A DNA stretch of 64,000 nucleotides from a virus, in IMG/VR virus record IMGVR_UViG_3300000976_000009, positions 109,151 through 173,150 of that record. The stretch is one strand, 5' to 3'. Within the stretch, counting starts at the first letter, position 1. The number at the start of each line of letters is the position of its first letter. The translations under genes and the position numbers were made by a program. The notes beneath the pieces are model-generated. The model made no database searches. It had not been told where the DNA came from and was given only the letters and a program-made list of their open reading frames with translations. Positions 1 through 64,000 of this stretch are shown here, piece after piece.

Positions 1-2
1 CA

Positions 3-1370
3 GTATGGAATATGAATAATGTTTGGTGTGAAGACCTTGCTGGTATAACAGCTAGCACCTATGAAGGTCATGAATATTTTGGTTCTTACCCATTTCTTGG
101 ACAAAAGAGCCCATTCTTTGAATACACATGTTCTTCATTAGAAGACCCAGACACATCTCTAAAATGTGAAGGGTTAAGTGAAATGGATAATGTAAATAAA
201 TCGATTGCAATAATTCACTATACGAATAACACAATATCTAATTTTTATGGTGAGTTTTTCCATATTGATAATGATAATAATAAGACAGTTAAATTACATT
301 TACCAGACCTTATGTACCATAGAAGATATTTTTCTGGTGGTACAGGTGATACAATGGGTATGTCATTTCTTGCAAGTGGTGATACACAATATATTGGTAC
401 ATCAAACTTAGAATATATCGAATTGATTGAAGATTCATCATTCTTAATGTCTGGCGCAACACCAGCAGTCGTTGGGAAAGTATTCCCAACACTTAAAGTA
501 GTAGTAATTGATGATGAAGAAATTGTTGCGGCAATGTCTTATAAATCAAATAGAAACTGGACATTACCACAATTGGCGGCAACACTTACTAACCCTAGTG
601 GTGGAACATCAACTGGTCTATTAGTTCAAAATGAAACAATGTATGTGACTTATGCTTTAGAGAATGTAACTGGTACTGGTTTAACATCATCATTAGCTTG
701 TCAAAAATATGCTAAGATAACAAACCAAACTTCGGTTGCTAAAGATGTTGAATTTAGAATCGATGGTACTGGATTATTACCTTACATGAGAAAGATTGAG
801 GATTTAGCTTATGATGGTAGGGGATTCTATGGATATGACCTAAAGGTATTATACCAAGTAGTACAAAACGAAGATGATAGACCAGACCCAACAGCTTGGA
901 AGGTTTATGATTATACAACATCTGGTTTAACAACAAACCCAGATGAGACAATTAATCCATTCCAGCTAGAGAACCAAAATCCAGCAACAAATGGTTTTGT
1001 GATTAATGAAATTGTTGATTCAATTAGCTCACAATATGATATAACACAAATCTTAGGTATGGCACCAGTCATGACACCAGAGATTTTACAATTCGGTGAT
1101 GAAAGATTTTTCTATGGGAATTTAGAAACTCACATCGGAGCAACAATATTTAAAACGATATTTGATGTAAGAATTAATTCTGGTCAATTTATCGCAACAA
1201 CAAATGAAACTAGAAGTACTGACCCTTCAACAAATCCACCAGATATTAGAGTGAGTGAAGTAGGTATTTATGATAGTGATAACGACTTAGTTGTTATTGG
1301 AAAGCTTAGTAAACCAATTAAATTGGAAGCTGGGAATACAGTAATGATTGAACTTTCAATGGACTTTTAA
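3..1370 (+). CDS. Probable virion structural protein (baseplate/tail-associated), 5'-partial
   Basis: Frame is open to the window edge. C-terminal RVSEVGIYD..LVVIGKLSKPIK resembles the ends of phage baseplate/tail-fibre-attachment proteins, and a similar motif ends the next gene. Confidence 0.5.
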   Translation, partial: VWNMNNVWCEDLAGITASTYEGHEYFGSYPFLGQKSPFFEYTCSSLEDPDTSLKCEGLSEMDNVNKSIAIIHYTNNTISNFYGEFFHIDNDNNKTVKLHLPDLMYHRRYFSGGTGDTMGMSFLASGDTQYIGTSNLEYIELIEDSSFLMSGATPAVVGKVFPTLKVVVIDDEEIVAAMSYKSNRNWTLPQLAATLTNPSGGTSTGLLVQNETMYVTYALENVTGTGLTSSLACQKYAKITNQTSVAKDVEFRIDGTGLLPYMRKIEDLAYDGRGFYGYDLKVLYQVVQNEDDRPDPTAWKVYDYTTSGLTTNPDETINPFQLENQNPATNGFVINEIVDSISSQYDITQILGMAPVMTPEILQFGDERFFYGNLETHIGATIFKTIFDVRINSGQFIATTNETRSTDPSTNPPDIRVSEVGIYDSDNDLVVIGKLSKPIKLEAGNTVMIELSMDF

Positions 1371-1372
1371 TT

Positions 1373-2578
1373 ATGGGATTTCAAAGTACGGCAACAACAA
1401 TTAACCTAACAGCTAAATTAACAGCGTTTGGTAGACAACAACTATTATTAAATAGTTCTAATATTATAACTCATTTTGCATTAGGTGATAGTGATGCGTA
1501 TTATGGTGCATCAAATGCCCTTAGTACTGGTGAGGTTCCAGCATCTGCTGGTAGTTTAGGTGTGAATGGAAGTAGTAATAGTATTGCTCAAGGTTATGCA
1601 CCTAAATCTTTATTATATTATAATTCAATTGGACAAAGGAAGAAACTAGTGAAAGAAGGTTCAACAAATGTGGTAAATAATACTGTATTATTAGAACAAA
1701 AGACCATTAGTGGTGATACTATCACATTAAATATAATCAATAGGAAAAATTACGAGACAGATTCATTAGTTAATTTGTTTTATTCATTCAGATTACCAAT
1801 TACAGATGCTGATGATACATTATTTAAAGTAACACCATCAGCAAAGGGTGGTTATGGTGACACCGCAATGAGTGGTTTATCACAAGATGAGATTTTAGCT
1901 ATTGGTGTTGATTCGATTGAGTATGGTGAAATGTTAGATGGTAAAACCATTAAGGTTGAGTTAACTGATTCAGCATCAACAATATTTAATATTTATAGTT
2001 CATTTGAGAAAACGTTAACTAGTGCTAAGAAACTAGATGCACAATATAAAGATACTTCTTTTAATTCAGCAGTAATGGGTGGTAACATAGTTTTTTTATT
2101 CAGTGATGATATACAAAGACCAAATGATGATGTAACTAAGAGTTGGGCTACTGGACATTTTTCCACTAAACCATATAGTAAATCTAATAAATCTAGATTT
2201 AATATGTTTTCTGATTCTATTACTTCAACTGTGGCAGACAAAATAGTTGGTGTTGCTTATTTGGATAAAGGATTTATAGTAATCACAGACCCAACTATTT
2301 TAGCGAATTTCGATACATCACATATAAATGCTAATTTAACAAAAGTATCATTTGATAGTATATCAACTCAAGTATCACAAACTGTAACATGTATTAAAGA
2401 TAGAGGTGATTTTGGGACGAGTCAAAATCCAACATGGGATGAAGGTGATAAAGTTAGAGTTACGGAAGTATTATTATTAGATAATGCTGATAATGTACTT
2501 GCTATTGCTAAAAGTGACAGAGCCTTAGAGCTTACACCATCTCAGTTTATGGCATTATCTGTAACAATTTCAGTTTAA
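1373..2578 (+). CDS. Probable virion structural protein, C-terminus paralogous to the previous gene
   Basis: N-terminal LTAFGRQQL..ITHFALGDSD and C-terminal VRVTEVLLLD..VLAIAK motifs; Ser/Thr-rich. Confidence 0.5.
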   Translation: MGFQSTATTINLTAKLTAFGRQQLLLNSSNIITHFALGDSDAYYGASNALSTGEVPASAGSLGVNGSSNSIAQGYAPKSLLYYNSIGQRKKLVKEGSTNVVNNTVLLEQKTISGDTITLNIINRKNYETDSLVNLFYSFRLPITDADDTLFKVTPSAKGGYGDTAMSGLSQDEILAIGVDSIEYGEMLDGKTIKVELTDSASTIFNIYSSFEKTLTSAKKLDAQYKDTSFNSAVMGGNIVFLFSDDIQRPNDDVTKSWATGHFSTKPYSKSNKSRFNMFSDSITSTVADKIVGVAYLDKGFIVITDPTILANFDTSHINANLTKVSFDSISTQVSQTVTCIKDRGDFGTSQNPTWDEGDKVRVTEVLLLDNADNVLAIAKSDRALELTPSQFMALSVTISV

Positions 2579-2626
2579 CTATTTATCTTTTAAAATTGGT
2601 GATTATATTTTGAAAAAACAAGTTTT

Positions 2627-3283
2627 ATGACAACAAGTGAACAAAATGGAAATTATATACTAGGGTTAGATGTATCGACCAAAACAATTGGTATTGCATT
2701 ATTTGAAGATAGGGGTAATAATGGTGACTTAAAATTGTTAAACCATGTAACACCAAAGGTTAAACCAAACCCAAAGAATAAAATGCAACAACTTTTTGAA
2801 AAGGCTAGAATATTTGAAGAAGAATTTTTAAATAATTATAGTGACATTGGAATTAGTAGAGTAATTATTGAAGAACCATTATTACGTTCAAATAATGTCA
2901 ATACTGTTGCAACACTTCTTAGATTCAATGGTATGATTTCTAGGTCAGTTTATGATACACTTGGTATTGTTCCAGAATTTATATCATCTTACGATGCAAG
3001 GAAATATGGTTTTCCAGAGTTGATGGCTAAAAGAGAGATAAAAAAAGATGGAACTCGTTATACCGAAGCCGCAATTGCAAAAAAAACACCAGTATTATTT
3101 GGTGCATATGATTTAGGTACAACTGATAAAAAAATGGTTGTGTTTGAGAAAGTGTGTGATTTAGAGCCACAAATTCAATGGTTGTATACTAAAACCAATA
3201 CACTTAAAACCGAAAACTTTGATATGACCGATGCATATTGCTGTGTTAGGGCAGTTATGAAAAGAGATGGTAATTGGAATTAA
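2627..3283 (+). CDS. RuvC-like Holliday junction resolvase
   Basis: ILGLDVSTKTIG, VIIEEP and C-terminal DMTDAY acidic motifs of the RNase H/RuvC fold. Confidence 0.75.
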   Translation: MTTSEQNGNYILGLDVSTKTIGIALFEDRGNNGDLKLLNHVTPKVKPNPKNKMQQLFEKARIFEEEFLNNYSDIGISRVIIEEPLLRSNNVNTVATLLRFNGMISRSVYDTLGIVPEFISSYDARKYGFPELMAKREIKKDGTRYTEAAIAKKTPVLFGAYDLGTTDKKMVVFEKVCDLEPQIQWLYTKTNTLKTENFDMTDAYCCVRAVMKRDGNWN

Positions 3284-3319
3284 TTTGGTAATTCATTTTT
3301 TATTTCGTACCTTTGTGGT

Positions 3320-4255
3320 ATGTCACTTGTTGTAGATATATTAGAAAGATTTCTGGGAAGTCCTAAAGGGCACAACCCTAGTAGTGGTCAAATGCAATTT
3401 GACTGCCCTAGATGTGCTGAGGATGATAAAGGTCATGGTAGGGGTAATTTGGAGGTAAACTATAATAAAGGTTGGTATCATTGCTGGACATGTGGTGAAA
3501 GTCACAATATGAAAGGTCGTCTTAATTTTATGATTCGCAAATATGGTGGGAGCAAAGCACTAAAAGATTTTTTAATTGTTAAGCCAGAGTTCATTGAAAA
3601 AACTGAACGTGGTGAAACACATGTGCTAAAATTGCCAGATAGCTTTAAATTCCTACATAATTGTAACCCAAATGAATTTAGATATAACGAGGCGATGAAC
3701 TATTTAAATAGTAGACGGGTTGGCTCCGATATTATTGAACATTCAAAACTTGGTTTTTGTGCTACAGGTAAATATGCTGGACGTATTATTGTACCATCAT
3801 ATAATTCTGACGGTGATTTAAATTTCTTCGTTGGTAGGGCTTGGGATAAATGGAATAAACCAAAAATACTAAATGAAGAAGCGGAGAAAGAATTAATCAT
3901 TTTCAATGAAGGTTTAATAAATTGGGATGCAACAATATATTTAGTTGAAGGACCATTTGACCACCTAATAACACCTAATTCAATACCATTATTAGGTAAA
4001 TACGTTTCACCTTATTTATTTTATATGTTACAGATGAATGCAAATGCTAATATTGTGATAGTATTAGATGGTGGTGCATATGAAGATGCAAAACGTATTT
4101 ACCAAATGTTAAATGTTATGAATTTAAGAAATAAGGTTAAGTTGGTTCAATTAGGTGAAGAATTAGACCCTTCATTTATAAACCAAAAATATGGTAGGAA
4201 TACATATATTAAAGTATTATCTAACTCAAAAGTAATACCAGAAAGTCGATTATAA
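3320..4255 (+). CDS. DNA primase (Zn finger + TOPRIM)
   Basis: CPRC...CWTC Zn ribbon, RIIVP, YLVEGPFD, VLDGGA TOPRIM motifs. Confidence 0.85.
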   Translation: MSLVVDILERFLGSPKGHNPSSGQMQFDCPRCAEDDKGHGRGNLEVNYNKGWYHCWTCGESHNMKGRLNFMIRKYGGSKALKDFLIVKPEFIEKTERGETHVLKLPDSFKFLHNCNPNEFRYNEAMNYLNSRRVGSDIIEHSKLGFCATGKYAGRIIVPSYNSDGDLNFFVGRAWDKWNKPKILNEEAEKELIIFNEGLINWDATIYLVEGPFDHLITPNSIPLLGKYVSPYLFYMLQMNANANIVIVLDGGAYEDAKRIYQMLNVMNLRNKVKLVQLGEELDPSFINQKYGRNTYIKVLSNSKVIPESRL

Positions 4256-4303
4256 TTCTTGGGTTTTACAGAAAAAAACTGTATATTTGTGTAAAATATA
4301 GAC

Positions 4304-4906
4304 ATGAATATAGAAATTGCTAAGAAAGCACTACAATCACGAGACATAGATAATTGGACTATCAAAGGCGAACATCTTTGTTATACCAATGGTGATATTA
4401 GATTTCTATTCGATAAAATAGATAGTGGTTTTCTAGGTTTCAGAAAGTTAGTCTTAGTTTCGGATGGTAGAATAGTTAAATTGTCTTTTTTTCAAAAAAA
4501 GAGATTATATCCATTAGTTGTTAAAAAGGGGTATAATGTAGAGAAAGATAAAAGAGATGAAGCTTTTCGTAAACTTAGAAATGATAGGGCATATAAAAGT
4601 AGCCCACCACCACCACCACCATCTAGACCAAAATCAAAACCAAATAAAATTAATAGTGAAGAAATAATCACCAATTGGACTTCTATGGGTAGTTCAATTA
4701 AAGAATTTAATACAATATCTTCATTAATTGGTAATAAAATAAACCCAAATATACCAGACGAAGATGCTTTAAGTAATAAAGTTAAAGATACTAAAACTTC
4801 TGTTAGTAAAAAATTAACAGAAGTTGAACGTAGAACCCAACAATTTAAAAATGATGTTGAAAAAGAAAAATTAAGGATTAGAAAACTATTACGTAAAGAA
4901 AATTAA
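4304..4906 (+). CDS. Hypothetical protein with poly-Pro linker
   Basis: 200-aa ORF behind a TATATTTG promoter. Confidence 0.6.
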   Translation: MNIEIAKKALQSRDIDNWTIKGEHLCYTNGDIRFLFDKIDSGFLGFRKLVLVSDGRIVKLSFFQKKRLYPLVVKKGYNVEKDKRDEAFRKLRNDRAYKSSPPPPPPSRPKSKPNKINSEEIITNWTSMGSSIKEFNTISSLIGNKINPNIPDEDALSNKVKDTKTSVSKKLTEVERRTQQFKNDVEKEKLRIRKLLRKEN

Positions 4907-4911
4907 CCAAT

Positions 4912-5862
4912 ATGCCAGTAAATGATAAGGAACTATTACGTATAGGGAATGAAATAAGAGAAATTATAGATAATAGACAAAAGGAAATGTCATTATCATT
5001 CGTTGAAGATACACATACTTATTTTATTAAAAATAAGGAAGGTTATATTGTTAGCAATCTACCATCTGTGTCTACTGTAATCACACAATATTATGAACCA
5101 TTTGATGATATCACAAAATCATTTGAAATGTGTGGTGGGGATTTTATAGAACAAGATAAATTATTAAAAGAATGGAGAGCTACAGCAGACTATGCAAATA
5201 ATCAAGGTTCTAGAGTTCACTATTTATTGGAATGTGATTTACTTAAGATGTATAAGTATGATAAAGAGGTAAGGAGACCAATATTTAAGTGTGACCCAGA
5301 ACAAATATTTGTTGGAAATCAAATGATAGATGCTGGACATAATTTTATTAGATTAATGCATAGACGTGGTGCTGTATTACTTGATACTGAAATGGTGTTG
5401 GGTAGTATTGAATTAGGGTATACTGGTCAACCAGATAAGGTTTGGTTAATTAGAAATGGTAAGGGTGAGTTAGGTTTTATAATTACTGATTGGAAAACCA
5501 ACAAACCAAAAAACTTTACCGTACAACACTACACTAGTAAGATGCTACCACCATTTGAGGACCAAAATGATACTGCTTTAGAACATTATAAAATTCAATT
5601 ACCATTATATGGTAGATTAATATTAGATATGTTAAAAGACACTAAGTATGGTGGTGAAAATTTAAAATTTTTTGGTTGTATAATTGTTCACCTATTACAA
5701 AATGGTACTTATAAGGAATATAGGGTTGAAAATACATTTATAAATAGAATATTAAGTGAACCACCATTACCTAGAATTAATGAGGTTTTCGAATATAAGA
5801 AGAATCACGCTCGTAGAGAAGAGAATCGAGTTGAGCAAGTAAAACAAATGATAAATGGTTAA
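4912..5862 (+). CDS. PD-(D/E)XK family exonuclease
   Basis: PSVSTV, GSRVH, GQPD..IITDWKT, YKIQLPLY motifs. Confidence 0.75.
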   Translation: MPVNDKELLRIGNEIREIIDNRQKEMSLSFVEDTHTYFIKNKEGYIVSNLPSVSTVITQYYEPFDDITKSFEMCGGDFIEQDKLLKEWRATADYANNQGSRVHYLLECDLLKMYKYDKEVRRPIFKCDPEQIFVGNQMIDAGHNFIRLMHRRGAVLLDTEMVLGSIELGYTGQPDKVWLIRNGKGELGFIITDWKTNKPKNFTVQHYTSKMLPPFEDQNDTALEHYKIQLPLYGRLILDMLKDTKYGGENLKFFGCIIVHLLQNGTYKEYRVENTFINRILSEPPLPRINEVFEYKKNHARREENRVEQVKQMING

Positions 5863-6670
5863 GAAAATAATACATATTGCGGACATTCATATTAGAACTT
5901 TTAGAATGCATGAAGAATACAAGGAAGTATTTCAAACATTCATAGATAAGTGTAAAAATCTAACTGAAAATTATGAACATGGGGAAGTACGTATAGCCAT
6001 TGTTGGGGATTTAGTCCATCAGAAAATAACAATATCAAATGAGCAATTGATGTTATGTACATGGTTTTTGTCTGAATTATCTAAAATAGCACCAGTTGTA
6101 TTAGTTGCTGGGAATCATGATTTATTAGAGAATAACAAGGATAGAATGGATTCACTCAGCCCAATCGTTCAACTATTAGATAATGAAAATATTCGTTATT
6201 ATAAAGAGAGTAAATGTTATAAAGATGAAAATATTGTTTGGTGTAATTATTCGATATTTGATGAAAATAAAAGACCAGATATCGAATATGGTAGGGTTAA
6301 TCATGGTGATGATAAACGTTTTATTGGGTTATATCATGCACCACTTATTGGGGCAACTACTGATATTGGATATGAATTTGATGAACACCACACTTCTTTA
6401 GAACATTTTGAGGGTTGTGATATAGTTTTATTAGGGGATATACATAAAAGACAAGAGTTTACCCATAAAGGGATTAGAATTGCTTACCCATCCTCGTTAA
6501 TCCAACAAGGATTTGGTGAAACAGTTGGTAAACACGGATTCTTATTTTGGGATGTACTATCTAGAACATATGAGGAACATGATATATCAACTAGATATGG
6601 TTTCTTTCAATTTAAAATTAAATCATTAGATGATTTAGAAGAAGGTATTGAAGAACATACAAATGCATAA
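5855..6670 (+). CDS. SbcD/Mre11 (gp47-like) metallophosphoesterase nuclease
   Basis: HIADIH, VGDLVH, AGNHD, LLGDIHK, YPSS motifs; upstream of SbcC. Confidence 0.85.
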   Translation: MVKKIIHIADIHIRTFRMHEEYKEVFQTFIDKCKNLTENYEHGEVRIAIVGDLVHQKITISNEQLMLCTWFLSELSKIAPVVLVAGNHDLLENNKDRMDSLSPIVQLLDNENIRYYKESKCYKDENIVWCNYSIFDENKRPDIEYGRVNHGDDKRFIGLYHAPLIGATTDIGYEFDEHHTSLEHFEGCDIVLLGDIHKRQEFTHKGIRIAYPSSLIQQGFGETVGKHGFLFWDVLSRTYEEHDISTRYGFFQFKIKSLDDLEEGIEEHTNA

Positions 6671-7152
6671 TGATTAAACCAAATATACTAATAGATATTA
6701 AGTCGTATTGTGAAGCCAATGGAATCACTGATATTGATAAACTAATTAACTCAATGTTGAGTCGTGGATTTACAATTGAAAAGTATGGTGAAACACCAAC
6801 AACATCTCAAGATATTCCAGAGGTAATTGAGAAAGAAGTGATTAAAGAAGTAATCAAGGAAGTACCATTTGAAGTAATTAAGGAGATTGAAGTAATTAAG
6901 GAGATTGAGAAAATAATCAATGTTTCTGATGATACTGAAATAAATAAATTACTAGAACAAATTACTACGATGAAGAATGAACATAAAATAACAGTCGATT
7001 TACTTAAAAAGGGTAGAATGGAGCAAACCCAAGTGATAATGAGATTGAATAAAGAGAAGGACCAACTAAAAGAAGACTACGAGAAACAGTTGAAAGAGAA
7101 GGATAAAGAGATAATAAAGATTAAATCCTCAACGGATTTTTACGGTGAATAA
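6670..7152 (+). CDS. Hypothetical coiled-coil protein with EVIKE repeats
   Basis: ORF coupled by TAATG overlap. Confidence 0.6.
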   Translation: MIKPNILIDIKSYCEANGITDIDKLINSMLSRGFTIEKYGETPTTSQDIPEVIEKEVIKEVIKEVPFEVIKEIEVIKEIEKIINVSDDTEINKLLEQITTMKNEHKITVDLLKKGRMEQTQVIMRLNKEKDQLKEDYEKQLKEKDKEIIKIKSSTDFYGE

Positions 7153-9520
7153 TATGGAAGAAATTAAAGAAAATAAAATAGTACAAATCCCACCATACGC
7201 AAAGGTTAAGGTATATTGGGATGATAAACCAGAAAATTATTCTAGGGAGGGTAGAAATAGGGTTCAATCATATTTTGCTAGAAAATATGGTGTTACTAAA
7301 ACCAATGTAAACGTAGTATTTAGACCAACTAAAGTAGATAAGGATGGTAAGCAAATTGAAATTAGTGGTGCTGGTATTGACAATATTATGGATACCAATT
7401 ATCAAAGGGGTTTAATGAAAGAGTGGATTGAAAGAAATGAGAAGGAAGTGGATTTTGAAAGAATTGTTAGACTTGATGAAAAGGTTAATGGTTCATTGGA
7501 AATCGATATAAGTGAAGTTAAACACAGAAAGTGGGAAATTAAATGGTTAACAATTAATAATTTTCTTTGTTATGGTGAGAATAACTATGTTAATTTTGAT
7601 AAACTAAAGGGGTTATCAATTATTAATTCCACACCAAAAAATCAAGGTGGTAAAACAACATTTAGTGTTGATGCTATTAAGTTTTTGTTGTTTGGTAAAA
7701 CAACAAAAACTGATACAAATGCCGAGGTTTTTAATAGTTTTACAGATAAAAATAAAATCACTTTGAGGGGTATGATTACCTATGATGGTAGGGATATTAT
7801 TATTGAAAGGGTTTTAACTAGAACTGAAAAAAGAGCTGGTGGCTACACAATAAAGAATAAATTATCATATTATAAATTAATGCCAGATGGTGAGGAAATT
7901 CTTTTAGAAGAGGAAGATGCAACTTCAACAACTGCTGAAATTAAAAGAACAATTGGTGATGAATCAGATTTTGATATTACAATTTTAACAACAGCTAAAA
8001 ATCTTGAAGATTTAATTGACACTACCCCAACCGAATCTGGTAAATTATTGACTAAATTTATTGGAATCGAAGTAATTGAAATGAAAGAGAAGATTGTTCG
8101 TAAAATGCATAATGAGTATGTTAAAACTATGAAGTCTAATCATTTTGATGTCGAAGAACTTAAAAGTGAAATTCTTGAGCATAAATCGGCTGTTGAGTAT
8201 AGTAATAAATTATTGATTAAACAGAATAAGGATTTAGAAGAGATTAAAGGTATTGTTACATCCTTTAATACTAAGAAAGATAATCTACTACTTAGTAAGA
8301 AGCCTGTGGATGTCACTATATCTCAATTAAACCCTACAACTATAGAATCTGAAATAGCTACTATTACTAGTAAGGGTAAGGAGTATGGGGCATTAATTAA
8401 AACATATGAAACAGAAATTAATGCAATAGGGGATGTTACATATGATGAAGTTGCATATTTCAACTTAAACAAACAATATAATGCACTTGATGGTCAATTA
8501 AATGCTAATAGAATAACAAAAGATGGTCATCTTAAGATGATAAATCAGTTAAAGAATGGTGAAATATGTCCAACATGTAAAAGGGCGTTGGAAGATGTAG
8601 ACCATTCATCTGAAATTAAGCTTGAAGAAAGTAAAATTCAAAAATTAGACACTGAACATGAAGTTGGTACCCGAAAATTAGAAAAAATTCAGAAAAATAT
8701 GAATTTAATGGGTGAAACTAAGAAGAGTGTAGACCGAAAAAATAAAATTGAGCTACAAAAAGACCGTGCTGAGGTTGAAATAGCTTCATTAAGAAATAAA
8801 ATTAAGCTTAAAATGGCTGATTTAAAGAAATATAATGATAATATTGATGCAATTGACCATAATAGAGGTGTTGATTCACAAATTGAGGCAGTTAAGACTG
8901 ATATTGTAGTACAAGAGACCAAAAAAGATACATTAATACGTACTATGCAGACTACAGAGGGTGACATCACTAATAATAATAATAGTATTAGTACTAAAGA
9001 GGCGTTGATTGTTACTATAGGTAAAGAAAAAGAAGTTGACAGACTATTTAAGATATACGTGGAGATGATTGGTAAGAAGGGTATTAGTAAATTAATATTA
9101 AGGTCAGTATTACCAATCATTAACTCAGAGTTATATAGATTAATGGATGATGTATGTGATTTTGAAGTTGAGCTTAATATTAATGCTAAAAATGATGTTG
9201 AGTTCATTATTAGCAAGAATGGTGTTGAAAAGAAATTAAAGTCTGGTAGTGGTTTTGAAAAAACGACTGCTAGTATTGCATTAAGGTGTGTTTTAGGTAA
9301 AATGTCACATTTACCTATGCCTAACTTCGTTACATTTGATGAACCTTTTGGTATGGTGGCTGATGTGAATCTTGAAAAGATTAAACCAATGTTTGATAAG
9401 ATTAAAGATATGTATGATATTGTATTCTTAATTTCACATATTGATACTGTAAAAGATTGGGGTGATAATGTCATTACTGTGAAAAAAGTTAAGGATATTA
9501 GTGAAATTCTAGTAAAATAA
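7145..9520 (+). CDS. SbcC/Rad50 (gp46-like) ATPase
   Basis: Walker A NQGGKTT, CPTC zinc hook in the coiled coil, SGFEK signature, FDEPF Walker B, LISH. Confidence 0.9.
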   Translation: MNNMEEIKENKIVQIPPYAKVKVYWDDKPENYSREGRNRVQSYFARKYGVTKTNVNVVFRPTKVDKDGKQIEISGAGIDNIMDTNYQRGLMKEWIERNEKEVDFERIVRLDEKVNGSLEIDISEVKHRKWEIKWLTINNFLCYGENNYVNFDKLKGLSIINSTPKNQGGKTTFSVDAIKFLLFGKTTKTDTNAEVFNSFTDKNKITLRGMITYDGRDIIIERVLTRTEKRAGGYTIKNKLSYYKLMPDGEEILLEEEDATSTTAEIKRTIGDESDFDITILTTAKNLEDLIDTTPTESGKLLTKFIGIEVIEMKEKIVRKMHNEYVKTMKSNHFDVEELKSEILEHKSAVEYSNKLLIKQNKDLEEIKGIVTSFNTKKDNLLLSKKPVDVTISQLNPTTIESEIATITSKGKEYGALIKTYETEINAIGDVTYDEVAYFNLNKQYNALDGQLNANRITKDGHLKMINQLKNGEICPTCKRALEDVDHSSEIKLEESKIQKLDTEHEVGTRKLEKIQKNMNLMGETKKSVDRKNKIELQKDRAEVEIASLRNKIKLKMADLKKYNDNIDAIDHNRGVDSQIEAVKTDIVVQETKKDTLIRTMQTTEGDITNNNNSISTKEALIVTIGKEKEVDRLFKIYVEMIGKKGISKLILRSVLPIINSELYRLMDDVCDFEVELNINAKNDVEFIISKNGVEKKLKSGSGFEKTTASIALRCVLGKMSHLPMPNFVTFDEPFGMVADVNLEKIKPMFDKIKDMYDIVFLISHIDTVKDWGDNVITVKKVKDISEILVK

Positions 9521-9577
9521 TTGTATTTTTGTGTATAATGTATTATATTAGATATATAATCTAAAATATTTATAACT

Positions 9578-10045
9578 ATGAGATTTAAAAATTATTGTAT
9601 TGTAGCACTAGGTAAAATTGATGGTATTAGAGAAATTATATCTAAAATATCAGAAACACAACCTAGATACCTAGAGCAGAAAGCGGTATTTATCGGCACA
9701 TTTTCATGTGTCATGTCAGCTACAGAATTGAGAGAAATTCTAGATAGAGAAAACAAAACATTTTTTGTTTTTGAAGTTGGTGATGAAAGTAGTGCCTATA
9801 AGATAGGTAGAGATGATATTCACGAACAATTATTCGGATATATTGAGAATGGTGGTGAAGAAGTATTGAATATGATGAGTGATAACTTAATGAATGAAAT
9901 AAATGGGGTTAAAATGAGTGGTGGAACTAATGAACATCCCCAAAAATTAACACTACAGGAAGAACTTGATATAGCACTTAAAGATGAGGATTATATTAAA
10001 GCTGCTGAATTAAGGGATTTAATAAAATTAAACAATAATGGTTAA
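9578..10045 (+). CDS. Hypothetical protein with C-terminal UVR (UvrB/C) motif
   Basis: LDIALKDEDYIKAAELRDLI. Confidence 0.65.
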   Translation: MRFKNYCIVALGKIDGIREIISKISETQPRYLEQKAVFIGTFSCVMSATELREILDRENKTFFVFEVGDESSAYKIGRDDIHEQLFGYIENGGEEVLNMMSDNLMNEINGVKMSGGTNEHPQKLTLQEELDIALKDEDYIKAAELRDLIKLNNNG

Positions 10046-10159
10046 AGTAAACCAATTTCACACTAAATATTTAGTGTGAAAACCTTTACTTTTGTTGTTT
10101 TATGTTGTATATTAATACGTTCACACGAACTAAAATAAGATATTAGAAAATGAAAACCA

Positions 10160-11008
10160 ATGAACAAGAAATATGTAAGTGCAAATGAAGATGAAAGCAT
10201 AACAAAATATTTTAAGGATATTAGGACTAGCGAAATTCTTACACCAGAAAAAGAACTTGAATTAGCTCAAAAAATAAAGGATGGTGATGAAAAGGCAATT
10301 GATGAATTAGTTAATGCTAATTTAAGGTTTGTTATATCCATTGCGAAAGAATATCAAGGACAAGGATTATCGTTGGCTGATTTAATCAGTGAAGGTAATT
10401 ATGGTTTAATAAAGGCAGCGATTAGGTTTGACCATACAAGGGGCTTTAGGTTTATATCATATGCGGTTTATTGGATTAAGCAAGCAATTATGCAAAGTTT
10501 AAATGACAATTCTAGGTCAATTAGATTACCAGCAAATATTATCAACAAACTTTATAAGATTAGGAAGCAAATAGCTAAATTCGAATCAGAAAACGGAAGA
10601 CCCCCAATTGATGGTGATGAAGTGATAGGTAAAAAAGGTGAAATTGAAGAATTTGAGGAAGCTCCAACAACACCAACATGTGGTTCATTAAATCAAAAAA
10701 TTAATGAAGATGGTGATGAATTATTAGAAGTAGTTGCGGATGAAACATTTGAACAACCAGATGTATTTGAAATCGATGATGATAGGGTTAAGAAAGAACT
10801 TTATAAAACATTGGATGTGTTGGATGAAAGAGAAAGGAATATTATCGAAACATATTTTGGTCTTAATACGGAGTGTGAACCAATGACTCTTGAAGCTATT
10901 GGTGAAGAATATAATTTAACTAAAGAACGTATTAGGCAAATTAAAGAAAAAGCCATTAGAAAATTGAGACATAACGTACATGACCTTTACGAGTTAATGA
11001 ATGAATAA
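10160..11008 (+). CDS. RNA polymerase sigma-70 family factor (RpoD/RpoS-like)
   Basis: Regions 1.2, 2 (ANLRFVISIAK, DLISEGNYGLIKA..RFD..GFRFISYAVYWI) and 4 (TLEAIGE..LTKERIRQIKEKA). Confidence 0.92.
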   Translation: MNKKYVSANEDESITKYFKDIRTSEILTPEKELELAQKIKDGDEKAIDELVNANLRFVISIAKEYQGQGLSLADLISEGNYGLIKAAIRFDHTRGFRFISYAVYWIKQAIMQSLNDNSRSIRLPANIINKLYKIRKQIAKFESENGRPPIDGDEVIGKKGEIEEFEEAPTTPTCGSLNQKINEDGDELLEVVADETFEQPDVFEIDDDRVKKELYKTLDVLDERERNIIETYFGLNTECEPMTLEAIGEEYNLTKERIRQIKEKAIRKLRHNVHDLYELMNE

Positions 11009-11045
11009 TAAAGGGGGTAACCCCTTTTTTCATAAAATAAAAGAT

Positions 11046-12497
11046 ATGAAATTACATTTGGGATATATATTAGGGCTATTTGCAATAGCATTAGCAGCAT
11101 CAGCTGGTTACATTTCAGTTGTTGGTTGGGGTAAATTATTTGCTGGCGAATCAACAATAGTTATGGTTGTTATGGGGATTATAGAAGCAGCTAAGGTTAT
11201 AACAACAATTTATCTTCATAGGTATGGTAAAAGAAAACCAAGAGCTGAGGGTGTTAGTCGTTTCAAATATTTTTATAGTGGATTATTATCATTAAAAACT
11301 TATTTGGTTGTAGGTGTGATTTCAACGATGTTTTTAACATCTGTTGGTATCTATGGTTTTTTGACTGGTGCCTATCAAGATACCGCAAATAAGATGGAAT
11401 TACATGATGGTGAGATAACAATACTAGAAGGTAAGAAAGATATTTTTCAAGTTAAAATTGAGGATAATAAAAGTGTTATCCAAACAAAGACTGATAGAAT
11501 AACAACATTATCAGACCTAAGATTACAACAAGAATCTAGGTTGGATTCATTATTAGCTAATAATCATTGGAGTAATGCCAAAAAGACACAGATTCAAATT
11601 GAAGAAGCAAATACTGAAATACAAAAGCTAACAAGTGATATTGACGTTATTGTTATTAATAATTCATCACTACAAGATTCAGTTAGTTCGTACCAAGTTC
11701 AAATTTTGGAATTAAAAGGTGGTTCAGATATTGCAGCTGAGATTGGACCATTGAAATATATATCATCACTTACAGGTCGCCCTATGGATTCCATAATTAA
11801 TTGGTTAGTGTTGGTTATTATATTTATTTTTGACCCAATGGCTATTTCACTAGTATTGGCATCAAATAAAGTATTTGATGAAAATAAACGTAAGGGTGAT
11901 ACACCAGAACCAACAGACCCAGAACCAACAGAACCAAATGATGATATTACTTTTGAAGATGTTGATGATGAACCTATTGAGGTAGCTTCACCAAATATGG
12001 ATTCAGTAGTTGTTGAGGATATATTGGTTTATGAAAATGAAGATATAATTGAACCAGAACCATCTGGAACTACAAATGAGATTATCAATGAGGAAGATTT
12101 AATTGATGGAGTAAGTGAGTCAACAGATTTATTAGATGTTGCTAAGAAACTTGAGGGTAAAGAATTATTTCCAGATAAGAAGGCTAGGGCAATTGATATG
12201 TTAAGTGATATTGAGTTACCTAGTGTAGACGAATTATCACTTCCAGAAGAACAAATTGAGGAAAATAAGGAAAAAATTAAAGAGGCAGCAAATATAATTG
12301 ACCAAATCAAAAATAATACTACTAAAACAACACCAGTTATACCAACAGGTAATGTTAAGAGGGAAGAAATTAAGGAGATTAAAGAGGGTTCTAGGGGTTA
12401 TTCGGTTGATGTTCCAGAACCAAAAAAAGTTGGTACCAATAAAGAGGTTAGAGAAGGTGAACCTAATAAATTCTATTTCCGTAGACCAAATGGGTAA
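11046..12497 (+). CDS. Membrane protein with coiled coil and acidic tail
   Basis: Three N-terminal TM segments, coiled coil, EIGPLKY..IIFIFDP TM segment. Confidence 0.65.
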   Translation: MKLHLGYILGLFAIALAASAGYISVVGWGKLFAGESTIVMVVMGIIEAAKVITTIYLHRYGKRKPRAEGVSRFKYFYSGLLSLKTYLVVGVISTMFLTSVGIYGFLTGAYQDTANKMELHDGEITILEGKKDIFQVKIEDNKSVIQTKTDRITTLSDLRLQQESRLDSLLANNHWSNAKKTQIQIEEANTEIQKLTSDIDVIVINNSSLQDSVSSYQVQILELKGGSDIAAEIGPLKYISSLTGRPMDSIINWLVLVIIFIFDPMAISLVLASNKVFDENKRKGDTPEPTDPEPTEPNDDITFEDVDDEPIEVASPNMDSVVVEDILVYENEDIIEPEPSGTTNEIINEEDLIDGVSESTDLLDVAKKLEGKELFPDKKARAIDMLSDIELPSVDELSLPEEQIEENKEKIKEAANIIDQIKNNTTKTTPVIPTGNVKREEIKEIKEGSRGYSVDVPEPKKVGTNKEVREGEPNKFYFRRPNG

Positions 12498-13110
12498 AAA
12501 ATTATTAATGAAAAACACCCATTTGATTGGGTTACAAAATTTTTATCAAAGTGAATTTATGAAGACTCAGATAATTATTGGTAATACTTTCTCTAATGGT
12601 TTAAATCATGTTACTGGGTGGGAAACTAGGATGAATGGTAAGTATAAAAGTACTGCACCAATAACAATACTAATGGATGGTACAATACACCTACATTTTG
12701 ACCCAAAACATCATTCAGATTTTATGGGGATTGAAAATATTGATAAACATTCTATACCCATCGTATTGGAGAACCTAGGTTGGTTAACTAAGGATTTACA
12801 AAATGATAGGTATCTTACTTGGATTGGTGATATTTATAATGGAGAGAACAAAGTTGTTGAAAAAAGATGGCGAAATCATACATATTGGACCACATACACT
12901 AATGAGCAAGTCGAATCACTAGTTAATGTGTGTGAATACCTTTGTGATAGGTTTGATATACCAAGAGAAACATTTAGTCATAATACTTATGTTGATTCGG
13001 TAGATAAGTTTAGGGGTGTGGTTTATAAAGGTAACTTTAGTAAATTTTATTCAGATGTCAACCCAACATTTATGTTCGATGAATTTAAAAATAAATTAGA
13101 GTTAAAATAG
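12490..13110 (+). CDS. Degenerate N-acetylmuramoyl-L-alanine amidase-like protein
   Basis: Collinear with the amidase domain of 18994..19971 (YT.EQVESL) but the His/Glu catalytic positions are substituted. Confidence 0.55.
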   Translation: MGKKLLMKNTHLIGLQNFYQSEFMKTQIIIGNTFSNGLNHVTGWETRMNGKYKSTAPITILMDGTIHLHFDPKHHSDFMGIENIDKHSIPIVLENLGWLTKDLQNDRYLTWIGDIYNGENKVVEKRWRNHTYWTTYTNEQVESLVNVCEYLCDRFDIPRETFSHNTYVDSVDKFRGVVYKGNFSKFYSDVNPTFMFDEFKNKLELK

Positions 13111-13529
13111 TGAAAATGGAAAATATTAATGAGCATGACATCACAAAAAAGATGTTAAATACAATTAGGGAAAATACAGGTGTTGACCAAAATGGTTCGG
13201 GACAAAATGGTGTAATTGAATTAAGTGGTGAAGAAAGAACTGCCGAAGAGCAAAAATTTAGAGAAATAATTGATGCATCAACACAATTTAACGTCTTTAA
13301 TATATATCCAGATGCAAATAATGTAGTATTTGGTGGTATAATACAAGGGATGGGTGGAATTGAATTCCAAATGACACTTGAAGATTCAAATGGTTTGTAT
13401 ATAACTGGTAGTAATATACAAATCACTGATGAAGTGGCAGATAAAATAAAAAAACTTAAAGGGTTTTATGACAATTGGAAAGCGGAATGGTTCCAAAAGC
13501 TGGCTACTGAATATAAAGGTGGTCAATAA
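13110..13529 (+). CDS. Hypothetical protein
   Basis: ORF track, operonic spacing. Confidence 0.6.
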   Translation: MKMENINEHDITKKMLNTIRENTGVDQNGSGQNGVIELSGEERTAEEQKFREIIDASTQFNVFNIYPDANNVVFGGIIQGMGGIEFQMTLEDSNGLYITGSNIQITDEVADKIKKLKGFYDNWKAEWFQKLATEYKGGQ

Positions 13530-13538
13530 ATAAATATT

Positions 13539-14345
13539 ATGGGAAAAACAGAAGACATAGCAAACGAAGTATCATCGGTTCTTTCAGCTAAGAAGCAAAG
13601 GAATATTTTAATAATAATATTGCTATTATTATTTATTGGATTAGCATTTGGTTTTAATAGGTATTCAAGATTGACCACCCAACTAGCAATATCAGAACAA
13701 AATAAAAAAGCTTTAGCTGATTCGGTAAGGGTATCGGAAAATAAGGTTAAAGATTTAGTTTATTCTAAAAATATTTTAATTGCTGAAAAGGGAAACTTAG
13801 AACAACTTAATGCTGATTTAGCTGCTGAGGTTGAAAAGGAAAAAGGTAAGGTTAGGGAAATTACAAGAATTGTTAGTGAGATTAAATCTGATACAGTATA
13901 TATCACTAATATGCTTATTGAATATGCAGATGGAACAAAAGGGTTATCTTGGGAACATGATTCATTATTTGATACAAATAATGAAAGACACATCGCTGGT
14001 GTTAGTAGGTTTGATATAGATAGTAATGGTGTTGTCTCCCCATTAGAAACCACAATAACTAAGGATGATTTTAAATTCAATATTGTGACTGGTTTAGTTG
14101 AAAGAAATGGTAATGTTGAAATATTTGTTAGGTCGGACTACCCTAACTTTACAGTATCACAATTAGATGGTGCTATTATAGACCCAAAGAAACACCCAGT
14201 TATGAAGAAATTCACCAAACCTAAAAAATGGGGTATTGGTCCTTATGTTGGTGTTGGGATAGGTGTTAATACATGGCCTAATACAAATGTTGGTGTTGGC
14301 TTCCAGTTTGGGGTCGGAGTAACTTACTCACTATTTAGATTTTAA
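13539..14345 (+). CDS. Spanin-like/membrane protein (N-terminal TM, coiled coil, C-terminal amphipathic beta strands ending in F)
   Basis: TM helix, coiled coil, KKWGIGPYVGVG...GVGVTYSLFRF. Confidence 0.45.
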   Translation: MGKTEDIANEVSSVLSAKKQRNILIIILLLLFIGLAFGFNRYSRLTTQLAISEQNKKALADSVRVSENKVKDLVYSKNILIAEKGNLEQLNADLAAEVEKEKGKVREITRIVSEIKSDTVYITNMLIEYADGTKGLSWEHDSLFDTNNERHIAGVSRFDIDSNGVVSPLETTITKDDFKFNIVTGLVERNGNVEIFVRSDYPNFTVSQLDGAIIDPKKHPVMKKFTKPKKWGIGPYVGVGIGVNTWPNTNVGVGFQFGVGVTYSLFRF

Positions 14346-14364
14346 AAACAATTAATATACATTA

Positions 14365-14391
14365 AAAGCCCACAATATTGTGGGCTTTTTT
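14365..14391 (+). terminator. Rho-independent terminator
   Basis: AAAAGCCCACAATATTGTGGGCTTTTT hairpin + U tract. Confidence 0.75.
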
Positions 14392-14423
14392 ATTTATATT
14401 CAATATTTATTAATAAAAGTAAG

Positions 14424-14678
14424 ATGAAAGAGTTCATTAAGAAAAGACTAAACGAAGAATTGACTAAATCAGATGTTAAGGATGAAGTATCAAATATGTT
14501 ACAATCCGATGCATTAAAAGATAAGGTTACTAAAATTCTAAAAGATAAAATCAAGAATGACCCAGAATTGGAGAAATTCATGGTTGACATTAGTAAAAAT
14601 GTTCTTACTCAATTATATAAAACACTTTGGACTAAAAGAGGTTTCTGGCAGTCTAGTTTGAAAAACAAAGGAGCATAA
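14424..14678 (+). CDS. Hypothetical protein
   Basis: ORF preceded by AATATTTAT motif. Confidence 0.6.
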   Translation: MKEFIKKRLNEELTKSDVKDEVSNMLQSDALKDKVTKILKDKIKNDPELEKFMVDISKNVLTQLYKTLWTKRGFWQSSLKNKGA

Positions 14679-16732
14679 TGGGAAAAATTAAATTAACAGA
14701 ATCACAAATAATGATGTTACAATCGTTTGAAAACGCACTACCAAAAAGGAAAGTGGTTAAACTTACTGCTGAACAGTATAAAAGGATATTCGAATCAGAA
14801 AATCCACATGAATTCAATATGGGACCAAAAACATTGAGACCATCAAGCAAAGTTAGTAAGAATTTCACACAAGGAGCTAAGGATGTTCCAGATTCAGACA
14901 TGAAATTTGAAAACCAAATACAAGGTCCAACTGACATCGAGATTTTTGGTACAGAAATTATTAGATTTCTCAAGTCACTATTAACGGACCCAAGTGAAAA
15001 CCGTATAACTAGTTATTGGAGAAAACTTAATGTTTCTAAAGAACAATTAACTAATAGGATGTTTGAGTTGGGTATGATAGGTCATGGAATTATTAATGGT
15101 AAGAGGATTATTAAAATCATGAAGAATAATTTTATAGAAAATATAAAAACACTACATGGTGAATATAGACCACAAACTGAGGGGATAGTTCAAATGGGTG
15201 ATGATATCGAGATGACTGAAATAAGTAATGACGATATTAAAACATCAATGTCGAACCAACTTAAAAGAAAAGAAGGACCTAAACCTTCACAAGACTCGAT
15301 TAAGGCAAAACTTTTAGCTAAAAGAGCTGAGGAAATGAAAAGAAGGGAGGCTGAGAAGAATAGACCTTTAGGTGAAGATAATTATCCAGCTGGTGCTAGA
15401 CATGATTCTAGTGCACCATATAATCAAGTGGACCCAGATAATGCAAGGAAGGCATCTAATATTGAATTTGATTTATTATTGTATTTGGATGAGTTTGCAA
15501 TTTTTGAAAAAAATGGTAAGTATTTTATATTCAATGTTGAAGGTGTTGAACACGATGATTATGCTGAATATGCTGATAGGGAAGAAACATTTAATGGTTA
15601 TGATGAAGACGGTATGCCCGATGTAGATTATGGTGAGTTCGAAATGAGTGATGAGGTTGTTTCAAATTACGTTAATGATAATCACCTTACATTTGGTAAA
15701 GGGTTTGATGATTATGAAAACGGAATTGATATGGTTGAGATTGACCAAGAAATAATTGATGAATTATTATCTGTGGCAAAATACATAAAAGACCCAAAAG
15801 CACAACAAAATTTTGTATCGATACTAACCAACCTTACTGTTAGTGAGGTAACAGCCGCTGCGGGTTCATCTGGGGCGTTTGTGGGGAAAATGGGTATGAA
15901 TGCACCAATTACTGGATTAAGTCCAGCAGATGAGATGAAAAACGTTGTTGGTGAGGTTAATGAAGACCATGAAGATTTAGACCAAAAAATTGGTGCTTTG
16001 AAATATAAAAATTTTCAACACCCAGCATTAGGTGTGTTTTTCTTAAGTAATGTTCATACTAAACATGAGGATGATAACAAAGTTGATATTGTTATTGGTT
16101 TGAGGAAAGATGAAAAAGAATCAGATAGTGAATTGATTTATTCATATAATAAGAAAACTGGTAAAGATGAATTAATCTTTAATCATGGTTCAGAAATGTT
16201 CCGTAATGCTTATGATATGTTTGATGAATTATATAAATTGGTATTTGATGGTATTAAAGACGCACTTAGACCGACCACAGATGTTCAAGAACAAGGCATT
16301 GGTGGTGGTGCTACATATGATACACCAGGTTTTCCAGCATCAGACTTTATGGGTAATAAGGGTAAGAAAGGGAAAGCACCAGTCAATAAAGGTGTAACCC
16401 ACAAGAAAACAATGTACCCAAAAGGTAAAATGGTTAAAGTGACAGAATCCCAAATGGCTTTAATTAAAAAAACAATTGTAGAAAGTAATAACCAAACTGA
16501 TACTGCATATCCAGATGGTGGGTTTGTTAAGATTGATGACTGCACAAAATTTAATAATAATAAAGAAGCTCAAAACGGTGGTTGTAGTACTGGTGCTAAG
16601 GACAATGTGGTTAAGACGAAACAAACGAAAGGTTCAGTTGTTTCAGATGATGCACTATATTCAGAGGTAGCTAAGAAAACTGGTAGAACAATAGCAGAGG
16701 TTAAAAAGATAATTCAAACAAGAAAAGGGTAA
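14678..16732 (+). CDS. Large acidic hypothetical protein (possibly virion-internal)
   Basis: 684 aa, repeated KLTESQ-type motifs. Confidence 0.6.
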   Translation: MGKIKLTESQIMMLQSFENALPKRKVVKLTAEQYKRIFESENPHEFNMGPKTLRPSSKVSKNFTQGAKDVPDSDMKFENQIQGPTDIEIFGTEIIRFLKSLLTDPSENRITSYWRKLNVSKEQLTNRMFELGMIGHGIINGKRIIKIMKNNFIENIKTLHGEYRPQTEGIVQMGDDIEMTEISNDDIKTSMSNQLKRKEGPKPSQDSIKAKLLAKRAEEMKRREAEKNRPLGEDNYPAGARHDSSAPYNQVDPDNARKASNIEFDLLLYLDEFAIFEKNGKYFIFNVEGVEHDDYAEYADREETFNGYDEDGMPDVDYGEFEMSDEVVSNYVNDNHLTFGKGFDDYENGIDMVEIDQEIIDELLSVAKYIKDPKAQQNFVSILTNLTVSEVTAAAGSSGAFVGKMGMNAPITGLSPADEMKNVVGEVNEDHEDLDQKIGALKYKNFQHPALGVFFLSNVHTKHEDDNKVDIVIGLRKDEKESDSELIYSYNKKTGKDELIFNHGSEMFRNAYDMFDELYKLVFDGIKDALRPTTDVQEQGIGGGATYDTPGFPASDFMGNKGKKGKAPVNKGVTHKKTMYPKGKMVKVTESQMALIKKTIVESNNQTDTAYPDGGFVKIDDCTKFNNNKEAQNGGCSTGAKDNVVKTKQTKGSVVSDDALYSEVAKKTGRTIAEVKKIIQTRKG

Positions 16733-16763
16733 TTTTACTCTTAAATGATATATTTATAATATA

Positions 16764-16916
16764 ATGTCCAAACATAATAAGATAGAAGAGTTAAAAGCAC
16801 AATTGAAAGCTGAATTGGAAAAGGTAAAGCCAAATATGCATTTAGTTGGAAAACTAAGAAGGCAAATTATGACATTTGGATTAGGATTAACTGGAAGAGA
16901 TATAAAACCATTTTAA
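16764..16916 (+). CDS. Small hypothetical protein (50 aa, not in ORF track)
   Basis: MSKHNKIEELKAQ...DIKPF*; fills the gap behind an ATATTTATA motif. Confidence 0.5.
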   Translation: MSKHNKIEELKAQLKAELEKVKPNMHLVGKLRRQIMTFGLGLTGRDIKPF

Positions 16917-16917
16917 T

Positions 16918-18504
16918 ATGTACAAAAAATTAATAAACAAACACTTGTCTGGTAGACTTCTAAATGAAGAAGCTAAACATAATGGTCTTGCTACTACTGA
17001 GAAAGTTCAGAAAGAGGATGACAAAGTAAATAAAGCAGCTTATAAAGAAGTTGAAAAAAAAATGAAAGACTATGATGGGTCTTTAACTCAAGAGGATGAG
17101 GGTGCTATTGATGCACCAAAGACCAATATTGAGGGTGAGACAAAAGATTTCCATGATGAAATGGAAATTAGAAATGGACAAGAAATGTTAAAATACGATA
17201 ACGAACCTTCTGATAGTTTCAAAGATAGAGCTGAAATGGCTTTAGCTGGTGATTCAAAGATGGGTAACGACACCAAAGAAGGTGAGTGGAATCCAGAAAC
17301 AGGAGAGGGAAACGGAAACACTGAGGAAGTGTGGGGTTCATCTGGTGGTAAGAACACTGGTGAAGAAATCATAAAGCAAGTAAAAGCTTCTGCTAAAAAA
17401 AGAAACGATGCAGAGTATAACTTAATTCAATTAGGTGATGATATAGAACAATCTGGTACTGATAAGACTAGAGGTAAATCTAGAAAAGTTGCTGTTGAAA
17501 CGAAAATAAATAACAATCAACCGTTAAATGAAACGAAAATGAAAAAGAAAAGATTAAGATTTAAAAAGGCATTTGATGGTCTTGGAAATGCATTACAATT
17601 AATACCAGAAGCGTACAAAGTAGATTCAAAAGAATTCGAAATGACAGATGGTAATGAAACTTACGATATTAGATGGGAAGGTTCACTTACAGAAGGTAAA
17701 GCAGTTGTCGTAAAGGCAGAGGATGCTAACATGGTAAATGAAGATATCCAAAAGATGAAACATCTTATGGGGTATAAATCTCAAGATACACTTGGGACTC
17801 TTAAGGGTGAAGCAAGAATTACAGAGAATAATGATAATTCATTTAGAACAATGCTTGATAAAACTAGGGGTCTTATGACTGAATCAGTTGAAGCTGTTGA
17901 AGAAACTGAAAATATTGAAGGTCAAAAAGCATCAGTTGATAATTCAGTTTGGGACGATGCAGCACCAAAAGGTGATAATCACGCTGACCATATTATGGAA
18001 GATGAAGTAACTGAATCAGAAGATACAGTTGAAGAAACTGAAAATATTGAAGGTCAAAAAGCATCAGTTGTAACTGAGGAAGATGAAGTAACTGAATCAG
18101 AAGATACAGTTGAAGAAACTGAAAAAAAAAAGACTAAATTAATTGAAAACATCGAGAAATTGATGGAAGAGACTGGTTTAACTGAGGAAGAACTTATTGA
18201 GGGTTTCTTTAGTGGACCATCCAAAGAAGAACAATCTAAAAACCAACAAGCATTACAACAACAAATGCAACAAATGGCGGCAGATGCTGAGGCTAAGAAT
18301 TGGAAGGTAGGATATCTTTTTGATAGACAAAATATTAACGGTCCAGAAGAATTAATGAAGATTGCAGCTAAAAATAAGTTTAGAGGTAAAATAATGCCTA
18401 GACCAATAAAAGCTAAAGGTACCTTTTATATTGAATACCAAAAAGGTTTAACTGGTTTACAAAAAATGGCTGGTGGAGCTGGAGCAATGACTAGTGGACA
18501 ATAA
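16918..18504 (+). CDS. Acidic hypothetical protein with internal duplications
   Basis: VEETENIEGQKASV x2 and EDEVTESEDTVEETE x2. Confidence 0.65.
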   Translation: MYKKLINKHLSGRLLNEEAKHNGLATTEKVQKEDDKVNKAAYKEVEKKMKDYDGSLTQEDEGAIDAPKTNIEGETKDFHDEMEIRNGQEMLKYDNEPSDSFKDRAEMALAGDSKMGNDTKEGEWNPETGEGNGNTEEVWGSSGGKNTGEEIIKQVKASAKKRNDAEYNLIQLGDDIEQSGTDKTRGKSRKVAVETKINNNQPLNETKMKKKRLRFKKAFDGLGNALQLIPEAYKVDSKEFEMTDGNETYDIRWEGSLTEGKAVVVKAEDANMVNEDIQKMKHLMGYKSQDTLGTLKGEARITENNDNSFRTMLDKTRGLMTESVEAVEETENIEGQKASVDNSVWDDAAPKGDNHADHIMEDEVTESEDTVEETENIEGQKASVVTEEDEVTESEDTVEETEKKKTKLIENIEKLMEETGLTEEELIEGFFSGPSKEEQSKNQQALQQQMQQMAADAEAKNWKVGYLFDRQNINGPEELMKIAAKNKFRGKIMPRPIKAKGTFYIEYQKGLTGLQKMAGGAGAMTSGQ

Positions 18505-18522
18505 TCCAAAATTATATTAACA

Positions 18523-18550
18523 AAAAAGCAACCCTAGGGTTGCTTTTTTT
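18523..18550. terminator. Bidirectional terminator between convergent genes
   Basis: AAAAAGCAACCCTAGGGTTGCTTTTTTT. Confidence 0.75.
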
Positions 18551-18555
18551 ATTTC

Positions 18556-18954
18556 TTAAATTAAGTCTGGGACTTCATAATTATCATCAATCACTTCATG
18601 TTTCATATGATATGTATCAATATCAACTTTACTTGGAAAGTAAACTCTAATATACATTAATGTATATACACATAGACCTAAGAATAATAATCCAGAGGTA
18701 AAATAAATCCCAATACACCATAAAATAAACCCACCAATTGGTGCCATTGAGACAATATTCTTCTTCCAACCGTATTTGGTTTCATAGTTAATAATAACTT
18801 CAAACCCATTTAGATTACCCTTAATTTCTACACCATCACCTTTAACACCCAAAATAAGTATTGAAACTATATGGGATAACTCGTGAATAACTAGGGCTGG
18901 TATACCCATAAAGATTTTGAACTTTTTTATCATAACAATACAAATATAATACAT
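18556..18954 (-). CDS. Membrane zinc metalloprotease-like protein (HExxH)
   Basis: VIHELSH, SMAP, TM segments, PS..D. Confidence 0.6.
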   Translation of the reverse strand: MYYICIVMIKKFKIFMGIPALVIHELSHIVSILILGVKGDGVEIKGNLNGFEVIINYETKYGWKKNIVSMAPIGGFILWCIGIYFTSGLLFLGLCVYTLMYIRVYFPSKVDIDTYHMKHEVIDDNYEVPDLI

Positions 18955-18993
18955 TAATTATAAAAAAGCAAATATTTATTAAAAAAGAATATT

Positions 18994-19971
18994 ATGTTAT
19001 TAAAAAAAGGAAGCACTAATAAGAAGGCAGTAATGGAATTACAGTCATCTTTAAAAGAAAAAGGTTTTTATCAAGGAATTATAGATGGTGATTTTGGACC
19101 TATGACTGAAAAGGCTGTTAAAGATTTTCAGAAAACAAAAAGAATTAGACAGGATGGTATTGTAGGTAATACTACTTACAAATATCTAGTTGATATGGAT
19201 ACTGATAGAGGTGGTAAAGATAAAGCGGTCCCATCGAACGATAGAGATAATATTATTGATAAGCGTGGTATATATATAACATCTGCTGGACTTAAAATAG
19301 ATATGGCTTATTTAGACTCAGATGAATATGTTAGGGATTATGGTAAACTTAAACCTAAAAATTTATTCATCCACCATACTGCTGGGTGGGATAACCCATA
19401 TAATGTAATAAATTCATGGAACAAAGATAAAAGAGGTCGTGTAGGTACTCAATATGTGATTGGTGGGCAATCAGTTAAAGGTAGAACTAACTATGATGGT
19501 GTTGTTGTTGAATGTTTACCAGATAATTATATCGCTTGGCATTTAGGTAAGGTCGGAAATTTTAATGCATCAAAATATTCAGTAGGTATTGAGCTGAATA
19601 ACTTTGGTTATCTTAATAAAAGGGGTGATAAGTTTTATACTTATGTTGATACTGAGGTTAAACCAGACCAAGTATGTGATTTAGGATATAAGTTTAGGGG
19701 GAAACAATATTGGCATAAATATTCTGATGCACAAATTGAATCGTTAAGATTATTAATACTACATATTCAAGAAATCTACCCAAAAATAGACATTAGTAAG
19801 GGACTTTTAGCGGAATTAGAAGTAAAGACTCCAGCTAAGGCATTTGATTTCAATAAAGATGCTTATAATGGTAAAATATATGGTATGTGGACACACACTA
19901 ATGTAAGAAAAGATAAGTTTGATTGTTTCCCACAACCAGAGTTGATTAATATGCTAAAAACCTTAGTATAA
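18994..19971 (+). CDS. Endolysin: peptidoglycan-binding domain + amidase_2
   Basis: DGDFGPMTEKAVKDFQ..DGIVG..T; FIHHTAG, AWHLG, SVGIEL, THTNVRKDKFDC. Confidence 0.88.
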   Translation: MLLKKGSTNKKAVMELQSSLKEKGFYQGIIDGDFGPMTEKAVKDFQKTKRIRQDGIVGNTTYKYLVDMDTDRGGKDKAVPSNDRDNIIDKRGIYITSAGLKIDMAYLDSDEYVRDYGKLKPKNLFIHHTAGWDNPYNVINSWNKDKRGRVGTQYVIGGQSVKGRTNYDGVVVECLPDNYIAWHLGKVGNFNASKYSVGIELNNFGYLNKRGDKFYTYVDTEVKPDQVCDLGYKFRGKQYWHKYSDAQIESLRLLILHIQEIYPKIDISKGLLAELEVKTPAKAFDFNKDAYNGKIYGMWTHTNVRKDKFDCFPQPELINMLKTLV

Positions 19972-20006
19972 TATTGAATTATAATAATCATGACTTATAT
20001 TAAAGC

Positions 20007-20498
20007 ATGAGTAAGTTAAAAAATACAGAAAAATTTTTGAGTTATATTAGCAACCCATTAACTAGAACAAGTATTGAATTATTATATAATTCTAATTATA
20101 TAATGTTTGAAAAATGTGACCTATATCGTGATTTTGTCTTATCATTATCCGATTTAATATTTACCACCTATATGGGTGACAAAATAACTAAAGAAGAAGA
20201 ACGAATTAACCATTTTAAATGGTGTTGGGACCGAACTGTAAAGAATTTTGAAATGGAAAATATATATTTTGGTGATAATCAAGAACTATATGACTATTTC
20301 ACCAACTTTATGGTTGAAATATTCTATTCAGTAGAGGATAAATCGAATAATGAGAAAATAAATCATAATGTTATCAAATTATGGGAATATATCTTTAATT
20401 ATCGAATAATAAAGACCCGTTCAGATGTAGATACATTCATTGAAGTATATAAAATGTTTGAGAAATCGCTTAAAAACGGTAAAAAACTTGATTTTTAG
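20007..20498 (+). CDS. Hypothetical protein
   Basis: ORF track. Confidence 0.6.
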   Translation: MSKLKNTEKFLSYISNPLTRTSIELLYNSNYIMFEKCDLYRDFVLSLSDLIFTTYMGDKITKEEERINHFKWCWDRTVKNFEMENIYFGDNQELYDYFTNFMVEIFYSVEDKSNNEKINHNVIKLWEYIFNYRIIKTRSDVDTFIEVYKMFEKSLKNGKKLDF

Positions 20499-20537
20499 TA
20501 TTTATTTCTTAGAATACTATAGTATAATTGTTTTATT

Positions 20538-20750
20538 ATGGAAGTACCAACAATATTTAATATTGTCTTAAATGACTTAGTTAACGACCGATTACAACTG
20601 GAACAAGAGTTGGAAAGGTGTTTTAATTTAGATATTGATGTACCAAGTAAGGTAAATAAAATAAAGGTCGCCTTGGAAAACATCGCCAAGAACGATTTAA
20701 TGGTAAGTAAATTACAGAGTTACATACCAATAACAAATGATGAAAAATAG
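20538..20750 (+). CDS. Hypothetical protein
   Basis: ORF track. Confidence 0.55.
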   Translation: MEVPTIFNIVLNDLVNDRLQLEQELERCFNLDIDVPSKVNKIKVALENIAKNDLMVSKLQSYIPITNDEK

Positions 20751-20756
20751 AATAAG

Positions 20757-20930
20757 ATGGAAAAGTTTAACGAATTAAAGGCATTAATTGCTTCAATTGA
20801 AGAAGACACTACTAAGTTTTTTGAAAAAGGTACAAAAGCTGCTGGTGTAAGAGTTAGAAAGGGATTACAAGATATTAAGAAAGTAGCCCAAGAAATGAGA
20901 ATTGAAATCTCCGAGCAAAACAAAAAATAA
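20757..20930 (+). CDS. Histone H1-like Hc1-family small DNA-binding protein (57 aa, not in ORF track)
   Basis: MEKFNELKALIASIEEDTTKFFEKGTKAAGVRVRKGLQDIKKVAQEMR; the KF..KG.KAAG.R.RK motif is typical of Bacteroidota Hc1-like proteins. Confidence 0.8.
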   Translation: MEKFNELKALIASIEEDTTKFFEKGTKAAGVRVRKGLQDIKKVAQEMRIEISEQNKK

Positions 20931-21142
20931 TGGGTTTTGAAATAATTAATAAAATATTGGTGGTGTTGTTTGTATTAGCATGTTTGAATGCATTCAGACA
21001 CGGTTACTATTTCGTACAAGCTTGGGTTAAGTCAAATAATGACATCCCAACAAAATATAGAATGGGTAACACATCACTATTATTTTTAGGATTATCATTA
21101 GCATACATTATTTCCAGTATAATTACTGGTATAACATTATAA
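20930..21142 (+). CDS. Small two-TM membrane protein
   Basis: Two hydrophobic segments. Confidence 0.55.
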   Translation: MGFEIINKILVVLFVLACLNAFRHGYYFVQAWVKSNNDIPTKYRMGNTSLLFLGLSLAYIISSIITGITL

Positions 21143-21158
21143 TAAAATAAGTTTTAAA

Positions 21159-21338
21159 ATGAATCCAGAACAAGCATTACAGATATTAAGAAATGTTTCT
21201 AACCTTTGTGTAGTAAAAGGTGGGATATTCGCATCTGTAGACGAAACCGCTAGTGTAAGTCATGCCCTACAAGTTTTAAAAATGGCAATTGAGCCAAAAA
21301 CAGGTGGTACAGAACAAACTAGTGATTCTAACGATTAA
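21159..21338 (+). CDS. Small hypothetical protein (59 aa, not in ORF track)
   Basis: MNPEQALQILRNVSNL...DSND*; fills the gap. Confidence 0.5.
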   Translation: MNPEQALQILRNVSNLCVVKGGIFASVDETASVSHALQVLKMAIEPKTGGTEQTSDSND

Positions 21339-21351
21339 AAAAGTTTTTAAT

Positions 21352-22020
21352 ATGAATATTGAAAAAAGAATAAAAGCATTACAACCATACGTTATACAAA
21401 TGAGATTTTCAAATGGGGTAGGGATTGTTGATGTAGTTTTTAAAGACGGGTGGAAAGTTCCAAGCTCAAAAGTAATTGATGCTATTAAAGGTGAAGATGA
21501 AAGTGTTAATTATTATATGTTCTATACTGAACAAGAAGATTTAGGTCTTGATGATGTATTAGATTATATTGAACAAGTGATTAATATGAATGTTGAGAGG
21601 GAAAAGAAGTACGAATTGTTAAAAGTGAAAACCGAGGAACTAAAAGACGTATTCAGAAAAAACTCATTATCAAAACTACAAAATATGAAATTTGTATTAG
21701 GTAGTGAAAAATTAATTCCAGACAGCATGCCAGAGGATTTCGATGATATGTCTGTCATAGATAGTATTGATGCACCAACTAATGAAGAAGTCAAGGTGGA
21801 AGAACAGAAAGTGGTTGAGAAACCAATTCAAGAAGACCAAAGTACCAATGAAATTCAAGAAACACTAGTACCACCAAGAAAAGTTGGTAATCAAGAAATT
21901 GAACTACCACCAAAAGGTCAGAAGATTGAATTAAAAGATTACTCAGAACCAACTGTGGTCTGCAATTGTGTGGGGGATGATGTATGCCCCGTATGTATTG
22001 AAGAAAAAATGGCATATTAA
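21352..22020 (+). CDS. Hypothetical protein with C-terminal Cys cluster
   Basis: CNC....CPVC at the C-terminus; start moved to ATG 21352. Confidence 0.6.
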   Translation: MNIEKRIKALQPYVIQMRFSNGVGIVDVVFKDGWKVPSSKVIDAIKGEDESVNYYMFYTEQEDLGLDDVLDYIEQVINMNVEREKKYELLKVKTEELKDVFRKNSLSKLQNMKFVLGSEKLIPDSMPEDFDDMSVIDSIDAPTNEEVKVEEQKVVEKPIQEDQSTNEIQETLVPPRKVGNQEIELPPKGQKIELKDYSEPTVVCNCVGDDVCPVCIEEKMAY

Positions 22021-22045
22021 AAAAAGCTCCTTTTCGGGAGCTTTT

Positions 22046-22354
22046 TTATGATTCAAGTTTTTCTTGGATTGTGTGAAGCACCCATACTGCACCAGAAGCG
22101 AGGCAACCATCAAAGAATATATTTAGGTATTCAATTGGTATATTTAATTGACCAGTTGGTGAATACATAAATAATGAGAGTAATACCCCCCACCAAAAAG
22201 GTAAACACATCATACAACCAAATAGTTTACTAAAGAATGTTGGTTTTTCTGAATCAACACCCACAAGGTCTCTGAAATTTTGAAAAATAGTCCCAAAGAC
22301 CATAATATTACTTGCCCCATATGCGACAAGTATAAATACTAATAATGCTACCAT
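22046..22354 (-). CDS. Membrane protein with CxxC (DUF1360-like)
   Basis: TM helices, LFGCMMCLPFW. Confidence 0.5.
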   Translation of the reverse strand: MVALLVFILVAYGASNIMVFGTIFQNFRDLVGVDSEKPTFFSKLFGCMMCLPFWWGVLLSLFMYSPTGQLNIPIEYLNIFFDGCLASGAVWVLHTIQEKLES

Positions 22355-22417
22355 AATTTTTATTTTAATTATAATCATTATGGTATAATAAGTCAATATT
22401 TATTATAAAAAAGTTCT

Positions 22418-22810
22418 ATGGAAGAAATTAGAAAAGAAGAAAATTTTGCTGGGGTTCTAGTAAAAGCTAAAGATACAGGTAGAGTATTTTTAATGTTAAG
22501 ATGTCCTAGCCCTAATCATGGGTTAACTTGGGGATTGATAAGTGGTGGTATTGATAGTGATGAAGATGTACTTGAGGGACTTAAAAGGGAAGTTACTGAG
22601 GAAACACAAATTGACCCAAACATTATTGATTATAATTTTATATATGATGAAGATGAGAGAGATGGTGTATTTTATTACTATGAAGGCTTTACTGATTCAG
22701 AATTTATACCTACATTGGATTATGAAAATCTAGAATATGGTTGGTTTGATATCGATAATTTACCAAATCCATTATATCCAGAGCTTATAGATAAAATTAA
22801 AGCAATATGA
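22418..22810 (+). CDS. NUDIX hydrolase
   Basis: GGIDSDEDVLEGLKREVTEET Nudix box. Confidence 0.85.
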   Translation: MEEIRKEENFAGVLVKAKDTGRVFLMLRCPSPNHGLTWGLISGGIDSDEDVLEGLKREVTEETQIDPNIIDYNFIYDEDERDGVFYYYEGFTDSEFIPTLDYENLEYGWFDIDNLPNPLYPELIDKIKAI

Positions 22811-23133
22811 ATGAAGAAAAAGACTATTCCTTTGAAAAAGGTTATATGAGTATCCATGAATTATTAGCGGCTAATGGTGTTAATCAGAGGAACTTAATTA
22901 ATGAAGTTGAAAGGGAAGAAAAAATTGAGGGTAGAGAAAGCTATGATATGATTGAAGCTGATATCGAATCCAATAAGAGAAAAACTAATTTAGCTAAGGA
23001 GCGTTTCATCAGTGAGATGAAAAGAGGTCTTGGGGAATCAATTAAAAATAATCCAAATAGTGGTAGGGTTATTAAGAAATCTTTATTTTCTAGATTAGGA
23101 GAAACAATAAAAAAAATATTTACAAGGTTTTAA
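22807..23133 (+). CDS. Hypothetical protein
   Basis: ORF track, ATGA overlap. Confidence 0.55.
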   Translation: MNEEKDYSFEKGYMSIHELLAANGVNQRNLINEVEREEKIEGRESYDMIEADIESNKRKTNLAKERFISEMKRGLGESIKNNPNSGRVIKKSLFSRLGETIKKIFTRF

Positions 23134-23134
23134 A

Positions 23135-23365
23135 ATGACATACGAACAAGTATTACAAACGATTAGAAATATTCTAGAGAATGAATTAATTGAAAAAGAA
23201 GGTTTAACACTAACTTATCAATTAGATAGATATAAGCATAGACAATTAGATGAAGAAGTTTATATTCAAATACATGAACATATAAATGGTCATGAACATA
23301 GTGACGTATTTGAGATTGAGTTAGGTGGTATTTTAGTTAAATTTATTCAAAAAGATTTGGATTAA
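23135..23365 (+). CDS. Hypothetical protein
   Basis: ORF track. Confidence 0.55.
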   Translation: MTYEQVLQTIRNILENELIEKEGLTLTYQLDRYKHRQLDEEVYIQIHEHINGHEHSDVFEIELGGILVKFIQKDLD

Positions 23366-23391
23366 ACAAATATGTTCATTATATTTGTCAT

Positions 23392-23910
23392 ATGAATGAT
23401 AAAAAAGACACCAAAGAAATAATTAAAGAAGATTATTCAATATCTGGTTTATATTACAATTACAAAAATAAAAACAATGATGATATTAGAAATTTTCTTG
23501 GTGGGTGTAAAATTGTACACTTAAATAATGGTGGATATTATCCATTGACAGATGAAGGTCTTGAAGAGATATTACCAAAACCTAGGGGTAAGTCATTAAG
23601 TATTGATATTACTAATACAAAGAATAAAGAATTGGTTGGACTTAGAGAGTATAAGGAAATTACATATCTTGTTAAGTCTAATTCTAGATTTTTCTTAAAA
23701 CCAGATATTGGTGAAATTATTGACCAAATTAGTTTTGGTGATTACCATTCGTCTACTATTAAAGCGATAGTTTTCAGACCAGATGATTATGAAACTCTAC
23801 CAAATACTGAGGGTGAACATTTCATTATGAAAGCCACATTATTGGTAGATGAAAACTTAACCTCAGTTTGGACAACTAATGAGGGTTGGATTTGTACAAC
23901 AATTAGATAA
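23392..23910 (+). CDS. Hypothetical protein
   Basis: ORF behind a TATATTTG promoter. Confidence 0.55.
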   Translation: MNDKKDTKEIIKEDYSISGLYYNYKNKNNDDIRNFLGGCKIVHLNNGGYYPLTDEGLEEILPKPRGKSLSIDITNTKNKELVGLREYKEITYLVKSNSRFFLKPDIGEIIDQISFGDYHSSTIKAIVFRPDDYETLPNTEGEHFIMKATLLVDENLTSVWTTNEGWICTTIR

Positions 23911-24218
23911 TGAGAAAATTAAAGATAAAATTTAAAGCTTTCTGGCGAAGGACCAAAAACTTATTCAAAAGAGAAAAGAGTCAAACCAAGAAAGCAATTA
24001 AAATACTAAAGAAGGTCATTAAAAACGAAGACCCAACCCCAGAAGAAATTAGATTTTTAAAAGGACAATCAATTGATTTAGTTAAAATAGTTGGTTTAAT
24101 GGGTTTAAGTGCAGTATCGGTAGCAATACCAATAGCGTTAGAGAAGTCATTAAATAAGTGGGATATTTCTATTATGCCTAAAGACCAAGAAAAAATTGAT
24201 AATGGAAAAAAAGATTAA
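23910..24218 (+). CDS. Hypothetical protein
   Basis: ORF track. Confidence 0.5.
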   Translation: MRKLKIKFKAFWRRTKNLFKREKSQTKKAIKILKKVIKNEDPTPEEIRFLKGQSIDLVKIVGLMGLSAVSVAIPIALEKSLNKWDISIMPKDQEKIDNGKKD

Positions 24219-24672
24219 AGATATAACTAAACATAATTTAGGTTATTATATGGGTGAGCTAATGGTTGACCAATTACCTAGATTAAGTATTGATGGTGGG
24301 AAAATTCAAGTTACTTGGGGTGAGGCTCAAGAATATAAGAGATTACATGATGCTTGGTTCGAACTTGTTGGTTTTAAGAGTGAAGAAAATAAACCACTAA
24401 GAGAGGTATGGGTCCCATTATGGAATGCACAGTTAACTGAAAGATATCGTTTAAAGGAGAAATATTTACCACATATTAAGAAATTCTATTTACCAATGGT
24501 AGAATTAGATGATATTAAATATGGTATGCAAGTTTCTTTATGGAATTCTGATATTTGTGAATATGATATTGAACTAGATGCAATAGATATTGTGAATGAA
24601 GACCATTTTACTGTGGTATCTCTTAAATTAGGCTTGAATATACCAATACAAAAAATTGAAAATGATGCTTAA
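24202..24672 (+). CDS. Hypothetical protein
   Basis: ORF track. Confidence 0.55.
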   Translation: MEKKIKDITKHNLGYYMGELMVDQLPRLSIDGGKIQVTWGEAQEYKRLHDAWFELVGFKSEENKPLREVWVPLWNAQLTERYRLKEKYLPHIKKFYLPMVELDDIKYGMQVSLWNSDICEYDIELDAIDIVNEDHFTVVSLKLGLNIPIQKIENDA

Positions 24673-25291
24673 AAATTATGCAAGAGAGAATAACTTAAAA
24701 TTAGTTGCTGGTATGGATGAAGTTGGTTGGGGGGCATTCGCTGGACCAATTGTAACGGCAGCTGTTATATTACCACCAGAGTTCGAATCAGAATTAATAG
24801 TAGACTCTAAACTTATTTGTAAGTCAAAAACTAAGATGCAGAAAGCATATGATTTGATTATGGAGAATGCATTATATGTTAGTTGTACAGCTGTACAAGC
24901 TGGTGTTATTAATGAAATCGAACCAATGCCAGCATTAACTAAGTGTTTACATGAGTCAGTTGATGGTTTAGGTGAAATACCAGAGCATTTATTGGTTGAT
25001 GGTGATAAATACACTTCTGGACACAATATACCATTCACATTGGTAGCTAAGGGTGATAATACATATCTTTCAATAGCAGCAGCTGCTATTGTGGCTAAGT
25101 ATAGACGAGATGAATATATGACTAAAGTTCATGATAAATTCCCACATTATAATTTTAAAGGTAGTAAAGGTTATTACTGTGGTAAACACAAGATTGGATT
25201 AATGGAATATGGTAAGTGTCGTTATCATAGAGATAAGTATGTAAATACTTGGACTAAGAATAAAGGAATAACACTACCAAATGGAAATTAG
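24662..25291 (+). CDS. rnhB: Ribonuclease HII
   Basis: AGMDEVG.GAFAGP, DSK, LLVDG, KGD...SIAAAAIVAK..RD, KGY. Confidence 0.9.
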   Translation: MMLKNYARENNLKLVAGMDEVGWGAFAGPIVTAAVILPPEFESELIVDSKLICKSKTKMQKAYDLIMENALYVSCTAVQAGVINEIEPMPALTKCLHESVDGLGEIPEHLLVDGDKYTSGHNIPFTLVAKGDNTYLSIAAAAIVAKYRRDEYMTKVHDKFPHYNFKGSKGYYCGKHKIGLMEYGKCRYHRDKYVNTWTKNKGITLPNGN

Positions 25292-25529
25292 ACCAGATGT
25301 TGATAAATTAAAGTTAGGTGGGGTAGCCAATATAACAGATGACCAACAGGAAAGGTTGTGTGAAATTTGTGAGGACTGCATATTTGGTCATTCAGTCAAT
25401 ACAAACCAATATAATATGTGTGAAGGTTCACATTGTGATGATGCGTTTGAATATTACATTGATGAACTGGAAGATGAGCGTGATGAAAACGTAAAATTTT
25501 TAGAAAAAATATTCAATGACATTATGTGA
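25281..25529 (+). CDS. Cys-rich hypothetical protein
   Basis: ORF track. Confidence 0.5.
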   Translation: MEIRPDVDKLKLGGVANITDDQQERLCEICEDCIFGHSVNTNQYNMCEGSHCDDAFEYYIDELEDERDENVKFLEKIFNDIM

Positions 25530-25716
25530 GGCTTATAATAGGGTTAATTCAAAAGGAATGACTCCGTGGATTGCATACGGAATAATAAAATGGAATGATG
25601 GTTATTGTATTCTTGGGTCAGAATATATAAAACGTTTTCCAGATTTAAAATATCTTTACATACGAAAGGGTGAGGCATTTCCTAATTCACCAGTATTCAT
25701 TAGAAAAATTGAATAA
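25516..25716 (+). CDS. Hypothetical protein
   Basis: ORF track. Confidence 0.5.
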   Translation: MTLCEAYNRVNSKGMTPWIAYGIIKWNDGYCILGSEYIKRFPDLKYLYIRKGEAFPNSPVFIRKIE

Positions 25717-25772
25717 AAATTTGCTTTATTAAAATAAATGCCTTATATTTGTTTCAAATTAAAACCAATAAT

Positions 25773-26267
25773 ATGAAAAAGATAGTATTTTTAATTACAA
25801 TTTTAGGATTAGTATTTACGTCATGTAAGAAAGAATTATTAGAACCTAACTATATTGAGGTTCCAGAAGTAGATGTTGATACAACAGCTTGGAACTCTGG
25901 ATATGGTGATGGAGGAACATTACCAAATGGTGGTGGGACATTTACTAATGATTTAATTGGGACAACTTGGGTATTAACTAAGATTGTTTCCGCATTCGCA
26001 ACAGAATACCCAAATGATACAATTTACTTTTTGGATAACACACATTATACTTTAAACAACGGAGCGGTGAGAAACTACCAATTTAGCTCACTTCCTAGTT
26101 CAAGTAACTTTGATTTAAGCTTATATTATTTCGCACCGTTTGGCGGTAGCCACTATTCTGGACAAGTTGGTCAATACTTTATAGATGATGGTGAAATAAA
26201 TAATGTCGAATTTATTGACATTCAAAACCCAAGTACAATAACAAGAGCTTGGTTAGTTAAACTTTAA
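25773..26267 (+). CDS. Lipoprotein (Bacteroidota-type signal)
   Basis: MKKIVFLITILGLVFTS-CKKE lipobox. Confidence 0.7.
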   Translation: MKKIVFLITILGLVFTSCKKELLEPNYIEVPEVDVDTTAWNSGYGDGGTLPNGGGTFTNDLIGTTWVLTKIVSAFATEYPNDTIYFLDNTHYTLNNGAVRNYQFSSLPSSSNFDLSLYYFAPFGGSHYSGQVGQYFIDDGEINNVEFIDIQNPSTITRAWLVKL

Positions 26268-26269
26268 CA

Positions 26270-26461
26270 ATGGAAAAAAACGAAGAGAAAGCAGAATTGT
26301 ACAACCAGTATGTTCGTAACGGTAGTCGATTAGAGAGAGAAATCTCAAAATTAAAAGCAGACAATGTTCCAAATATTCCACTTCATATTCAACAAACAAT
26401 TGATAAAAAGAAACGTGAATTAGATTTTTGGGATAAAAAATTAAAAGAATTATATACATAA
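26270..26461 (+). CDS. Small coiled-coil hypothetical protein
   Basis: ORF track. Confidence 0.5.
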   Translation: MEKNEEKAELYNQYVRNGSRLEREISKLKADNVPNIPLHIQQTIDKKKRELDFWDKKLKELYT

Positions 26462-26522
26462 ATTTTGATAATTGAAATATTATCATTATATTTACACTAT
26501 TATTAACAAAAAGAAAAAAAAG

Positions 26523-27068
26523 ATGAAAAAGGTATTATTAGGATTAGTATTATTAGGATTAGTATTTACGTCATGTAAGAAAGAAACATTTGAACCAATT
26601 GAGCCAGCACCAGCAGTTGTTGACCCAGCTGATACCACAACAACAATTGTTGATTCAACAACTGTTGTTGATTATGGAAATGATAATGATGGTACTCAAT
26701 TATTCCCACAATTTGCTTTAAAAATTTGTGGTGCCACTAGTGGACATAATGTTGGTTCTATTGTAGATTCAATAGTTTTCACCAATTATACTAAAGGATA
26801 CGTTAAAGTTAAAACAGCTTTAGATATTACAAATGACCCTTGGTTGGGGTGGACCAATGTTTCAACACCAAGTGATGGTGAGGGTATTGGATATAGTATT
26901 CCAGAGGCAATTATTACGACTGGTGATTCATGTAACCTAAGTGTTTATATGAGTGCAGACCAAGGACAATATGGATATTCAGAAATGGGTTTCACACAAG
27001 TTAATTTGATTTCTGAGTATGGAAGCATGGTAACACCAACCCATTATTCACATACTGATAGTTACTAA
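26523..27068 (+). CDS. Lipoprotein (Bacteroidota-type signal)
   Basis: MKKVLLGLVLLGLVFTS-CKKE lipobox. Confidence 0.7.
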   Translation: MKKVLLGLVLLGLVFTSCKKETFEPIEPAPAVVDPADTTTTIVDSTTVVDYGNDNDGTQLFPQFALKICGATSGHNVGSIVDSIVFTNYTKGYVKVKTALDITNDPWLGWTNVSTPSDGEGIGYSIPEAIITTGDSCNLSVYMSADQGQYGYSEMGFTQVNLISEYGSMVTPTHYSHTDSY

Positions 27069-27097
27069 TTAACTTTAATTCAGCTATTTAAAAAATA

Positions 27098-27152
27098 ATA
27101 TGAACTTATTTTTAAAAAAGTCTTGCTATTTAAAAATAAGTTCATATATTTG
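27098..27152 (+). promoter_or_regulatory. Host-type promoter embedded in a perfect 19-bp inverted repeat
   Basis: ATATGAACTTATTTTTAAA-N12-TTTAAAAATAAGTTCATAT; TTG in the spacer, TATATTTG at 27145-27152. Confidence 0.65.
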
Positions 27153-27209
27153 TACCACGCTAAAATTCAAAAATTATAATAATTTTTAAATTTAAAAACA
27201 TTTAACGCT

Positions 27210-28667
27210 ATGGCTAGATTACTAGATGCAATGAGAACTGGAGATGCAGTTACTCAAAACGGAATGAAGACAAATTCTTCAACTTTAAACCACTGTGTGG
27301 ATTTATTTTCAATGATTGGTGCCGCAAGAGGTGCTGACAAGCAAAGAAAAATTAACAACTTTATTAAAGCTTTCAATGAGGATGCCCTTACAGCTATGAA
27401 AATAGTCTTTTGGGTAAGAGATGTTAGAGGTGGTGCTGGTGAAAGACAAACTGGTATTGATATTATGACTTATTTAGCTGATAACCATACTGAGGTTATG
27501 AGGAAGAATATTCACCTTATTCCAGAGTATGGGAGATGGGCTGATATATTACCTTTACTTGATACTAAATTGGGTGATGATGCATTGACATTAATTGCTA
27601 AGGGTCTTGAAGGTGGTGATGCTCTTTGTGCAAAGTGGTGTCCAAGAGGTAACGGTAACAACAGAGATAAGAAGAGATGGGCTAAGGCAATTAGAAACCA
27701 TTTAGGTCTTGAACCAAAAGCATATAGAGCATTAGTTGTAGGTATGTCAGATACTGTTGAGCAAAAAATGTGTGCTAGGGAATTTGAAGCAATAAATTAT
27801 GGTCATGTTCCTTCAAAGGCAATGTCTGACTATATGAAGGCTTTTGGTAGGAGAGATTATGATAGGTTTTCTAAGTTCCTTGACTCAGTAAAGAAGGGTG
27901 AAGCTAAGATTAATGCTGGTGCCGTATACCCATACGATATTACAAAGAACATGCGTAATGGGAGTGCTTCTGGTGCTGATGTACAATGGGATGCATTACC
28001 TAACTATATGGAAGGTAATGTTGAGAGAGTTATGCCAATGGTTGATGTTTCTGGTTCTATGAGTTGTGCTGCTGGTAGAGCTCAAAGGGGTAGAGATTAC
28101 ACTAGTTGCATGGATGTTGCAATTTCATTAGGTTTATATATTTCAGAGAGAAACGAGGGTGTATTCAAGGATGCATTTTTAACATTCTCAGCTAAACCAG
28201 AGCTACAAATTACTAAAGGTACTTTGTCTGAGAGATATAAGCAAATGAGTAGAGCTAATTGGGGTATGAACACTAACCTTACAGCTGCATTTTCAACTAT
28301 GTTGGATAGTGCAATAAGAGGAAATGTTCCAGCCAATGAAATGCCAACTATGATTCTTGTCTTAAGTGATATGGAATTTGATAGATGCGCTTCTGGTGGG
28401 TGGAATAAGTCTGCCCTTGAGATGATGACTGAGAAGTATAAAGCAGCTGGGTATGATATACCAAAGGTTACTTTCTGGAATATTAACTCTATGAATGATA
28501 AAAATAAACCAGCACAACACAATGATAGAGGTGTTGCACTGGTATCTGGATTTAGTCCAGCAATATTAAAGACATTATTGTCTGGTGTGTTTACTCCAGA
28601 GTTGACACCATATGAGATGATGATGGAAGTTATTGGTGATGACCGATATTCGGCAGTAACCATATAA
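27210..28667 (+). CDS. DUF2828-like protein (TROVE/Ro60-like helical region + vWA domain)
   Basis: VTQNG..TNSST, FWVRDVRGGAGER, IPEYGRWAD, AKWCPR, vWA MIDAS VDVSGSM, VLSDMEFD, FWN, LVSGFSP. Confidence 0.75.
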   Translation: MARLLDAMRTGDAVTQNGMKTNSSTLNHCVDLFSMIGAARGADKQRKINNFIKAFNEDALTAMKIVFWVRDVRGGAGERQTGIDIMTYLADNHTEVMRKNIHLIPEYGRWADILPLLDTKLGDDALTLIAKGLEGGDALCAKWCPRGNGNNRDKKRWAKAIRNHLGLEPKAYRALVVGMSDTVEQKMCAREFEAINYGHVPSKAMSDYMKAFGRRDYDRFSKFLDSVKKGEAKINAGAVYPYDITKNMRNGSASGADVQWDALPNYMEGNVERVMPMVDVSGSMSCAAGRAQRGRDYTSCMDVAISLGLYISERNEGVFKDAFLTFSAKPELQITKGTLSERYKQMSRANWGMNTNLTAAFSTMLDSAIRGNVPANEMPTMILVLSDMEFDRCASGGWNKSALEMMTEKYKAAGYDIPKVTFWNINSMNDKNKPAQHNDRGVALVSGFSPAILKTLLSGVFTPELTPYEMMMEVIGDDRYSAVTI

Positions 28668-28715
28668 GAGATAGAGAGACTATGTACTTCGGTATATGGT
28701 CTTTCTTGTTTTACG

Positions 28716-28912
28716 CTATCTAAAAGAATACTTTCTGCAATCGTAAACTTAAATTTGATTTATATATACAAACAGAAAAGAGGGGTTTCAAGTAAGTTCC
28801 CCCAAGAATGTGCATATTCGTATCCACATTACGGACGTTTAGTCTAACAAACAAAAATTTATATTCCTAACAGAGCTATGGAATTAAAATTAGCTACCGT
28901 ATTCTGGGATAG
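28716..28912 (+). ncRNA. CAGCAA-family small RNA, copy A (long form)
   Basis: Terminal stems CTATC/GATAG and AGAATAC/GTATTCT; CTGCAA after the 5' strand; internal AAAGAGGGGTTT..TTCCCC and TAGCT blocks shared with copy B; followed by a terminator. Confidence 0.6.
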
Positions 28913-29017
28913 AAAAAAATTAAGGTCTAACAAATTGTTAGACCTTTTTTTATGCTTTACACTTTAAAATATTTTCATTAAGTTTGTATTATAACAAATA
29001 AATGAAGCTATAATGAA

Positions 29018-29281
29018 ATGAAAATAGTAGTAAAACATGTTGACAACTTAAATAGTTCGTTAATTAAAACAAGGGAAGAAGTACCACAATATTTAGTGTA
29101 TTTAATGACTGATGATAATATTTCAATTAGTTGTGATATTACAAATGGTAATATTGATAAATTAAAATTAATCAATAATTTACAAAGTGGTTATAGTGAA
29201 CAGTTACTAATTGAAGAAATAACACTTGATGTGTTTAAAAATAACGTATTATTAAATGAAGATAACAATGTCGGAAATTAA
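29018..29281 (+). CDS. Hypothetical protein
   Basis: ORF behind a TAAGTTTG promoter. Confidence 0.5.
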   Translation: MKIVVKHVDNLNSSLIKTREEVPQYLVYLMTDDNISISCDITNGNIDKLKLINNLQSGYSEQLLIEEITLDVFKNNVLLNEDNNVGN

Positions 29282-29606
29282 TCAATCATACCCACTAATA
29301 TTAGTATTCTATTTAGATAGAGAATTAATGTCAAATCCAGAAATAATAGGACCATTCGCAGACCATATAAATAATACAATTGCAATTAGGGAGGCTAATG
29401 CAATGGCATTTTTTTTACCGACTGATGGTGAAGAAAAAATTGAGTGTATTAACCCTATTCAAGTTGAACCAGCTAAGATGGAAAAAATAAATAGAATGTT
29501 AGACCAAATATCTGAAAACTTTTTTGATATTGGTCAAGGGGCTGATGATGGTAAAGATGATGATGATAACATCATTGAAATACCAAATGAAAACACAGAA
29601 GATTAA
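29256..29606 (+). CDS. Hypothetical protein
   Basis: ORF track; true start may be a few codons downstream. Confidence 0.55.
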   Translation: MKITMSEINQSYPLILVFYLDRELMSNPEIIGPFADHINNTIAIREANAMAFFLPTDGEEKIECINPIQVEPAKMEKINRMLDQISENFFDIGQGADDGKDDDDNIIEIPNENTED

Positions 29607-29845
29607 TGTGGTATGTCTATATGGTGGAGTGTGCTGATGGTACACTCTATACAGGCATCTCAAATGATGTAAAAAAAAGAATTGAGAAACATAATAGTGG
29701 TAAGGGGGCTAAATATACTCGTTCTAGAATTCCAGTAACTTTAAAATGGATTTGTGAGACTGATAATAGGTCTGAGGCATCTAAGTTGGAGTATGAAATA
29801 AAAAAACTTACTAGAAAGGCTAAATTAAAATTAATAAATAAATAA
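29606..29845 (+). CDS. GIY-YIG nuclease family protein (YhbQ/UPF0213-like)
   Basis: WYVYMVECADGTLYTGISND..KRI..HNSGKGAKYTR. Confidence 0.88.
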   Translation: MWYVYMVECADGTLYTGISNDVKKRIEKHNSGKGAKYTRSRIPVTLKWICETDNRSEASKLEYEIKKLTRKAKLKLINK

Positions 29846-29846
29846 T

Positions 29847-30509
29847 TTAAGGTCTAGTTGTGGTTCTACGTATTTTTGTGTAAGCCCATCCAGTTTGTTC
29901 GTGAATATATTCATACATTCTACTAATGGTTGCTGGTGTTGCGGTACCTAGAAATAATAGACTTTTAATTTTAGTCTTATTTGCAGCCTTAGCTAATTCA
30001 TGATGTAGCCGTTGAGCATCCTTTTTATTTTTACAAATTACCATTTCAAATTCATTTTCATTATGGATAACTAATTTATTATGTACAACTAAAATTGATT
30101 TAACCATTTTAGCTTTATAAGCACCTTTCATTAATTTTTTGATAATATCACCGATTGTTAATCTATTAGTTTTTGGGTCATAACCGTACACCCAAAAGGT
30201 TTCTTCAATATTATATTCAGCAGAATCTAAAATTGTCCACATACCATTGAGTGGTTTTTCTTCATAGAATTTACCCTTATTATCTCTAACATTTCTATTA
30301 ACATCACCTTCTTCAATATCTTTAACTATAAGAATTTGGTATTTAACTGGTTTAATTCCATTATAGTTAATAAATTTACGTGGAAAGAACACACTTTCAT
30401 TATGTTTTTTTAATATTCTATAGTTTATATAGGCAGTTTCATCTCGTTGACATTTATATAACGTTTGCTTGTATTCATTATTTTTTGTAAGTACGATTCT
30501 ATAACCCAT
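29847..30509 (-). CDS. Hypothetical basic protein
   Basis: 220-aa ORF. Confidence 0.6.
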   Translation of the reverse strand: MGYRIVLTKNNEYKQTLYKCQRDETAYINYRILKKHNESVFFPRKFINYNGIKPVKYQILIVKDIEEGDVNRNVRDNKGKFYEEKPLNGMWTILDSAEYNIEETFWVYGYDPKTNRLTIGDIIKKLMKGAYKAKMVKSILVVHNKLVIHNENEFEMVICKNKKDAQRLHHELAKAANKTKIKSLLFLGTATPATISRMYEYIHEQTGWAYTKIRRTTTRP

Positions 30510-30579
30510 ACGATAATATAATGAAAAAAATTAAAGAATAAAGGTTGGGACTTAAAGAAAAAAACCATAAGTTTGCGGT

Positions 30580-31614
30580 ATGTCAGACAAAAGAGATTAT
30601 TATGAGGTGCTTGGTGTGGATAAAACAGCAACCGATAAGGAAATTAAAAAAGCCTATCGTAAACTTGCTTTGAAGTATCACCCAGATAAGAATCCAGACG
30701 ATGTTGAAGCTGAGGATAAATTTAAAGAGTGTGCTGAGGCATATAGTGTATTAAATGATTCTGACAAAAAAGAACAATACGATAAATTCGGTCATGATGC
30801 CCCACAAGGTTTTGGTGGGTTTGACATGGACGACCTATTCTCACAAATGGATAATATGTTTGGTGGACATAGGAAACAAAGTTTCACAGTCAGAAGGGGT
30901 CCAGACCTCGAATTAATAGTTAACTTATCTTTAGAGGAACTTTATTCTGGGGTTAATAAGAAATTCAAATATAAAAGAATGGAAACCTGTGAAGCATGTA
31001 ATGGTGTTGGCGGAACTAACCCAAAAGAATGTGGGACGTGTAAAGGTCATGGTGTTGTTGTACAAATCCAAAACACCAAATTTGGTCAAATGCAAAGTAG
31101 AGTAACCTGTCCTACATGTAATGGTGAAGGTGAAGTATTTGAAACCAAATGTAACTCTTGTAATGGTGCTGGTGTAAATCATAAAGAAACATCATTAGAT
31201 ATTGACATACCACATGGACTTAAAAATGGTGATGCAATGGCAGTTCACAATATGGGTCATGGTATTAAAAATGGTGACTATGGTAGATTAATAATTGTAA
31301 TTAATGAAAATAAACACAATGAATACAGTAGGTCTGGTAATAATTTGAAAACAATAGCAGAATTAACATATAGTGATTTAGTATTAGGTACTAAAATTAA
31401 CGTAGGTACTATTGAAGGTAAAACAATTAGGGTTACTATTCCAGAATATAGTAATGTGGGGGATAATCTAAAAGTTAAGGGTAAGGGTATGAGAATAGCT
31501 AATACTGATGATAATAGGGGTGATATGATTATTGAGTTAGACATTGATATGCCTACTGAAATTAATGAGGAAGAGAAAGAATTACTCGAAAAATTAAAAA
31601 AAATTAATAAATAG
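30580..31614 (+). CDS. dnaJ: DnaJ chaperone
   Basis: J domain with HPD, G/F region, four CxxCxGxG repeats, C-terminal domain. Confidence 0.95.
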
Positions 31615-31676
31615 GTTGTCGATTAGAGATAAACCTAGTAAATTTGTATAAATTCATAAACTAAAAAACAAACGAA

Positions 31677-32141
31677 ATGGCTAAAAAGAAAGCAGTAGGA
31701 TATGTGGAAGTATTCCCAGATGTGCAATCAGTATTTGATGATGTAATCCTTAGAACTCAATTAGAGAAATATGGAATCACAATTAAAGTGTTGGCGTTGG
31801 ATTCACAAAAGAAGATTTTTACATTAACAAAATCAAATGCATTATTAAAGCATGAGACAAATGTTGATGTATATATCACAATCAATCAAAGAATTTTTGA
31901 GGGTTTAACTGAACCACTTAAAATTTTACAAGTAGAGGAAGCATTAGCTGGAATTTCTTGGAATGGGACAAAGGTTGATGTTAAGAAGGGTGATGTTACA
32001 ACATATTCTGGATTACTTAACCAATATGGTTATGGGGAATCTAAGAAAGGTGGTAACACGTCTTATGTTGTTCTTCAAGAAACACTTAAGTCTTTATATA
32101 ATAAAGCTAAAGAGGAAGATGCCGAAGCAGCAAACCAATAA
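31677..32141 (+). CDS. Hypothetical protein
   Basis: ORF behind a TAAATTTG promoter. Confidence 0.6.
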   Translation: MAKKKAVGYVEVFPDVQSVFDDVILRTQLEKYGITIKVLALDSQKKIFTLTKSNALLKHETNVDVYITINQRIFEGLTEPLKILQVEEALAGISWNGTKVDVKKGDVTTYSGLLNQYGYGESKKGGNTSYVVLQETLKSLYNKAKEEDAEAANQ

Positions 32142-32406
32142 GACCAAGGAGGCTATCCAAGAACTTATTAGGGATGACCGTTCGATTGTATTCTATGATG
32201 GACTGGAAGAGGCAGTAGTAGGGACGGCTGAGAGGTTTAATATGTCTCCAGTCGTTGCTTATGATGTCGAAAAGATTTTAGAGATTTACATGGAAAGAGA
32301 TGAAATGTCTTATGAAGAAGCTCTAGAATATTTTAATTATAATACGATTGGTGGTTGGTATGGAAAAGCAACCCCAGTATTTATTAGAAAAATTGAAACA
32401 AAATGA
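31963..32406 (+). CDS. Conserved-looking phage hypothetical protein (true start probably about 32120)
   Basis: DGLEEAVVG...VVAYD...EEALEYF.YN..G.W.G..TPVF. Confidence 0.55.
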   Translation: MGQRLMLRRVMLQHILDYLTNMVMGNLRKVVTRLMLFFKKHLSLYIIKLKRKMPKQQTNKTKEAIQELIRDDRSIVFYDGLEEAVVGTAERFNMSPVVAYDVEKILEIYMERDEMSYEEALEYFNYNTIGGWYGKATPVFIRKIETK

Positions 32407-32615
32407 TAGCATTAACAAATAGGGCAGTTCAAGAGGATTTATATAAGATTTTAAATCTTAAAAAAGACCCATATGTTTTGACTGGAGATAACGTTGGTGA
32501 ATATAAATTAGTTACAAAAACTAGTGATACTAGTACAATGTCTTACCCATATAAGACTAAAGAAGCTTGTTATAGTGACTATAATGAGATAATCAGAATT
32601 AAAAATTTATTATGA
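32403..32615 (+). CDS. Hypothetical protein
   Basis: ORF track, ATGA overlaps. Confidence 0.5.
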   Translation: MIALTNRAVQEDLYKILNLKKDPYVLTGDNVGEYKLVTKTSDTSTMSYPYKTKEACYSDYNEIIRIKNLL

Positions 32616-33352
32616 TACAAGGAAAAAGTAATTACAATTGGTATGCAGATTTTCAAAATTTTGCTATAAATCATATAGGTGTTTCAAGTATGGAATTCCA
32701 AAATTGGGAAAGGTTACAGAATACATTATATAATAATGTTGCAACTGTTAATGTTGGGGCATCATTAACGCCATATGTTCCAGAGCCAAATAAAATGGAA
32801 GTAACAATGATTGATATCTTCTCTAGAATGATGATGGATAGAACACTTTGGTTAGCTGGACCAGTGAATGACCAAATGAGTACAGTTGTTCAAGCACAAC
32901 TACTTTATTTGGACCAATTAGATTCATCGGCTGATATTATGGCATATATTGATTCACCAGGTGGTTCAGTTAAATCGGGTCTATCTATTGTAGATACAAT
33001 GAATTATGTGGGTGCTAATGTGTCAACAATTTGTACAGGTATGGCAGCATCTATGGGTTCAATATTATTAGGTAATGGTGAAAAAGGTAAGAGATTTATT
33101 TTACCACATTCTAAAGTAATGTTACACCAAGTATCATACGGAGCCCAAGGTAATGTTCAAGATGTTGATATATCTCATCGAGAAGCATTAAAATATAATG
33201 ATGAATTATTCAGATTACTAGGTTCTTTTTGTGATAAAGACCCAGAAGAAGTACTAAAGGATGCTACCAGAGATTTATGGATGACTGGTGCAGAAGCTGT
33301 TGAATATGGTATTTGTGATGATATTATTGTTAAAAAAAATGATATCAAATAA
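32612..33352 (+). CDS. clpP: ATP-dependent Clp protease proteolytic subunit
   Basis: DIFSRMMMDR, YIDSPGGSV, GMAASMGS (Ser), VMLHQ (His), RDLWM (Asp). Confidence 0.93.
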   Translation: MIQGKSNYNWYADFQNFAINHIGVSSMEFQNWERLQNTLYNNVATVNVGASLTPYVPEPNKMEVTMIDIFSRMMMDRTLWLAGPVNDQMSTVVQAQLLYLDQLDSSADIMAYIDSPGGSVKSGLSIVDTMNYVGANVSTICTGMAASMGSILLGNGEKGKRFILPHSKVMLHQVSYGAQGNVQDVDISHREALKYNDELFRLLGSFCDKDPEEVLKDATRDLWMTGAEAVEYGICDDIIVKKNDIK

Positions 33353-33381
33353 TTAAAATATTAAAAAAACCGAAATAATAC

Positions 33382-33411
33382 TTGCTATTTCGGTTTTTTT
33401 ATGTATATTTG
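33382..33411 (+). promoter_or_regulatory. Bacteroidota-type promoter for tmRNA, overlapping the clpP terminator hairpin
   Basis: TTG-N19-TATATTTG; the TTG sits in the loop of AAAAAACCGAAATA..TATTTCGGTTTTTT. Confidence 0.65.
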
Positions 33412-33453
33412 TATAGTTATAAGAAACAAACTAGAAATAGTTCTTTGATTTAT

Positions 33454-33817
33454 GGGGATGACTTTGGATTCGACAATCTATAGTCGTAAATAGTAAGCAT
33501 GTACTGCGAGGTAAATAAGCAGTTAAAATAATAGATGCAACTTTTTTAAATGGAAATATTTTTAATATTGACGAAAACTTCCTTGCTAACGCTTCTGTAG
33601 AAGTAGTTGCTGGAGAGGCAATCGCAGCCTAACCGATGCGTTACGGGTTAATAGCCCACAGGAACGAACAATCTCAAGTTGCTAAAATAGGGAAACGTTG
33701 CTTGACAGCTCTAACGTAAAAAATAGTCAAAGATTTGCTAATTTATAAAAATTAGATAAACATGTAGAAATCCGTTGAAGAATAGATTACACGAGGGTTC
33801 GACCCCCTCCATCTCCA
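33454..33817 (+). ncRNA. ssrA: tmRNA
   Basis: 5' GGGGATGACTTTGGATTCGAC; 3' T-arm GAGGGTTCGACCCCCTC + CATCTCCA; G3.U70 pair; tag frame 33552-33632 GNIFNIDENFLANASVEVVAGEAIAA* after TAAAT. Confidence 0.93.
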
Positions 33818-33937
33818 CGCAAACGCTTTTATACTAAATTCGCTAGTGTAAAAATAAGACCTCATATGGGGACAGAAAAGCTCACAATCGGTGGGCTTTT
33901 TTTGTTTCCAGAAGTATTTATACTTAAAGGACTTATT

Positions 33938-34303
33938 ATGGCAACAAAAAAAACGAAATTCAAATTATTTAGAGATATTCTTAGGGAAAATGGGAAATAC
34001 TCACAAGGTAGGGTGTATCTATTTTGGTCGATAGTGGCTTATTATATAACTCTTGGTATAATAACTATTAATGGTATTAACAAATCAGATGTAGATATGG
34101 AAAATTTTAAATTAGTGGTTGATGCATTGGAATATGCTATGACATTATTTGCTGGTTATGTATTTGGTGGTAAAGCAATTCAAATTGCTAAAATATTTAA
34201 GAATGGAACTAATAATCCAACAAATAAGGTAACTAATTATGATAATGAGGGGTATGATGAATATGATTCAGACACATATCCAGATGATTCTGATAATATA
34301 TAA
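33938..34303 (+). CDS. Holin-like two-TM membrane protein
   Basis: GKYSQGRVYL followed by two TM helices and an acidic tail. Confidence 0.5.
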   Translation: MATKKTKFKLFRDILRENGKYSQGRVYLFWSIVAYYITLGIITINGINKSDVDMENFKLVVDALEYAMTLFAGYVFGGKAIQIAKIFKNGTNNPTNKVTNYDNEGYDEYDSDTYPDDSDNI

Positions 34304-34334
34304 AAAAAAGGAGACTATATAGTCTCCTTTTCAA

Positions 34335-34454
34335 TTATTTACCATTTTTATTACTATTATTAGTAGTGTTGGTATTAGTAGTGTTAGTCTTAGTACTATT
34401 ATTATTATTAGTAGTAACGACCTTTGACTTTTTCTTTTTACATCCACATCCCAT
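34335..34454 (-). CDS. Small MGCGCKKK peptide with Asn/Thr-rich tail (39 aa, not in ORF track)
   Basis: Minus-strand ORF between a GATATTTATTTAT motif and a bidirectional terminator. Confidence 0.5.
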   Translation of the reverse strand: MGCGCKKKKSKVVTTNNNNSTKTNTTNTNTTNNSNKNGK

Positions 34455-34559
34455 GATTTGTATATTTTAAAATTTTGTTATCGTTATAAATAAATATCAA
34501 AATCTAACAAAATAAATAGTTTATTTGATTTTTAATTAAAAAAACCGTATATTTGCCGT

Positions 34560-35378
34560 ATGGATAAGTTATTATTAAAAGAAATATTATCAATCCCTAG
34601 TTATTCACGTAGGGAAGACCGTGTTAGGGATTATATTATTAAATTTGCTCAAAAAAAGAAAATACCTCACATTGTTGATGAATTTGGTAACGTATTTTTA
34701 AAAAAAGGAAATATAGATGAAGGTCAAGGGTATCCTTGTGTTGTGGCACATATGGATACAGTCCATAGGTCACAGTCAGAAATGGTAGATAGTGAACTTA
34801 ACTTAGATATTATTGAGAAGGAAACAAATGAAGGCACAATTCTGTATGCCCAAATGCCTAGACCTTCTGGTGTACCACTTAGTACTGGTATAGGTGGTGA
34901 TGATAAAGCTGGACTATTCATTTGTTTAAGTCTTATTGATAAACTAGATGTAATAATGGGTGCCTTTTTTGTTGAAGAAGAGATTGGATGTAATGGTTCT
35001 AGAAAAGCAAAACGTGGTATTGGTAATGGGTATTTAGAAGAAGCAGCATATTTTATCCAATTTGATGCCCCAACTAATAACTGGACTTCTAGGGTTTGTG
35101 GTGGTGTTGAATTATTCAACGATGAGTTTGCAATGGTTTTAAAACCAATTTGGGATAAATACGAATTGTCCACACCAAATATTAATGACCCTTTTACTGA
35201 TGTTAAAGAATTAAGATTAAATTACCCAGTATGTTGTATAAATTATTTTGCTGGTTATATGGATATGCATTCACCAGTTGAATATGTGGTTATTGAATAC
35301 ATTGAAAAAGCAATAAATGTTGGAGCAAGTACGATTATTGAATTAGGTAAAGACATATATTTATATAAAAAAGATTAA
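34560..35378 (+). CDS. M20/M28-family zinc peptidase
   Basis: VAHMDTV, GGDDKAG, VEEEIGC.GS, QFD, HSPVE. Confidence 0.8.
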   Translation: MDKLLLKEILSIPSYSRREDRVRDYIIKFAQKKKIPHIVDEFGNVFLKKGNIDEGQGYPCVVAHMDTVHRSQSEMVDSELNLDIIEKETNEGTILYAQMPRPSGVPLSTGIGGDDKAGLFICLSLIDKLDVIMGAFFVEEEIGCNGSRKAKRGIGNGYLEEAAYFIQFDAPTNNWTSRVCGGVELFNDEFAMVLKPIWDKYELSTPNINDPFTDVKELRLNYPVCCINYFAGYMDMHSPVEYVVIEYIEKAINVGASTIIELGKDIYLYKKD

Positions 35379-35605
35379 TGAATTTATTTAAGAGATATAG
35401 CGTATCTGTTTTAGATGGAAAATGGGAAACTATTTTTCCATTAATTAAAGTTAAATACATGCCCCGTTCTGGGGAATTAATTTATCTATCTGATAAAAAT
35501 TATTATAGGGTTATTAATGTGGTTCATAATATCAATAAAAAACATGGTATCTTTTTAATTGTTGAATTATTAGGTAAAAATCCAGAAGAGTTAAGTAAAC
35601 AATAG
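35378..35605 (+). CDS. Hypothetical protein
   Basis: ORF track. Confidence 0.55.
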   Translation: MNLFKRYSVSVLDGKWETIFPLIKVKYMPRSGELIYLSDKNYYRVINVVHNINKKHGIFLIVELLGKNPEELSKQ

Positions 35606-35635
35606 ATTTTTATAGATTTTCGGATATTTATTATC

Positions 35636-35932
35636 ATGAAAACAATTTTAAGTAAAATCGGTTTATTTTTCAAATGGTTAGTTATTACTAATTTTGGGAG
35701 ATTACTATTATCATTCATTTGGATATTTTTATGGATGGGAATTAACAGTCTTTTATTGGACAATTCAAATTATAGTGGTTGGGCAGTATGGGTTGCATTT
35801 GTAGGTGTAGCTTATTTAGTCGGATTTACATTAGTCGCAATAGTTTATGCGTGGATTTTAAACCCAATTAGGGACCGTAAAGCCATGAAAAAAGCTAAAG
35901 CTGAATATGAAGCTAAGGAGAAAAATAAGTGA
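35636..35932 (+). CDS. Membrane protein
   Basis: Two TM segments. Confidence 0.55.
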   Translation: MKTILSKIGLFFKWLVITNFGRLLLSFIWIFLWMGINSLLLDNSNYSGWAVWVAFVGVAYLVGFTLVAIVYAWILNPIRDRKAMKKAKAEYEAKEKNK

Positions 35933-36387
35933 TGATTTATAGTATTCTAATTCTATGGTCTATTTATGCAATCCTTGAAGGAAAGAGAGAAGCAATATTC
36001 TGGCACCATAGAATAAAATCAACAGATTATAATTCATTCAAAACAATAGACAGACATCCACTGTTTATGGTACAAAGAGGTTTGGTATTAGTAGTTAGTG
36101 CAATCACATCATATTATATAAGTGGAAATATATGGTTAACATTATACATTTTCATTATGAATTGTTTAGTTTTTAGTTTTTTCCACAACGGTATGATGTA
36201 TAGAGAAAGGAATGAAATGTCTAGAATAGCGTCCCCAATCGATTCTACTAAATGGGTTTATGCAAAAAGATGGTGGGACCAAAGTAGTACATCAACAGCA
36301 AAATTAACAAAATTCATGACCCCTAATAGTAGAACAATACAAATGGTAATTGGGGTTATAGGGTATATTATATATCCATTTTTATAA
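35929..36387 (+). CDS. Membrane protein
   Basis: Multiple TM segments. Confidence 0.55.
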   Translation: MMIYSILILWSIYAILEGKREAIFWHHRIKSTDYNSFKTIDRHPLFMVQRGLVLVVSAITSYYISGNIWLTLYIFIMNCLVFSFFHNGMMYRERNEMSRIASPIDSTKWVYAKRWWDQSSTSTAKLTKFMTPNSRTIQMVIGVIGYIIYPFL

Positions 36388-36411
36388 TAAAATAGTTTCT
36401 AAATAAGAAAA

Positions 36412-36621
36412 ATGAAGAAGACAATTAAAATCAAAAACTTAATTGAGCGTTATAAGGCGTTCATTCGTTATAAAGAAATGGCTAAAAAAGAGTTACCAGA
36501 ATCGATAGAATATTATAGATTTATTGAAATGGATGCATTAAGGGAAATAGCCAAATTAAAGGCTGAAAGTCCAACTAGTTTTAAGTTTGCTTGTGCCATT
36601 AATAGATTAATTTTGAATTAA
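36412..36621 (+). CDS. Hypothetical protein
   Basis: ORF track. Confidence 0.45.
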   Translation: MKKTIKIKNLIERYKAFIRYKEMAKKELPESIEYYRFIEMDALREIAKLKAESPTSFKFACAINRLILN

Positions 36622-36655
36622 TTTGATTTTTTTATGAAATTTTTTATAAAAAAGC

Positions 36656-36685
36656 TTGCTATTTAGAAAAAGTTTAGTATCTTTG
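36656..36685 (+). promoter_or_regulatory. Bacteroidota-type promoter driving the small-RNA cluster
   Basis: TTG-N19-TATCTTTG. Confidence 0.7.
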
Positions 36686-36744
36686 TATTGTTGTTAATGA
36701 TAACACAAAAAGAAAAAGTTCTTTATTTTATTGAAATTAAAAAA

Positions 36745-36905
36745 TTGTCATAAGAATGATTGCAGCAAATTGTACAAATTCAAACAATCTACAGTTAAGA
36801 AGAAAGAGGGGTTTTAGTATAGGCTTCCCCACGGTAAATCCAAATTGAATAGCTGCCATGTTGCTAGGCTCATGTAAAAATAGCTTAAACTATCATTCTG
36901 GACAA
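36745..36905 (+). ncRNA. CAGCAA-family small RNA, copy B (long form)
   Basis: TTGTC/GACAA and AGAATGAT/ATCATTCT terminal stems, CAGCAA, blocks shared with copy A. Confidence 0.6.
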
Positions 36906-36916
36906 ACTTATTATAT

Positions 36917-37014
36917 GGGGAGGTAGTGTAAGAGAGAAAAGAATTTACTTCGGTAAGTTTTCGAGCACGGTAATCCACCAATTACAAGTACAGGTTCAAG
37001 TCCTGTCTTCCCCA
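36917..37014 (+). ncRNA. tRNA-like RNA with a hairpin inserted in the D-loop and a 6-nt anticodon loop
   Basis: GGGGAGG/CTTCCCC-A acceptor, GTGT/GCAC D-stem, UUCG-capped insertion, GTAAT-CCACCA-ATTAC, canonical T-arm ACAGG-TTCAAGT-CCTGT. Confidence 0.7.
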
Positions 37015-37019
37015 CAAAT

Positions 37020-37071
37020 GGAGATGCATGCATTGAAAGGCATGATTTAAGAGCAATACCTAACATCTCCA
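37020..37071 (+). ncRNA. D-armless mini-tRNA-like RNA 1
   Basis: GGAGATG/CATCTCC-A; CATGC-ATTGAAAG-GCATG hairpin; second hairpin with CAATA loop. Confidence 0.6.
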
Positions 37072-37076
37072 CAATT

Positions 37077-37171
37077 GGGTTTATTAGTATTACCTACAAA
37101 CGAAAGTGACTTTAGTTGACACATCGATTTGAATGGTTGAGACTACGCTAGTTCATGACTAGATAAGCCCA
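37077..37171 (+). ncRNA. Degenerate tRNA-like RNA
   Basis: GGGTTTA/TAAGCCC-A acceptor, CTAG-TTCATGA-CTAG T-arm; core not canonical. Confidence 0.45.
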
Positions 37172-37182
37172 CAGCGTTTAAC

Positions 37183-37246
37183 GGTTAGTTACAGCAAATT
37201 ATTTAAAACATTAGATTCAAACTCTAAAGCGTTAAAGACTAACCAG
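37183..37246 (+). ncRNA. CAGCAA-family small RNA, copy C (short form)
   Basis: GGTTAGTT/GACTAACC stem, ACAGCAA, internal TTAGA-TTCAAAC-TCTAA hairpin. Confidence 0.55.
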
Positions 37247-37313
37247 ATAGATATTCCGCTAGAATATTTGAATTTTAGCGAATACAACTCTTTGATTCCC
37301 TTGACACTTACTT

Positions 37314-37413
37314 GGGAACTTAAGGTGGAAGACCTTTTCGAAGAGCACATGGTAATGAGTATATTAAATCTTAGGGTTTTATGATACTAAGAAGTTCAAT
37401 CTTCACATTCCCA
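37314..37413 (+). ncRNA. Degenerate tRNA-like RNA
   Basis: GGGAA/TTCCC-A ends, GAAG-TTCAAT-CTTC T-like arm. Confidence 0.3.
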
Positions 37414-37418
37414 CACAT

Positions 37419-37491
37419 TGCGGGGTAGAGCAGTTGGTAGCTCGCAAGGCTCATAACCTTGAGGTCGCTGGTTCGAGTCCAGCCCCCGCTA
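37419..37491 (+). tRNA. tRNA-Met(CAT), initiator-like
   Basis: Canonical cloverleaf, 1:72 mismatch, CAAGG-CTCATAA-CCTTG. Confidence 0.9.
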
Positions 37492-37496
37492 CACAT

Positions 37497-37547
37497 GGAG
37501 ATGCACTTATTGTGAAAAGTGATTAGGAGTCAATACCTACATCTCCA
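37497..37547 (+). ncRNA. D-armless mini-tRNA-like RNA 2
   Basis: Same acceptor as RNA 1; CACTT-ATTGTGAA-AAGTG; TAGG-AGTCAATA-CCTA. Confidence 0.6.
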
Positions 37548-37552
37548 CATAC

Positions 37553-37608
37553 GGTTCGGATAACTATCCCCAAGACAGTTATTAGGAAGTTAAATTTTCC
37601 CCGAACCA
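37553..37608 (+). ncRNA. D-armless mini-tRNA-like RNA 3
   Basis: GGTTCGG/CCGAACC-A; ATAACT/AGTTAT hairpin; GGAAG-TTAAAT-TTTCC T-like arm. Confidence 0.55.
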
Positions 37609-37613
37609 CTAAA

Positions 37614-37672
37614 AGAGTCCGTTCAGCAAAAATTTATAATTTTTTTTAGGATAAAAACAAAAGGTGACTCTG
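37614..37672 (+). ncRNA. CAGCAA-family small RNA, copy D (short form)
   Basis: AGAGTC/GACTCT stem, TTCAGCAA, internal TTTTT-TTAGGAT-AAAAA hairpin. Confidence 0.55.
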
Positions 37673-37684
37673 TATTATTAAACT

Positions 37685-37710
37685 AAAGCTAACTTAAGTT
37701 AGCTTTTTTT
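37685..37710 (+). terminator. Rho-independent terminator ending the small-RNA cluster
   Basis: AAAGCTAACTTAAGTTAGCTTTTTTT. Confidence 0.7.
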
Positions 37711-37712
37711 AT

Positions 37713-37802
37713 GTGTAAGTAATACTTGGGTGGGTGTACAACCACTATTAACAAGAGGATTAGACCGTATACAGGTTGGAGGTTCGAACCCTTCCTTATG
37801 CT
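37713..37802 (+). ncRNA. tRNA-like element directly upstream of the release-factor gene
   Basis: GTGTAAG/CTTATGC acceptor-like stem, GGAGG-TTCGAAC-CCTTC T-arm, no recognisable anticodon arm. Confidence 0.45.
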
Positions 37803-37833
37803 CGATAATAACAACTTCCTAAAACCAAAAACG

Positions 37834-38503
37834 ATGGAAACTATTTATTTAGAAATCAAAGATGCCCAAGGTGGTAAAGAATCGAAGTTATTGGTGGGAG
37901 ATATGAGAGATATCTACATCAAAACAGCGAAGAATAATAACTTCAAATGAACTGCAATTACAGATAGAGACGGATTTGTCTGTCTATGTCTTTAGCGGTG
38001 TTGGTGTAAAGAAAGTATTCAAGAACGAAGTAGGAACCCATACGTGGCAACGAGTATCTCCAACTGAAAAAAGAGGGAGAACCCATACTTCATCAATCAC
38101 GGTAGCAGTATTAGATAAACCAAAATACAATGAAGTCGAAATCAGACCCGATGAAGTTCGTATAGAAAGGACTATTGGTACTGGGAAAGGTGGTCAAAAC
38201 AAAAACAGGAGAAGTACTTGTATTGTTATGACACACTATGCAACAGGAATAAAGGTTGTACGTGATGGTAGAAAACAACACAAGAATTTAGAGGATGCTT
38301 ACAAGGAAATGAAGAAGCGAGTAAATGATTACCATAAGAATGGTCACATTGAAAATGAATCATCCCAACGTAAGCAACAAGTTAGTGTTACTGATAAGAG
38401 AAGAACCTATAAAGTTAAGACTGGTTTAGTTGAAGACCATATAACAGGTAAGTCAACTAAGATTAAGAATATCCTTAGAGGTAAAATCGAATTACTACAA
38501 TAA
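37834..38503 (+). CDS. Class-I peptide chain release factor homolog lacking domain 1; needs UGA readthrough (37948-50) and a +1 frameshift at CTT-TAG (37990-95); about 222 aa
   Basis: LEIKDAQGGKES..DM..IY, then *TAITDRDGFVCLCL, then +1 SGVGV...NEVGTHTWQRVSPTEKRGRTHTSS...GKGGQNKN...RRTY; collinear with RF1/RF2 domains 2-4. Confidence 0.8.
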
Positions 38504-38591
38504 TAAAAAACCCCATAATGGGGTTTTTTAATTTTCACCTTGTGGGTAATCAAAAAAAAACATATCTTTGTGTTAATTAAAAACAAAAATT

Positions 38592-39089
38592 ATGAATAAG
38601 AAAATATTAATACTAGGGCACGCTAGACATGGTAAAGATACGTTTGCTGAAATACTAAGAGACCATTTTGACCTTAAATTTAAATCATCATCAGTTGCTG
38701 CATCTGAGATTTTCCTTTATGACACACTTAAAGATAAATATGGGTATCAAACACCCGAAGAATGTTTTGAAGATAGGGTGAACCATAGACAAGAATGGCA
38801 TGAGCTTATCGTTGATTATAATAAAGATGATAGAGCAAGATTAGCTAAAGCTATATTAAAAGATGCTGACTGTTATGTTGGTATGAGAAGTGGTTTGGAA
38901 ATCGAAGAATGTAAAAGACAAGGTTTATTTGATATAATTGTATGGGTTGATGCCTCAGAAAGACTTGACCCAGAACCAAAAGAGTCATTTAATATAGATA
39001 TTTCTTACGCAGACTTTATTGTCCCAAACCACGGTACATATAAGGAATTTGAGGAAAGGGTGTTACGTATAGGGGAGATTTTTAAATAA
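38592..39089 (+). CDS. Deoxynucleoside monophosphate kinase-like P-loop protein
   Basis: ILGHARHGKDT, YVGMR..E. Confidence 0.7.
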   Translation: MNKKILILGHARHGKDTFAEILRDHFDLKFKSSSVAASEIFLYDTLKDKYGYQTPEECFEDRVNHRQEWHELIVDYNKDDRARLAKAILKDADCYVGMRSGLEIEECKRQGLFDIIVWVDASERLDPEPKESFNIDISYADFIVPNHGTYKEFEERVLRIGEIFK

Positions 39090-39205
39090 AAATTAAGGAA
39101 AAACTTGTGAGAGTAAAATAAAGCCCTTATCTTTGTAATCCAACAATGACCAATAGTGGTCGAATTTTAATAAATTATATTTTTAACTAAAAACAAGAAA
39201 AACAA

Positions 39206-40624
39206 ATGTTTACATTAATCGGAATTTTAATCATTGTCTTTGCTGTCGGTATGCTTATCGCAGTAAACGTATTGCCTTTACGAAAACAGGCTCAACAAGT
39301 AGATAATGGGTATAATGGTACTAAGACCATTCCAGCACACCCAGAATTTCTAACATCATGGTCACTTAAGAGAACATTACTTACATCTTTAGTAGGTATT
39401 ATGGTTATCGCAATTAACGGAATGTTTTTTTATAATCCAGCTGGTACTGCAACGTCAGTCCAATACCTTTGGGGTGGGGATGATGCGGTTACAACTCAAG
39501 GACTTAAGATGAAATTGTGGGGTAAGACAATCCCAATCTCATTTGAAATTGCAATGCAAGATGTCATCTTAGGTAGTGGTGAATCATTACCAGAAGAAGA
39601 GGGTATTTATTACAGACAAGGGCAACGTAGAGAATTTGCAGATGCGATTAAAGCAGATATCGCTGCATCATTGGTTATATCAGTTGATTATGAGAATGAG
39701 GAATTATTCTTAGATATGGCGGATAAAAACAGGTCAGAGCAAAAATTAGTTTATGCCCGTATATACCCAGTATATGACCAAGCATTAAAGAATACGTGTA
39801 AATTGATGGATGCACAAGATTATATTTCTGGTGCTGCACCACAATTTGATTATTATCTTAAAGACCAGATGGAGAATGGGATGTACTTAACAGAAGAGGT
39901 ATATGAAGTAGAAGAAGAAATCAACATTACTCCAAATGATACTAGTTCTACACCTAGAACAGTTGTTAAACAAAATATTAAATCTGATAAAAAGCAAAAG
40001 AAATACAGAATACGTAGAGATAAGAATGGTGACCCAATTAGGGATGCTTCTAACTCACTTAAAAGATATGGTTTGACAGTACAACAAGCCGCAGTAACAA
40101 ATATTGATTGGGAATCATCATTCGATGAGAGACTTAACTTACAGAAAGAACAAGTAGCGCAAACTCAATTAGAGAAAGCTTCTGCCGAAAAAGAATATTA
40201 TGCAACACAAAATGCTATTGCAAAAGGTGAACGTGAGAAAGCTGAGGTACAAGTTGAATGGGAAAAGCAACAATTAGAGAAAACGATTGCCGCTGAAACT
40301 AAATCTAAAGTAGCTAAATACAAGGAACAAGAGGAAATTAATTTACTTGCTGCTGAGAAGAAAAGAGCACAAAGAATTAGAGTTGCTGCTGATGCAGATG
40401 CATATGAAATTTCTAGGAAAGTATCTGCGGGTATTACACCAGAGAAGAGACTTCAAATGGAATTGGATGCAAAAGTCGAGGTGATGAAAGCACTAGCTGG
40501 ACCAGATGGTATGAAGATGCCAACCACAGTAATGTCTGGCTCAACTAACGGAAGTGGTCAAACAGGGATGTTAGAATCTATCTTAGGTGCTAAAATCTTA
40601 ACAGGTGAAATTGGTAACAAGTAA
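39206..40624 (+). CDS. SPFH/band-7-like membrane protein
   Basis: Two N-terminal TM segments, SPFH-like core, AE-rich coiled coil. Confidence 0.65.
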   Translation: MFTLIGILIIVFAVGMLIAVNVLPLRKQAQQVDNGYNGTKTIPAHPEFLTSWSLKRTLLTSLVGIMVIAINGMFFYNPAGTATSVQYLWGGDDAVTTQGLKMKLWGKTIPISFEIAMQDVILGSGESLPEEEGIYYRQGQRREFADAIKADIAASLVISVDYENEELFLDMADKNRSEQKLVYARIYPVYDQALKNTCKLMDAQDYISGAAPQFDYYLKDQMENGMYLTEEVYEVEEEINITPNDTSSTPRTVVKQNIKSDKKQKKYRIRRDKNGDPIRDASNSLKRYGLTVQQAAVTNIDWESSFDERLNLQKEQVAQTQLEKASAEKEYYATQNAIAKGEREKAEVQVEWEKQQLEKTIAAETKSKVAKYKEQEEINLLAAEKKRAQRIRVAADADAYEISRKVSAGITPEKRLQMELDAKVEVMKALAGPDGMKMPTTVMSGSTNGSGQTGMLESILGAKILTGEIGNK

Positions 40625-40697
40625 AACTAATATTTATAAATAAAAAAACCCACAGCAATTGCTGTGGGTTTTTTTATGTTTGAATATATTTATAGAT

Positions 40698-41276
40698 ATG
40701 ATGAAGATTGGTAAAATATATGAATCATTAATTAATGAAATTCAAAGTGGTGGATATAGAGCGTATCATGGAACACCTAAAGAGATAAATAAATTTGTCG
40801 ATGATTTTGTTGGTGGAGAAGATGCCCACGACCAAGAGGGACCAGGTATTTATTTCACTACTGATTTTGAGGATGCCAGTGGTTATGGGTCATACATTTA
40901 TTCAGTTAGAATAAATGGGGATAAATTTTTAGATGATGAAAATCCAGCATCTAATGTTGATGTTGAAGAATTGGTATCTCTAATTAAAATGAGTGAAGAT
41001 TGGGAAATGAATGCTCAAGATTGGGCTGAGGACCCAGAACATGGTGCTTATGAAGCAGCACATAGTGCTATCCAATATAATGATACTGAAAGAGATGTCT
41101 TCCAACAAATATGGGTCGATTTCTATAGATATAAAGCAGTTGACTATGTTAGAAATATGGTAAAATTAGGTTATGATGGGATGGTTGTTACTGGTTATAG
41201 GGACCGTGAAAACATCAAACATATTATAGTTTACAATCCATCAATAATTGAAGTTATAGATTTAGATAGAATATGA
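40698..41276 (+). CDS. ADP-ribosyltransferase-fold protein (putative)
   Basis: AYHGT..F, GPGIYFT....A..Y, GYDG, IIVYNP. Confidence 0.5.
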   Translation: MMKIGKIYESLINEIQSGGYRAYHGTPKEINKFVDDFVGGEDAHDQEGPGIYFTTDFEDASGYGSYIYSVRINGDKFLDDENPASNVDVEELVSLIKMSEDWEMNAQDWAEDPEHGAYEAAHSAIQYNDTERDVFQQIWVDFYRYKAVDYVRNMVKLGYDGMVVTGYRDRENIKHIIVYNPSIIEVIDLDRI

Positions 41277-41893
41277 AATTAAATATACTTAAAATACTAA
41301 GAGAAAAATTTATGTCAGAGGCAGAGGTTGACCCACATACTAATGACAGAATTAGGGATAGAATTATATCCATGTCTGATGAGGATTTACCTAAAGAAAT
41401 TAAAGAACAAATTTTAACAACATTTGATAAAGTAGAATCAATAGATTTCCCAAAAAAAAGAGATTATGTTGTATTTTTAGGGCAATTCCCAATTAATGTG
41501 AATTCTAAATATTATAGAGAATTCCAAGGTGGTAAGTATTATGAAATTGAGGGTTCGATAGGTAATCAATTTTGGGTAATTGTTAGAAAAAATAGTATTA
41601 ATACATTTATGTTAGCTACTAGCCACCAAACTAAGAATCCAACAAAAAATGCTGATAGATTAAATGTTGATTTTTCAATTAATGATATTGATAAATTTAG
41701 TGCTAATCTAGATAAAAGCCGAATAAAGAAAGAAAGAGTACCTATGGTACAAATTAATGGTGTTAAATGGATAGTAGATGTTGAGAATGAAACAATATAC
41801 AAAAAGAATAAACAAACCGTTAAACACAGGATTGTGGATATGATTGATAGTGTTGATGAGAAGACACAGGAAGAGATAATGAACTTTTTTTAA
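41273..41893 (+). CDS. Hypothetical protein
   Basis: ORF track. Confidence 0.6.
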   Translation: MKLNILKILREKFMSEAEVDPHTNDRIRDRIISMSDEDLPKEIKEQILTTFDKVESIDFPKKRDYVVFLGQFPINVNSKYYREFQGGKYYEIEGSIGNQFWVIVRKNSINTFMLATSHQTKNPTKNADRLNVDFSINDIDKFSANLDKSRIKKERVPMVQINGVKWIVDVENETIYKKNKQTVKHRIVDMIDSVDEKTQEEIMNFF

Positions 41894-41909
41894 AAAAAAC
41901 ACTAAATTG

Positions 41910-41941
41910 TTTGGACAATTGAAATATCTTTACTATATTTG
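41910..41941 (+). promoter_or_regulatory. Bacteroidota-type promoter for the ncRNA-tRNA(CUA)-pth2 unit
   Basis: TTTG-N20-TATATTTG. Confidence 0.7.
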
Positions 41942-41944
41942 TAA

Positions 41945-42072
41945 TGTGTTTGAGAGAGGTACAAATCACTAGGATGCCAAATTCCTGTCGCTAGTGGTCG
42001 TCTTCTTATGAAGCTCATAGGTCCGCAAGACCTATTAACCCCAGAGTAAAGGATTGTGACGGGTTAAACACA
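41945..42072 (+). ncRNA. Unknown structured RNA (about 128 nt)
   Basis: Ends pair (TGTGTTTGA/TTAAACACA); hairpins CACTAG/CTAGTG and ATAGGTC-CGCAA-GACCTAT; begins at the predicted TSS. Confidence 0.5.
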
Positions 42073-42076
42073 AACT

Positions 42077-42157
42077 GGGAATAGAATGAATTGTACACGG
42101 CTAGTACGAGTCAGCCTCTAAAACTGATAATATGTGGTTCGAGTCCACCTATTCTCA
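42077..42157 (+). tRNA. Atypical amber-suppressor-type tRNA (anticodon CTA)
   Basis: GGGAATA/TATTCTC-A, 9-nt connector, GTAC/GTAC D-stem, TCAGC-CTCTAAA-ACTGA (CTA at 42118-20), GTGG-TTCGAGT-CCAC. Confidence 0.7.
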
Positions 42158-42183
42158 CTAATTAAAAACAAAAAACAAAAGTT

Positions 42184-42540
42184 ATGAACACTTAGATTAG
42201 TACAACAGAAAAATTAAGAGTAGTTTCAAGAAGAGACTTACACATTGGCGTTCAAGCCACACAAGCTGGTCATGCAGCAATTCAATTTCAACATGAACAT
42301 TCAGATAAAGCCTCAGCGTGGTATAATATTTCAAACCACTTAGGATTCTTAGCTGCAAAAGACGAGCAAGAATTAAAAGAGCTCATTCAAAGAGCCGAGA
42401 AAAGAGGACTTAATATTTCAATTTTTAGAGAACCAGACTTAGATAACGTTATTACGGCAGTAGCTATTGAAGCTTCGGACGATGGTAGACGTATTACTAG
42501 TCAGTATCCATTATTAGGGAAGGGGGTGGTCTCATGCTAA
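42184..42540 (+). CDS. Pth2-like peptidyl-tRNA hydrolase with an in-frame TAG at codon 4 (not in ORF track)
   Basis: MNT*ISTTEKLRVVSRRDLHIGVQATQAGHAA...W...L.AKDEQEL..L...FREPDLDNVITAVAI...YPLL; no other ATG in frame. Confidence 0.78.
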
Positions 42541-42797
42541 TAATGGATGATACAAAGAAAAGGGAAATTATCTTTCACTTTAACAAGAAACATTTAGAAG
42601 ACCCAACGATTCCAATGTGGGTGATTAAACACAAGGGTGTGAGCCACTATGTTAATCACATAGACGTGGACTCTGGAGTCGGTTTCACAACCAAAGAGAC
42701 TCCAGATAACCCACGAACAAAGGGTAGTTTAAAATTTAAAGGAAAATTGAAGATTAGTGTTGACAATGGTGATATCCTAGCGTATATTTATTCATAA
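42534..42797 (+). CDS. Hypothetical protein
   Basis: ORF track. Confidence 0.55.
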   Translation: MLIMDDTKKREIIFHFNKKHLEDPTIPMWVIKHKGVSHYVNHIDVDSGVGFTTKETPDNPRTKGSLKFKGKLKISVDNGDILAYIYS

Positions 42798-42808
42798 ACA
42801 GAAATATT

Positions 42809-43033
42809 ATGGAAAATGAGAAAACGTTAGGTGAGAGCCGAGTAAAGATTGATTTCAATACAACAAATGATTCGTTGGTTGACCAAATTAAAAGAAAGTC
42901 AGCAGAACTGATTGACCTTTGTGAAGAAATTAGAGCTAATGGTTCAAGTGAAAAACAAAGGGTATTATCTTTAGCACAAACTGGGTATGAGGATGCTTGC
43001 ATGTGGGCTGTTAAAGGAAACTTCACTGATTAA
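42809..43033 (+). CDS. Small protein with Acb2/Tad1-like hairpin motif (tentative)
   Basis: R.LSLAQT.YEDACMWAVKG resembles the EEA.MWA.K motif of phage cyclic-nucleotide sponge-like hairpin proteins; by-eye similarity only. Confidence 0.4.
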   Translation: MENEKTLGESRVKIDFNTTNDSLVDQIKRKSAELIDLCEEIRANGSSEKQRVLSLAQTGYEDACMWAVKGNFTD

Positions 43034-43045
43034 TCAGTGAGGAAT

Positions 43046-43117
43046 GGTCGGGTGCTCCGAGTGGCTAGGGACAACTCCGCAAGAGTTGATAGGGATGTTC
43101 GAATCGTCCCCCGACCT
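43046..43117 (+). tRNA. tRNA-Cys(GCA), with C at position 33
   Basis: GGTCGGG/CCCGACC-T, CAACT-CCGCAAG-AGTTG. Confidence 0.8.
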
Positions 43118-43280
43118 CAAAAAAACATGTGATTAATATTTATTTTAAATAATCTTATATTATAATAGAAGTATTAAGATGGTATTTCATCTTAAAGTTC
43201 TTTTTTTTAAAGCTCCTACCAAAGTAGGAGCTTTTTTTGGTTTAAATTTGGATATTTATTATTAAATTGTTATATTTGCA

Positions 43281-44435
43281 ATGAAAGAGTTTATTAGAAA
43301 TAGAATTAGAGAAAGTCTTATTATGGAGAACAGAGTAAAATTTAGTATTCCGATACCAGCAGACATTAATGCGATAAAAGATGTGTTCGTTAAAAATGGT
43401 CACAAATTATTTGTCGTTGGTGGTGCGGTTAGGGATTCATTACTTGGCAAGTCACCAAAGGATTGGGATTTAGCTACTGATGCAGTACCAGATAAAGTAG
43501 AAGAGATGATGAAGGGTGCTGGACTTAGAACAATTCCAACAGGTAAGCAATTTGGTGTTATTAATGTTTTTACCGAAACGGATGAATACGAAATTGCAAC
43601 ATTTAGAAAGGATATTGGTTCTGGTAGAAGACCAGATGAAGTTGAATTCACAACAATAGAACAAGACGTTAAAAGGAGAGACCTTACAATTAATGCATTA
43701 TTTTTTGATATCGATACTGGCGAAGTAGTTGACCTAGTTGGTGGAATTGAGGATTTGAAAAATGGTGTTGTTAGAACTGTTGGTAAGGCTGAGGATAGAT
43801 TTGGTGAGGATAGACTTAGAATACTTAGAGCAATTAGATTTGCTGGAAGATTTGGTTCTGAACTTGACCCAGCAGTAGATAGTGCACTTAATAACGATTC
43901 TTCATTAGAAGGTGTTTCTGGTGAGAGAATTAGAGATGAATTCCTTAAGGGATTGAGAACAACTAAGTCAGTTGTACATTTCATGAGATTAAATGAGAAG
44001 TATGGATTACTAGACCAAATTTTTGATGGTCTTAATGTAAATAAGGATTTCATTGAAGAAAAAGAACCAGCGATTCAATTAGCTTGGGTATTAGTTAATA
44101 ATGAACCGACTAAATTAACTAAAGATTTGAATAAGTTAAAATACTCTTCAAATGAAATTAAAGCTGTTACATTCTTAGTGGCATTAACTGATTTCAGAGC
44201 AACGGGTGTTGTACAGTTCAAGAAACTACAAATGAAGTCTGGAGTACATTCAAATTTGATTAAGAAGTTCGCTAAGTTAATTAACTTTGATGAAACAATG
44301 CTCACAGCATTCCTTGAGTTCCAATTAAGTGTGAATGGACAAGATGCCGAGGAAGCTGGGATACCAAAAGGACCAGAGATGGGGATATGGATAAACCAGA
44401 AAGAGGTCGATAATTTTCAAGCACTACTAAATTAA
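43281..44435 (+). CDS. cca: CCA-adding tRNA nucleotidyltransferase
   Basis: VVGGAVRD, KDWDLAT, EIATFR, DVKRRDLTINA, RFGEDRLRILRAIRF, SGERIRDE; almost no tRNA here encodes CCA. Confidence 0.88.
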   Translation: MKEFIRNRIRESLIMENRVKFSIPIPADINAIKDVFVKNGHKLFVVGGAVRDSLLGKSPKDWDLATDAVPDKVEEMMKGAGLRTIPTGKQFGVINVFTETDEYEIATFRKDIGSGRRPDEVEFTTIEQDVKRRDLTINALFFDIDTGEVVDLVGGIEDLKNGVVRTVGKAEDRFGEDRLRILRAIRFAGRFGSELDPAVDSALNNDSSLEGVSGERIRDEFLKGLRTTKSVVHFMRLNEKYGLLDQIFDGLNVNKDFIEEKEPAIQLAWVLVNNEPTKLTKDLNKLKYSSNEIKAVTFLVALTDFRATGVVQFKKLQMKSGVHSNLIKKFAKLINFDETMLTAFLEFQLSVNGQDAEEAGIPKGPEMGIWINQKEVDNFQALLN

Positions 44436-44486
44436 TAAAAAAGGTTATCTATTGCAGATAACCTTTTTTTTGTATAAATTTGTTGT

Positions 44487-45119
44487 ATGACATGTATAGT
44501 AGGTTATATTGAAAAAGAAAAAGTAATCATCGGTGGCGATAGTGCTGGAGTCGGTGGTTTATCAATCCATATTAGAAGAGACCCTAAAGTATTTAAAACT
44601 GGTCCATTCATAATGGGATTCACATCAAGTTTTAGAATGGGACAATTATTAATGTCCTCAGACTTTAAACCACCCAAGCAGAAAAAAGGGCAATCGGACT
44701 ATGACTTTATGGTAACATCTTTTATCGATGCAGTAAAAGATTGCTTCAAGAAAGGTGGGTACTCACAAAGATATAAAGACGGTGATGATAAGGGTGGAAC
44801 ATTCTTAGTTGGATATAAAGGTGAGCTTTATATGATTGAGAGTGATTATCAAGTAGCAATGACTCATGATAAATATATGGCAGTTGGATGTGGAGAAGAG
44901 TTAGCTGAGGGTGCAATGTATGCAATGGATAATTGTGATATAATCCACCCAAAAGACCCTAAAAAAATAATGACCGTTGCGCTAGAAGCAGCCGCACATT
45001 TCTCTGGTGGTGTCGAAGGACCATTTAATTTTGTGTCAATGACAAAAAAAGAATCTGTTTCGGAAGCCACTAAAATCAAAGAAAAAACGGTGAAAGTTAA
45101 AAAAAATAAAAATAATTAA
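44487..45119 (+). CDS. Ntn-hydrolase / HslV-proteasome beta-like peptidase
   Basis: M-TCIVG..IIGGDS, KVF, AVGCG...A.GAM. Confidence 0.7.
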   Translation: MTCIVGYIEKEKVIIGGDSAGVGGLSIHIRRDPKVFKTGPFIMGFTSSFRMGQLLMSSDFKPPKQKKGQSDYDFMVTSFIDAVKDCFKKGGYSQRYKDGDDKGGTFLVGYKGELYMIESDYQVAMTHDKYMAVGCGEELAEGAMYAMDNCDIIHPKDPKKIMTVALEAAAHFSGGVEGPFNFVSMTKKESVSEATKIKEKTVKVKKNKNN

Positions 45120-45128
45120 CAAAAAAGC

Positions 45129-45158
45129 TTGCTAATTAAAAAACTTTTAGTATCTTTG
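45129..45158 (+). promoter_or_regulatory. Bacteroidota-type promoter of the tRNA array
   Basis: TTG-N19-TATCTTTG. Confidence 0.7.
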
Positions 45159-45201
45159 TAATAGTTATTTTCGATTAATTGGAGACGTAATAGTTACCAA
45201 A

Positions 45202-45298
45202 ATAGTCAAGGTATGTTTAATGAAGAAGAAGGGTAAAACCTTCAATTTATAAGAAACTAAAAAAGCCTTGACTATCCAGTCAAGGCTTTTTTTTTTTT
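45202..45298 (+). promoter_or_regulatory. Putative attenuator (antiterminator / mini-ORF / terminator)
   Basis: ATAGTCAAGGT (45202-12) is complementary to the left arm of terminator GCCTTGACT-ATCC-AGTCAAGGC-T12; mini-ORF MFNEEEG* at 45213-45236. Confidence 0.6.
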
Positions 45299-45316
45299 AT
45301 GTAAAATAATTAGCTT

Positions 45317-45490
45317 ATGGAAGAGGGAGAATTAGTTAGGAAACTAGGAAGTGAAAAGCTACAGGACTTTAAACACAATTTTGATAAAGTCGTTGATAAA
45401 TACAGAGCGATTGCTAGAGCAACAGGATACGAAGGTGAGTTGGTTTTTAAAAAAGAACATGGAAAGATGTTGGTATTTGTTAAATTGTAA
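45317..45490 (+). CDS. Small hypothetical protein (57 aa, not in ORF track)
   Basis: MEEGELVRKLG...VFVKL*. Confidence 0.5.
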   Translation: MEEGELVRKLGSEKLQDFKHNFDKVVDKYRAIARATGYEGELVFKKEHGKMLVFVKL

Positions 45491-45493
45491 TAT

Positions 45494-45581
45494 GGTGTTT
45501 GAATCGGATATTGGTTAGCCGAGCTTGACTGTGAATCAAGTAGAAGTAATTCTTGTGCGGGTTCGATTCCCGTCTTTCACC
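45494..45581 (+). tRNA. tRNA-His(GTG), atypical (long variable arm, three U.U pairs in the acceptor)
   Basis: G-1/C73, CTTGA-CTGTGAA-TCAAG. Confidence 0.7.
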
Positions 45582-45630
45582 CAAAACTCTTTGAAAGAGT
45601 ATAAAGTTCTTTGAAATCTTGGTATAACAC

Positions 45631-45709
45631 ACAGGTGCTTACATTGGCGGGTTAAGCGGTCTCCAAAACCGTAGCTTAGGCTCTGCTGGTTCGACTCCAG
45701 CCATCTGTG
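45631..45709 (+). tRNA. tRNA-Trp(CCA), atypical with variable-arm hairpin
   Basis: ACAGGTG/CATCTGT-G, GCGGT-CTCCAAA-ACCGT. Confidence 0.75.
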
Positions 45710-45715
45710 CAATAT

Positions 45716-45788
45716 ACGTCTATGGTAGTAATGGCTAACACATCGGGTTCCAACCCCGAAGTTCTGGGTTCGAATCCTAGTAGGCGTG
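45716..45788 (+). tRNA. tRNA-Trp(CCA)
   Basis: TCGGG-TTCCAAC-CCCGA, G73. Confidence 0.8.
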
Positions 45789-45793
45789 CAAAT

Positions 45794-45885
45794 GGAGAGA
45801 TGAGCCGAAAGATTCTGGGTAACGGTCCTCGTCTTGAAAACGAGTTGCCCGAAAGGGTGTGTGGGTTCGAATCCCACTCTCTCCG
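45794..45885 (+). tRNA. tRNA-Ser(TGA)
   Basis: CTCGT-CTTGAAA-ACGAG, long variable arm, G73. Confidence 0.85.
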
Positions 45886-45890
45886 CAAAT

Positions 45891-45973
45891 GGAAGGTACC
45901 GTCAAGGTGACAAACAGGGTTTGAACCTCTGGGGTACGGTAAAACGTACGGGTTTCGATTACTCTATCTTCCG
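45891..45973 (+). tRNA. tRNA-Ser(TGA)
   Basis: CAGGG-TTTGAAC-CTCTG, variable arm. Confidence 0.75.
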
Positions 45974-46031
45974 CAAAGGGTTTGGTGGTACCTATAGGAT
46001 TTAGTAACGTTCCTATTAAAACCCACCCCAC

Positions 46032-46116
46032 GGAGAGGTGACAGAGCGGCAATGTGCCAGCTTGGAAAGCTGAGGCTATCCTTCGGGATACGAGGGTTCG
46101 ACTCCCTCTCTCTCCG
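46032..46116 (+). tRNA. tRNA-Ser(GGA)
   Basis: CAGC-TTGGAAA-GCTG, variable arm. Confidence 0.85.
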
Positions 46117-46183
46117 CATATTATATGTAATTACATATAATATTATGAAAAGTATTAAAACTATATGTGAAAACATATAATAT

Positions 46184-46256
46184 GGTGACCGTGGTGTAAC
46201 GGTTAACACGACTGGTTGTGGTCCAGTTAATGGGGGTTCGATTCCCCTCGGTCACC
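46184..46256 (+). tRNA. tRNA-His(GTG)
   Basis: G-1/C73, ACTGG-TTGTGGT-CCAGT. Confidence 0.88.
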
Positions 46257-46261
46257 CAAAT

Positions 46262-46334
46262 GGACAGATAGTACTAATGGTAAAACTCTTGCCTGTTAAG
46301 CAAGTCGATGTTGGTTCGAATCCAACTCTGTCCG
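46262..46334 (+). tRNA. tRNA-Asn(GTT)
   Basis: CTTGC-CTGTTAA-GCAAG. Confidence 0.82.
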
Positions 46335-46339
46335 CATAT

Positions 46340-46411
46340 TGTCTCGTGGTGAAATGGTTATCACGCAACGCTGATAACGTTGTATTCCCAGTTCGAATCT
46401 GGGCGAGACAA
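46340..46411 (+). tRNA. tRNA-Ile(GAT)
   Basis: CAACG-CTGATAA-CGTTG. Confidence 0.85.
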
Positions 46412-46417
46412 CTAAAT

Positions 46418-46494
46418 TGTGTGGTATCCCCCGTGTCTGATGAACATGAGAAAGGTAGCGGTTGAAAACGTGGGTTCGAATCCCACTCACACAA
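46418..46494 (+). tRNA. Rearranged tRNA-Ile(GAT)-like (no D-arm at the usual position)
   Basis: TGTGTGG/TCACACA-A, CGTGT-CTGATGA-ACATG, canonical T-arm. Confidence 0.6.
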
Positions 46495-46500
46495 CTACAT

Positions 46501-46577
46501 TGGGTAGTATCCCCTCAAGCTTATATCTTGTAGAAAGGGTAATAGGTCACATGCGGGTTCGAGCCCCGTCTACCCAA
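46501..46577 (+). tRNA. Rearranged tRNA-Ile(TAT)-like (no D-arm at the usual position)
   Basis: TGGGTAG/CTACCCA-A, CAAG-CTTATAT-CTTG, TATCC/GGGTA enclosing stem. Confidence 0.6.
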
Positions 46578-46581
46578 CAAT

Positions 46582-46655
46582 GGACCTTTAGCTCAGTTGG
46601 TTAGAGCAACGCACTCATAATGCGTAGGTCGTGAGTTCGAACCTCACAGGGTCCA
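46582..46655 (+). tRNA. tRNA(CAT), Ile2- or Met-type
   Basis: ACGCA-CTCATAA-TGCGT, canonical. Confidence 0.85.
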
Positions 46656-46660
46656 CATAT

Positions 46661-46734
46661 GGATTGGAAGCTTAAGTGGCATAAGCAATCGGCTGTTAAC
46701 CGATAGACAGTGGGTTCGAATCCCACCCAATCCG
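46661..46734 (+). tRNA. tRNA-Asn(GTT)
   Basis: ATCGG-CTGTTAA-CCGAT. Confidence 0.87.
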
Positions 46735-46789
46735 CATAATACTTTACTTTTGGTGTTAGTCCTTTATATTAACAATAAATGTTAATATT

Positions 46790-47221
46790 ATGGGCAAACT
46801 ATCAGAAGAATTAATAGGAAAAATTAAGGATTATTATAATGAGGGTAATTCTTGTCAGAAGACAGCCGATAAATTCGGTGTGGGTAAAACAACGGTTAGG
46901 TCTTATGTGGATATAAGGGTTAAAAGAAAAAGAAGTGATGAGGAAATCAGAGCGGCTAGGGTTGAGGCTGTACAAAGACGTAGACATAAAGTAAAACAAA
47001 TGGCAATCGATTATAAAGGTGGTTGTTGTCAAGAATGTGGATATGATAAATATAATGGGGCTCTTGAGTTCCACCACCTAGACCCAAACGAAAAGGATTT
47101 TTCACTAGGTTATAAAGGTCATTGTACCGCATGGGAAAAAGTAAAAAAAGAATTAGATAAGTGTGTATTATTATGTTCAAATTGTCATAAAGAAGTACAC
47201 GCTAGTTTAATTAAAATATAG
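46790..47221 (+). CDS. HNH homing endonuclease-like protein with N-terminal HTH
   Basis: CQECGY..ALEFHHLDP..K....KCVLLCSNCHKEVH. Confidence 0.82.
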   Translation: MGKLSEELIGKIKDYYNEGNSCQKTADKFGVGKTTVRSYVDIRVKRKRSDEEIRAARVEAVQRRRHKVKQMAIDYKGGCCQECGYDKYNGALEFHHLDPNEKDFSLGYKGHCTAWEKVKKELDKCVLLCSNCHKEVHASLIKI

Positions 47222-47273
47222 TTTATTGGTGTGCCAAATCACCAATTAAAATAACAATTTGGCACATGAATAT

Positions 47274-47362
47274 TCTGGTGTAGCTGAACAGGTTTAGCAA
47301 GGGGCTGTTAACCTCTGATTGAAAATATTGAAATAAAGTGGGTTCGAGTCCCTCCACCAGAG
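47274..47362 (+). tRNA. tRNA-Asn(GTT) with long AU-rich variable region
   Basis: TCTGGTG/CACCAGA-G, AGGGG-CTGTTAA-CCTCT. Confidence 0.72.
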
Positions 47363-47368
47363 CAACAT

Positions 47369-47440
47369 TGCGATATAGTATAATGGTTATTACACTTGGC
47401 TCATATCCTTGAAAAGTGGGTTCGATTCCCACTATCGCAA
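47369..47440 (+). tRNA. tRNA-Met(CAT), anticodon stem with U.U mismatches
   Basis: TGCGATA/TATCGCA-A, CTTGG-CTCATAT-CCTTG. Confidence 0.7.
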
Positions 47441-47445
47441 CACAT

Positions 47446-47515
47446 TGCGTGTCTTAGAGGAAAAGACCCACGGCTCATATCTGAGGGTAAGTCGGTTCGA
47501 ACCCGATACACGCTA
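47446..47515 (+). tRNA. tRNA-Met(CAT)-like, short D-arm, 1:72 mismatch
   Basis: GCGTGT/ACACGC, CTCATAT loop, GTCGG-TTCGAAC-CCGAT. Confidence 0.6.
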
Positions 47516-47526
47516 CAAAAATCATA

Positions 47527-47838
47527 ATGATGGGAAAGACATATAAAAAAGCAAAAAAGGAAATTGAACTCGTATTATCTAGACACCCAGAATACGATGG
47601 GTTTGAAGTTAAATTCTGGGGAAGTAGAATGTTCATTAGAGACCCAAAGGGTTGGTCATTTTCATTTCATTTCGATGAATGCCCAATTTATAGATTCGAT
47701 ATTATGCCACCAAAAGATGGTACAGAAAGAAAAAATGGTTGGGGTGGATATAAATTATTTCTTAAACCAGATGATTATAAAATAGGTCGTGATAGGAAAC
47801 CTTGGTTATTTGGTAATGAAATTCCTATTAAAAATTAA
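47527..47838 (+). CDS. Hypothetical protein
   Basis: ORF within the tRNA array. Confidence 0.55.
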   Translation: MMGKTYKKAKKEIELVLSRHPEYDGFEVKFWGSRMFIRDPKGWSFSFHFDECPIYRFDIMPPKDGTERKNGWGGYKLFLKPDDYKIGRDRKPWLFGNEIPIKN

Positions 47839-47839
47839 T

Positions 47840-47880
47840 ACCTCCGTAGTTCAACGGATAGAATATGGGTTTCCTAAACC
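47840..47880 (+). pseudogene. 5' half of tRNA-Arg(CCT), truncated after the anticodon loop
   Basis: ACCTCCG-TA-GTTCAACGGATAGAAT-A-TGGGT-TTCCTAA-ACC; no T-arm follows. Confidence 0.7.
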
Positions 47881-47917
47881 ATTTGCAATTTTCGGAACGT
47901 TCTGTATATTTATTAAT

Positions 47918-48361
47918 ATGGAAAAGAAATGTACAAAATGTGGTGAGATTAAATCTTTAGAAGATTTTGCTTATAAGAACAAACCGAAAGGGGTTAAAAA
48001 ACCACATTGTAAAGAATGTGATAAAATAGCTAGAAGACAATACTATTTAGATAATAAAGAAAGGATTGTAGAGGATATCCTTATAAGGAATAAAGAAAAG
48101 AAGAAAAGGAATTACACATTCCTACATAAATATTTAGAAACACATCACTGTATTGATTGTGGAAATGATAACCCAATAGTATTGGAGTTTGACCACAGAG
48201 ATGGTGTTGATAAGATTGATAGTATTAGTAAAATGTGTAGTGAGGGTAGGGGTATTGAATCGATTAAAAGGGAAATTGATAAATGTGATGTTAGATGCTC
48301 CAACTGTCATAAAATTAGAACAGCTAAACAGATGAATTGGTTTAGTTACTTAGACTTATAG
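47918..48361 (+). CDS. HNH homing endonuclease-like protein
   Basis: CTKC..CKEC N-terminal Zn finger; CIDCG..VLEFDH...KCDVRCSNCH. Confidence 0.82.
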   Translation: MEKKCTKCGEIKSLEDFAYKNKPKGVKKPHCKECDKIARRQYYLDNKERIVEDILIRNKEKKKRNYTFLHKYLETHHCIDCGNDNPIVLEFDHRDGVDKIDSISKMCSEGRGIESIKREIDKCDVRCSNCHKIRTAKQMNWFSYLDL

Positions 48362-48424
48362 TTCAACAGGATAGAATGAGAACCTCCTAAGTTCTAGATT
48401 TGGGTTCGATTCCCGATAGGTCTA
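48352..48424 (+). tRNA. tRNA-Arg(CCT), overlapping the HNH stop codon
   Basis: AGAAC-CTCCTAA-GTTCT. Confidence 0.82.
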
Positions 48425-48427
48425 CAT

Positions 48428-48499
48428 ACATCTATAGTTCAATGGATAGAACAATCGGCTACGGACCGATAGATGTAGGTTCGAATCCTACTAGGTGTA
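48428..48499 (+). tRNA. tRNA-Arg(ACG)
   Basis: ATCGG-CTACGGA-CCGAT. Confidence 0.88.
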
Positions 48500-48504
48500 C
48501 AAAT

Positions 48505-48584
48505 GGCGGTGTAGCCGAGGCATTTTTCTAAATTGCTATCCGTAATTGGAGCTGAAAATGTGGGTTCGAATCCCACCACCGTCT
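48505..48584 (+). ncRNA. tRNA-like RNA with canonical acceptor/T-arm and non-canonical core (possible TCT loop)
   Basis: GGCGGTG/CACCGTC-T, GTGGG-TTCGAAT-CCCAC. Confidence 0.55.
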
Positions 48585-48592
48585 CAAAATAT

Positions 48593-48664
48593 CTCTCTAT
48601 AGTTCAACGGATAGAACATCCGCCTTCTAAGCGGAGAATTGGGGTTCGAATCCCTGTGGGGAGA
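48593..48664 (+). tRNA. tRNA-Arg(TCT)
   Basis: TCCGC-CTTCTAA-GCGGA. Confidence 0.87.
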
Positions 48665-48718
48665 CTAAGTTATACTGAGATAATTTGTTAAAGATAAAAA
48701 TTATTTCTATATTTGCAT

Positions 48719-49288
48719 ATGATTATAAAACACATACACGCTAATGTTGGTATTTTTAATGGTTCACTATATTTTACTGTAGATAATAGATTATTGAGGG
48801 TTGGTGTTTCAACACCCAACTATAATGATTATAATGAGTGGCGATTAGATGAATGGTGCTTATCTAAAGACCCATATAATCCAGATGGTAACCAAATTGA
48901 ATTATCACCATATAAGTTTATTGATATAGAAATTAATAATATTGATTTAAAAATGTTGGAATATTCATCATCTTTAAGTGACTTAAATAACGAATATGAA
49001 ATTGATAGCGAATTAATAAAAAGTTATTCAGATATTGATTTATATTTGTCTGGAATTAAATATTCAAATAATAATCGAATGTCAATATATATTGAAAGTA
49101 AAAATGATTATATTAATTTAGATAGTTTTGATGAATCTAAAGAGACACCATTTCAAAAAGTTTTTTTTAAGATTTTAGAAGGATTTAGAAATGGGTTTAA
49201 ACAAAAAATTATTGATGAGGAAGAAAATAAAATTAAACAAAAGAAATTAAATACTAAGTTAATTAAAGATGCTTTTGAAAAACTTTAA
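48719..49288 (+). CDS. Hypothetical protein
   Basis: ORF behind a TATATTTG promoter. Confidence 0.55.
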   Translation: MIIKHIHANVGIFNGSLYFTVDNRLLRVGVSTPNYNDYNEWRLDEWCLSKDPYNPDGNQIELSPYKFIDIEINNIDLKMLEYSSSLSDLNNEYEIDSELIKSYSDIDLYLSGIKYSNNNRMSIYIESKNDYINLDSFDESKETPFQKVFFKILEGFRNGFKQKIIDEEENKIKQKKLNTKLIKDAFEKL

Positions 49289-49297
49289 TTAATAAAT

Positions 49298-49385
49298 AGA
49301 GAGTAAACCTATCGGGGTATAGGGGCAGTTTGCTAAACTGTACGGACATGAAATAAGGTCTGCGGGTCGGGACCGCTGCTCTCTG
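49298..49385 (+). tRNA. tRNA-Ser(GCT)
   Basis: GCAGT-TTGCTAA-ACTGT, variable arm, atypical T-loop. Confidence 0.75.
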
Positions 49386-49404
49386 CAAACTTAATTTTTG
49401 TAAT

Positions 49405-49614
49405 ATGGAAAATGAAGTTAGATTATCTGGTTATAATTTTATAGTAACCTACAAAGATGTCGAATATGAATTAAGAACAGATGTTTGTTTGGAACCTTAT
49501 ATATTTGAAGGGTCCATTAAACCAAACCCAGAAGATGCTGGACATACACCAATGGAAATTAAAGAATTTGTTGAACAGGTGTTTTTAAAAGGTAAAGCAA
49601 TTGGGTTAAAATAA
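49405..49614 (+). CDS. Hypothetical protein
   Basis: ORF track. Confidence 0.5.
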   Translation: MENEVRLSGYNFIVTYKDVEYELRTDVCLEPYIFEGSIKPNPEDAGHTPMEIKEFVEQVFLKGKAIGLK

Positions 49615-49619
49615 TTAAT

Positions 49620-50252
49620 ATGGAATTAAAAATTGACCAAATTGCTAAGGGGACTAGAATTATATCTGGTGAGCAAGCTAAAGAAAGGCGTATCTTATTA
49701 AACCAAATTATTGAATTGGTTGAGTTAGAAGGCTATAATGAAATTATTCTACCTTGTGTGGAAAAATCTGAGGTATACACAGATAAAGCTGGTCAAGAAA
49801 TCCTTGGTCAAATGTATACATTCCCAGACAAGGGTGGCAGAAGTCTATGCTTAAGACCAGAAGGTACCGCAACTGTTCAACTATTAGCTGATAAATACTA
49901 TCCTACACAGAAGGATGTTAAGTTGTGGTATTTTGAAAGGTGTTGGAGATATGAGAAACCACAAGCTGGTAGATACAGAGAATTCTTTCAATTCGGATGT
50001 GAATGGGTTAACCCAAGAGACCCAGAAAAAGCAAAACAAGAACAAATAGAACTATCTAAGAAATTAATTGGGTTGAAGACTACGGAATTTGAATTAAATG
50101 ATTCAGCTAAGCGTGGTCTTTCTTATTATGATGGGGATGGTTTTGAAATTTCAGTACCCACTCTTGGTGCTCAAAAACAAGTTATGGGTGGTGGTAAATA
50201 TAAACAAGGTATTGGTTTTGCAATTGGTTTTGATAGATTAATGCTTTGTTAA
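49620..50252 (+). CDS. Histidyl-tRNA synthetase catalytic core only (no anticodon-binding domain)
   Basis: KGTR, MYTF.DKGGR.L.LRPEGTA, RYEKPQAGRYREFFQFG.E, RGLSYY, GGGKY, GFAIGFDRL. Confidence 0.82.
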   Translation: MELKIDQIAKGTRIISGEQAKERRILLNQIIELVELEGYNEIILPCVEKSEVYTDKAGQEILGQMYTFPDKGGRSLCLRPEGTATVQLLADKYYPTQKDVKLWYFERCWRYEKPQAGRYREFFQFGCEWVNPRDPEKAKQEQIELSKKLIGLKTTEFELNDSAKRGLSYYDGDGFEISVPTLGAQKQVMGGGKYKQGIGFAIGFDRLMLC

Positions 50253-50282
50253 TAGTTGTTGATATTTATATTAAAAAAAGCT

Positions 50283-50765
50283 ATGAAAAATTTATTAATA
50301 TATTTATCAATTGTGTTTTTTTCATTAAATTTATTTAGTCAAGAAACATTTAATCAACCAACTAACCCAGAAAAAAATGTTGGTTTATTCGGTGGACCAT
50401 ATCTTCAATTAAATACATTTAATTATTTAGAATTTGGATTATTAGGTGGTATTAATTTTAAAGATGTAGTAATGGTTGGACCTTATTATCAAAAAAGTAT
50501 ATTTAATGATGATTTTTATGGATTATATTCTCAAATAAATTTATGGCCTAAAGAATATTATTTCACAGTTGGTTTAGCCTGTAGAGTTGGGTTTGTTAAT
50601 AACAAATATCTAGGGTTTGAGCCAGCTATGACAATCCAACATAATAATATGAATGATAGATTTAAAATAATACATCAAATTGGTTTTTCTGGTGGACCAT
50701 TACCAAGTTATAATATTGGTATTTTATTTGGTAATTTTGGGATGAAATATTGGAAAAAACCTTAA
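50283..50765 (+). CDS. Secreted/outer-membrane beta-strand-rich protein
   Basis: Signal peptide ending in FSQ; alternating aromatic/Gly strands. Confidence 0.5.
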   Translation: MKNLLIYLSIVFFSLNLFSQETFNQPTNPEKNVGLFGGPYLQLNTFNYLEFGLLGGINFKDVVMVGPYYQKSIFNDDFYGLYSQINLWPKEYYFTVGLACRVGFVNNKYLGFEPAMTIQHNNMNDRFKIIHQIGFSGGPLPSYNIGILFGNFGMKYWKKP

Positions 50766-50766
50766 T

Positions 50767-51327
50767 ATGTGTAAATATAGTCTATTTTTGTTGATTATTT
50801 TAAGTTTATTTGGTTGTAATAAAGAAAAATTTACACCCTTTAAAAAATATATAATTAAGGAGGGTAAACATAGTTCATCTAATAAAATAAGGACACTAAA
50901 ATCAGATACAATATCTTTTGATGTAAAATTCACTGAAACAGCAATATATAAATCAGAAAAACCAAGTAATCAGTATGACATTAATAAGTTATTTGGTTTT
51001 TCTGATTGTAATCAACACCATCATGAAAATTCTGCAAGATTTGGTTGGCGTTGGTTAGATGAAAAAATAGAAATTTTTTCATATGTTTATAATAATGGTG
51101 TTAGGAGTTATACATTTATAAAATCAATATTACCGAATGAAATACATGAATATCAAATAATAATACTTGAAGATAATTATATTTTTTCGGTAGATAATTC
51201 CATAGTTATTGAGAAACGAACCAATAAATGTGATGTTGGTTTATATTATCTATTATACCCTTATTTTGGTGGTGATGAATCTGCCCCACACAAAATCATA
51301 ATTTTTATGAAAGAAAATATAACATAA
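50767..51327 (+). CDS. Lipoprotein
   Basis: LSLFG-CNKE lipobox; PYFGG..AP. Confidence 0.6.
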   Translation: MCKYSLFLLIILSLFGCNKEKFTPFKKYIIKEGKHSSSNKIRTLKSDTISFDVKFTETAIYKSEKPSNQYDINKLFGFSDCNQHHHENSARFGWRWLDEKIEIFSYVYNNGVRSYTFIKSILPNEIHEYQIIILEDNYIFSVDNSIVIEKRTNKCDVGLYYLLYPYFGGDESAPHKIIIFMKENIT

Positions 51328-51380
51328 ATATTTGGTTATTATTTAAATTATTTGTATTTTTAACAAAAATAAAGATAACT

Positions 51381-52022
51381 ATGAATAATTACGGTATTAA
51401 ACCACAGGTTATTACAAACATACCTATTGATTGTAAGGAAATGTTGTTCTATATGTATTTACCAATTAAAATGATTGGTAGTATGGAATTTAGACTACCA
51501 GAACAATTAAAAGTATTCCAACCATTAATTGATTTAGTTATTAAACATGAAGGTGAAAAGCTAAAAGATAAATTAGTTTATATTACGGCAAAACACATAT
51601 ATGCTAGTCCAGATAATGTTGGTAACAGACCAGGATACCATTCTGATGGATATGGTACAGATGATGTGAATTATATTTGGACCAATAAATTTCCTACAGT
51701 ATTTTGTATACAAAATTTTAATTTGAGTGAAGATTGTTCAACATCTTTAACACAAATGAAAGAACAAGCGTTGAAAACTAATGAAATTACATTTCCAGTA
51801 AACACATTATTGAGATTAGATGAACTAAATGTGCATAGAACACCAGATATTGAAGTTGGTGGTATGAGAACATTTGTTAAAATTTCAATTTCTACTGAAA
51901 AATATAATTTAGTCGGTAATTCACATAACTATTTATTTGATTATGATTGGAAAATGTTTGATAGGTGTGAGATTAGAAACCACCCAACATTGCTAGAGTC
52001 AGATTCAATAAAATATGAATAA
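51381..52022 (+). CDS. 2OG-Fe(II) oxygenase-like protein (putative)
   Basis: RPGYHSDG (HxD), distal VHR, RTFVKIS. Confidence 0.5.
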   Translation: MNNYGIKPQVITNIPIDCKEMLFYMYLPIKMIGSMEFRLPEQLKVFQPLIDLVIKHEGEKLKDKLVYITAKHIYASPDNVGNRPGYHSDGYGTDDVNYIWTNKFPTVFCIQNFNLSEDCSTSLTQMKEQALKTNEITFPVNTLLRLDELNVHRTPDIEVGGMRTFVKISISTEKYNLVGNSHNYLFDYDWKMFDRCEIRNHPTLLESDSIKYE

Positions 52023-52074
52023 AACTTGTTTATTATATATTAATTACCTATCTTTGTAATCTTAAGAATATCTA

Positions 52075-52380
52075 ATGGATTATATACTACTTCGGAAACG
52101 AAAACCCTTAAATCAATTTATCAGTGAGAATAACTTACCGTTATTTGTGTGTTTTGAGGGTTCAGATAATTGTTTGAGATTAATCAAATCAAAAGTTGAC
52201 GGTAGGGCTATATATTATCGGGATGGTGGAGACTATCAAGTTGAAATCAAAATCAAAGAAGGTAAATTATATTCATGGTCACATATTGGGTCTATCAATA
52301 ATATTAGAATGATACCAGTTAGTAAAAATGAATGGAAAATTTCGAATGGAAGATATTCACCAGAAGATATTGAATTGTAA
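52075..52380 (+). CDS. Hypothetical protein
   Basis: ORF behind a TATCTTTG promoter. Confidence 0.5.
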   Translation: MDYILLRKRKPLNQFISENNLPLFVCFEGSDNCLRLIKSKVDGRAIYYRDGGDYQVEIKIKEGKLYSWSHIGSINNIRMIPVSKNEWKISNGRYSPEDIEL

Positions 52381-52390
52381 AAATAGGATT

Positions 52391-53299
52391 ATGAAGAATG
52401 CATTAGGAATAGAAGTTACAAGACCAAACGATGTTTTGGTAATTATGCGTGGAATACCAGGTGCTGGTAAGTCTACAGTAGCTAAAAGATTAGTCAAAGA
52501 AGGGGTGATTCACTCAACAGATGATTTAATTGAGGCTACTGGTGATTATTTAGGTTATTTTGCTGAAATTAAGGCAACCAATAACTGGGCAAAGCATGGT
52601 AGAATGCATTCTAAGAATTTCAAAAACGCATTGACTTCAATGACTGAGGGTGTTTCACCAGTTATTATTGATAACACAAATATTAAGGCTTCTGAGGCTA
52701 AAAAATATGTTATGGCTGCTTTAGAGTTAGGATATGCAAATGAAAACATTGAGTTTGTTGAAGTTGGTACTGCTGGTTTAACTGCTGAGGTATTAGCTAA
52801 TAGAAATACTCATGGTGTACCATTGGAAACTATTGAAAGAATGATTAAGTCAATGAATTCGGTTGGACCACTTACAGTTGAATCTGTAGTTAAGGCTAAA
52901 GATATGTACAAGAAAAAACCAAAACTATTTGCTTCCGTAATATTAGATGATTCTTCTAAAAGTAAACTAGTTACAGCATTGTCTCATTATATACCAAAAG
53001 GGTGGGAAATTATTACACACCATATGACAATTAATTTTGGTAATGGTCTTGGTAAAGATAGAATAGAAGATAAAGGTAAGGTTATTGGTTTGGTTGCAAC
53101 TGAAATTGGTGTTTCAGATATGGCAGTTGCAGTCAAAGTCCACGGATACCCAAGTGATAATGATATACCACATATAACAATTGCAGTAAATAGAGCTGGT
53201 GGTGGTAAACCTGTTATGTCAAATGAGATTACAAATTGGGAAAAAATGAACTCACATATTAATTTGAGTGGGGTTGTAACTGAGGAAAAATTAAACTAA
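52391..53299 (+). CDS. Polynucleotide-kinase-like P-loop domain fused to a 2H phosphoesterase (tRNA-ligase CPDase-like)
   Basis: MRGIPGAGKST, HSTDD, IIDNTN, RNTHGVP; HHMTI and PHITI 2H motifs. Confidence 0.8.
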   Translation: MKNALGIEVTRPNDVLVIMRGIPGAGKSTVAKRLVKEGVIHSTDDLIEATGDYLGYFAEIKATNNWAKHGRMHSKNFKNALTSMTEGVSPVIIDNTNIKASEAKKYVMAALELGYANENIEFVEVGTAGLTAEVLANRNTHGVPLETIERMIKSMNSVGPLTVESVVKAKDMYKKKPKLFASVILDDSSKSKLVTALSHYIPKGWEIITHHMTINFGNGLGKDRIEDKGKVIGLVATEIGVSDMAVAVKVHGYPSDNDIPHITIAVNRAGGGKPVMSNEITNWEKMNSHINLSGVVTEEKLN

Positions 53300-53745
53300 T
53301 GGCAGAAGTAATTAAACCACCATTCAGAAAACTTTCAATATTCTTAGCTGGTTCCATTGAGATGGGGGTAGCTGAGGATTGGCAGTCTAAGATTGAAGAA
53401 GAGTTGATGGATTGTAATGTAACAGTATTTAACCCTAGAAGAGATAGTTGGGATAATTCATGGGAACAAACAATTCATAACCCAGAATTCAAAGAACAAG
53501 TTGAATGGGAATTAGACCATTTAGATAAATGTGATATTATCTTAATGTATTTTGATGAAAATACAAAGAGCCCGATTTCTTTATTGGAATTGGGTCTCTA
53601 TGCTTCATCTGGTAAAATGATTGTCTATTGTCCAGAAGGATTTTGGAGAAAAGGTAATGTGGATATCGTTGCGGGTAGATACGATATAAAACAAGTTCAG
53701 TCTTTAAATGAATTATTAACCGCAGTTAGAAATTTGGCAAAATGA
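53299..53745 (+). CDS. Nucleoside 2-deoxyribosyltransferase-like protein
   Basis: IFLAGSI, WQ, FNPRR, QVEWE, SPISLLELG. Confidence 0.8.
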   Translation: MAEVIKPPFRKLSIFLAGSIEMGVAEDWQSKIEEELMDCNVTVFNPRRDSWDNSWEQTIHNPEFKEQVEWELDHLDKCDIILMYFDENTKSPISLLELGLYASSGKMIVYCPEGFWRKGNVDIVAGRYDIKQVQSLNELLTAVRNLAK

Positions 53746-53915
53746 AATATTCAAATAAAAAAACTGGTGTCGTAGTTAATGTAATTGATTTAATGGCGGT
53801 TGGTATGGGTGACGAAATTGGTACAACATTTATCATATATAAATTTAATACTGATTTAGATTTCCATAGAGTTATGAATTCCAAAGAGTTTTTAAAAACA
53901 TATGAAAAAATATAA
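53742..53915 (+). CDS. Small hypothetical protein (57 aa, not in ORF track)
   Basis: ATGA overlap, fills the gap. Confidence 0.45.
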   Translation: MKYSNKKTGVVVNVIDLMAVGMGDEIGTTFIIYKFNTDLDFHRVMNSKEFLKTYEKI

Positions 53916-53916
53916 A

Positions 53917-54897
53917 ATGACTGAGTTACATGAAATAAGATTCACAAAATCAAGCGCACCATTTGGTTGGATGGGTAATATGTCTAGATGTAAGATATTC
54001 TTTGAAGAACAAGAATGGCAAAGTACAGAAGCATTATTCCAAGCACTTAGATTCCCAGAAGATTCCCCAATTCGAGAAGAAATAAGGTTGGCTAAAAATG
54101 GTTATGAAGCAAAACAAGTTGCTAAGCTTAATAGAACAAAGATGTCTGTTGTACCAACCTCAGAAGAAGATTTAGATAATATGAGACTTTGTATTGCCCT
54201 AAAGATAGAACAACATAAAGAACTTAGGGATATTTTAATTGGGTCTAAGGGTATACCAATATATGAAGATGTAACAAAGCGTGGTGAAGGTAATAGTAAT
54301 TTAATTTGGGGAGCAATAAAACAAGATGATGGAACTTGGAAGGGTGATAACATAATGGGTGAGCTTTGGGTAGAATTACGTGAAAAATTATTAATGCAAA
54401 ATTCAACAAAAATGGGATTTGATGAACCTAAAGTAGAAATTGAAACTGAACGTAGATTTTTATTGAAAAGTTTACCATCTCACGTTAGATGGGATGATAT
54501 TATTGAAATATCTCAAACTTATATTAGTGAAAAAAACGCTAATATAGTTGAGAGAGTTAGGAATAGTTTTAGTCTTAATTTAGAATTTGATATTTGGACC
54601 CACACAACTAAAGATAGATTAACAGACATGTCTGTTAATGAAGTGGAGAGAGAAATTGGTGTTGATGAATATAATAAATTCATTGATATGGGTAAACGTT
54701 CGATAAATAAGCGTAGAAATATTAAGAAAGTTGATAATCTTAAGTGGGAAATTGATGTTTTTAGTAATTTAGTTATTGCCGAAATTGAACTACCGAGTGA
54801 GGATTATAATTTAGTAATACCAGATTGGTTAAAACCACACATTATTATGGAAATAACTGGTATGCATCAATTTAGTAATTCAAATCTGGCTATATGA
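53917..54897 (+). CDS. NADAR-domain + CYTH-domain fusion
   Basis: STEALFQA.RF, K.EQH..LR..L, IWG...G.N.MG.LW..LR; then EIETERRFLL, ISQTY, RVR, KRR, WEIDVF, IAEIEL. Confidence 0.78.
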   Translation: MTELHEIRFTKSSAPFGWMGNMSRCKIFFEEQEWQSTEALFQALRFPEDSPIREEIRLAKNGYEAKQVAKLNRTKMSVVPTSEEDLDNMRLCIALKIEQHKELRDILIGSKGIPIYEDVTKRGEGNSNLIWGAIKQDDGTWKGDNIMGELWVELREKLLMQNSTKMGFDEPKVEIETERRFLLKSLPSHVRWDDIIEISQTYISEKNANIVERVRNSFSLNLEFDIWTHTTKDRLTDMSVNEVEREIGVDEYNKFIDMGKRSINKRRNIKKVDNLKWEIDVFSNLVIAEIELPSEDYNLVIPDWLKPHIIMEITGMHQFSNSNLAI

Positions 54898-56450
54898 ATT
54901 TTAGAGATAAACCAATATTGGGTATGATTCATTGTTCTGGTACGAACAAAGTAGTTGATGCTATTAAAGAAGTTAAAATCTTACAAGAAGAGGGTGTTGA
55001 TGGTGTGATTATTGAAAACTATCATGGTTCTATTTCAGACGTTAATGAGGTTTTGAAGGCAATTAGAAAAGATAGTAATATTAGTATAGAAATTGGTATT
55101 AATATTTTACCTAATGATTTCATAATAGCTTTTGCATTAGCTAGAGAATATGGTGCTAGTTTCATACAACTTGATTATGTTTCTGGTAATTATGAAAACA
55201 CAACACCATTTGATGTTGAATTATATCAACAAATTAGGGATGATAATAAGGATATTGTAGTACTTGGTGGTGTCCACCCTAAATATTATAAACCAATAAA
55301 AGGTAGTATTCTAGAAGATGATATCAATAATGGAATTAAATTGGTTGATGCAATAGTTGTAACTGGAGCTGGCACTGGTAAGGAAACACCATTAGATAAA
55401 ATTAAAAGTTTTAGAAAAATTCTTGGGGACTTCCCATTAATAATCGGTGCTGGTATTACCCCAAATAATGTTTATGAACAACTTTCATATGCTGATGGGG
55501 CTATAGTTGGTAGTTGTTTTAAAAAATATGGTAGAACTCAAAGTTTAATTAAAAGAGATTTAGTTGAGGAATTAATGTTTAAGGTTAATAAATTAATTAA
55601 TAAACCATGTAAATTTGACCATAATGGTGAATGTTTAATTTGTGATTGTTGGTCTATCAATTGTGCTTGGGATAGACTATATAAATGTGACTATAAATAC
55701 GAATCAAAAGAAGAATTGGAAGATATGTTTAACAATGAAAAAAAAATTAAATATGCTGTACAAGCAGTCATATTAAATGACAAAGGAGAAGTCCTAGCAG
55801 TAAGTAGAAAGGACAATCACAACGACTTTGGATTAGTTGGTGGAAAGGTTGACCTAGAAGACTTGAACCCAGAAGAAGCAATGGCTAGAGAGACATTTGA
55901 AGAAACAGGTCTTAGGATTAATACCGCAACTATGCAAGTAGTATTTCAAATGCATAAAGATGGGTATATGGGAATAACTTATTTGATTCGTCAATGGTCT
56001 GGTGAAATTAATACCAATGAACCACATATGGTTAAATGGGTGCCATTTGAAGTCGTTATGAATGGTTCATTTGGTAATTGGAATACGATGGTTCATAATT
56101 CTTTAACTAGTATGGGTATTGAACATAAACTTCACCCAGATGCCACTAGGAAATATGTTTTTGCATTAGAAGAAGATACAGATGAGGGTGACGGGACTTA
56201 TTTATTTTACGTATCCCCAATCTATGATGAAGATGGTAATGGTCAATGGGCTTATTATGATAGAGAAAATGACACAATGGAAGAAGAAATTAGTAATATT
56301 TTAGAAGGTGTCAAAACTAATGTTGATTTTTTAGATGAAGTTAGTATGAAATTATATGGTGGTGATTCAGAATACACTAAAGAAGAGGTTATTAAATTTC
56401 TTACTGATGCTGGTCTTTTTGAAGATAAATTCAAACCTTTTTTAAAATAA
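54894..56450 (+). CDS. BtpA/SgcQ TIM-barrel + NUDIX + acidic C-terminal fusion
   Basis: ILGMIH, GVDGVIIENY, IGINIL.ND, DAIVVTGAGTG, ADGAIVGS.FK; GGKVD....PEEAMARETFEETGL. Confidence 0.75.
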   Translation: MNFRDKPILGMIHCSGTNKVVDAIKEVKILQEEGVDGVIIENYHGSISDVNEVLKAIRKDSNISIEIGINILPNDFIIAFALAREYGASFIQLDYVSGNYENTTPFDVELYQQIRDDNKDIVVLGGVHPKYYKPIKGSILEDDINNGIKLVDAIVVTGAGTGKETPLDKIKSFRKILGDFPLIIGAGITPNNVYEQLSYADGAIVGSCFKKYGRTQSLIKRDLVEELMFKVNKLINKPCKFDHNGECLICDCWSINCAWDRLYKCDYKYESKEELEDMFNNEKKIKYAVQAVILNDKGEVLAVSRKDNHNDFGLVGGKVDLEDLNPEEAMARETFEETGLRINTATMQVVFQMHKDGYMGITYLIRQWSGEINTNEPHMVKWVPFEVVMNGSFGNWNTMVHNSLTSMGIEHKLHPDATRKYVFALEEDTDEGDGTYLFYVSPIYDEDGNGQWAYYDRENDTMEEEISNILEGVKTNVDFLDEVSMKLYGGDSEYTKEEVIKFLTDAGLFEDKFKPFLK

Positions 56451-56585
56451 CCATAAATAAATTTGGTTTAACCAAATTAAAAGCTTATATTTGTAGTGTT
56501 GAAAAAACTATATAGGGTTGCGACTAATGGAGGTTGTTGGTATTCCTCTTCAACGCAAGGTTTGATAAACCTAAATTATCATTGG

Positions 56586-56661
56586 TAGACTGTATACTAA
56601 AAAGCAATAAGTACCACCGCTTTAGGTGGGGATATGGGTTGGAGTCCCATCAGTCATACCA
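56586..56661 (+). ncRNA. tRNA-like RNA with shortened anticodon arm and TTGGAGT T-loop
   Basis: GACTG/CAGTC, TACT/AGTA D-stem with AGCA loop, CACC-GCTTTA-GGTG, encoded ACCA. Confidence 0.62.
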
Positions 56662-56662
56662 T

Positions 56663-56734
56663 TCTTTTGTCGTCTAAATAGCAGTAGGACACCTCTTATT
56701 TGAGGAAATTTGGGTTGGAGTCCCAACGGAAGAA
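56663..56734 (+). ncRNA. tRNA-like RNA with shortened anticodon arm and TTGGAGT T-loop
   Basis: TCTTTTG/CGGAAGA-A, GTCT/GGAC D-stem with AGCA loop, CCTC-TTATTT-GAGG. Confidence 0.65.
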
Positions 56735-56748
56735 CTAAAAAATCAAGA

Positions 56749-57156
56749 ATGAAAAATAGAGATAATTATACTGAATCAGAAGAAAATAACACACGTAGAC
56801 GTGAAGTTAGTTTAAGATTACTTAAAATGGGTAAAGCCTTAATGGATGAGGGTGCAGAAAATGATGATTTCTGTTTATTATCAGCTGGTAATCAATTAAT
56901 TCTATTATCTGGTTTAACGTTAAACCCTAAAGATATGGAAGAATTCTCAAACTTATCTGGAATGTTTTCGGCTAAGAGTATATTGGATGATATGATGAGT
57001 TCACCATTTGGTCTTATGGGTTCACCATTTGGTGGTTTATCAAGTACTGAACGTATTGAGAATTTGCTAAAAAATCTAGGTAATAAAGATGAAAATGATG
57101 ATAGTAAAGATTTCCCCTTTAACTTCCCATTTCCATTCGATAAACCAGAAGATTAA
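56749..57156 (+). CDS. Hypothetical protein
   Basis: Start moved downstream of the tRNA-like RNA. Confidence 0.55.
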   Translation: MKNRDNYTESEENNTRRREVSLRLLKMGKALMDEGAENDDFCLLSAGNQLILLSGLTLNPKDMEEFSNLSGMFSAKSILDDMMSSPFGLMGSPFGGLSSTERIENLLKNLGNKDENDDSKDFPFNFPFPFDKPED

Positions 57157-57161
57157 TAAAT

Positions 57162-57235
57162 GGACCCTTAGCTCAGCTGGATAGAGCACCTCCCTTCTAA
57201 GGAGGCGGTCCTAGGTTCGAATCCTAGAGGGTTCA
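57162..57235 (+). tRNA. tRNA-Arg(TCT)
   Basis: Canonical; CCTCC-CTTCTAA-GGAGG. Confidence 0.92.
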
Positions 57236-57349
57236 CAGAAGCGAGAAGATTTTGATATTTGTTGGAAATGCTTCATAAAATAATTTACAAATATCAAAAG
57301 GTTAAGGTATAATACCTTAACCTTTTCTATATATTTATAAAAAAAGATT

Positions 57350-58267
57350 ATGAAAAGATATTTAACAATTATATTATTATTTGTTCAATTTATTAATTAT
57401 GGACAATTAAATAATGGGACAACATTAGTTGATTCAATTTCAACTAGTATACCACCAATTATTACAATAACTAAAGCTGGTTCATGTGGGTCACCAGATG
57501 GTCCAATGAATTCAACTATAATTACACCACCAGACTACCCTTGGTTACAAACTAATGGTTACTGTAATCCATTAATGTACGGTAATAATCCAACAGTTTG
57601 TTGGACTTTAACACCAACATCTACCTCAGTTTCTATTAATTCTGGATTTTCAACAGATTGCGATAGCTATACCTTTAGTAATTTTAACTTATATGATGCA
57701 ACATGTACTTTAATTGGGACTGGGTTAAATTATAGTGGTTTAACTATTGGTTCGACTTATACATGGTGTATGACAGCAAATAGTTGGAATTTTGATGGAA
57801 CACCATGTGATGGGTTTTTAGATTTTTGCCCATACTATTTTAATAATAGTGCATTACCAATAGAGTTAATAAGTTTTTTTGTAACTAATCAAGGTAGAAC
57901 TAATGACATCATTTGGATGAGTGCATCTGAAATTAATAATGATTATTATACATTAGAAAATAGTATTGATGGATATACATGGAATATTATAACAACAATT
58001 AGTGGTGCTGGAAATAGTAACTCACCACTGGTTTATAGTTATGAGGATAACAATTATACTGATACATTAAATTATTATCGTTTAACTCAGACAGATTATG
58101 ATGGTGTTTCTGAAATATTTGAAATTATTTCAATAGATAATAATGTTGATAAAACCAAATTAATTAAGACATTAAATCTAATGGGGCAAGAAGTTGATTC
58201 AAATGAAAAGGGATTTTTAATAGAGATTTATGATGATGGGACAACTAAAAAAATATTTAAAGAGTAA
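57350..58267 (+). CDS. Secreted protein with Bacteroidota T9SS-substrate-like C-terminal region
   Basis: Signal peptide; LPIELISF..W.SASEINNDYY.LE.S.DG..W...YYRL.QTDYDG; NLMGQEV. Confidence 0.65.
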   Translation: MKRYLTIILLFVQFINYGQLNNGTTLVDSISTSIPPIITITKAGSCGSPDGPMNSTIITPPDYPWLQTNGYCNPLMYGNNPTVCWTLTPTSTSVSINSGFSTDCDSYTFSNFNLYDATCTLIGTGLNYSGLTIGSTYTWCMTANSWNFDGTPCDGFLDFCPYYFNNSALPIELISFFVTNQGRTNDIIWMSASEINNDYYTLENSIDGYTWNIITTISGAGNSNSPLVYSYEDNNYTDTLNYYRLTQTDYDGVSEIFEIISIDNNVDKTKLIKTLNLMGQEVDSNEKGFLIEIYDDGTTKKIFKE

Positions 58268-58347
58268 TTTAAATTACATTAAAAAAGGGAAATTATTTTG
58301 GTAGTTTCCCTTTTTTTGTTTATATTTGTAACCTAAATAGAGAAGAA

Positions 58348-59475
58348 ATGTTAAAAATAGTAGCTTACATAAAGAAGTATGGTCTTGAAAAGACATTAAA
58401 GGACTTTAATTTAAAATCTAGAGACTACCCAAACAAGGTTTTGATTAAGTATGACCAAATAGCATCGTCTATGGGGGAATCTATAGTACAAGAAGCTAGA
58501 GGTCTTATACTGGAAAAAGGAACATGGAAGGTTATGTCATTACCATTCTACAAGTTCTTCAATTCAGCTGAGGGTCATGCGGCAAAAATTGATTGGGATA
58601 CTGCACACGTACTTGAGAAGTGTGACGGTACTATGATACAATTATATTGGGACTGGAACAAGAACACTTGGTGGGCTGGTACTACAGGTACAGCTGAGGG
58701 TGAAGGTGAGGTAAACAACAAGTTGGGTACTACATTCAATGAATTGTTTTGGAAGACTGTTGCAGATAAGTATGGTCTTACACCAGACTCTAGATTCCTA
58801 GAGAAGACATTTGTATATGTGTTTGAGTTAACTACTCCATATAATATTGTTGTAAAGCCACACGGTGAGTCTTCTGTTACATTGCTTGCAATGAGAAACA
58901 GAAATACACTTGATGAATTACCATATAATATTTTAAGAATTAAAGCTGAGGAAATTATTAATGTACCATTAGTTAAGTCATTCGACTTGAACGAAGGTAA
59001 TGTTGGTAAGTTGTTGAGAACATTCGAAGACATGATGTGGTATGAAGAAGGTTATGTTGTTGTTGATGGGAATTTCAATAGAATTAAGATTAAGAACCCA
59101 GCATACGTTGCTGTGCACCACTTGAAGTCTAAGACTTCTGAGCATGCAATTATGGGTGTTGTTAAGACTAATGAGATTGATGAGTTTGCTGCTACTTTCC
59201 CAGATAGAAAAGAAGAGATTGAAGGTTTGAAAGATAATTATGATGCTCTTATTCTTAAATTGGAAAATGGTTGGAATATCTTGAAAGAGAAAAAACCAAA
59301 GAATATTACACCAAAGGAAAGTAAGAAGTTCGCTATGGCTGTTTTTGAAGTTACTAAGGAATTAGGGCTTGAGAAGTTCCACGGTATGTTCTTTGCACTT
59401 AAAGATGGGAAGGTAGATAATGTGAAGGAATTCATGTTCAATTACGATAACAAAACACTATACAGAATGCTATAA
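58348..59475 (+). CDS. RNA ligase 1 family (T4 Rnl1-like)
   Basis: EARGLI, PFYKFFN, EKCDGT (motif I), FEL, EEGYVV, RIKIKN..Y. Confidence 0.85.
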   Translation: MLKIVAYIKKYGLEKTLKDFNLKSRDYPNKVLIKYDQIASSMGESIVQEARGLILEKGTWKVMSLPFYKFFNSAEGHAAKIDWDTAHVLEKCDGTMIQLYWDWNKNTWWAGTTGTAEGEGEVNNKLGTTFNELFWKTVADKYGLTPDSRFLEKTFVYVFELTTPYNIVVKPHGESSVTLLAMRNRNTLDELPYNILRIKAEEIINVPLVKSFDLNEGNVGKLLRTFEDMMWYEEGYVVVDGNFNRIKIKNPAYVAVHHLKSKTSEHAIMGVVKTNEIDEFAATFPDRKEEIEGLKDNYDALILKLENGWNILKEKKPKNITPKESKKFAMAVFEVTKELGLEKFHGMFFALKDGKVDNVKEFMFNYDNKTLYRML

Positions 59476-59510
59476 GGTTTTAACCTTATAGCATTTTAGT
59501 TCATAAGATT

Positions 59511-59717
59511 ATGGAAGGGGATAAATATATTAAGGTGAGTATCGATACAGAACTCCCAATAGAAGATGGTAAGTATATCGTATTTACTAAGACTGGTGCT
59601 GGTAATCAGAATATATTCGCTACTAATTGTCATCTTAGACAAAAGAAAGGTAAAACAATTGCGACATGGGGTTGCACAAACCAAATTGTAACTCATTGGT
59701 TAAAAAAGATTAAGTAA
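59511..59717 (+). CDS. Hypothetical protein
   Basis: ELP..DG.Y.V...VTHW. Confidence 0.5.
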   Translation: MEGDKYIKVSIDTELPIEDGKYIVFTKTGAGNQNIFATNCHLRQKKGKTIATWGCTNQIVTHWLKKIK

Positions 59718-60014
59718 ATGTTAGATTATATATTACAACACCCGTGGCTAGGGGCACTAGTTATATTAGTTGCTCAATTATCATTTATGTATTTGAGAAC
59801 CATTAACGTTATTTATACATCAGAAAGAAGAATGAAACCAACAATTATTAGTGGTTGGGGTCTAGATGTTTCTTGGTTGATTTCAATGTCGATTGGTCTT
59901 AGTTCTATTATGACAGGTGATTGGCAACCAATTGTTGCATTTTTAATTGGTGCCACTTTAGGTAGGTACTGGGGAATCAATCAAGAGAGAAAAAGACATG
60001 GCGACAAGAAATGA
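59718..60014 (+). CDS. Small membrane protein (DUF5698-like)
   Basis: Three TM segments, G..LG.Y.G. Confidence 0.5.
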   Translation: MLDYILQHPWLGALVILVAQLSFMYLRTINVIYTSERRMKPTIISGWGLDVSWLISMSIGLSSIMTGDWQPIVAFLIGATLGRYWGINQERKRHGDKK

Positions 60015-60525
60015 AATAAAGAAAATTAATCGTAGAATAGATTTTTTAATGTCTAGCGGTTATGGAATACATTTTGCTGATTGGGAGAAATCGCATAAGG
60101 ATGCCTGTATAGCAGTAATTGTTTCTGGTGTAGCATGGAGGAATTGTTTAGATGCTCCTTTTGACCCAAGGGATTATAAAAAACAAGGCTATCTAAGGGC
60201 TAATATTCAGATAATGATTTTAGCTATGGAAATTAACTTGAGTGTTGATGACGTAGCCAAGCGTTGTGCTAAGCATAATATAGATAGAAAGGAAAGTAGG
60301 GATGCGATGAAAGGTTCCCCACAAAAAGAAGGTAGAGACAATAAAGGTGTCTACGTTGGTTCTGGTGGTGGTGGTAGTAATAGAGTTCGTTACCCTAAAT
60401 TGAATAGGTCTAAAAAGGTTTGGAAGATGTTTTATAAAATGTTCCCATATTATGCTGAACGTGATAATTGGGATGGTGAGAAGTCAGACAGATACCCAAG
60501 GAAAACTAAAAAGAAGAGGTCATGA
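59998..60525 (+). CDS. Hypothetical basic protein
   Basis: ORF track. Confidence 0.55.
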   Translation: MATRNEIKKINRRIDFLMSSGYGIHFADWEKSHKDACIAVIVSGVAWRNCLDAPFDPRDYKKQGYLRANIQIMILAMEINLSVDDVAKRCAKHNIDRKESRDAMKGSPQKEGRDNKGVYVGSGGGGSNRVRYPKLNRSKKVWKMFYKMFPYYAERDNWDGEKSDRYPRKTKKKRS

Positions 60526-60704
60526 GTTCAGAACAATTAAAGGGGATGATGGATATGCTTACGAGACTTCGTAAAGAGCATAAGATTACTATTATGACTT
60601 CAACTCAGATTCCTAGAGTTAAACCTCATTTACACCATACTCTACCTAATAGTACTGGTCCAGATGTTATTTTCATTGACCATATGAATTTAATTAGAAA
60701 ATAG
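60522..60704 (+). CDS. Hypothetical protein
   Basis: ORF track, ATGA overlap. Confidence 0.4.
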   Translation: MSSEQLKGMMDMLTRLRKEHKITIMTSTQIPRVKPHLHHTLPNSTGPDVIFIDHMNLIRK

Positions 60705-60754
60705 TTTGGTAGTTACGAATAATTTTCGTAAGTTTGTATGCAAACATATATATT

Positions 60755-61255
60755 ATGGAATATACAGAAAAAAATTACAGAGAAGCGAGAATGGTTTCGA
60801 TTAAAGCTCACGGAACACAGGATTACGATGGGGTTTTCCCATATAAGAAACATTTAGATGATGTGGTTGATGTATTAAAGAGATTTGGATTCTCTGGTAA
60901 GTATATTGTTGCTGGTTATTTACATGATATTATTGAAGATACTGCGTTGTCTTACAATAAAGTTAAGAAGCATTTTGGATATGAGGTTGCTGAGATGGTT
61001 TATTGTGTTACTGATGAACTTGGTAGGAACAGAGAAGAAAAGAAAACAAAAACACTACCTAAGACTGCTTCTAACCCAGATGCCATTATTCTTAAATTAG
61101 CTGATAGAATTGCAAATATTGAGCATGGTGGTAAGGTTGATATGTATAGAAAAGAGTATGAGGTGTTCCACCAATTTTTATTCGCAAGAACTCCAGATGG
61201 GGCTAAAGAAATGTGGAGATGTTTAGAAAAATTGTTAAAATTAGAAACAGTATAA
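60755..61255 (+). CDS. HD-domain (p)ppGpp hydrolase-like protein (small alarmone hydrolase/Mesh1-like)
   Basis: AH..Q, PY..H, LHDIIEDT, FG..VAEMV..VTD, LKLADRIANI. Confidence 0.82.
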   Translation: MEYTEKNYREARMVSIKAHGTQDYDGVFPYKKHLDDVVDVLKRFGFSGKYIVAGYLHDIIEDTALSYNKVKKHFGYEVAEMVYCVTDELGRNREEKKTKTLPKTASNPDAIILKLADRIANIEHGGKVDMYRKEYEVFHQFLFARTPDGAKEMWRCLEKLLKLETV

Positions 61256-61256
61256 T

Positions 61257-62651
61257 ATGATTAAAGAGATTCTAGATAGTATAGCCGCTGTAAGTGGTAA
61301 AAATGATAAGAGAGATTTGTTGATGAGTCATGCTGACAATGAATTACTTAAAGAAGTAATTTATGCTGCACATTCACCAAGAATTAAATATTACATTAAA
61401 CAGATTCCAGAATACACACCTAACACCAATAGTGTTCCAGCTTCATTAGGTTGGGCTATTTTACAATTAGAAGATATTAAAAATAGGGTGATAACTGGTG
61501 GTGAAGCAAGTGATAGATTAAAGGATACTTTAGAATCTATTAGCCCAGATGATGCTTATGTAATTGAGAAGATTATCGGTAAGAATCTTAAAATTGGAAT
61601 GGATACAGGATATAATAAATGTATCCCTAATTTGATTGAAGAAACACCATATATGGGTGCTAAGTCTTATTCTGAGAAATTAGTTAAGAAATTATTCGCA
61701 TCTGGACAAGGTGTTCGTTCAGACATTAAGATGGACGGTACTTACCGTAATGCTATTATTAGAAATGGTGAGGTTGAGTTACTTTCTAGGCAAGGTGAGG
61801 TTTCAGTTTTATCTGGTGCCCCATTTTTAGCAGAACTTGCATCTATGGATGATTGTGTTCTTAATGGTGAACTCACAATTGATGGTGAACCAAGTAGATT
61901 AATTGCTAATGGTATGGTATCATCAATTATGGATATCTTACAAAAAGCTGAGTCTAGGGGTGATACTGCAACTAAGAAGAAGATTATCTTATTCGAAGAG
62001 AAGCATGGACCATTTGAAGGTGCAATTAATAATATGCGATTCACTGTTTGGGATAGAATATCTGTTGAAGATTATTTTGATAAGAAGTCTTCAACACCAT
62101 ATGAAACTAGACGAATGGGATTACAGTCAATTATAGATGGTGGTAATTTCAATATGATTGGGTTAGTTGAATCTAAAATTGTAACTAGTTTTGCTGAGGC
62201 AATGGAACATTTTCAAGATGCACTTGCAAGAGGGCTGGAGGGAACTATTCTTAAAGCAATGGATGGTGGATGGAAAGATGGGAAACCAACTTACCAAGTT
62301 AAGATGAAATTAGATATTTCAATTGACTTCCGAATTACTGGATTTCTTTATGGTAATGAGGGTACTAAGAATGAAAACGTGATTTCTAGATTATTAGTTG
62401 AGTCTTCATGTGGACTACTTAAGACCCAACCTTCTGGAATGAAGGAAAAAGAAATGAAATGGGTTACTGAAAACCAAGAGAACCTTATGGGTACTATTGT
62501 TGAGGTTAGATGTTCTGGATTATCTCACGATTCAGAGGGTAACTGGTCTTGCATGCACCCAAGTGTTGTCGAATTCAGAAGCGATAAAGACACTTGTGAT
62601 TCATTAGAATCGGCTCAAGAAATTGAGGAAATGGCTAAAACGCTAGCATAA
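61257..62651 (+). CDS. ATP-dependent DNA ligase
   Basis: KMDGTY motif I, SRQG, LNGEL, F.VWD, EGTILK, VKMK, C-terminal OB fold P..VEFRSDK. Confidence 0.88.
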   Translation: MIKEILDSIAAVSGKNDKRDLLMSHADNELLKEVIYAAHSPRIKYYIKQIPEYTPNTNSVPASLGWAILQLEDIKNRVITGGEASDRLKDTLESISPDDAYVIEKIIGKNLKIGMDTGYNKCIPNLIEETPYMGAKSYSEKLVKKLFASGQGVRSDIKMDGTYRNAIIRNGEVELLSRQGEVSVLSGAPFLAELASMDDCVLNGELTIDGEPSRLIANGMVSSIMDILQKAESRGDTATKKKIILFEEKHGPFEGAINNMRFTVWDRISVEDYFDKKSSTPYETRRMGLQSIIDGGNFNMIGLVESKIVTSFAEAMEHFQDALARGLEGTILKAMDGGWKDGKPTYQVKMKLDISIDFRITGFLYGNEGTKNENVISRLLVESSCGLLKTQPSGMKEKEMKWVTENQENLMGTIVEVRCSGLSHDSEGNWSCMHPSVVEFRSDKDTCDSLESAQEIEEMAKTLA

Positions 62652-62675
62652 CATAAAAGTAAAGTTAAAATAAGA

Positions 62676-63023
62676 ATGACTTATAATTTTGACGGAGTAA
62701 TTAAAGTAATAAATCCATTACAAACATGGGATAGTGGATTTAGTAAAAGGGAAATAGTTTTAACAACTATGGATGAAAAATTCGAACAATTTATTAAATT
62801 CGAATTTCTAAAAGAGTCAGCTGAAAAGCTAAATGAGTTTAAGGTTGGTGATAAAGTTAAAGTTGTGTTTGCCCTTAGAGGTAATGAATACAATGGTAAG
62901 TATTATACTAATTTGAATGGTATTGCAATAACACATCTTAAAGATGATGGTACGATAGAAACGCCTACAGTTGAATCGCTTGTAACTAAATTTGATGAAA
63001 GTGATGATGATTTACCATTTTAA
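62676..63023 (+). CDS. DUF3127 family SSB-like OB-fold protein
   Basis: FSKREIV, F.KFEF, LRG.EYNGKYY.NL, acidic DDDLPF tail. Confidence 0.8.
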   Translation: MTYNFDGVIKVINPLQTWDSGFSKREIVLTTMDEKFEQFIKFEFLKESAEKLNEFKVGDKVKVVFALRGNEYNGKYYTNLNGIAITHLKDDGTIETPTVESLVTKFDESDDDLPF

Positions 63024-63032
63024 AAAAATAGA

Positions 63033-64000
63033 ATGATGGAACCGAAATTATTTAGAATGCCTAGCATCGAAGCATTTAGACATGTTATTCAACAAGTAAC
63101 ACATAGAGCTAGATATAGAGGTGATGATGAAACGGGGCAACCAATTTATGAGAATTGCGCTTTACCCACCTTAAAATTTAGAGGTAGTGTGAAGATGCAT
63201 GGAACTAATGCTGGGATTGTATTTATGTGGGACAAAGATAGTTCTACTTACAATATGCATGCTCAATCTAAGGGTCTTATAATTACACCAGTTAAGGATA
63301 ATGTGGGTTTTGCCGCATTTGCACATACTAGCGGTGTTGATAATTTAGTTGAAGAAATTTTAGGTGATTTCGATGGTGAACAACCAGAGGTTATTAGAGT
63401 TTATGGTGAATGGATTGGTAGAAAAATACAAAAAGGAACACCTTATAATACATTAGATAAAATGTTTGTAATATTCGCAATTAAGATAGATAATAAATGG
63501 TTATCTGAGGATAAATTATCTATGGTTAAGATGTCAGATAAAAGAATATTCAACATTCTAGACTACCCAACATATGAGATATTAGTTGACTTTAATAACC
63601 CAAAGATTGCTGCTGAGGCAATGGCTAAGTTAGTTGATAATGTTGAAAAAGAATGTCCAGTAGGTAAAGCCTTTGGGATTGATAATGGTGTTGGTGAAGG
63701 TATTGTTTGGGTTTGTACAACTGATGGTTGGGGTAGTTCTAGATACTGGTTCAAAACTAAGGGTGAAGAACATAAGTCTTCTGGTACTAAGGAGAAGGTG
63801 CCAGTTGATATTGAAAGACTTAATTCTATTAACGAATTAGTTGATTCATTTCTTACTAATTCAAGATTAGAGCAAGGTTTAGACCAAATTAGGGAGAATC
63901 ACCAAGAGTTATCTAGAAAATCTACTGGATTTTATGTTAAATGGGTTAGTGGTGATGTTGTTAAAGAAGAATTAGATACTATTGTTGGAAATGGTTTCGA
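63033..64000 (+). CDS. RNA ligase 2 family (Rnl2-like), 3'-partial, not in ORF track
   Basis: VKMHGTNAG motif I, YGEW.G..IQKG, F.IFAI, GVGEGIVW, FKTKG..H; frame open to the window end. Confidence 0.85.
   Translation, partial: MMEPKLFRMPSIEAFRHVIQQVTHRARYRGDDETGQPIYENCALPTLKFRGSVKMHGTNAGIVFMWDKDSSTYNMHAQSKGLIITPVKDNVGFAAFAHTSGVDNLVEEILGDFDGEQPEVIRVYGEWIGRKIQKGTPYNTLDKMFVIFAIKIDNKWLSEDKLSMVKMSDKRIFNILDYPTYEILVDFNNPKIAAEAMAKLVDNVEKECPVGKAFGIDNGVGEGIVWVCTTDGWGSSRYWFKTKGEEHKSSGTKEKVPVDIERLNSINELVDSFLTNSRLEQGLDQIRENHQELSRKSTGFYVKWVSGDVVKEELDTIVGNGF

Follow-up and report, generated by a model that had tools for sequence, protein, structure and literature searches.

Candidate ribosome-read control elements among the translation-support genes of a large phage

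The window, a stretch of 64,000 nt (positions 109,151-173,150 of IMGVR_UViG_3300000976_000009), belongs to a phage genome of 353 kb, labelled G000 below. The components that a first-pass annotation had listed as co-occurring here were each located in place, all on the plus strand:

27210-28667, plus strand: vWA-type protein DUF2828/DUF7788 (family profile matches)
about 28725-28905, plus strand: CAGCAA-type stem element 3' of the vWA gene (sequence)
32612-33352, plus strand: ClpP (family profiles)
33454-33820, plus strand: tmRNA (Rfam 65 bits against a cut-off of 47)
36678-37803, plus strand: non-coding cluster of three CAGCAA-type elements, tRNA-like units and tRNA-Met (37419-37492)
37685-37710, plus strand: intrinsic terminator-like hairpin, 3' of the tRNA-Met cluster and 5' of the factor gene (sequence)
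37834-38503, plus strand: short RF1-derived release factor, domains 2-4, with GGQ and S-P-T (PCRF and RF-1 matches on both pieces)
37948-37950, plus strand: factor gate 1, an in-frame TGA at codon 39 (putative read-through)
37990-37996, plus strand: factor gate 2, CTT TAG C without a Shine-Dalgarno-like element (putative +1 frameshift)
42083-42156, plus strand: tRNA-like gene with a CUA anticodon at 42118-42120 (Rfam 22 bits; ARAGORN at a relaxed threshold)
42184-42540, plus strand: Pth2-fold gene whose codon 4 is TAG (42193-42195) (PF01981, 39 bits)
42809-43033, plus strand: Acb2/Tad1 hairpin-domain protein (PF24729, 47.9 bits, cut-off 27)
43281-44435, plus strand: CCA-adding-type nucleotidyltransferase (profile matches, below the NCBIfam cut-offs)
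45151-45298, plus strand: leader-peptide attenuator with a promoter box at 45151-45158 (folds, homologous leaders)
45495-49386, plus strand: tRNA array (Trp, Ser, His, Asn, Ile, Met, Arg) with degenerate units and two HNH-type ORFs
49620-50252, plus strand: minimal HisRS catalytic core, 210 aa (family profiles)
52391-53299, plus strand: P-loop kinase fused to a 2H-type domain with two HxT motifs (AAA_33, PHROG polynucleotide kinase; motifs from the translation)
58348-59475, plus strand: Rnl1-type RNA ligase (family profiles)
60734-61255, plus strand: stand-alone HD domain, kin of the SpoT hydrolase domain (HD_4, N-terminal part of TIGR00691)
63033-64000, plus strand: Rnl2-type RNA ligase, extending past the window end (family profiles)

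The components had been described as known from large phages, which holds: together they form the translation-support kit of jumbo phages, for which tRNAs, Rnl1, Rnl2, kinase, 2H, CCA enzyme, PTH2, a TROVE-type protein, tmRNA and release factors have been reported (PMC7824862; PMC7162821). Recoding gates, a suppressor cassette and attenuators, as proposed here, do not feature in those papers' accounts of the kit. Degenerate tRNA-like units, the putative non-decoding mimics of the first-pass list, were also present, one of them (42083-42156) with a conserved CUA anticodon. The HD protein at 60734-61255 may be an alarmone hydrolase. The Acb2/Tad1-domain gene, absent from the first-pass list, belongs to a family of anti-defence signal sponges.

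The "TROVE-like" label of the vWA protein proved to be a resemblance only: the protein matched just DUF2828/DUF7788, and no solved structure was matched at E values up to 1. A YrlA-type partner RNA scored far below the Rfam cut-off and overlapped a tRNA; the CAGCAA-type elements had no Rfam match. The suggested partnership of the vWA protein with candidate RNAs was not upheld, since element counts per genome track the vWA gene only loosely.

Stop gates in a short release factor gene

The factor would be 222 aa long if both gates were passed. P0018, a full-length relative, matched RF1 with an E value of 2e-39, RF2 with 3e-23 and PrfH with 1e-11. Its RF1 match starts at residue 113 of E. coli RF1, and the family begins near residue 110, with domain 1 missing. 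GGQ is intact in the window copy and at 202/202 loci; the PxT site, which is S-P-T in the window, P-P-T at 178/202 loci and S-P-T at 15/202, aligns to P-V-T of RF1. The factor therefore shares GGQ with RF1 (prfA) and differs from it in missing N-terminal domain 1 and the full length. Assignment to PrfH was not supported, the C-terminal piece reaching 50.6 bits on TIGR03072 (cut-off 166.65); a PrfH-RtcB partnership was rejected, RtcB being missing from G000 and present in 4/34 records. PrfH/RFH, proposed to act in conflict-related rescue (PMC6514570), likewise has no domain 1, whereas the phage factor is closer to RF1, stop-gated and encoded in a genome without RtcB.

The call of a recoded release factor was borne out as to the gates: TGA and CTT TAG C are both present in the window and gating is kept in 196/202 distinct relatives, with differing sites and mechanisms; six are ungated. 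Left out of this count were two duplicates and five further loci, of which three were truncated 5', one lacked its N-terminus and one had an additional break. The gated loci comprised 79 with a shift at TGA, 42 with a shift at TAG, 34 with one TGA and 31 with two TGA; rarer types were TGA plus a TAG shift (5), TGA plus TAG (3) and those with TAA (2). UAG is used in 50 of the 196, and two gates stand in series at 40/202 loci. The column of gate 1 is TGA in many relatives. The base 3' of read-through TGAs was A in 61 cases, C in 41, G in 2 and T in none, as against T after 65/144 terminal TGAs. All shift sites in distinct relatives (129/129) read CTT + stop, 44 of them CTT TAG C; a Shine-Dalgarno (SD)-like element was found at 93/108 early sites versus 0/18 late sites, which belong to an AT-rich group. 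On the tree the gate type switches 21 times, at least 4-5 of these being forced by well supported branches. A hairpin followed by a T run lies just 5' of the factor start in most of the clade relatives listed.

The prfB +1 frameshift has in common with this gene CTT-stop-C in a class I release factor gene, and SD-free shift sites are functional in Flavobacteriales, as gate 2 would be; TAG occupies 0 of 8,164 prfB sites and yet is used in the phage factor (PMC12421855; PMC10798248; PMC3711429). The RF2 host gene prfB has TGA (rarely TAA) and an upstream SD, whereas the phage factor is RF1-like and has TAG and no SD. It further differs in its preceding read-through gate and in a position and mechanism that vary across the family. 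The family contradicts the rule that release-factor frameshift sites avoid UAG, and predicts a small factor of unusual stop specificity. A class I release factor of Mimivirus/Megavirus also needs one read-through and one frameshift; it is eRF1-like and from a eukaryotic virus, whereas the phage factor is bacterial-type, and the likeness is therefore convergent (PMC3521657).

Most of the listed database homologues of the factor are pieces of 150-190 aa, gated genes being mis-called as fragments in databases. There was no cultured phage carrying the factor among 55 matches, no cultured close relative of the phage by capsid, and no shared family among the factor neighbours in 11 bacterial records (35/92 ORFs scanned).

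An amber-gated Pth2-like gene and its tRNA neighbour

A CUA tRNA-like gene that the first-pass list had missed lies directly 5' of the Pth2-like gene. The window copy is degenerate, with only 22 bits in Rfam and no encoded CCA; canonical CUA tRNAs occupy the equivalent position in G003, G004, G006 and G007 at the default ARAGORN threshold. The gene at 42083-42156 is a putative, likely amber suppressor. The description "amber-gated Pth2" was correct as to the gate: TAG is codon 4, and a start of ATG, a few codons and TAG was found at 52/62 distinct Pth2-like loci. CUA tRNAs lay within 3 kb of 44/52 gated loci, 26 of them within 400 nt, and 8/52 had none within 3 kb. Four control records without a Pth2-like gene gave 1 plus-strand CUA call in 1.3 Mb at the same threshold. 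Among 61 early-stop candidates in G000, only the Pth2-like gene was gated in all 5 carriers.

The protein matched PF01981 with 39 bits, above the cut-off, and two NCBIfam models with 31 and 28 bits versus cut-offs of 126 and 82. Its predicted structure (pLDDT 93) matched archaeal Pth2 (2zv3) in Foldseek with a TM score of 0.75 and an E value of 2e-7; as modelled, the protein is of Pth2 fold. Pth2 catalysis involves roles of Lys, Asp and Thr. The active site of the phage protein is divergent and has lost the Pth2 catalytic residues: the Lys loop is shortened, and an invariant R-E-P-D stands in place of D-A-G-x-T-Q.

In the annotations of XacN1, RAS14 and Myrna, the Pth2-like matches are uninterrupted ORFs with no CUA tRNA next to them. 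In recoded phages, a phage-encoded CUA tRNA could open genes with in-frame TAG (bioRxiv 10.1101/2021.08.26.457843), as could the orphan CUA tRNAs of XacN1 (PMC5852040). The phage studied here differs from recoded phages in using the standard code, and a single adjacent gene is the only target found to be conserved; the CUA tRNA of a standard-code phage would thereby gain a concrete target.

Leader attenuators of the tRNA arrays

The attenuators of amino-acid operons (trp, his and the multivalent ilvGMEDA) are composed of a leader with sensing codons, a downstream antiterminator strand and an intrinsic terminator. The phage version shares this layout and differs in governing tRNA genes and in that it would sense four to ten array-matched amino acids. 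In the window, the antiterminator strand is at 45202-45212 and the terminator at 45259-45298, and the leader remnant (45171-45236) reads S-I-N-W-R-R-N-S... Contigs of both runs carry about 62 nt extra at 45169/45170, where the leader presumably starts. The absence of these letters from the window is apparently an assembly gap, and an identical gap pattern precedes another array at genome position 205847. A real deletion that makes the array constitutive was judged unlikely given the extra letters in both runs. The short ORFs at 45213 and 45220 were rejected as leaders because the relatives have a longer leader in which the Met at 45213 is internal.

Among related genomes, which are not independent samples for any of these switch statistics, an antiterminator of at least 9 pairs was found at 4/22 tRNA-proximal terminators versus 0/221 others, and one of at least 7 pairs at 11/22 versus 9/221. 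The fraction of leader residues matching their own array was 0.70 in 17 leaders versus 0.30 +/- 0.06 when permuted (0/20,000), and G040 and G042 pair mixed arrays with mixed leaders. The antiterminator duplex, scored in a 35-nt window picked after the data were seen, was -14.0 kcal/mol with its own terminator versus -9.1 kcal/mol with foreign ones (0/20,000), also within one array class; the own terminator ranked first in only 9/26 units. No Rfam leader family matched the attenuator at or above cut-off. The equilibrium fold of the full attenuator was the terminator (P 0.98) with every mask tried, so that read-through must be kinetic. The "possible attenuator" previously noted before the array thus gained a matched antiterminator and terminator and codon-matched leaders, and lost the short ORF at 45213 as its leader. 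Codon-matched leaders make tRNA carriage by phages testable: shortage of exactly those tRNAs should induce the arrays.

Proposed switches and competing readings

Taken together, these comparisons support the presence, well past chance, of conserved putative ribosome-read control elements on several components. Our preferred reading, with a probability of about 0.6, takes the stretch as a conserved grouping of known translation-support genes. Three genes or gene blocks within it each bear a conserved control element, likely a separate feedback switch read by the ribosome, by which supply would go up once decoding or termination weakens. At the arrays, slow translation of leader codons whose tRNAs run short would leave the antiterminator strand free and the array would be transcribed, while a ribosome reaching the leader stop would mask that strand and let the terminator form; the architecture is in place, and from it we infer the switching. 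The gates of the factor gene are equally plain. Full-length factor would be made only if the ribosome escaped UGA and then UAG, a sign of weak RF2- and RF1-type termination, and the product would then likely close its own gates by feedback. The PxT-type motif would suggest UAG/UAA specificity, yet UGA gates predominate in the family; for simple autoregulation the factor would have to read a wider range of stops. The Pth2-like gene is linked to its tRNA, and would be translated only if the CUA tRNA were matured, charged and able to outcompete the release factor at codon 4; suppression may then yield an active enzyme. The likely benefit of the switches is that translation would be kept going during infection, perhaps also under tRNA-depleting defences; the trigger may be host abortive-infection defence or ordinary translational load.

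The suggestion that components are wired to sense translational failure is thus supported in part, by the conserved stop gates, the suppressor-gated ORF and the leader attenuator as candidate sensing elements; one island-wide system is not supported. None of the three switches was found described in published literature. They bear on a long-open question, namely why phages carry tRNAs, release factors and, in standard-code genomes, suppressor tRNAs.

The elements could instead be fixed dose limiters or timers for a potentially toxic factor and hydrolase, staging tRNA synthesis with no sensing of failure. Overexpressed RF2 is toxic to B. subtilis (PMC12421855), the serial gates would give very low output, and a terminator precedes the factor gene. 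In F. johnsoniae, prfB shifts with an efficiency of only about 7% (PMC10798248). A limiter, however, would work without a stop at the site of slippage and without leaders whose codons follow the tRNA content of each array as it changes, and we consider this explanation unlikely. A more elaborate form of the switch model is doubtful too. It would be a wired translation-status circuit in which four codon-matched attenuators report and restock lost host tRNA classes, and a two-stop AND gate yields, once both host factors are failing and not before, a compact factor that reads every stop codon. The suppressor tRNA would cross-link the arms by opening the Pth2-like gene and diverting ribosomes from the UAG slip site of the factor, the factor would close both, and the whole would jointly defeat abortive infection that targets tRNAs or termination.

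It is improbable that the stretch is one integrated, inducible anti-abortive-infection system whose switches and repair enzymes were co-selected against host attack on translation. RNA repair and tRNA supply have been proposed as counter-defences (PMC7824862; PMC10264068), the Acb2/Tad1-domain gene lies inside the stretch, and co-occurrence among relatives is in part as such a system would have it: the genes from vWA through Rnl2 run in the same order in G000, G001, G003, G006 and G007 and partly in G004. G040, nested in the group with full support, jointly lacks the factor, the Pth2-like gene, the vWA protein, kinase-2H, Rnl1 and tmRNA, but such joint loss of neighbours also fits a block deletion. 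Against a single system, the parts assort partly independently: attenuators occur without the factor in G040 and G042, as does tmRNA in G042 and G043 (relatives' tmRNAs were called by Rfam, ARAGORN having missed most), and G005 has the factor with no Pth2-like match. HisRS, found in 5/34 records and within the clade in G000 only, is confined with the Acb2/Tad1 gene to G000 among nine whole records. The stretch itself is split by at least seven promoter boxes and intervening terminators, GC is unchanged at its edge, gated factors are also present in bacterial records without any neighbour in common, and no sensing element was found at the repair enzymes.

The view that pseudogene decay or faulty sequence explains the interruptions, or that TGA/TAG are sense codons throughout the phage, is hardly credible and already largely refuted: an intact canonical Pth2 elsewhere in G000 could make the gated copy dispensable and the window has its one apparent assembly gap at 45169/45170, but the same few stop columns recur over the 196 loci with GGQ intact, and the factor and Pth2-like stops lie within contigs that agree letter for letter (from the same sample and possibly the source, hence not an independent confirmation). 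Codes 4 and 15 were ruled out by genome-wide standard usage (code 11), and no genome-wide or block-wise TAG reassignment was found in the phage genome. Aligned Trp sites in G001 were TGG in 585 cases versus TGA in 2, and Gln sites had no TAG. Of the read-through loci, 51/55 passed the code-11 check, and TGG is used downstream in 69/69 genes.

Genome setting and component list

The source record (353,143 nt, direct terminal repeats, 32% GC, 60 tRNA genes and one tmRNA), of which the window covers bases 109,151-173,150, uses the standard genetic code. The stop codon of long ORFs is TAA in 216 cases, TGA in 29 and TAG in 20; alignment of this record (G000) with the related virus record G001 gave TGG 585 times and TGA twice at conserved Trp sites, and TAG at no Gln site. 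TAnnTTTG boxes lie 5' of genes at 27145, 33404, 36678, 38563, 41934, 43271 and 45151. Because they fit the Bacteroidota promoter consensus, the host is probably a member of the Bacteroidota. No GC step was found at 27 kb, the start of the supposed island, and the stretch from there on is an accessory arm of the phage genome, not a foreign island.

The first-pass annotation had proposed one integrated translation-rescue and anti-abortive-infection system over 27210-64000, and every component it named was found in the window. Taken as a list, these components are a known large-phage set: section 3.4.9 of PMC7824862 gives tRNAs, Rnl1, Rnl2, kinases, 2H enzymes, CCA enzyme, PTH2 and a TROVE-type protein, and PMC7162821 reports release factors and tmRNA. 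The claimed wiring is the point at issue. The annotation's list lacked a group of NAD/ADP-ribose-related genes (40659-41276 and 53299-56450): ART-PolyVal (ADP-ribosyltransferase-like), nucleoside deoxyribosyltransferase-like, NADAR and BtpA-Nudix.

Sequence comparison gives good support to the putative sensing elements of three switches, located as follows.

37834-38503 (+), short release-factor gene, with gates TGA 37948-37950 and CTT TAG C 37990-37996
42083-42156, CUA tRNA
42184-42540 (+), Pth2-like gene with TAG as codon 4
45151-45298, attenuator ahead of the tRNA array 45495-49386

Stop gates in a release factor and a Pth2-like gene

From its start the factor gene reaches TGA at codon 39 and, 14 codons further, CTT TAG C; the remainder, including GGQ, lies 3' of that site in the +1 frame. 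The predicted protein is RF1-derived and without domain 1; comparison with known release-factor families ruled out PrfH. The family was sampled from the best 79 of 376 viral, the best 80 of at least 587 metagenomic and 80 of 87 genome loci, with the single locus L001 and six huge-phage loci from GenBank added. Five loci that were damaged or cut were removed, as were two duplicates, which left 242 loci, or 202 distinct genes; of these, 196 have stop gates and 6 are ungated (nine loci were assigned by hand).

Gate types among the 202 distinct factor genes
Shift at TGA: 79
Shift at TAG: 42
One TGA: 34
Two TGA: 31
TGA and TAG shift (the window's own type): 5
TGA and TAG: 3
TAA-containing: 2, one with two tandem shifts

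CTT precedes the stop at 129/129 shift sites. The base 3' of read-through TGAs is A in 61, C in 41, G in 2 and T in none, in contrast with T after 65/144 terminal TGAs (Fisher p 2e-19, to which amino-acid constraint and kinship contribute). Code 4 was ruled out for read-through loci: 51/55 pass the code check, the other four having too few ORFs, and TGG occurs downstream in 69/69. A tree built from the factor C-terminal part has 21 changes of gate type. TAG is used by 50/202 factor genes, in contrast with 0/8,164 prfB shift sites in the accessible part of Prince et al. (PMC12421855), where nothing points to programmed shifting of prfA. An SD is absent at late TAG shift sites of the AT-rich factor group (0/18), which fits the SD-free shifting described for Flavobacteriales in the portion of PMC10798248 available. 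The window's factor shares its predicted read-through plus shift arrangement with the Mimivirus factor, where PMC3521657 calls it unique to those viruses. We infer recoding at the gates, feedback and stop specificity.

In the locus L021 (LR756511.1), a leader 5' of the factor's conserved start has two tandem +1 sites, the first CTT TAA C and the second CTT TGA C. The tRNA-Trp(CCA) at 45716-45789 has A at position 24, paired with U11, the change of the Hirsh UGA suppressor, and could favour UGA read-through. Gated short factors also occur in bacterial records, including many Myxococcota and one Cupriavidus plasmid (loci L250, L206, L257, L232, L221 and L197); those of Thiobacillus and Variovorax lie within or beside large tRNA arrays, and that of L203 adjoins a kinase-phosphoesterase-Rnl1 fusion.

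The Pth2-like ORF reads ATG, two codons, TAG and then the Pth2 domain. Eighty loci gave 62 distinct ones, a set biased to gated genes since the search alignment was built mostly from them: 52 have the gate, 8 were not put in the gated class and 2 stand at contig edges. Of the 52 gated loci, 44 have a CUA tRNA within 3 kb, and 26 have one within 400 nt. Three of the eight also have one, and inspection found an in-frame TAG 5' of the aligned part in all three; the other five have neither. At a relaxed ARAGORN setting, 1.3 Mb of records without the Pth2-like gene gave one CUA call. The window's CUA tRNA is degenerate (22 bits), and canonical ones stand at the equivalent place in four relatives (G003, G004, G006 and G007). 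Among 61 early-stop candidates in G000, only the Pth2-like gene is gated in all five relatives holding it. CUA tRNAs are reported for XacN1, without a target in the accessible part of PMC5852040.

The Pth2-like product has, as modelled, a Pth2 fold. Because its active-site residues differ from those of Pth2, and an ordinary Pth2 is encoded elsewhere in G000, G001 and G006, its activity may differ from that of ordinary Pth2. The second Pth2 of G000 (G000:C1:12022-12372) is canonical, ungated and 73% identical to that of G001. The promoter box at 41934 is followed by a 13-codon ORF (42009-42050), which lies ahead of the CUA tRNA. A tRNA call with a UUA (ochre) anticodon lies at G000:C1:188241-188313, within a Phe/Glu/Asp/Ala array.

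Putative leader attenuators of tRNA arrays

A survey of nine whole records and two partial ones found at least nine pairs between an upstream strand and the terminator 5' arm at 4/22 terminators lying no more than 450 nt from a tRNA, versus 0/221 others. Every such antiterminator strand falls in a leader of 24-40 codons, whose earlier codons name the array's amino acids: N-W-R-R-N-S precedes a Trp/Ser/His/Asn/Ile/Met/Arg array, Leu/Val/Cys runs a Cys/Val/Leu array, and Phe/Glu/Asp/Ala and Tyr/Gln/Pro/Lys/Thr/Gly runs arrays of those same tRNAs. Over 17 leaders the leader-array match was 0.70, versus 0.30 +/- 0.06 when the pairings were shuffled (0/20,000 as high). Antiterminators pair with their own terminators at -14.0 versus -9.1 kcal/mol for foreign ones (26 units, 0/20,000; also 0/20,000 among ten units of the window's class), in a test whose window was chosen post hoc, with one arm mis-cut and related genomes. 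Neighbouring windows gave -2.6 to -4.9 kcal/mol, and the own arm ranked first in only 9/26 units.

The finished RNA folds as the terminator (P 0.98), and therefore switching must be co-transcriptional. With a ribosome mask on the Trp or Arg codons the antiterminator stays formed; with a mask up to the leader stop it is gone. Three further arrays of this kind lie in G000 outside the window. As recorded, the leader in the window lacks a start codon. Contigs of both sequencing runs hold ~62 extra nt (length only) at 45169/45170, adjoining a two-copy promoter repeat, and the record appears to have lost them; their addition changes the promoter-terminator distance from 114 to ~177 nt, against 161-206 nt in relatives. 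A second array leader, in the genome 205847 region, shows the same truncation, and other repeat-adjacent features of the record may be affected.

Assortment of the parts and repeated RNA elements

Gene order is kept in six relatives, which were picked through the factor; the factor is absent from four near-complete relatives picked through the capsid. G040, nested inside factor carriers on a nine-gene core tree, is without the factor, Pth2-like gene, vWA protein, kinase-2H, Rnl1 and tmRNA. It retains ClpP, HD and Rnl2, as well as a CCA enzyme at a different place and an attenuator re-matched to its array. Because parts separate in G005 (factor without Pth2-like gene) and in G042 and G043 (tmRNA without factor), and HisRS occurs in 5/34 records and in its clade only in G000, while the joint loss in G040 is one event among neighbouring genes, the parts assort independently to some extent. 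Comparison of relatives upholds the proposed RNA-level sensing elements but not a single integrated anti-defence system. Speculatively, if the CUA tRNA decoded the UAG of the factor gene, the ribosome would be held in a frame stopping at codon 78, while at the UAG of the Pth2-like gene the tRNA would face competition from the factor. A counter-defence role for the stretch is plausible, since the gene at 42809 encodes an Acb2/Tad1 domain and phage tRNAs are hypothesised in PMC10264068 to counter anticodon nucleases.

Each switch would act in the manner of a known mechanism, yet outside a named family or on a new target. The portion of the open full-text literature covered, main texts only, describes neither this gated factor family nor the suppressor cassette nor attenuated tRNA arrays; the supplements of PMC7162821 and PMC7824862 may list these genes. 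The first 300,000 characters of PMC5009743 hold no term matches for the three switches, and the available parts of PMC6514570, PMC7918605, PMC3711429 and bioRxiv 10.1101/2021.08.26.457843 describe none of them.

A repeated CAGCAA-type element (short stem, CAGCAA-type motif, variable loop, closing stem), without a match in Rfam, occurs at the following positions.

28725-28905
36753-36899
37183-37245
37614-37672
genome 185588, 195548 and 207062

One copy lies 3' of the vWA gene, and one just 5' of the factor-preceding terminator in most clade relatives. A small three-way-junction-like element has two copies (37019-37072 and 37497-37549) with an identical outer closing stem, each immediately 3' of a tRNA or tRNA-like unit.

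Follow-up and report, generated by a model that had tools for sequence, protein, structure and literature searches.

The window, a stretch of 64,000 nucleotides, is part of a complete phage genome of 353 kb, and the unit described here lies on its plus strand. A match to TTTG, 20 nt, TAnnTTTG, which we take to be the promoter consensus of Bacteroidota, is located at 41910..41941 (G000 151060-151091); genome-wide, this pattern occurs 70 times in the forward sense, whereas its reversed control occurs 4 times. It is followed at 41946..42072 by a folded non-coding segment (z -2.49; no Rfam match), a counterpart of which occupies the same place in the metagenome contig L205 (863-1021), where it is 73% identical and carries paired changes. 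A search for further copies returned two viral matches in unrelated contexts, and a second pattern returned none. Next come a tRNA with a CUA anticodon (42077..42157), an A-rich, unstructured leader (42158..42183) and a gene encoding a protein of the PTH2 fold (42184..42540). Downstream are an 87-aa ORF which overlaps the stop of the PTH2-fold gene (42534..42797; a conserved neighbour in the nearest clade, with no family), an Acb2/Tad1 hairpin-domain protein (42809..43033; PF24729, E 1.6e-12), a called tRNA-Cys(GCA) (43046..43118) and a predicted terminator-like hairpin (43209..43234), which would close the unit. Beyond the hairpin and on the same strand, 43281..44435 encodes a nucleotidyltransferase of the CCA-adding/poly(A) polymerase family (PF01743, E 1.2e-37), a candidate for maturing the CUA tRNA. 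An ART-PolyVal ADP-ribosyltransferase domain is found upstream (40659-41276), and a phage tmRNA, another ribosome-rescue part, at 33454-33818.

The PTH2-fold gene opens with ATG AAC ACT TAG (42184..42195), so that codon 4 is an amber stop (42193-42195), and ATT, a purine-U context, comes next. The 114 open codons which follow end at TAA 42538-42540, giving a protein of 118 aa if the TAG is read through. There is no in-frame ATG in the gene besides 42184, and the earliest GTG or TTG is codon 111 past the TAG. This arrangement, on which the original prediction was built, is confirmed on the window sequence, as is the distance of 26 nt between the end of the tRNA and the ATG. Two sequencing runs of the likely source sample match with 0 differences. 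The assignment to the PTH2 family also holds, with the part after the TAG matching PF01981 at 39.1 bits (E 9.8e-10, cut-off 23). The claim that gene callers miss this ORF does not always apply: the protein database contains a product from a 1.3-kb contig in which the TAG is translated as Q, an entry we read as a code-15 gene call. Scanning the whole genome for early TAG gates yielded two candidates, the PTH2-fold gene and one antisense frame. A scan of the genome for mid-gene TAG targets found none; it requires 40 upstream codons and thereby missed the release-factor TGA described below.

TAG is an ordinary stop in this genome. Among 399 ORFs of at least 100 aa, 313 end in TAA, 49 in TGA and 37 in TAG; coding coverage is 0.80 under code 11, 0.83 with TAG as sense and 0.82 with TGA as sense. 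We therefore assign the standard code, since TAG closes 37 of these ORFs and coverage gains no more from treating it as a sense codon than from treating TGA so, in agreement with the prediction that the genome is not globally recoded. The code-15 signature was likewise absent from 40 stretches of 20 kb sampled from 21 related genomes (samples, not whole genomes). Global recoding of TAG was rejected on the standard code here and in 21/21 sampled relatives.

The CUA-anticodon tRNA is atypical in its arms. It has no encoded CCA, its discriminator is A 42157, and the anticodon loop CT-CTA-AA and the 31:39 mismatch (C31.A39) are as had been described. The 9-nt connector reported before the D-arm is one valid numbering, but the lowest-energy fold (z -1.75) has a connector of 6 nt, together with an 8-bp acceptor, a 6-bp D stem and a 4-bp T stem. 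ARAGORN, proposed as a check, misses this tRNA at default settings but calls it at a lowered threshold, and the Rfam tRNA model gives it 22.2 bits, below the gathering score of 29. The tRNA of contig L205, which ends before the TAG position, has 11 differences, eight of which form four compensatory pairs, one turns a G.U into a G-C, and two are C32U and A73U. In a contig from run X5, which keeps the TAG, six of 9 differences form three compensatory pairs. The connector and anticodon are identical in both contigs and the window. Judged from these changes, the tRNA is real although odd, and its fold is under selection.

Most other relatives have a CUA tRNA that folds as an ordinary cloverleaf. 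Across the family the tRNA bodies are very variable, the discriminator being A in 53, G in 24, U in 10 and C in 2 of 89 CUA tRNAs, and their acceptors share nothing conserved by which a specific enzyme could recognise them. A 31:39 mismatch is present in 27/81 CUA tRNAs vs 23/227 sense tRNAs. Compared over the whole body, the nearest sense tRNA is Lys in 32/99; the anticodon arm gave no clear winner, and an origin from tRNA-Trp was not borne out by this comparison. As to charging, the window phage encodes a glutamine-tRNA ligase (G000:C1:210931-212574; TIGR00440 631 bits, cut-off 425.8), which makes Gln a fair guess for this phage. The GlnRS Pfam family PF00749 is matched in just 3/20 other genomes, so that host synthetases must serve in general; the phage GlnRS was set aside as a part of the module on the same count. 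UUA-anticodon tRNAs were also called, at G000:C1:188241-188313 and in loci L004 and L005, in the latter two 0.3-0.9 kb after a gate-less Pth2-like gene.

Conservation of the early stop was assessed in 15 + 80 (the best 80 of 107) + 8 loci plus 8 annotated records. Seven rows were set aside (1 incomplete, 6 cultured phages treated separately) and identical genes were merged, leaving 87 distinct loci including the window. A locus was scored as gated if an ATG is followed by 1-5 codons and a stop and if the sequence from there to the domain is free of further ATG codons. By this rule 70/87 loci are gated, and the stop is TAG in 70/70, TAA and TGA being found in 0. The TAG is codon 2 in 3 loci, codon 3 in 40, codon 4 in 18, codon 5 in 7 and codon 6 in 2. 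These loci are related and do not represent 70 independent events; a quick tree of the family was used only for spread, and of the 29 clusters formed at 60% identity, 21 contain a member with TAG when a looser rule is applied. Downstream of the TAG, dN/dS is 0.08-0.27 in 10/12 pairs (two saturated), indicating purifying selection. The TAG is followed by purine-U in 67/70 gated loci vs 7/37 ordinary TAG stops of the window genome, a context which looks like an RNA signal because it also occurs in 23/25 unrelated amber minigenes and because the distance from the TAG to the first conserved strand varies. Backup stops after the TAG are not enriched (6/25 within 3 codons; TGA 18/40). A second TAG lies near codon 35 in the gated genes of L078, L092, L094 and L100.

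A CUA tRNA is present in the fetched flanks of 60/70 gated loci, at most 500 nt away in 40, so that both the early stop and the adjacent tRNA proposed for relatives were recovered. Among the ten gated loci lacking a flanking tRNA, four have a CUA tRNA elsewhere in the record, one is a contig equal in length to one of those four, and four are fragments 2-8% complete; in L048, a complete gated genome, none was found by the pattern and ARAGORN checks. Flanks of 9/17 loci not classed as gated also contain a CUA tRNA, so the linkage between tRNA and gene is not explained by the gate alone; four of these 17 (L010, L068, L071, L088) have a nearby in-frame TAG but fail the rule. No CUA tRNA was detected by pattern in the complete gate-less records RaK2, L090 and L005. 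Because the loose tRNA pattern matched its control as often as the target, the candidates were judged by ARAGORN checks, low-threshold CUA calls without tRNA arms (L120, L178, L199) being discounted; absences are soft, since a second pattern missed the known Bxz1 tRNA.

This distribution bears on whether the locus could be a pseudogene, a sequencing error or a product of global TAG recoding. Scores of the window tRNA under default thresholds and the Q-containing versions in the database would fit such an origin, but the gate is kept across phages of several host phyla, the protein is under purifying selection, the tRNA changes in compensatory pairs, and the code is standard here and in the sampled relatives, making it most improbable. 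We give an equally slight chance to the idea that the TAG encodes a special, pyrrolysine-like residue needed by the protein. ARAGORN labels CUA tRNAs as Pyl by their anticodon, and the window tRNA has unusual arms. Against this, most relatives have ordinary cloverleaves, the position of the TAG floats relative to the domain, and gate-less homologues have Thr, Gln or nothing at the site. The pyrrolysine reading was rejected, as the complete phage genome G000 has no match to the synthetase family PF01409 (controls 14/14) and no stable hairpin was found 3' of the TAG (z -1.22).

We then consider where translation starts. The TAG could be the true stop of a minigene, with the protein restarting at ATT 42196 or a similar codon and the tRNA a bystander. 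ATT is indeed the codon after the TAG in 46 of the 70 gated loci, and a downstream ATG or GTG is available in XacN1, Xoo-sp13, L068, L088 and three mycobacteriophages. However, in another 18 gated loci the next codon is GTA (11), GTT (4), GGC, AAT or AGA, all poor starts. Under the looser rule, 19/77 TAG loci have a Shine-Dalgarno (SD)-like motif, and in 18/19 the spacing to the upstream ATG is 5-9 nt; from the same motifs to the codon following the TAG it is 15-25 nt. A restart would also be indifferent to the identity of the stop, and TAA or TGA would do as well as TAG, yet neither occurs in any gated locus. Since the spacing fits the upstream ATG and the stop is exclusively TAG, initiation at ATT 42196, named beforehand as one refutation of the readthrough proposal, is disfavoured, and we regard restart as very unlikely. 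The same two observations, together with the preserved fold of the tRNA, argue for readthrough, and on these sequence grounds it is very probable that the gate is read by the phage CUA tRNA.

The arrangement extends to phages in culture. A gate (ATG, one or two codons, TAG) and a genomic CUA tRNA are present in 10/15 cultured phages examined, namely XacN1, Xoo-sp13, RAS14, ME3, CBB, BF, fHe-Yen9-04, Arash, RsoM2USA and pT24, whose hosts are Proteobacteria and Bacteroidota. In XacN1, Xoo-sp13 and RAS14 an HD-type domain precedes the PTH2 domain in a fusion, and the TAG is found at the N-terminus of this fusion; in XacN1 and Xoo-sp13 an ATG lies five codons past the TAG. Gates were absent from RaK2 (downstream ATG) and avDM6 (divergent gene), and a CUA tRNA was not found in either. 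The mycobacteriophages Bxz1, Myrna and ScoobyDoobyDoo have a start codon, TAG and GTG in succession, with a CUA tRNA close by. Their first codon is 6-7 nt after a -10-like hexamer (L166 2495-2503, L098, L103; by our own spacing count), which suggests that translation may begin without a leader and meet UAG directly afterwards, although these genes may start at the GTG instead; a sigma-70 scan of the Bxz1 stretch found no promoter. In the Salmonella phage Arash, the anticodon of a tRNA annotated as Phe (L163 3816-3887) is CUA, and the start given for the Pth2-like gene in the annotation is an internal one. For XacN1, the published analysis reports, in its main text, two CUA tRNAs and an in-silico readthrough of 18 amber stops that gave no target (PMC5852040); it names ORF295 as the phage's hydrolase, and the gated XacN1 gene identified here is ORF364.

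The product is a protein of the PTH2 fold outside the curated Pth2 enzyme families. A model of the post-gate protein was predicted with a pLDDT of 94, and its best Foldseek matches are all Pth2, with the archaeal and eukaryotic enzymes 2zv3, 3erj, 1q7s and 1xty sharing the fold (TM 0.70-0.77) and the QxxHA motif. It misses the equivalog cut-offs of TIGR00283 and NF003314 (28.2 vs 82 and 31.3 vs 126) and differs from those enzymes in having no GK-motif lysine, the position of which falls in an alignment gap, and in the replacement of the DAGxT loop by FxEPD. Both traits run through the family: a Lys four residues before QxxHA occurs in 0/220 family proteins having the motif, and FxEPD stands in place of the loop in 284/299; an acidic residue remains. 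Lys, Asp and Thr are presumably the catalytic set of Pth2. The missing lysine, with the two missed cut-offs, indicates that the chemistry may differ from that of Pth2, while the invariance of Q, H, W, S and FREPD points to a kept function. In the missing GK lysine and the FxEPD loop the protein is, we assume, nearer the PTRHD1-type branch. It probably works on tRNA 3' ends, and whether it would retain classical Pth chemistry is evenly balanced. The PTH2-fold branch to which it belongs counts 1343 clusters at E 1e-10 or better.

Two other genes are linked to the same logic. An HD-type partner, which shows no more than a weak resemblance to the HD region of a nucleotidyltransferase (E 0.02), is fused or adjacent to the PTH2 domain in 25/32 long matches (L096 961-1485, L099 1788-2351, L161, L162, L164, L165, L168). 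It is itself stop-gated, by an in-frame TGA in CBB, BF and fHe-Yen9-04 and by an early TAG in RsoM2USA; no such partner is present in the window genome. Secondly, a short RF1-like release factor gene on the plus strand of the window (37834..38503) needs two recoding events: a TGA (37948-37950) has to be read through, and at CTT TAG C (37990-37996) the frame has to shift by +1. The latter is a second UAG site on which the CUA tRNA could act. This gene is stop-gated in 13/13 related loci, ten having two in-frame TGA, two CTT TAG C only and one a single TGA; its motif is PPT in 12 and SPT in the window. Amber minigenes ending in Pro-Pro-stop were also observed near the Pth2-like gene (25 loci picked; e.g. 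L025 3340, L026 3351, L042 3690, L092 3845), each before an ORF of unknown function. They make up the set of 25 in which 23 have purine-U after the TAG, none of five following genes had a PHROG family (5/5), and no credible Pro-Pro amber leader was found in the window genome.

We propose the following mechanism. The host-type promoter at 41910-41941 would drive one transcript of tRNA and gene, running to the hairpin at 43209-43234. The CUA tRNA would be cut out, receive its CCA, possibly from the enzyme family encoded at 43281, and be charged. Ribosomes would start at 42184 and most would release a tripeptide, with RF1 and the CUA tRNA competing at codon 4 and the full protein being made in proportion to the tRNA's wins. 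The continuing fraction would rise when RF1 is scarce, occupied or disabled, so that the protein would appear chiefly at times of poor termination at UAG. Its predicted task is the recycling of tRNAs that are damaged or still loaded with peptide. The original idea that the hydrolase is made upon UAG readthrough is thus borne out as regards the gate, the conservation of TAG alone and the linked tRNA, but suppressor and RF1 limitation, which it offered as alternatives, do not exclude each other: tRNA and RF1 would compete at one codon. Provided that the phage tRNA does read the gate, we consider it somewhat better than an even prospect that its purpose is to sense failing UAG termination and switch on tRNA recycling, a reading favoured because other rescue or repair genes are also stop-gated, namely the release factor in all 13 loci and, in four of the cultured phages, the HD gene.

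Two other uses of the same gate were weighed. The protein might act directly on the CUA tRNA, for instance by deacylating it, and so limit its own synthesis, with competing damaged tRNAs relieving the brake. The tight linkage, which extends to the gate-less L008, L012, L111 and L112, is consistent with such feedback, as are the diverged active site, the standing of the PTH2-fold gene as the only plausible in-frame TAG target found in the window genome, and the variability of the tRNA bodies, which a generic reporter substrate could show. Yet the CUA tRNA of relatives serves other targets (Pro-Pro amber minigenes; the HD gene of RsoM2USA), partner genes have UGA gates without a dedicated tRNA, and the acceptor offers no conserved feature to a specific enzyme; we hold feedback to be unlikely. 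Similarly improbable is a gate that senses nothing, a fixed dial or timer which would hold a risky enzyme at a low level or postpone it until phage tRNA has built up. Pth2-type enzymes can attack formyl-Met-tRNA. The excess of 31:39 mismatches over sense tRNAs would suit a suppressor that is weak by design, aborting translation at codon 2-6 costs little, and CCA has to be added to the tRNA beforehand. The same end could be reached, however, by a weak start site, with no tRNA to maintain, and release-factor genes, in which gates of this kind serve as known sensors (prfB), follow the same logic. Returning to the sensor, a more extended version is offered tentatively and with less than even confidence: in large standard-code phages, a private amber tRNA, outcompeting RF1, would sense termination crippled by host defence or infection and switch on a stop-codon regulon comprising the PTH2-fold protein, the HD partner, the Pro-Pro leaders and the release-factor shift site, with the lysine-less PTH2-fold protein having a new tRNA-directed activity.

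A close known parallel is the autoregulation of prfB (RF2) by a +1 frameshift at CUU UGA C (see the abstract of PMC13245932). In both cases an early in-frame stop ties a translation factor to the recognition of that stop; here, in contrast, a dedicated tRNA would carry the ribosome in frame across a UAG codon, and the gene encodes something other than a release factor. Our analysis suggests that the mechanism likely works as the prfB sensor does, but with a suppressor tRNA of the phage's own and under the standard code. In pyrrolysine and selenocysteine systems, too, a special tRNA decodes a stop codon in few genes, but in the present case no dedicated synthetase and no downstream structure was found, and the residue is apparently not needed. 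The Mimivirus eRF1 gene needs readthrough plus a frameshift; it parallels the release-factor gene at 37834-38503 and not the Pth2 gate, and concerns a eukaryotic factor with no suppressor tRNA. Code-15 phages share a phage-encoded amber tRNA, their CUA suppressor tRNAs having led to the proposal of recoding as a regulatory device (bioRxiv 10.1101/2021.08.26.457843). Those phages use TAG as a sense codon across many late genes, whereas here the code is standard and one or few gates are the targets. In its relevant passages, from which the word "hydrolase" is absent, the same work (Borges et al.) describes a suppressor in a phage of standard code as one stage on the way to recoding. For the PTH2 proteins of jumbo phages, Iyer et al. 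2021 (PMC7824862, section 3.4.9) put forward a role in repairing RNA and rescuing ribosomes, the activity being predicted there as it is here. Fold and proposed job are the same, but neither an amber gate nor a linked tRNA is mentioned, and "suppressor" occurs 0 times in the main text. No description of an amber gate in a phage Pth2 gene was found in a literature search that included PMC5852040, PMC7824862, bioRxiv 10.1101/2021.08.26.457843, PMC13037316, PMC10732093, PMC3488237 and PMC13023423; few subscription journals fell within its scope, and the supplementary files of the XacN1, Iyer and Borges papers may be relevant to novelty.

These results name a probable target for amber tRNAs on record without one, in XacN1 and in nine other cultured phages, and this assignment is directly testable. 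They also indicate that a widespread phage gene is annotated with the wrong start, and flag a large branch of the PTH2 fold the chemistry of which is predicted from its fold. If the proposed mechanism is true, a natural suppressor tRNA would act as a one-gene switch rather than as a change of the code, and phages would have a reason to keep amber tRNAs before any recoding evolves.
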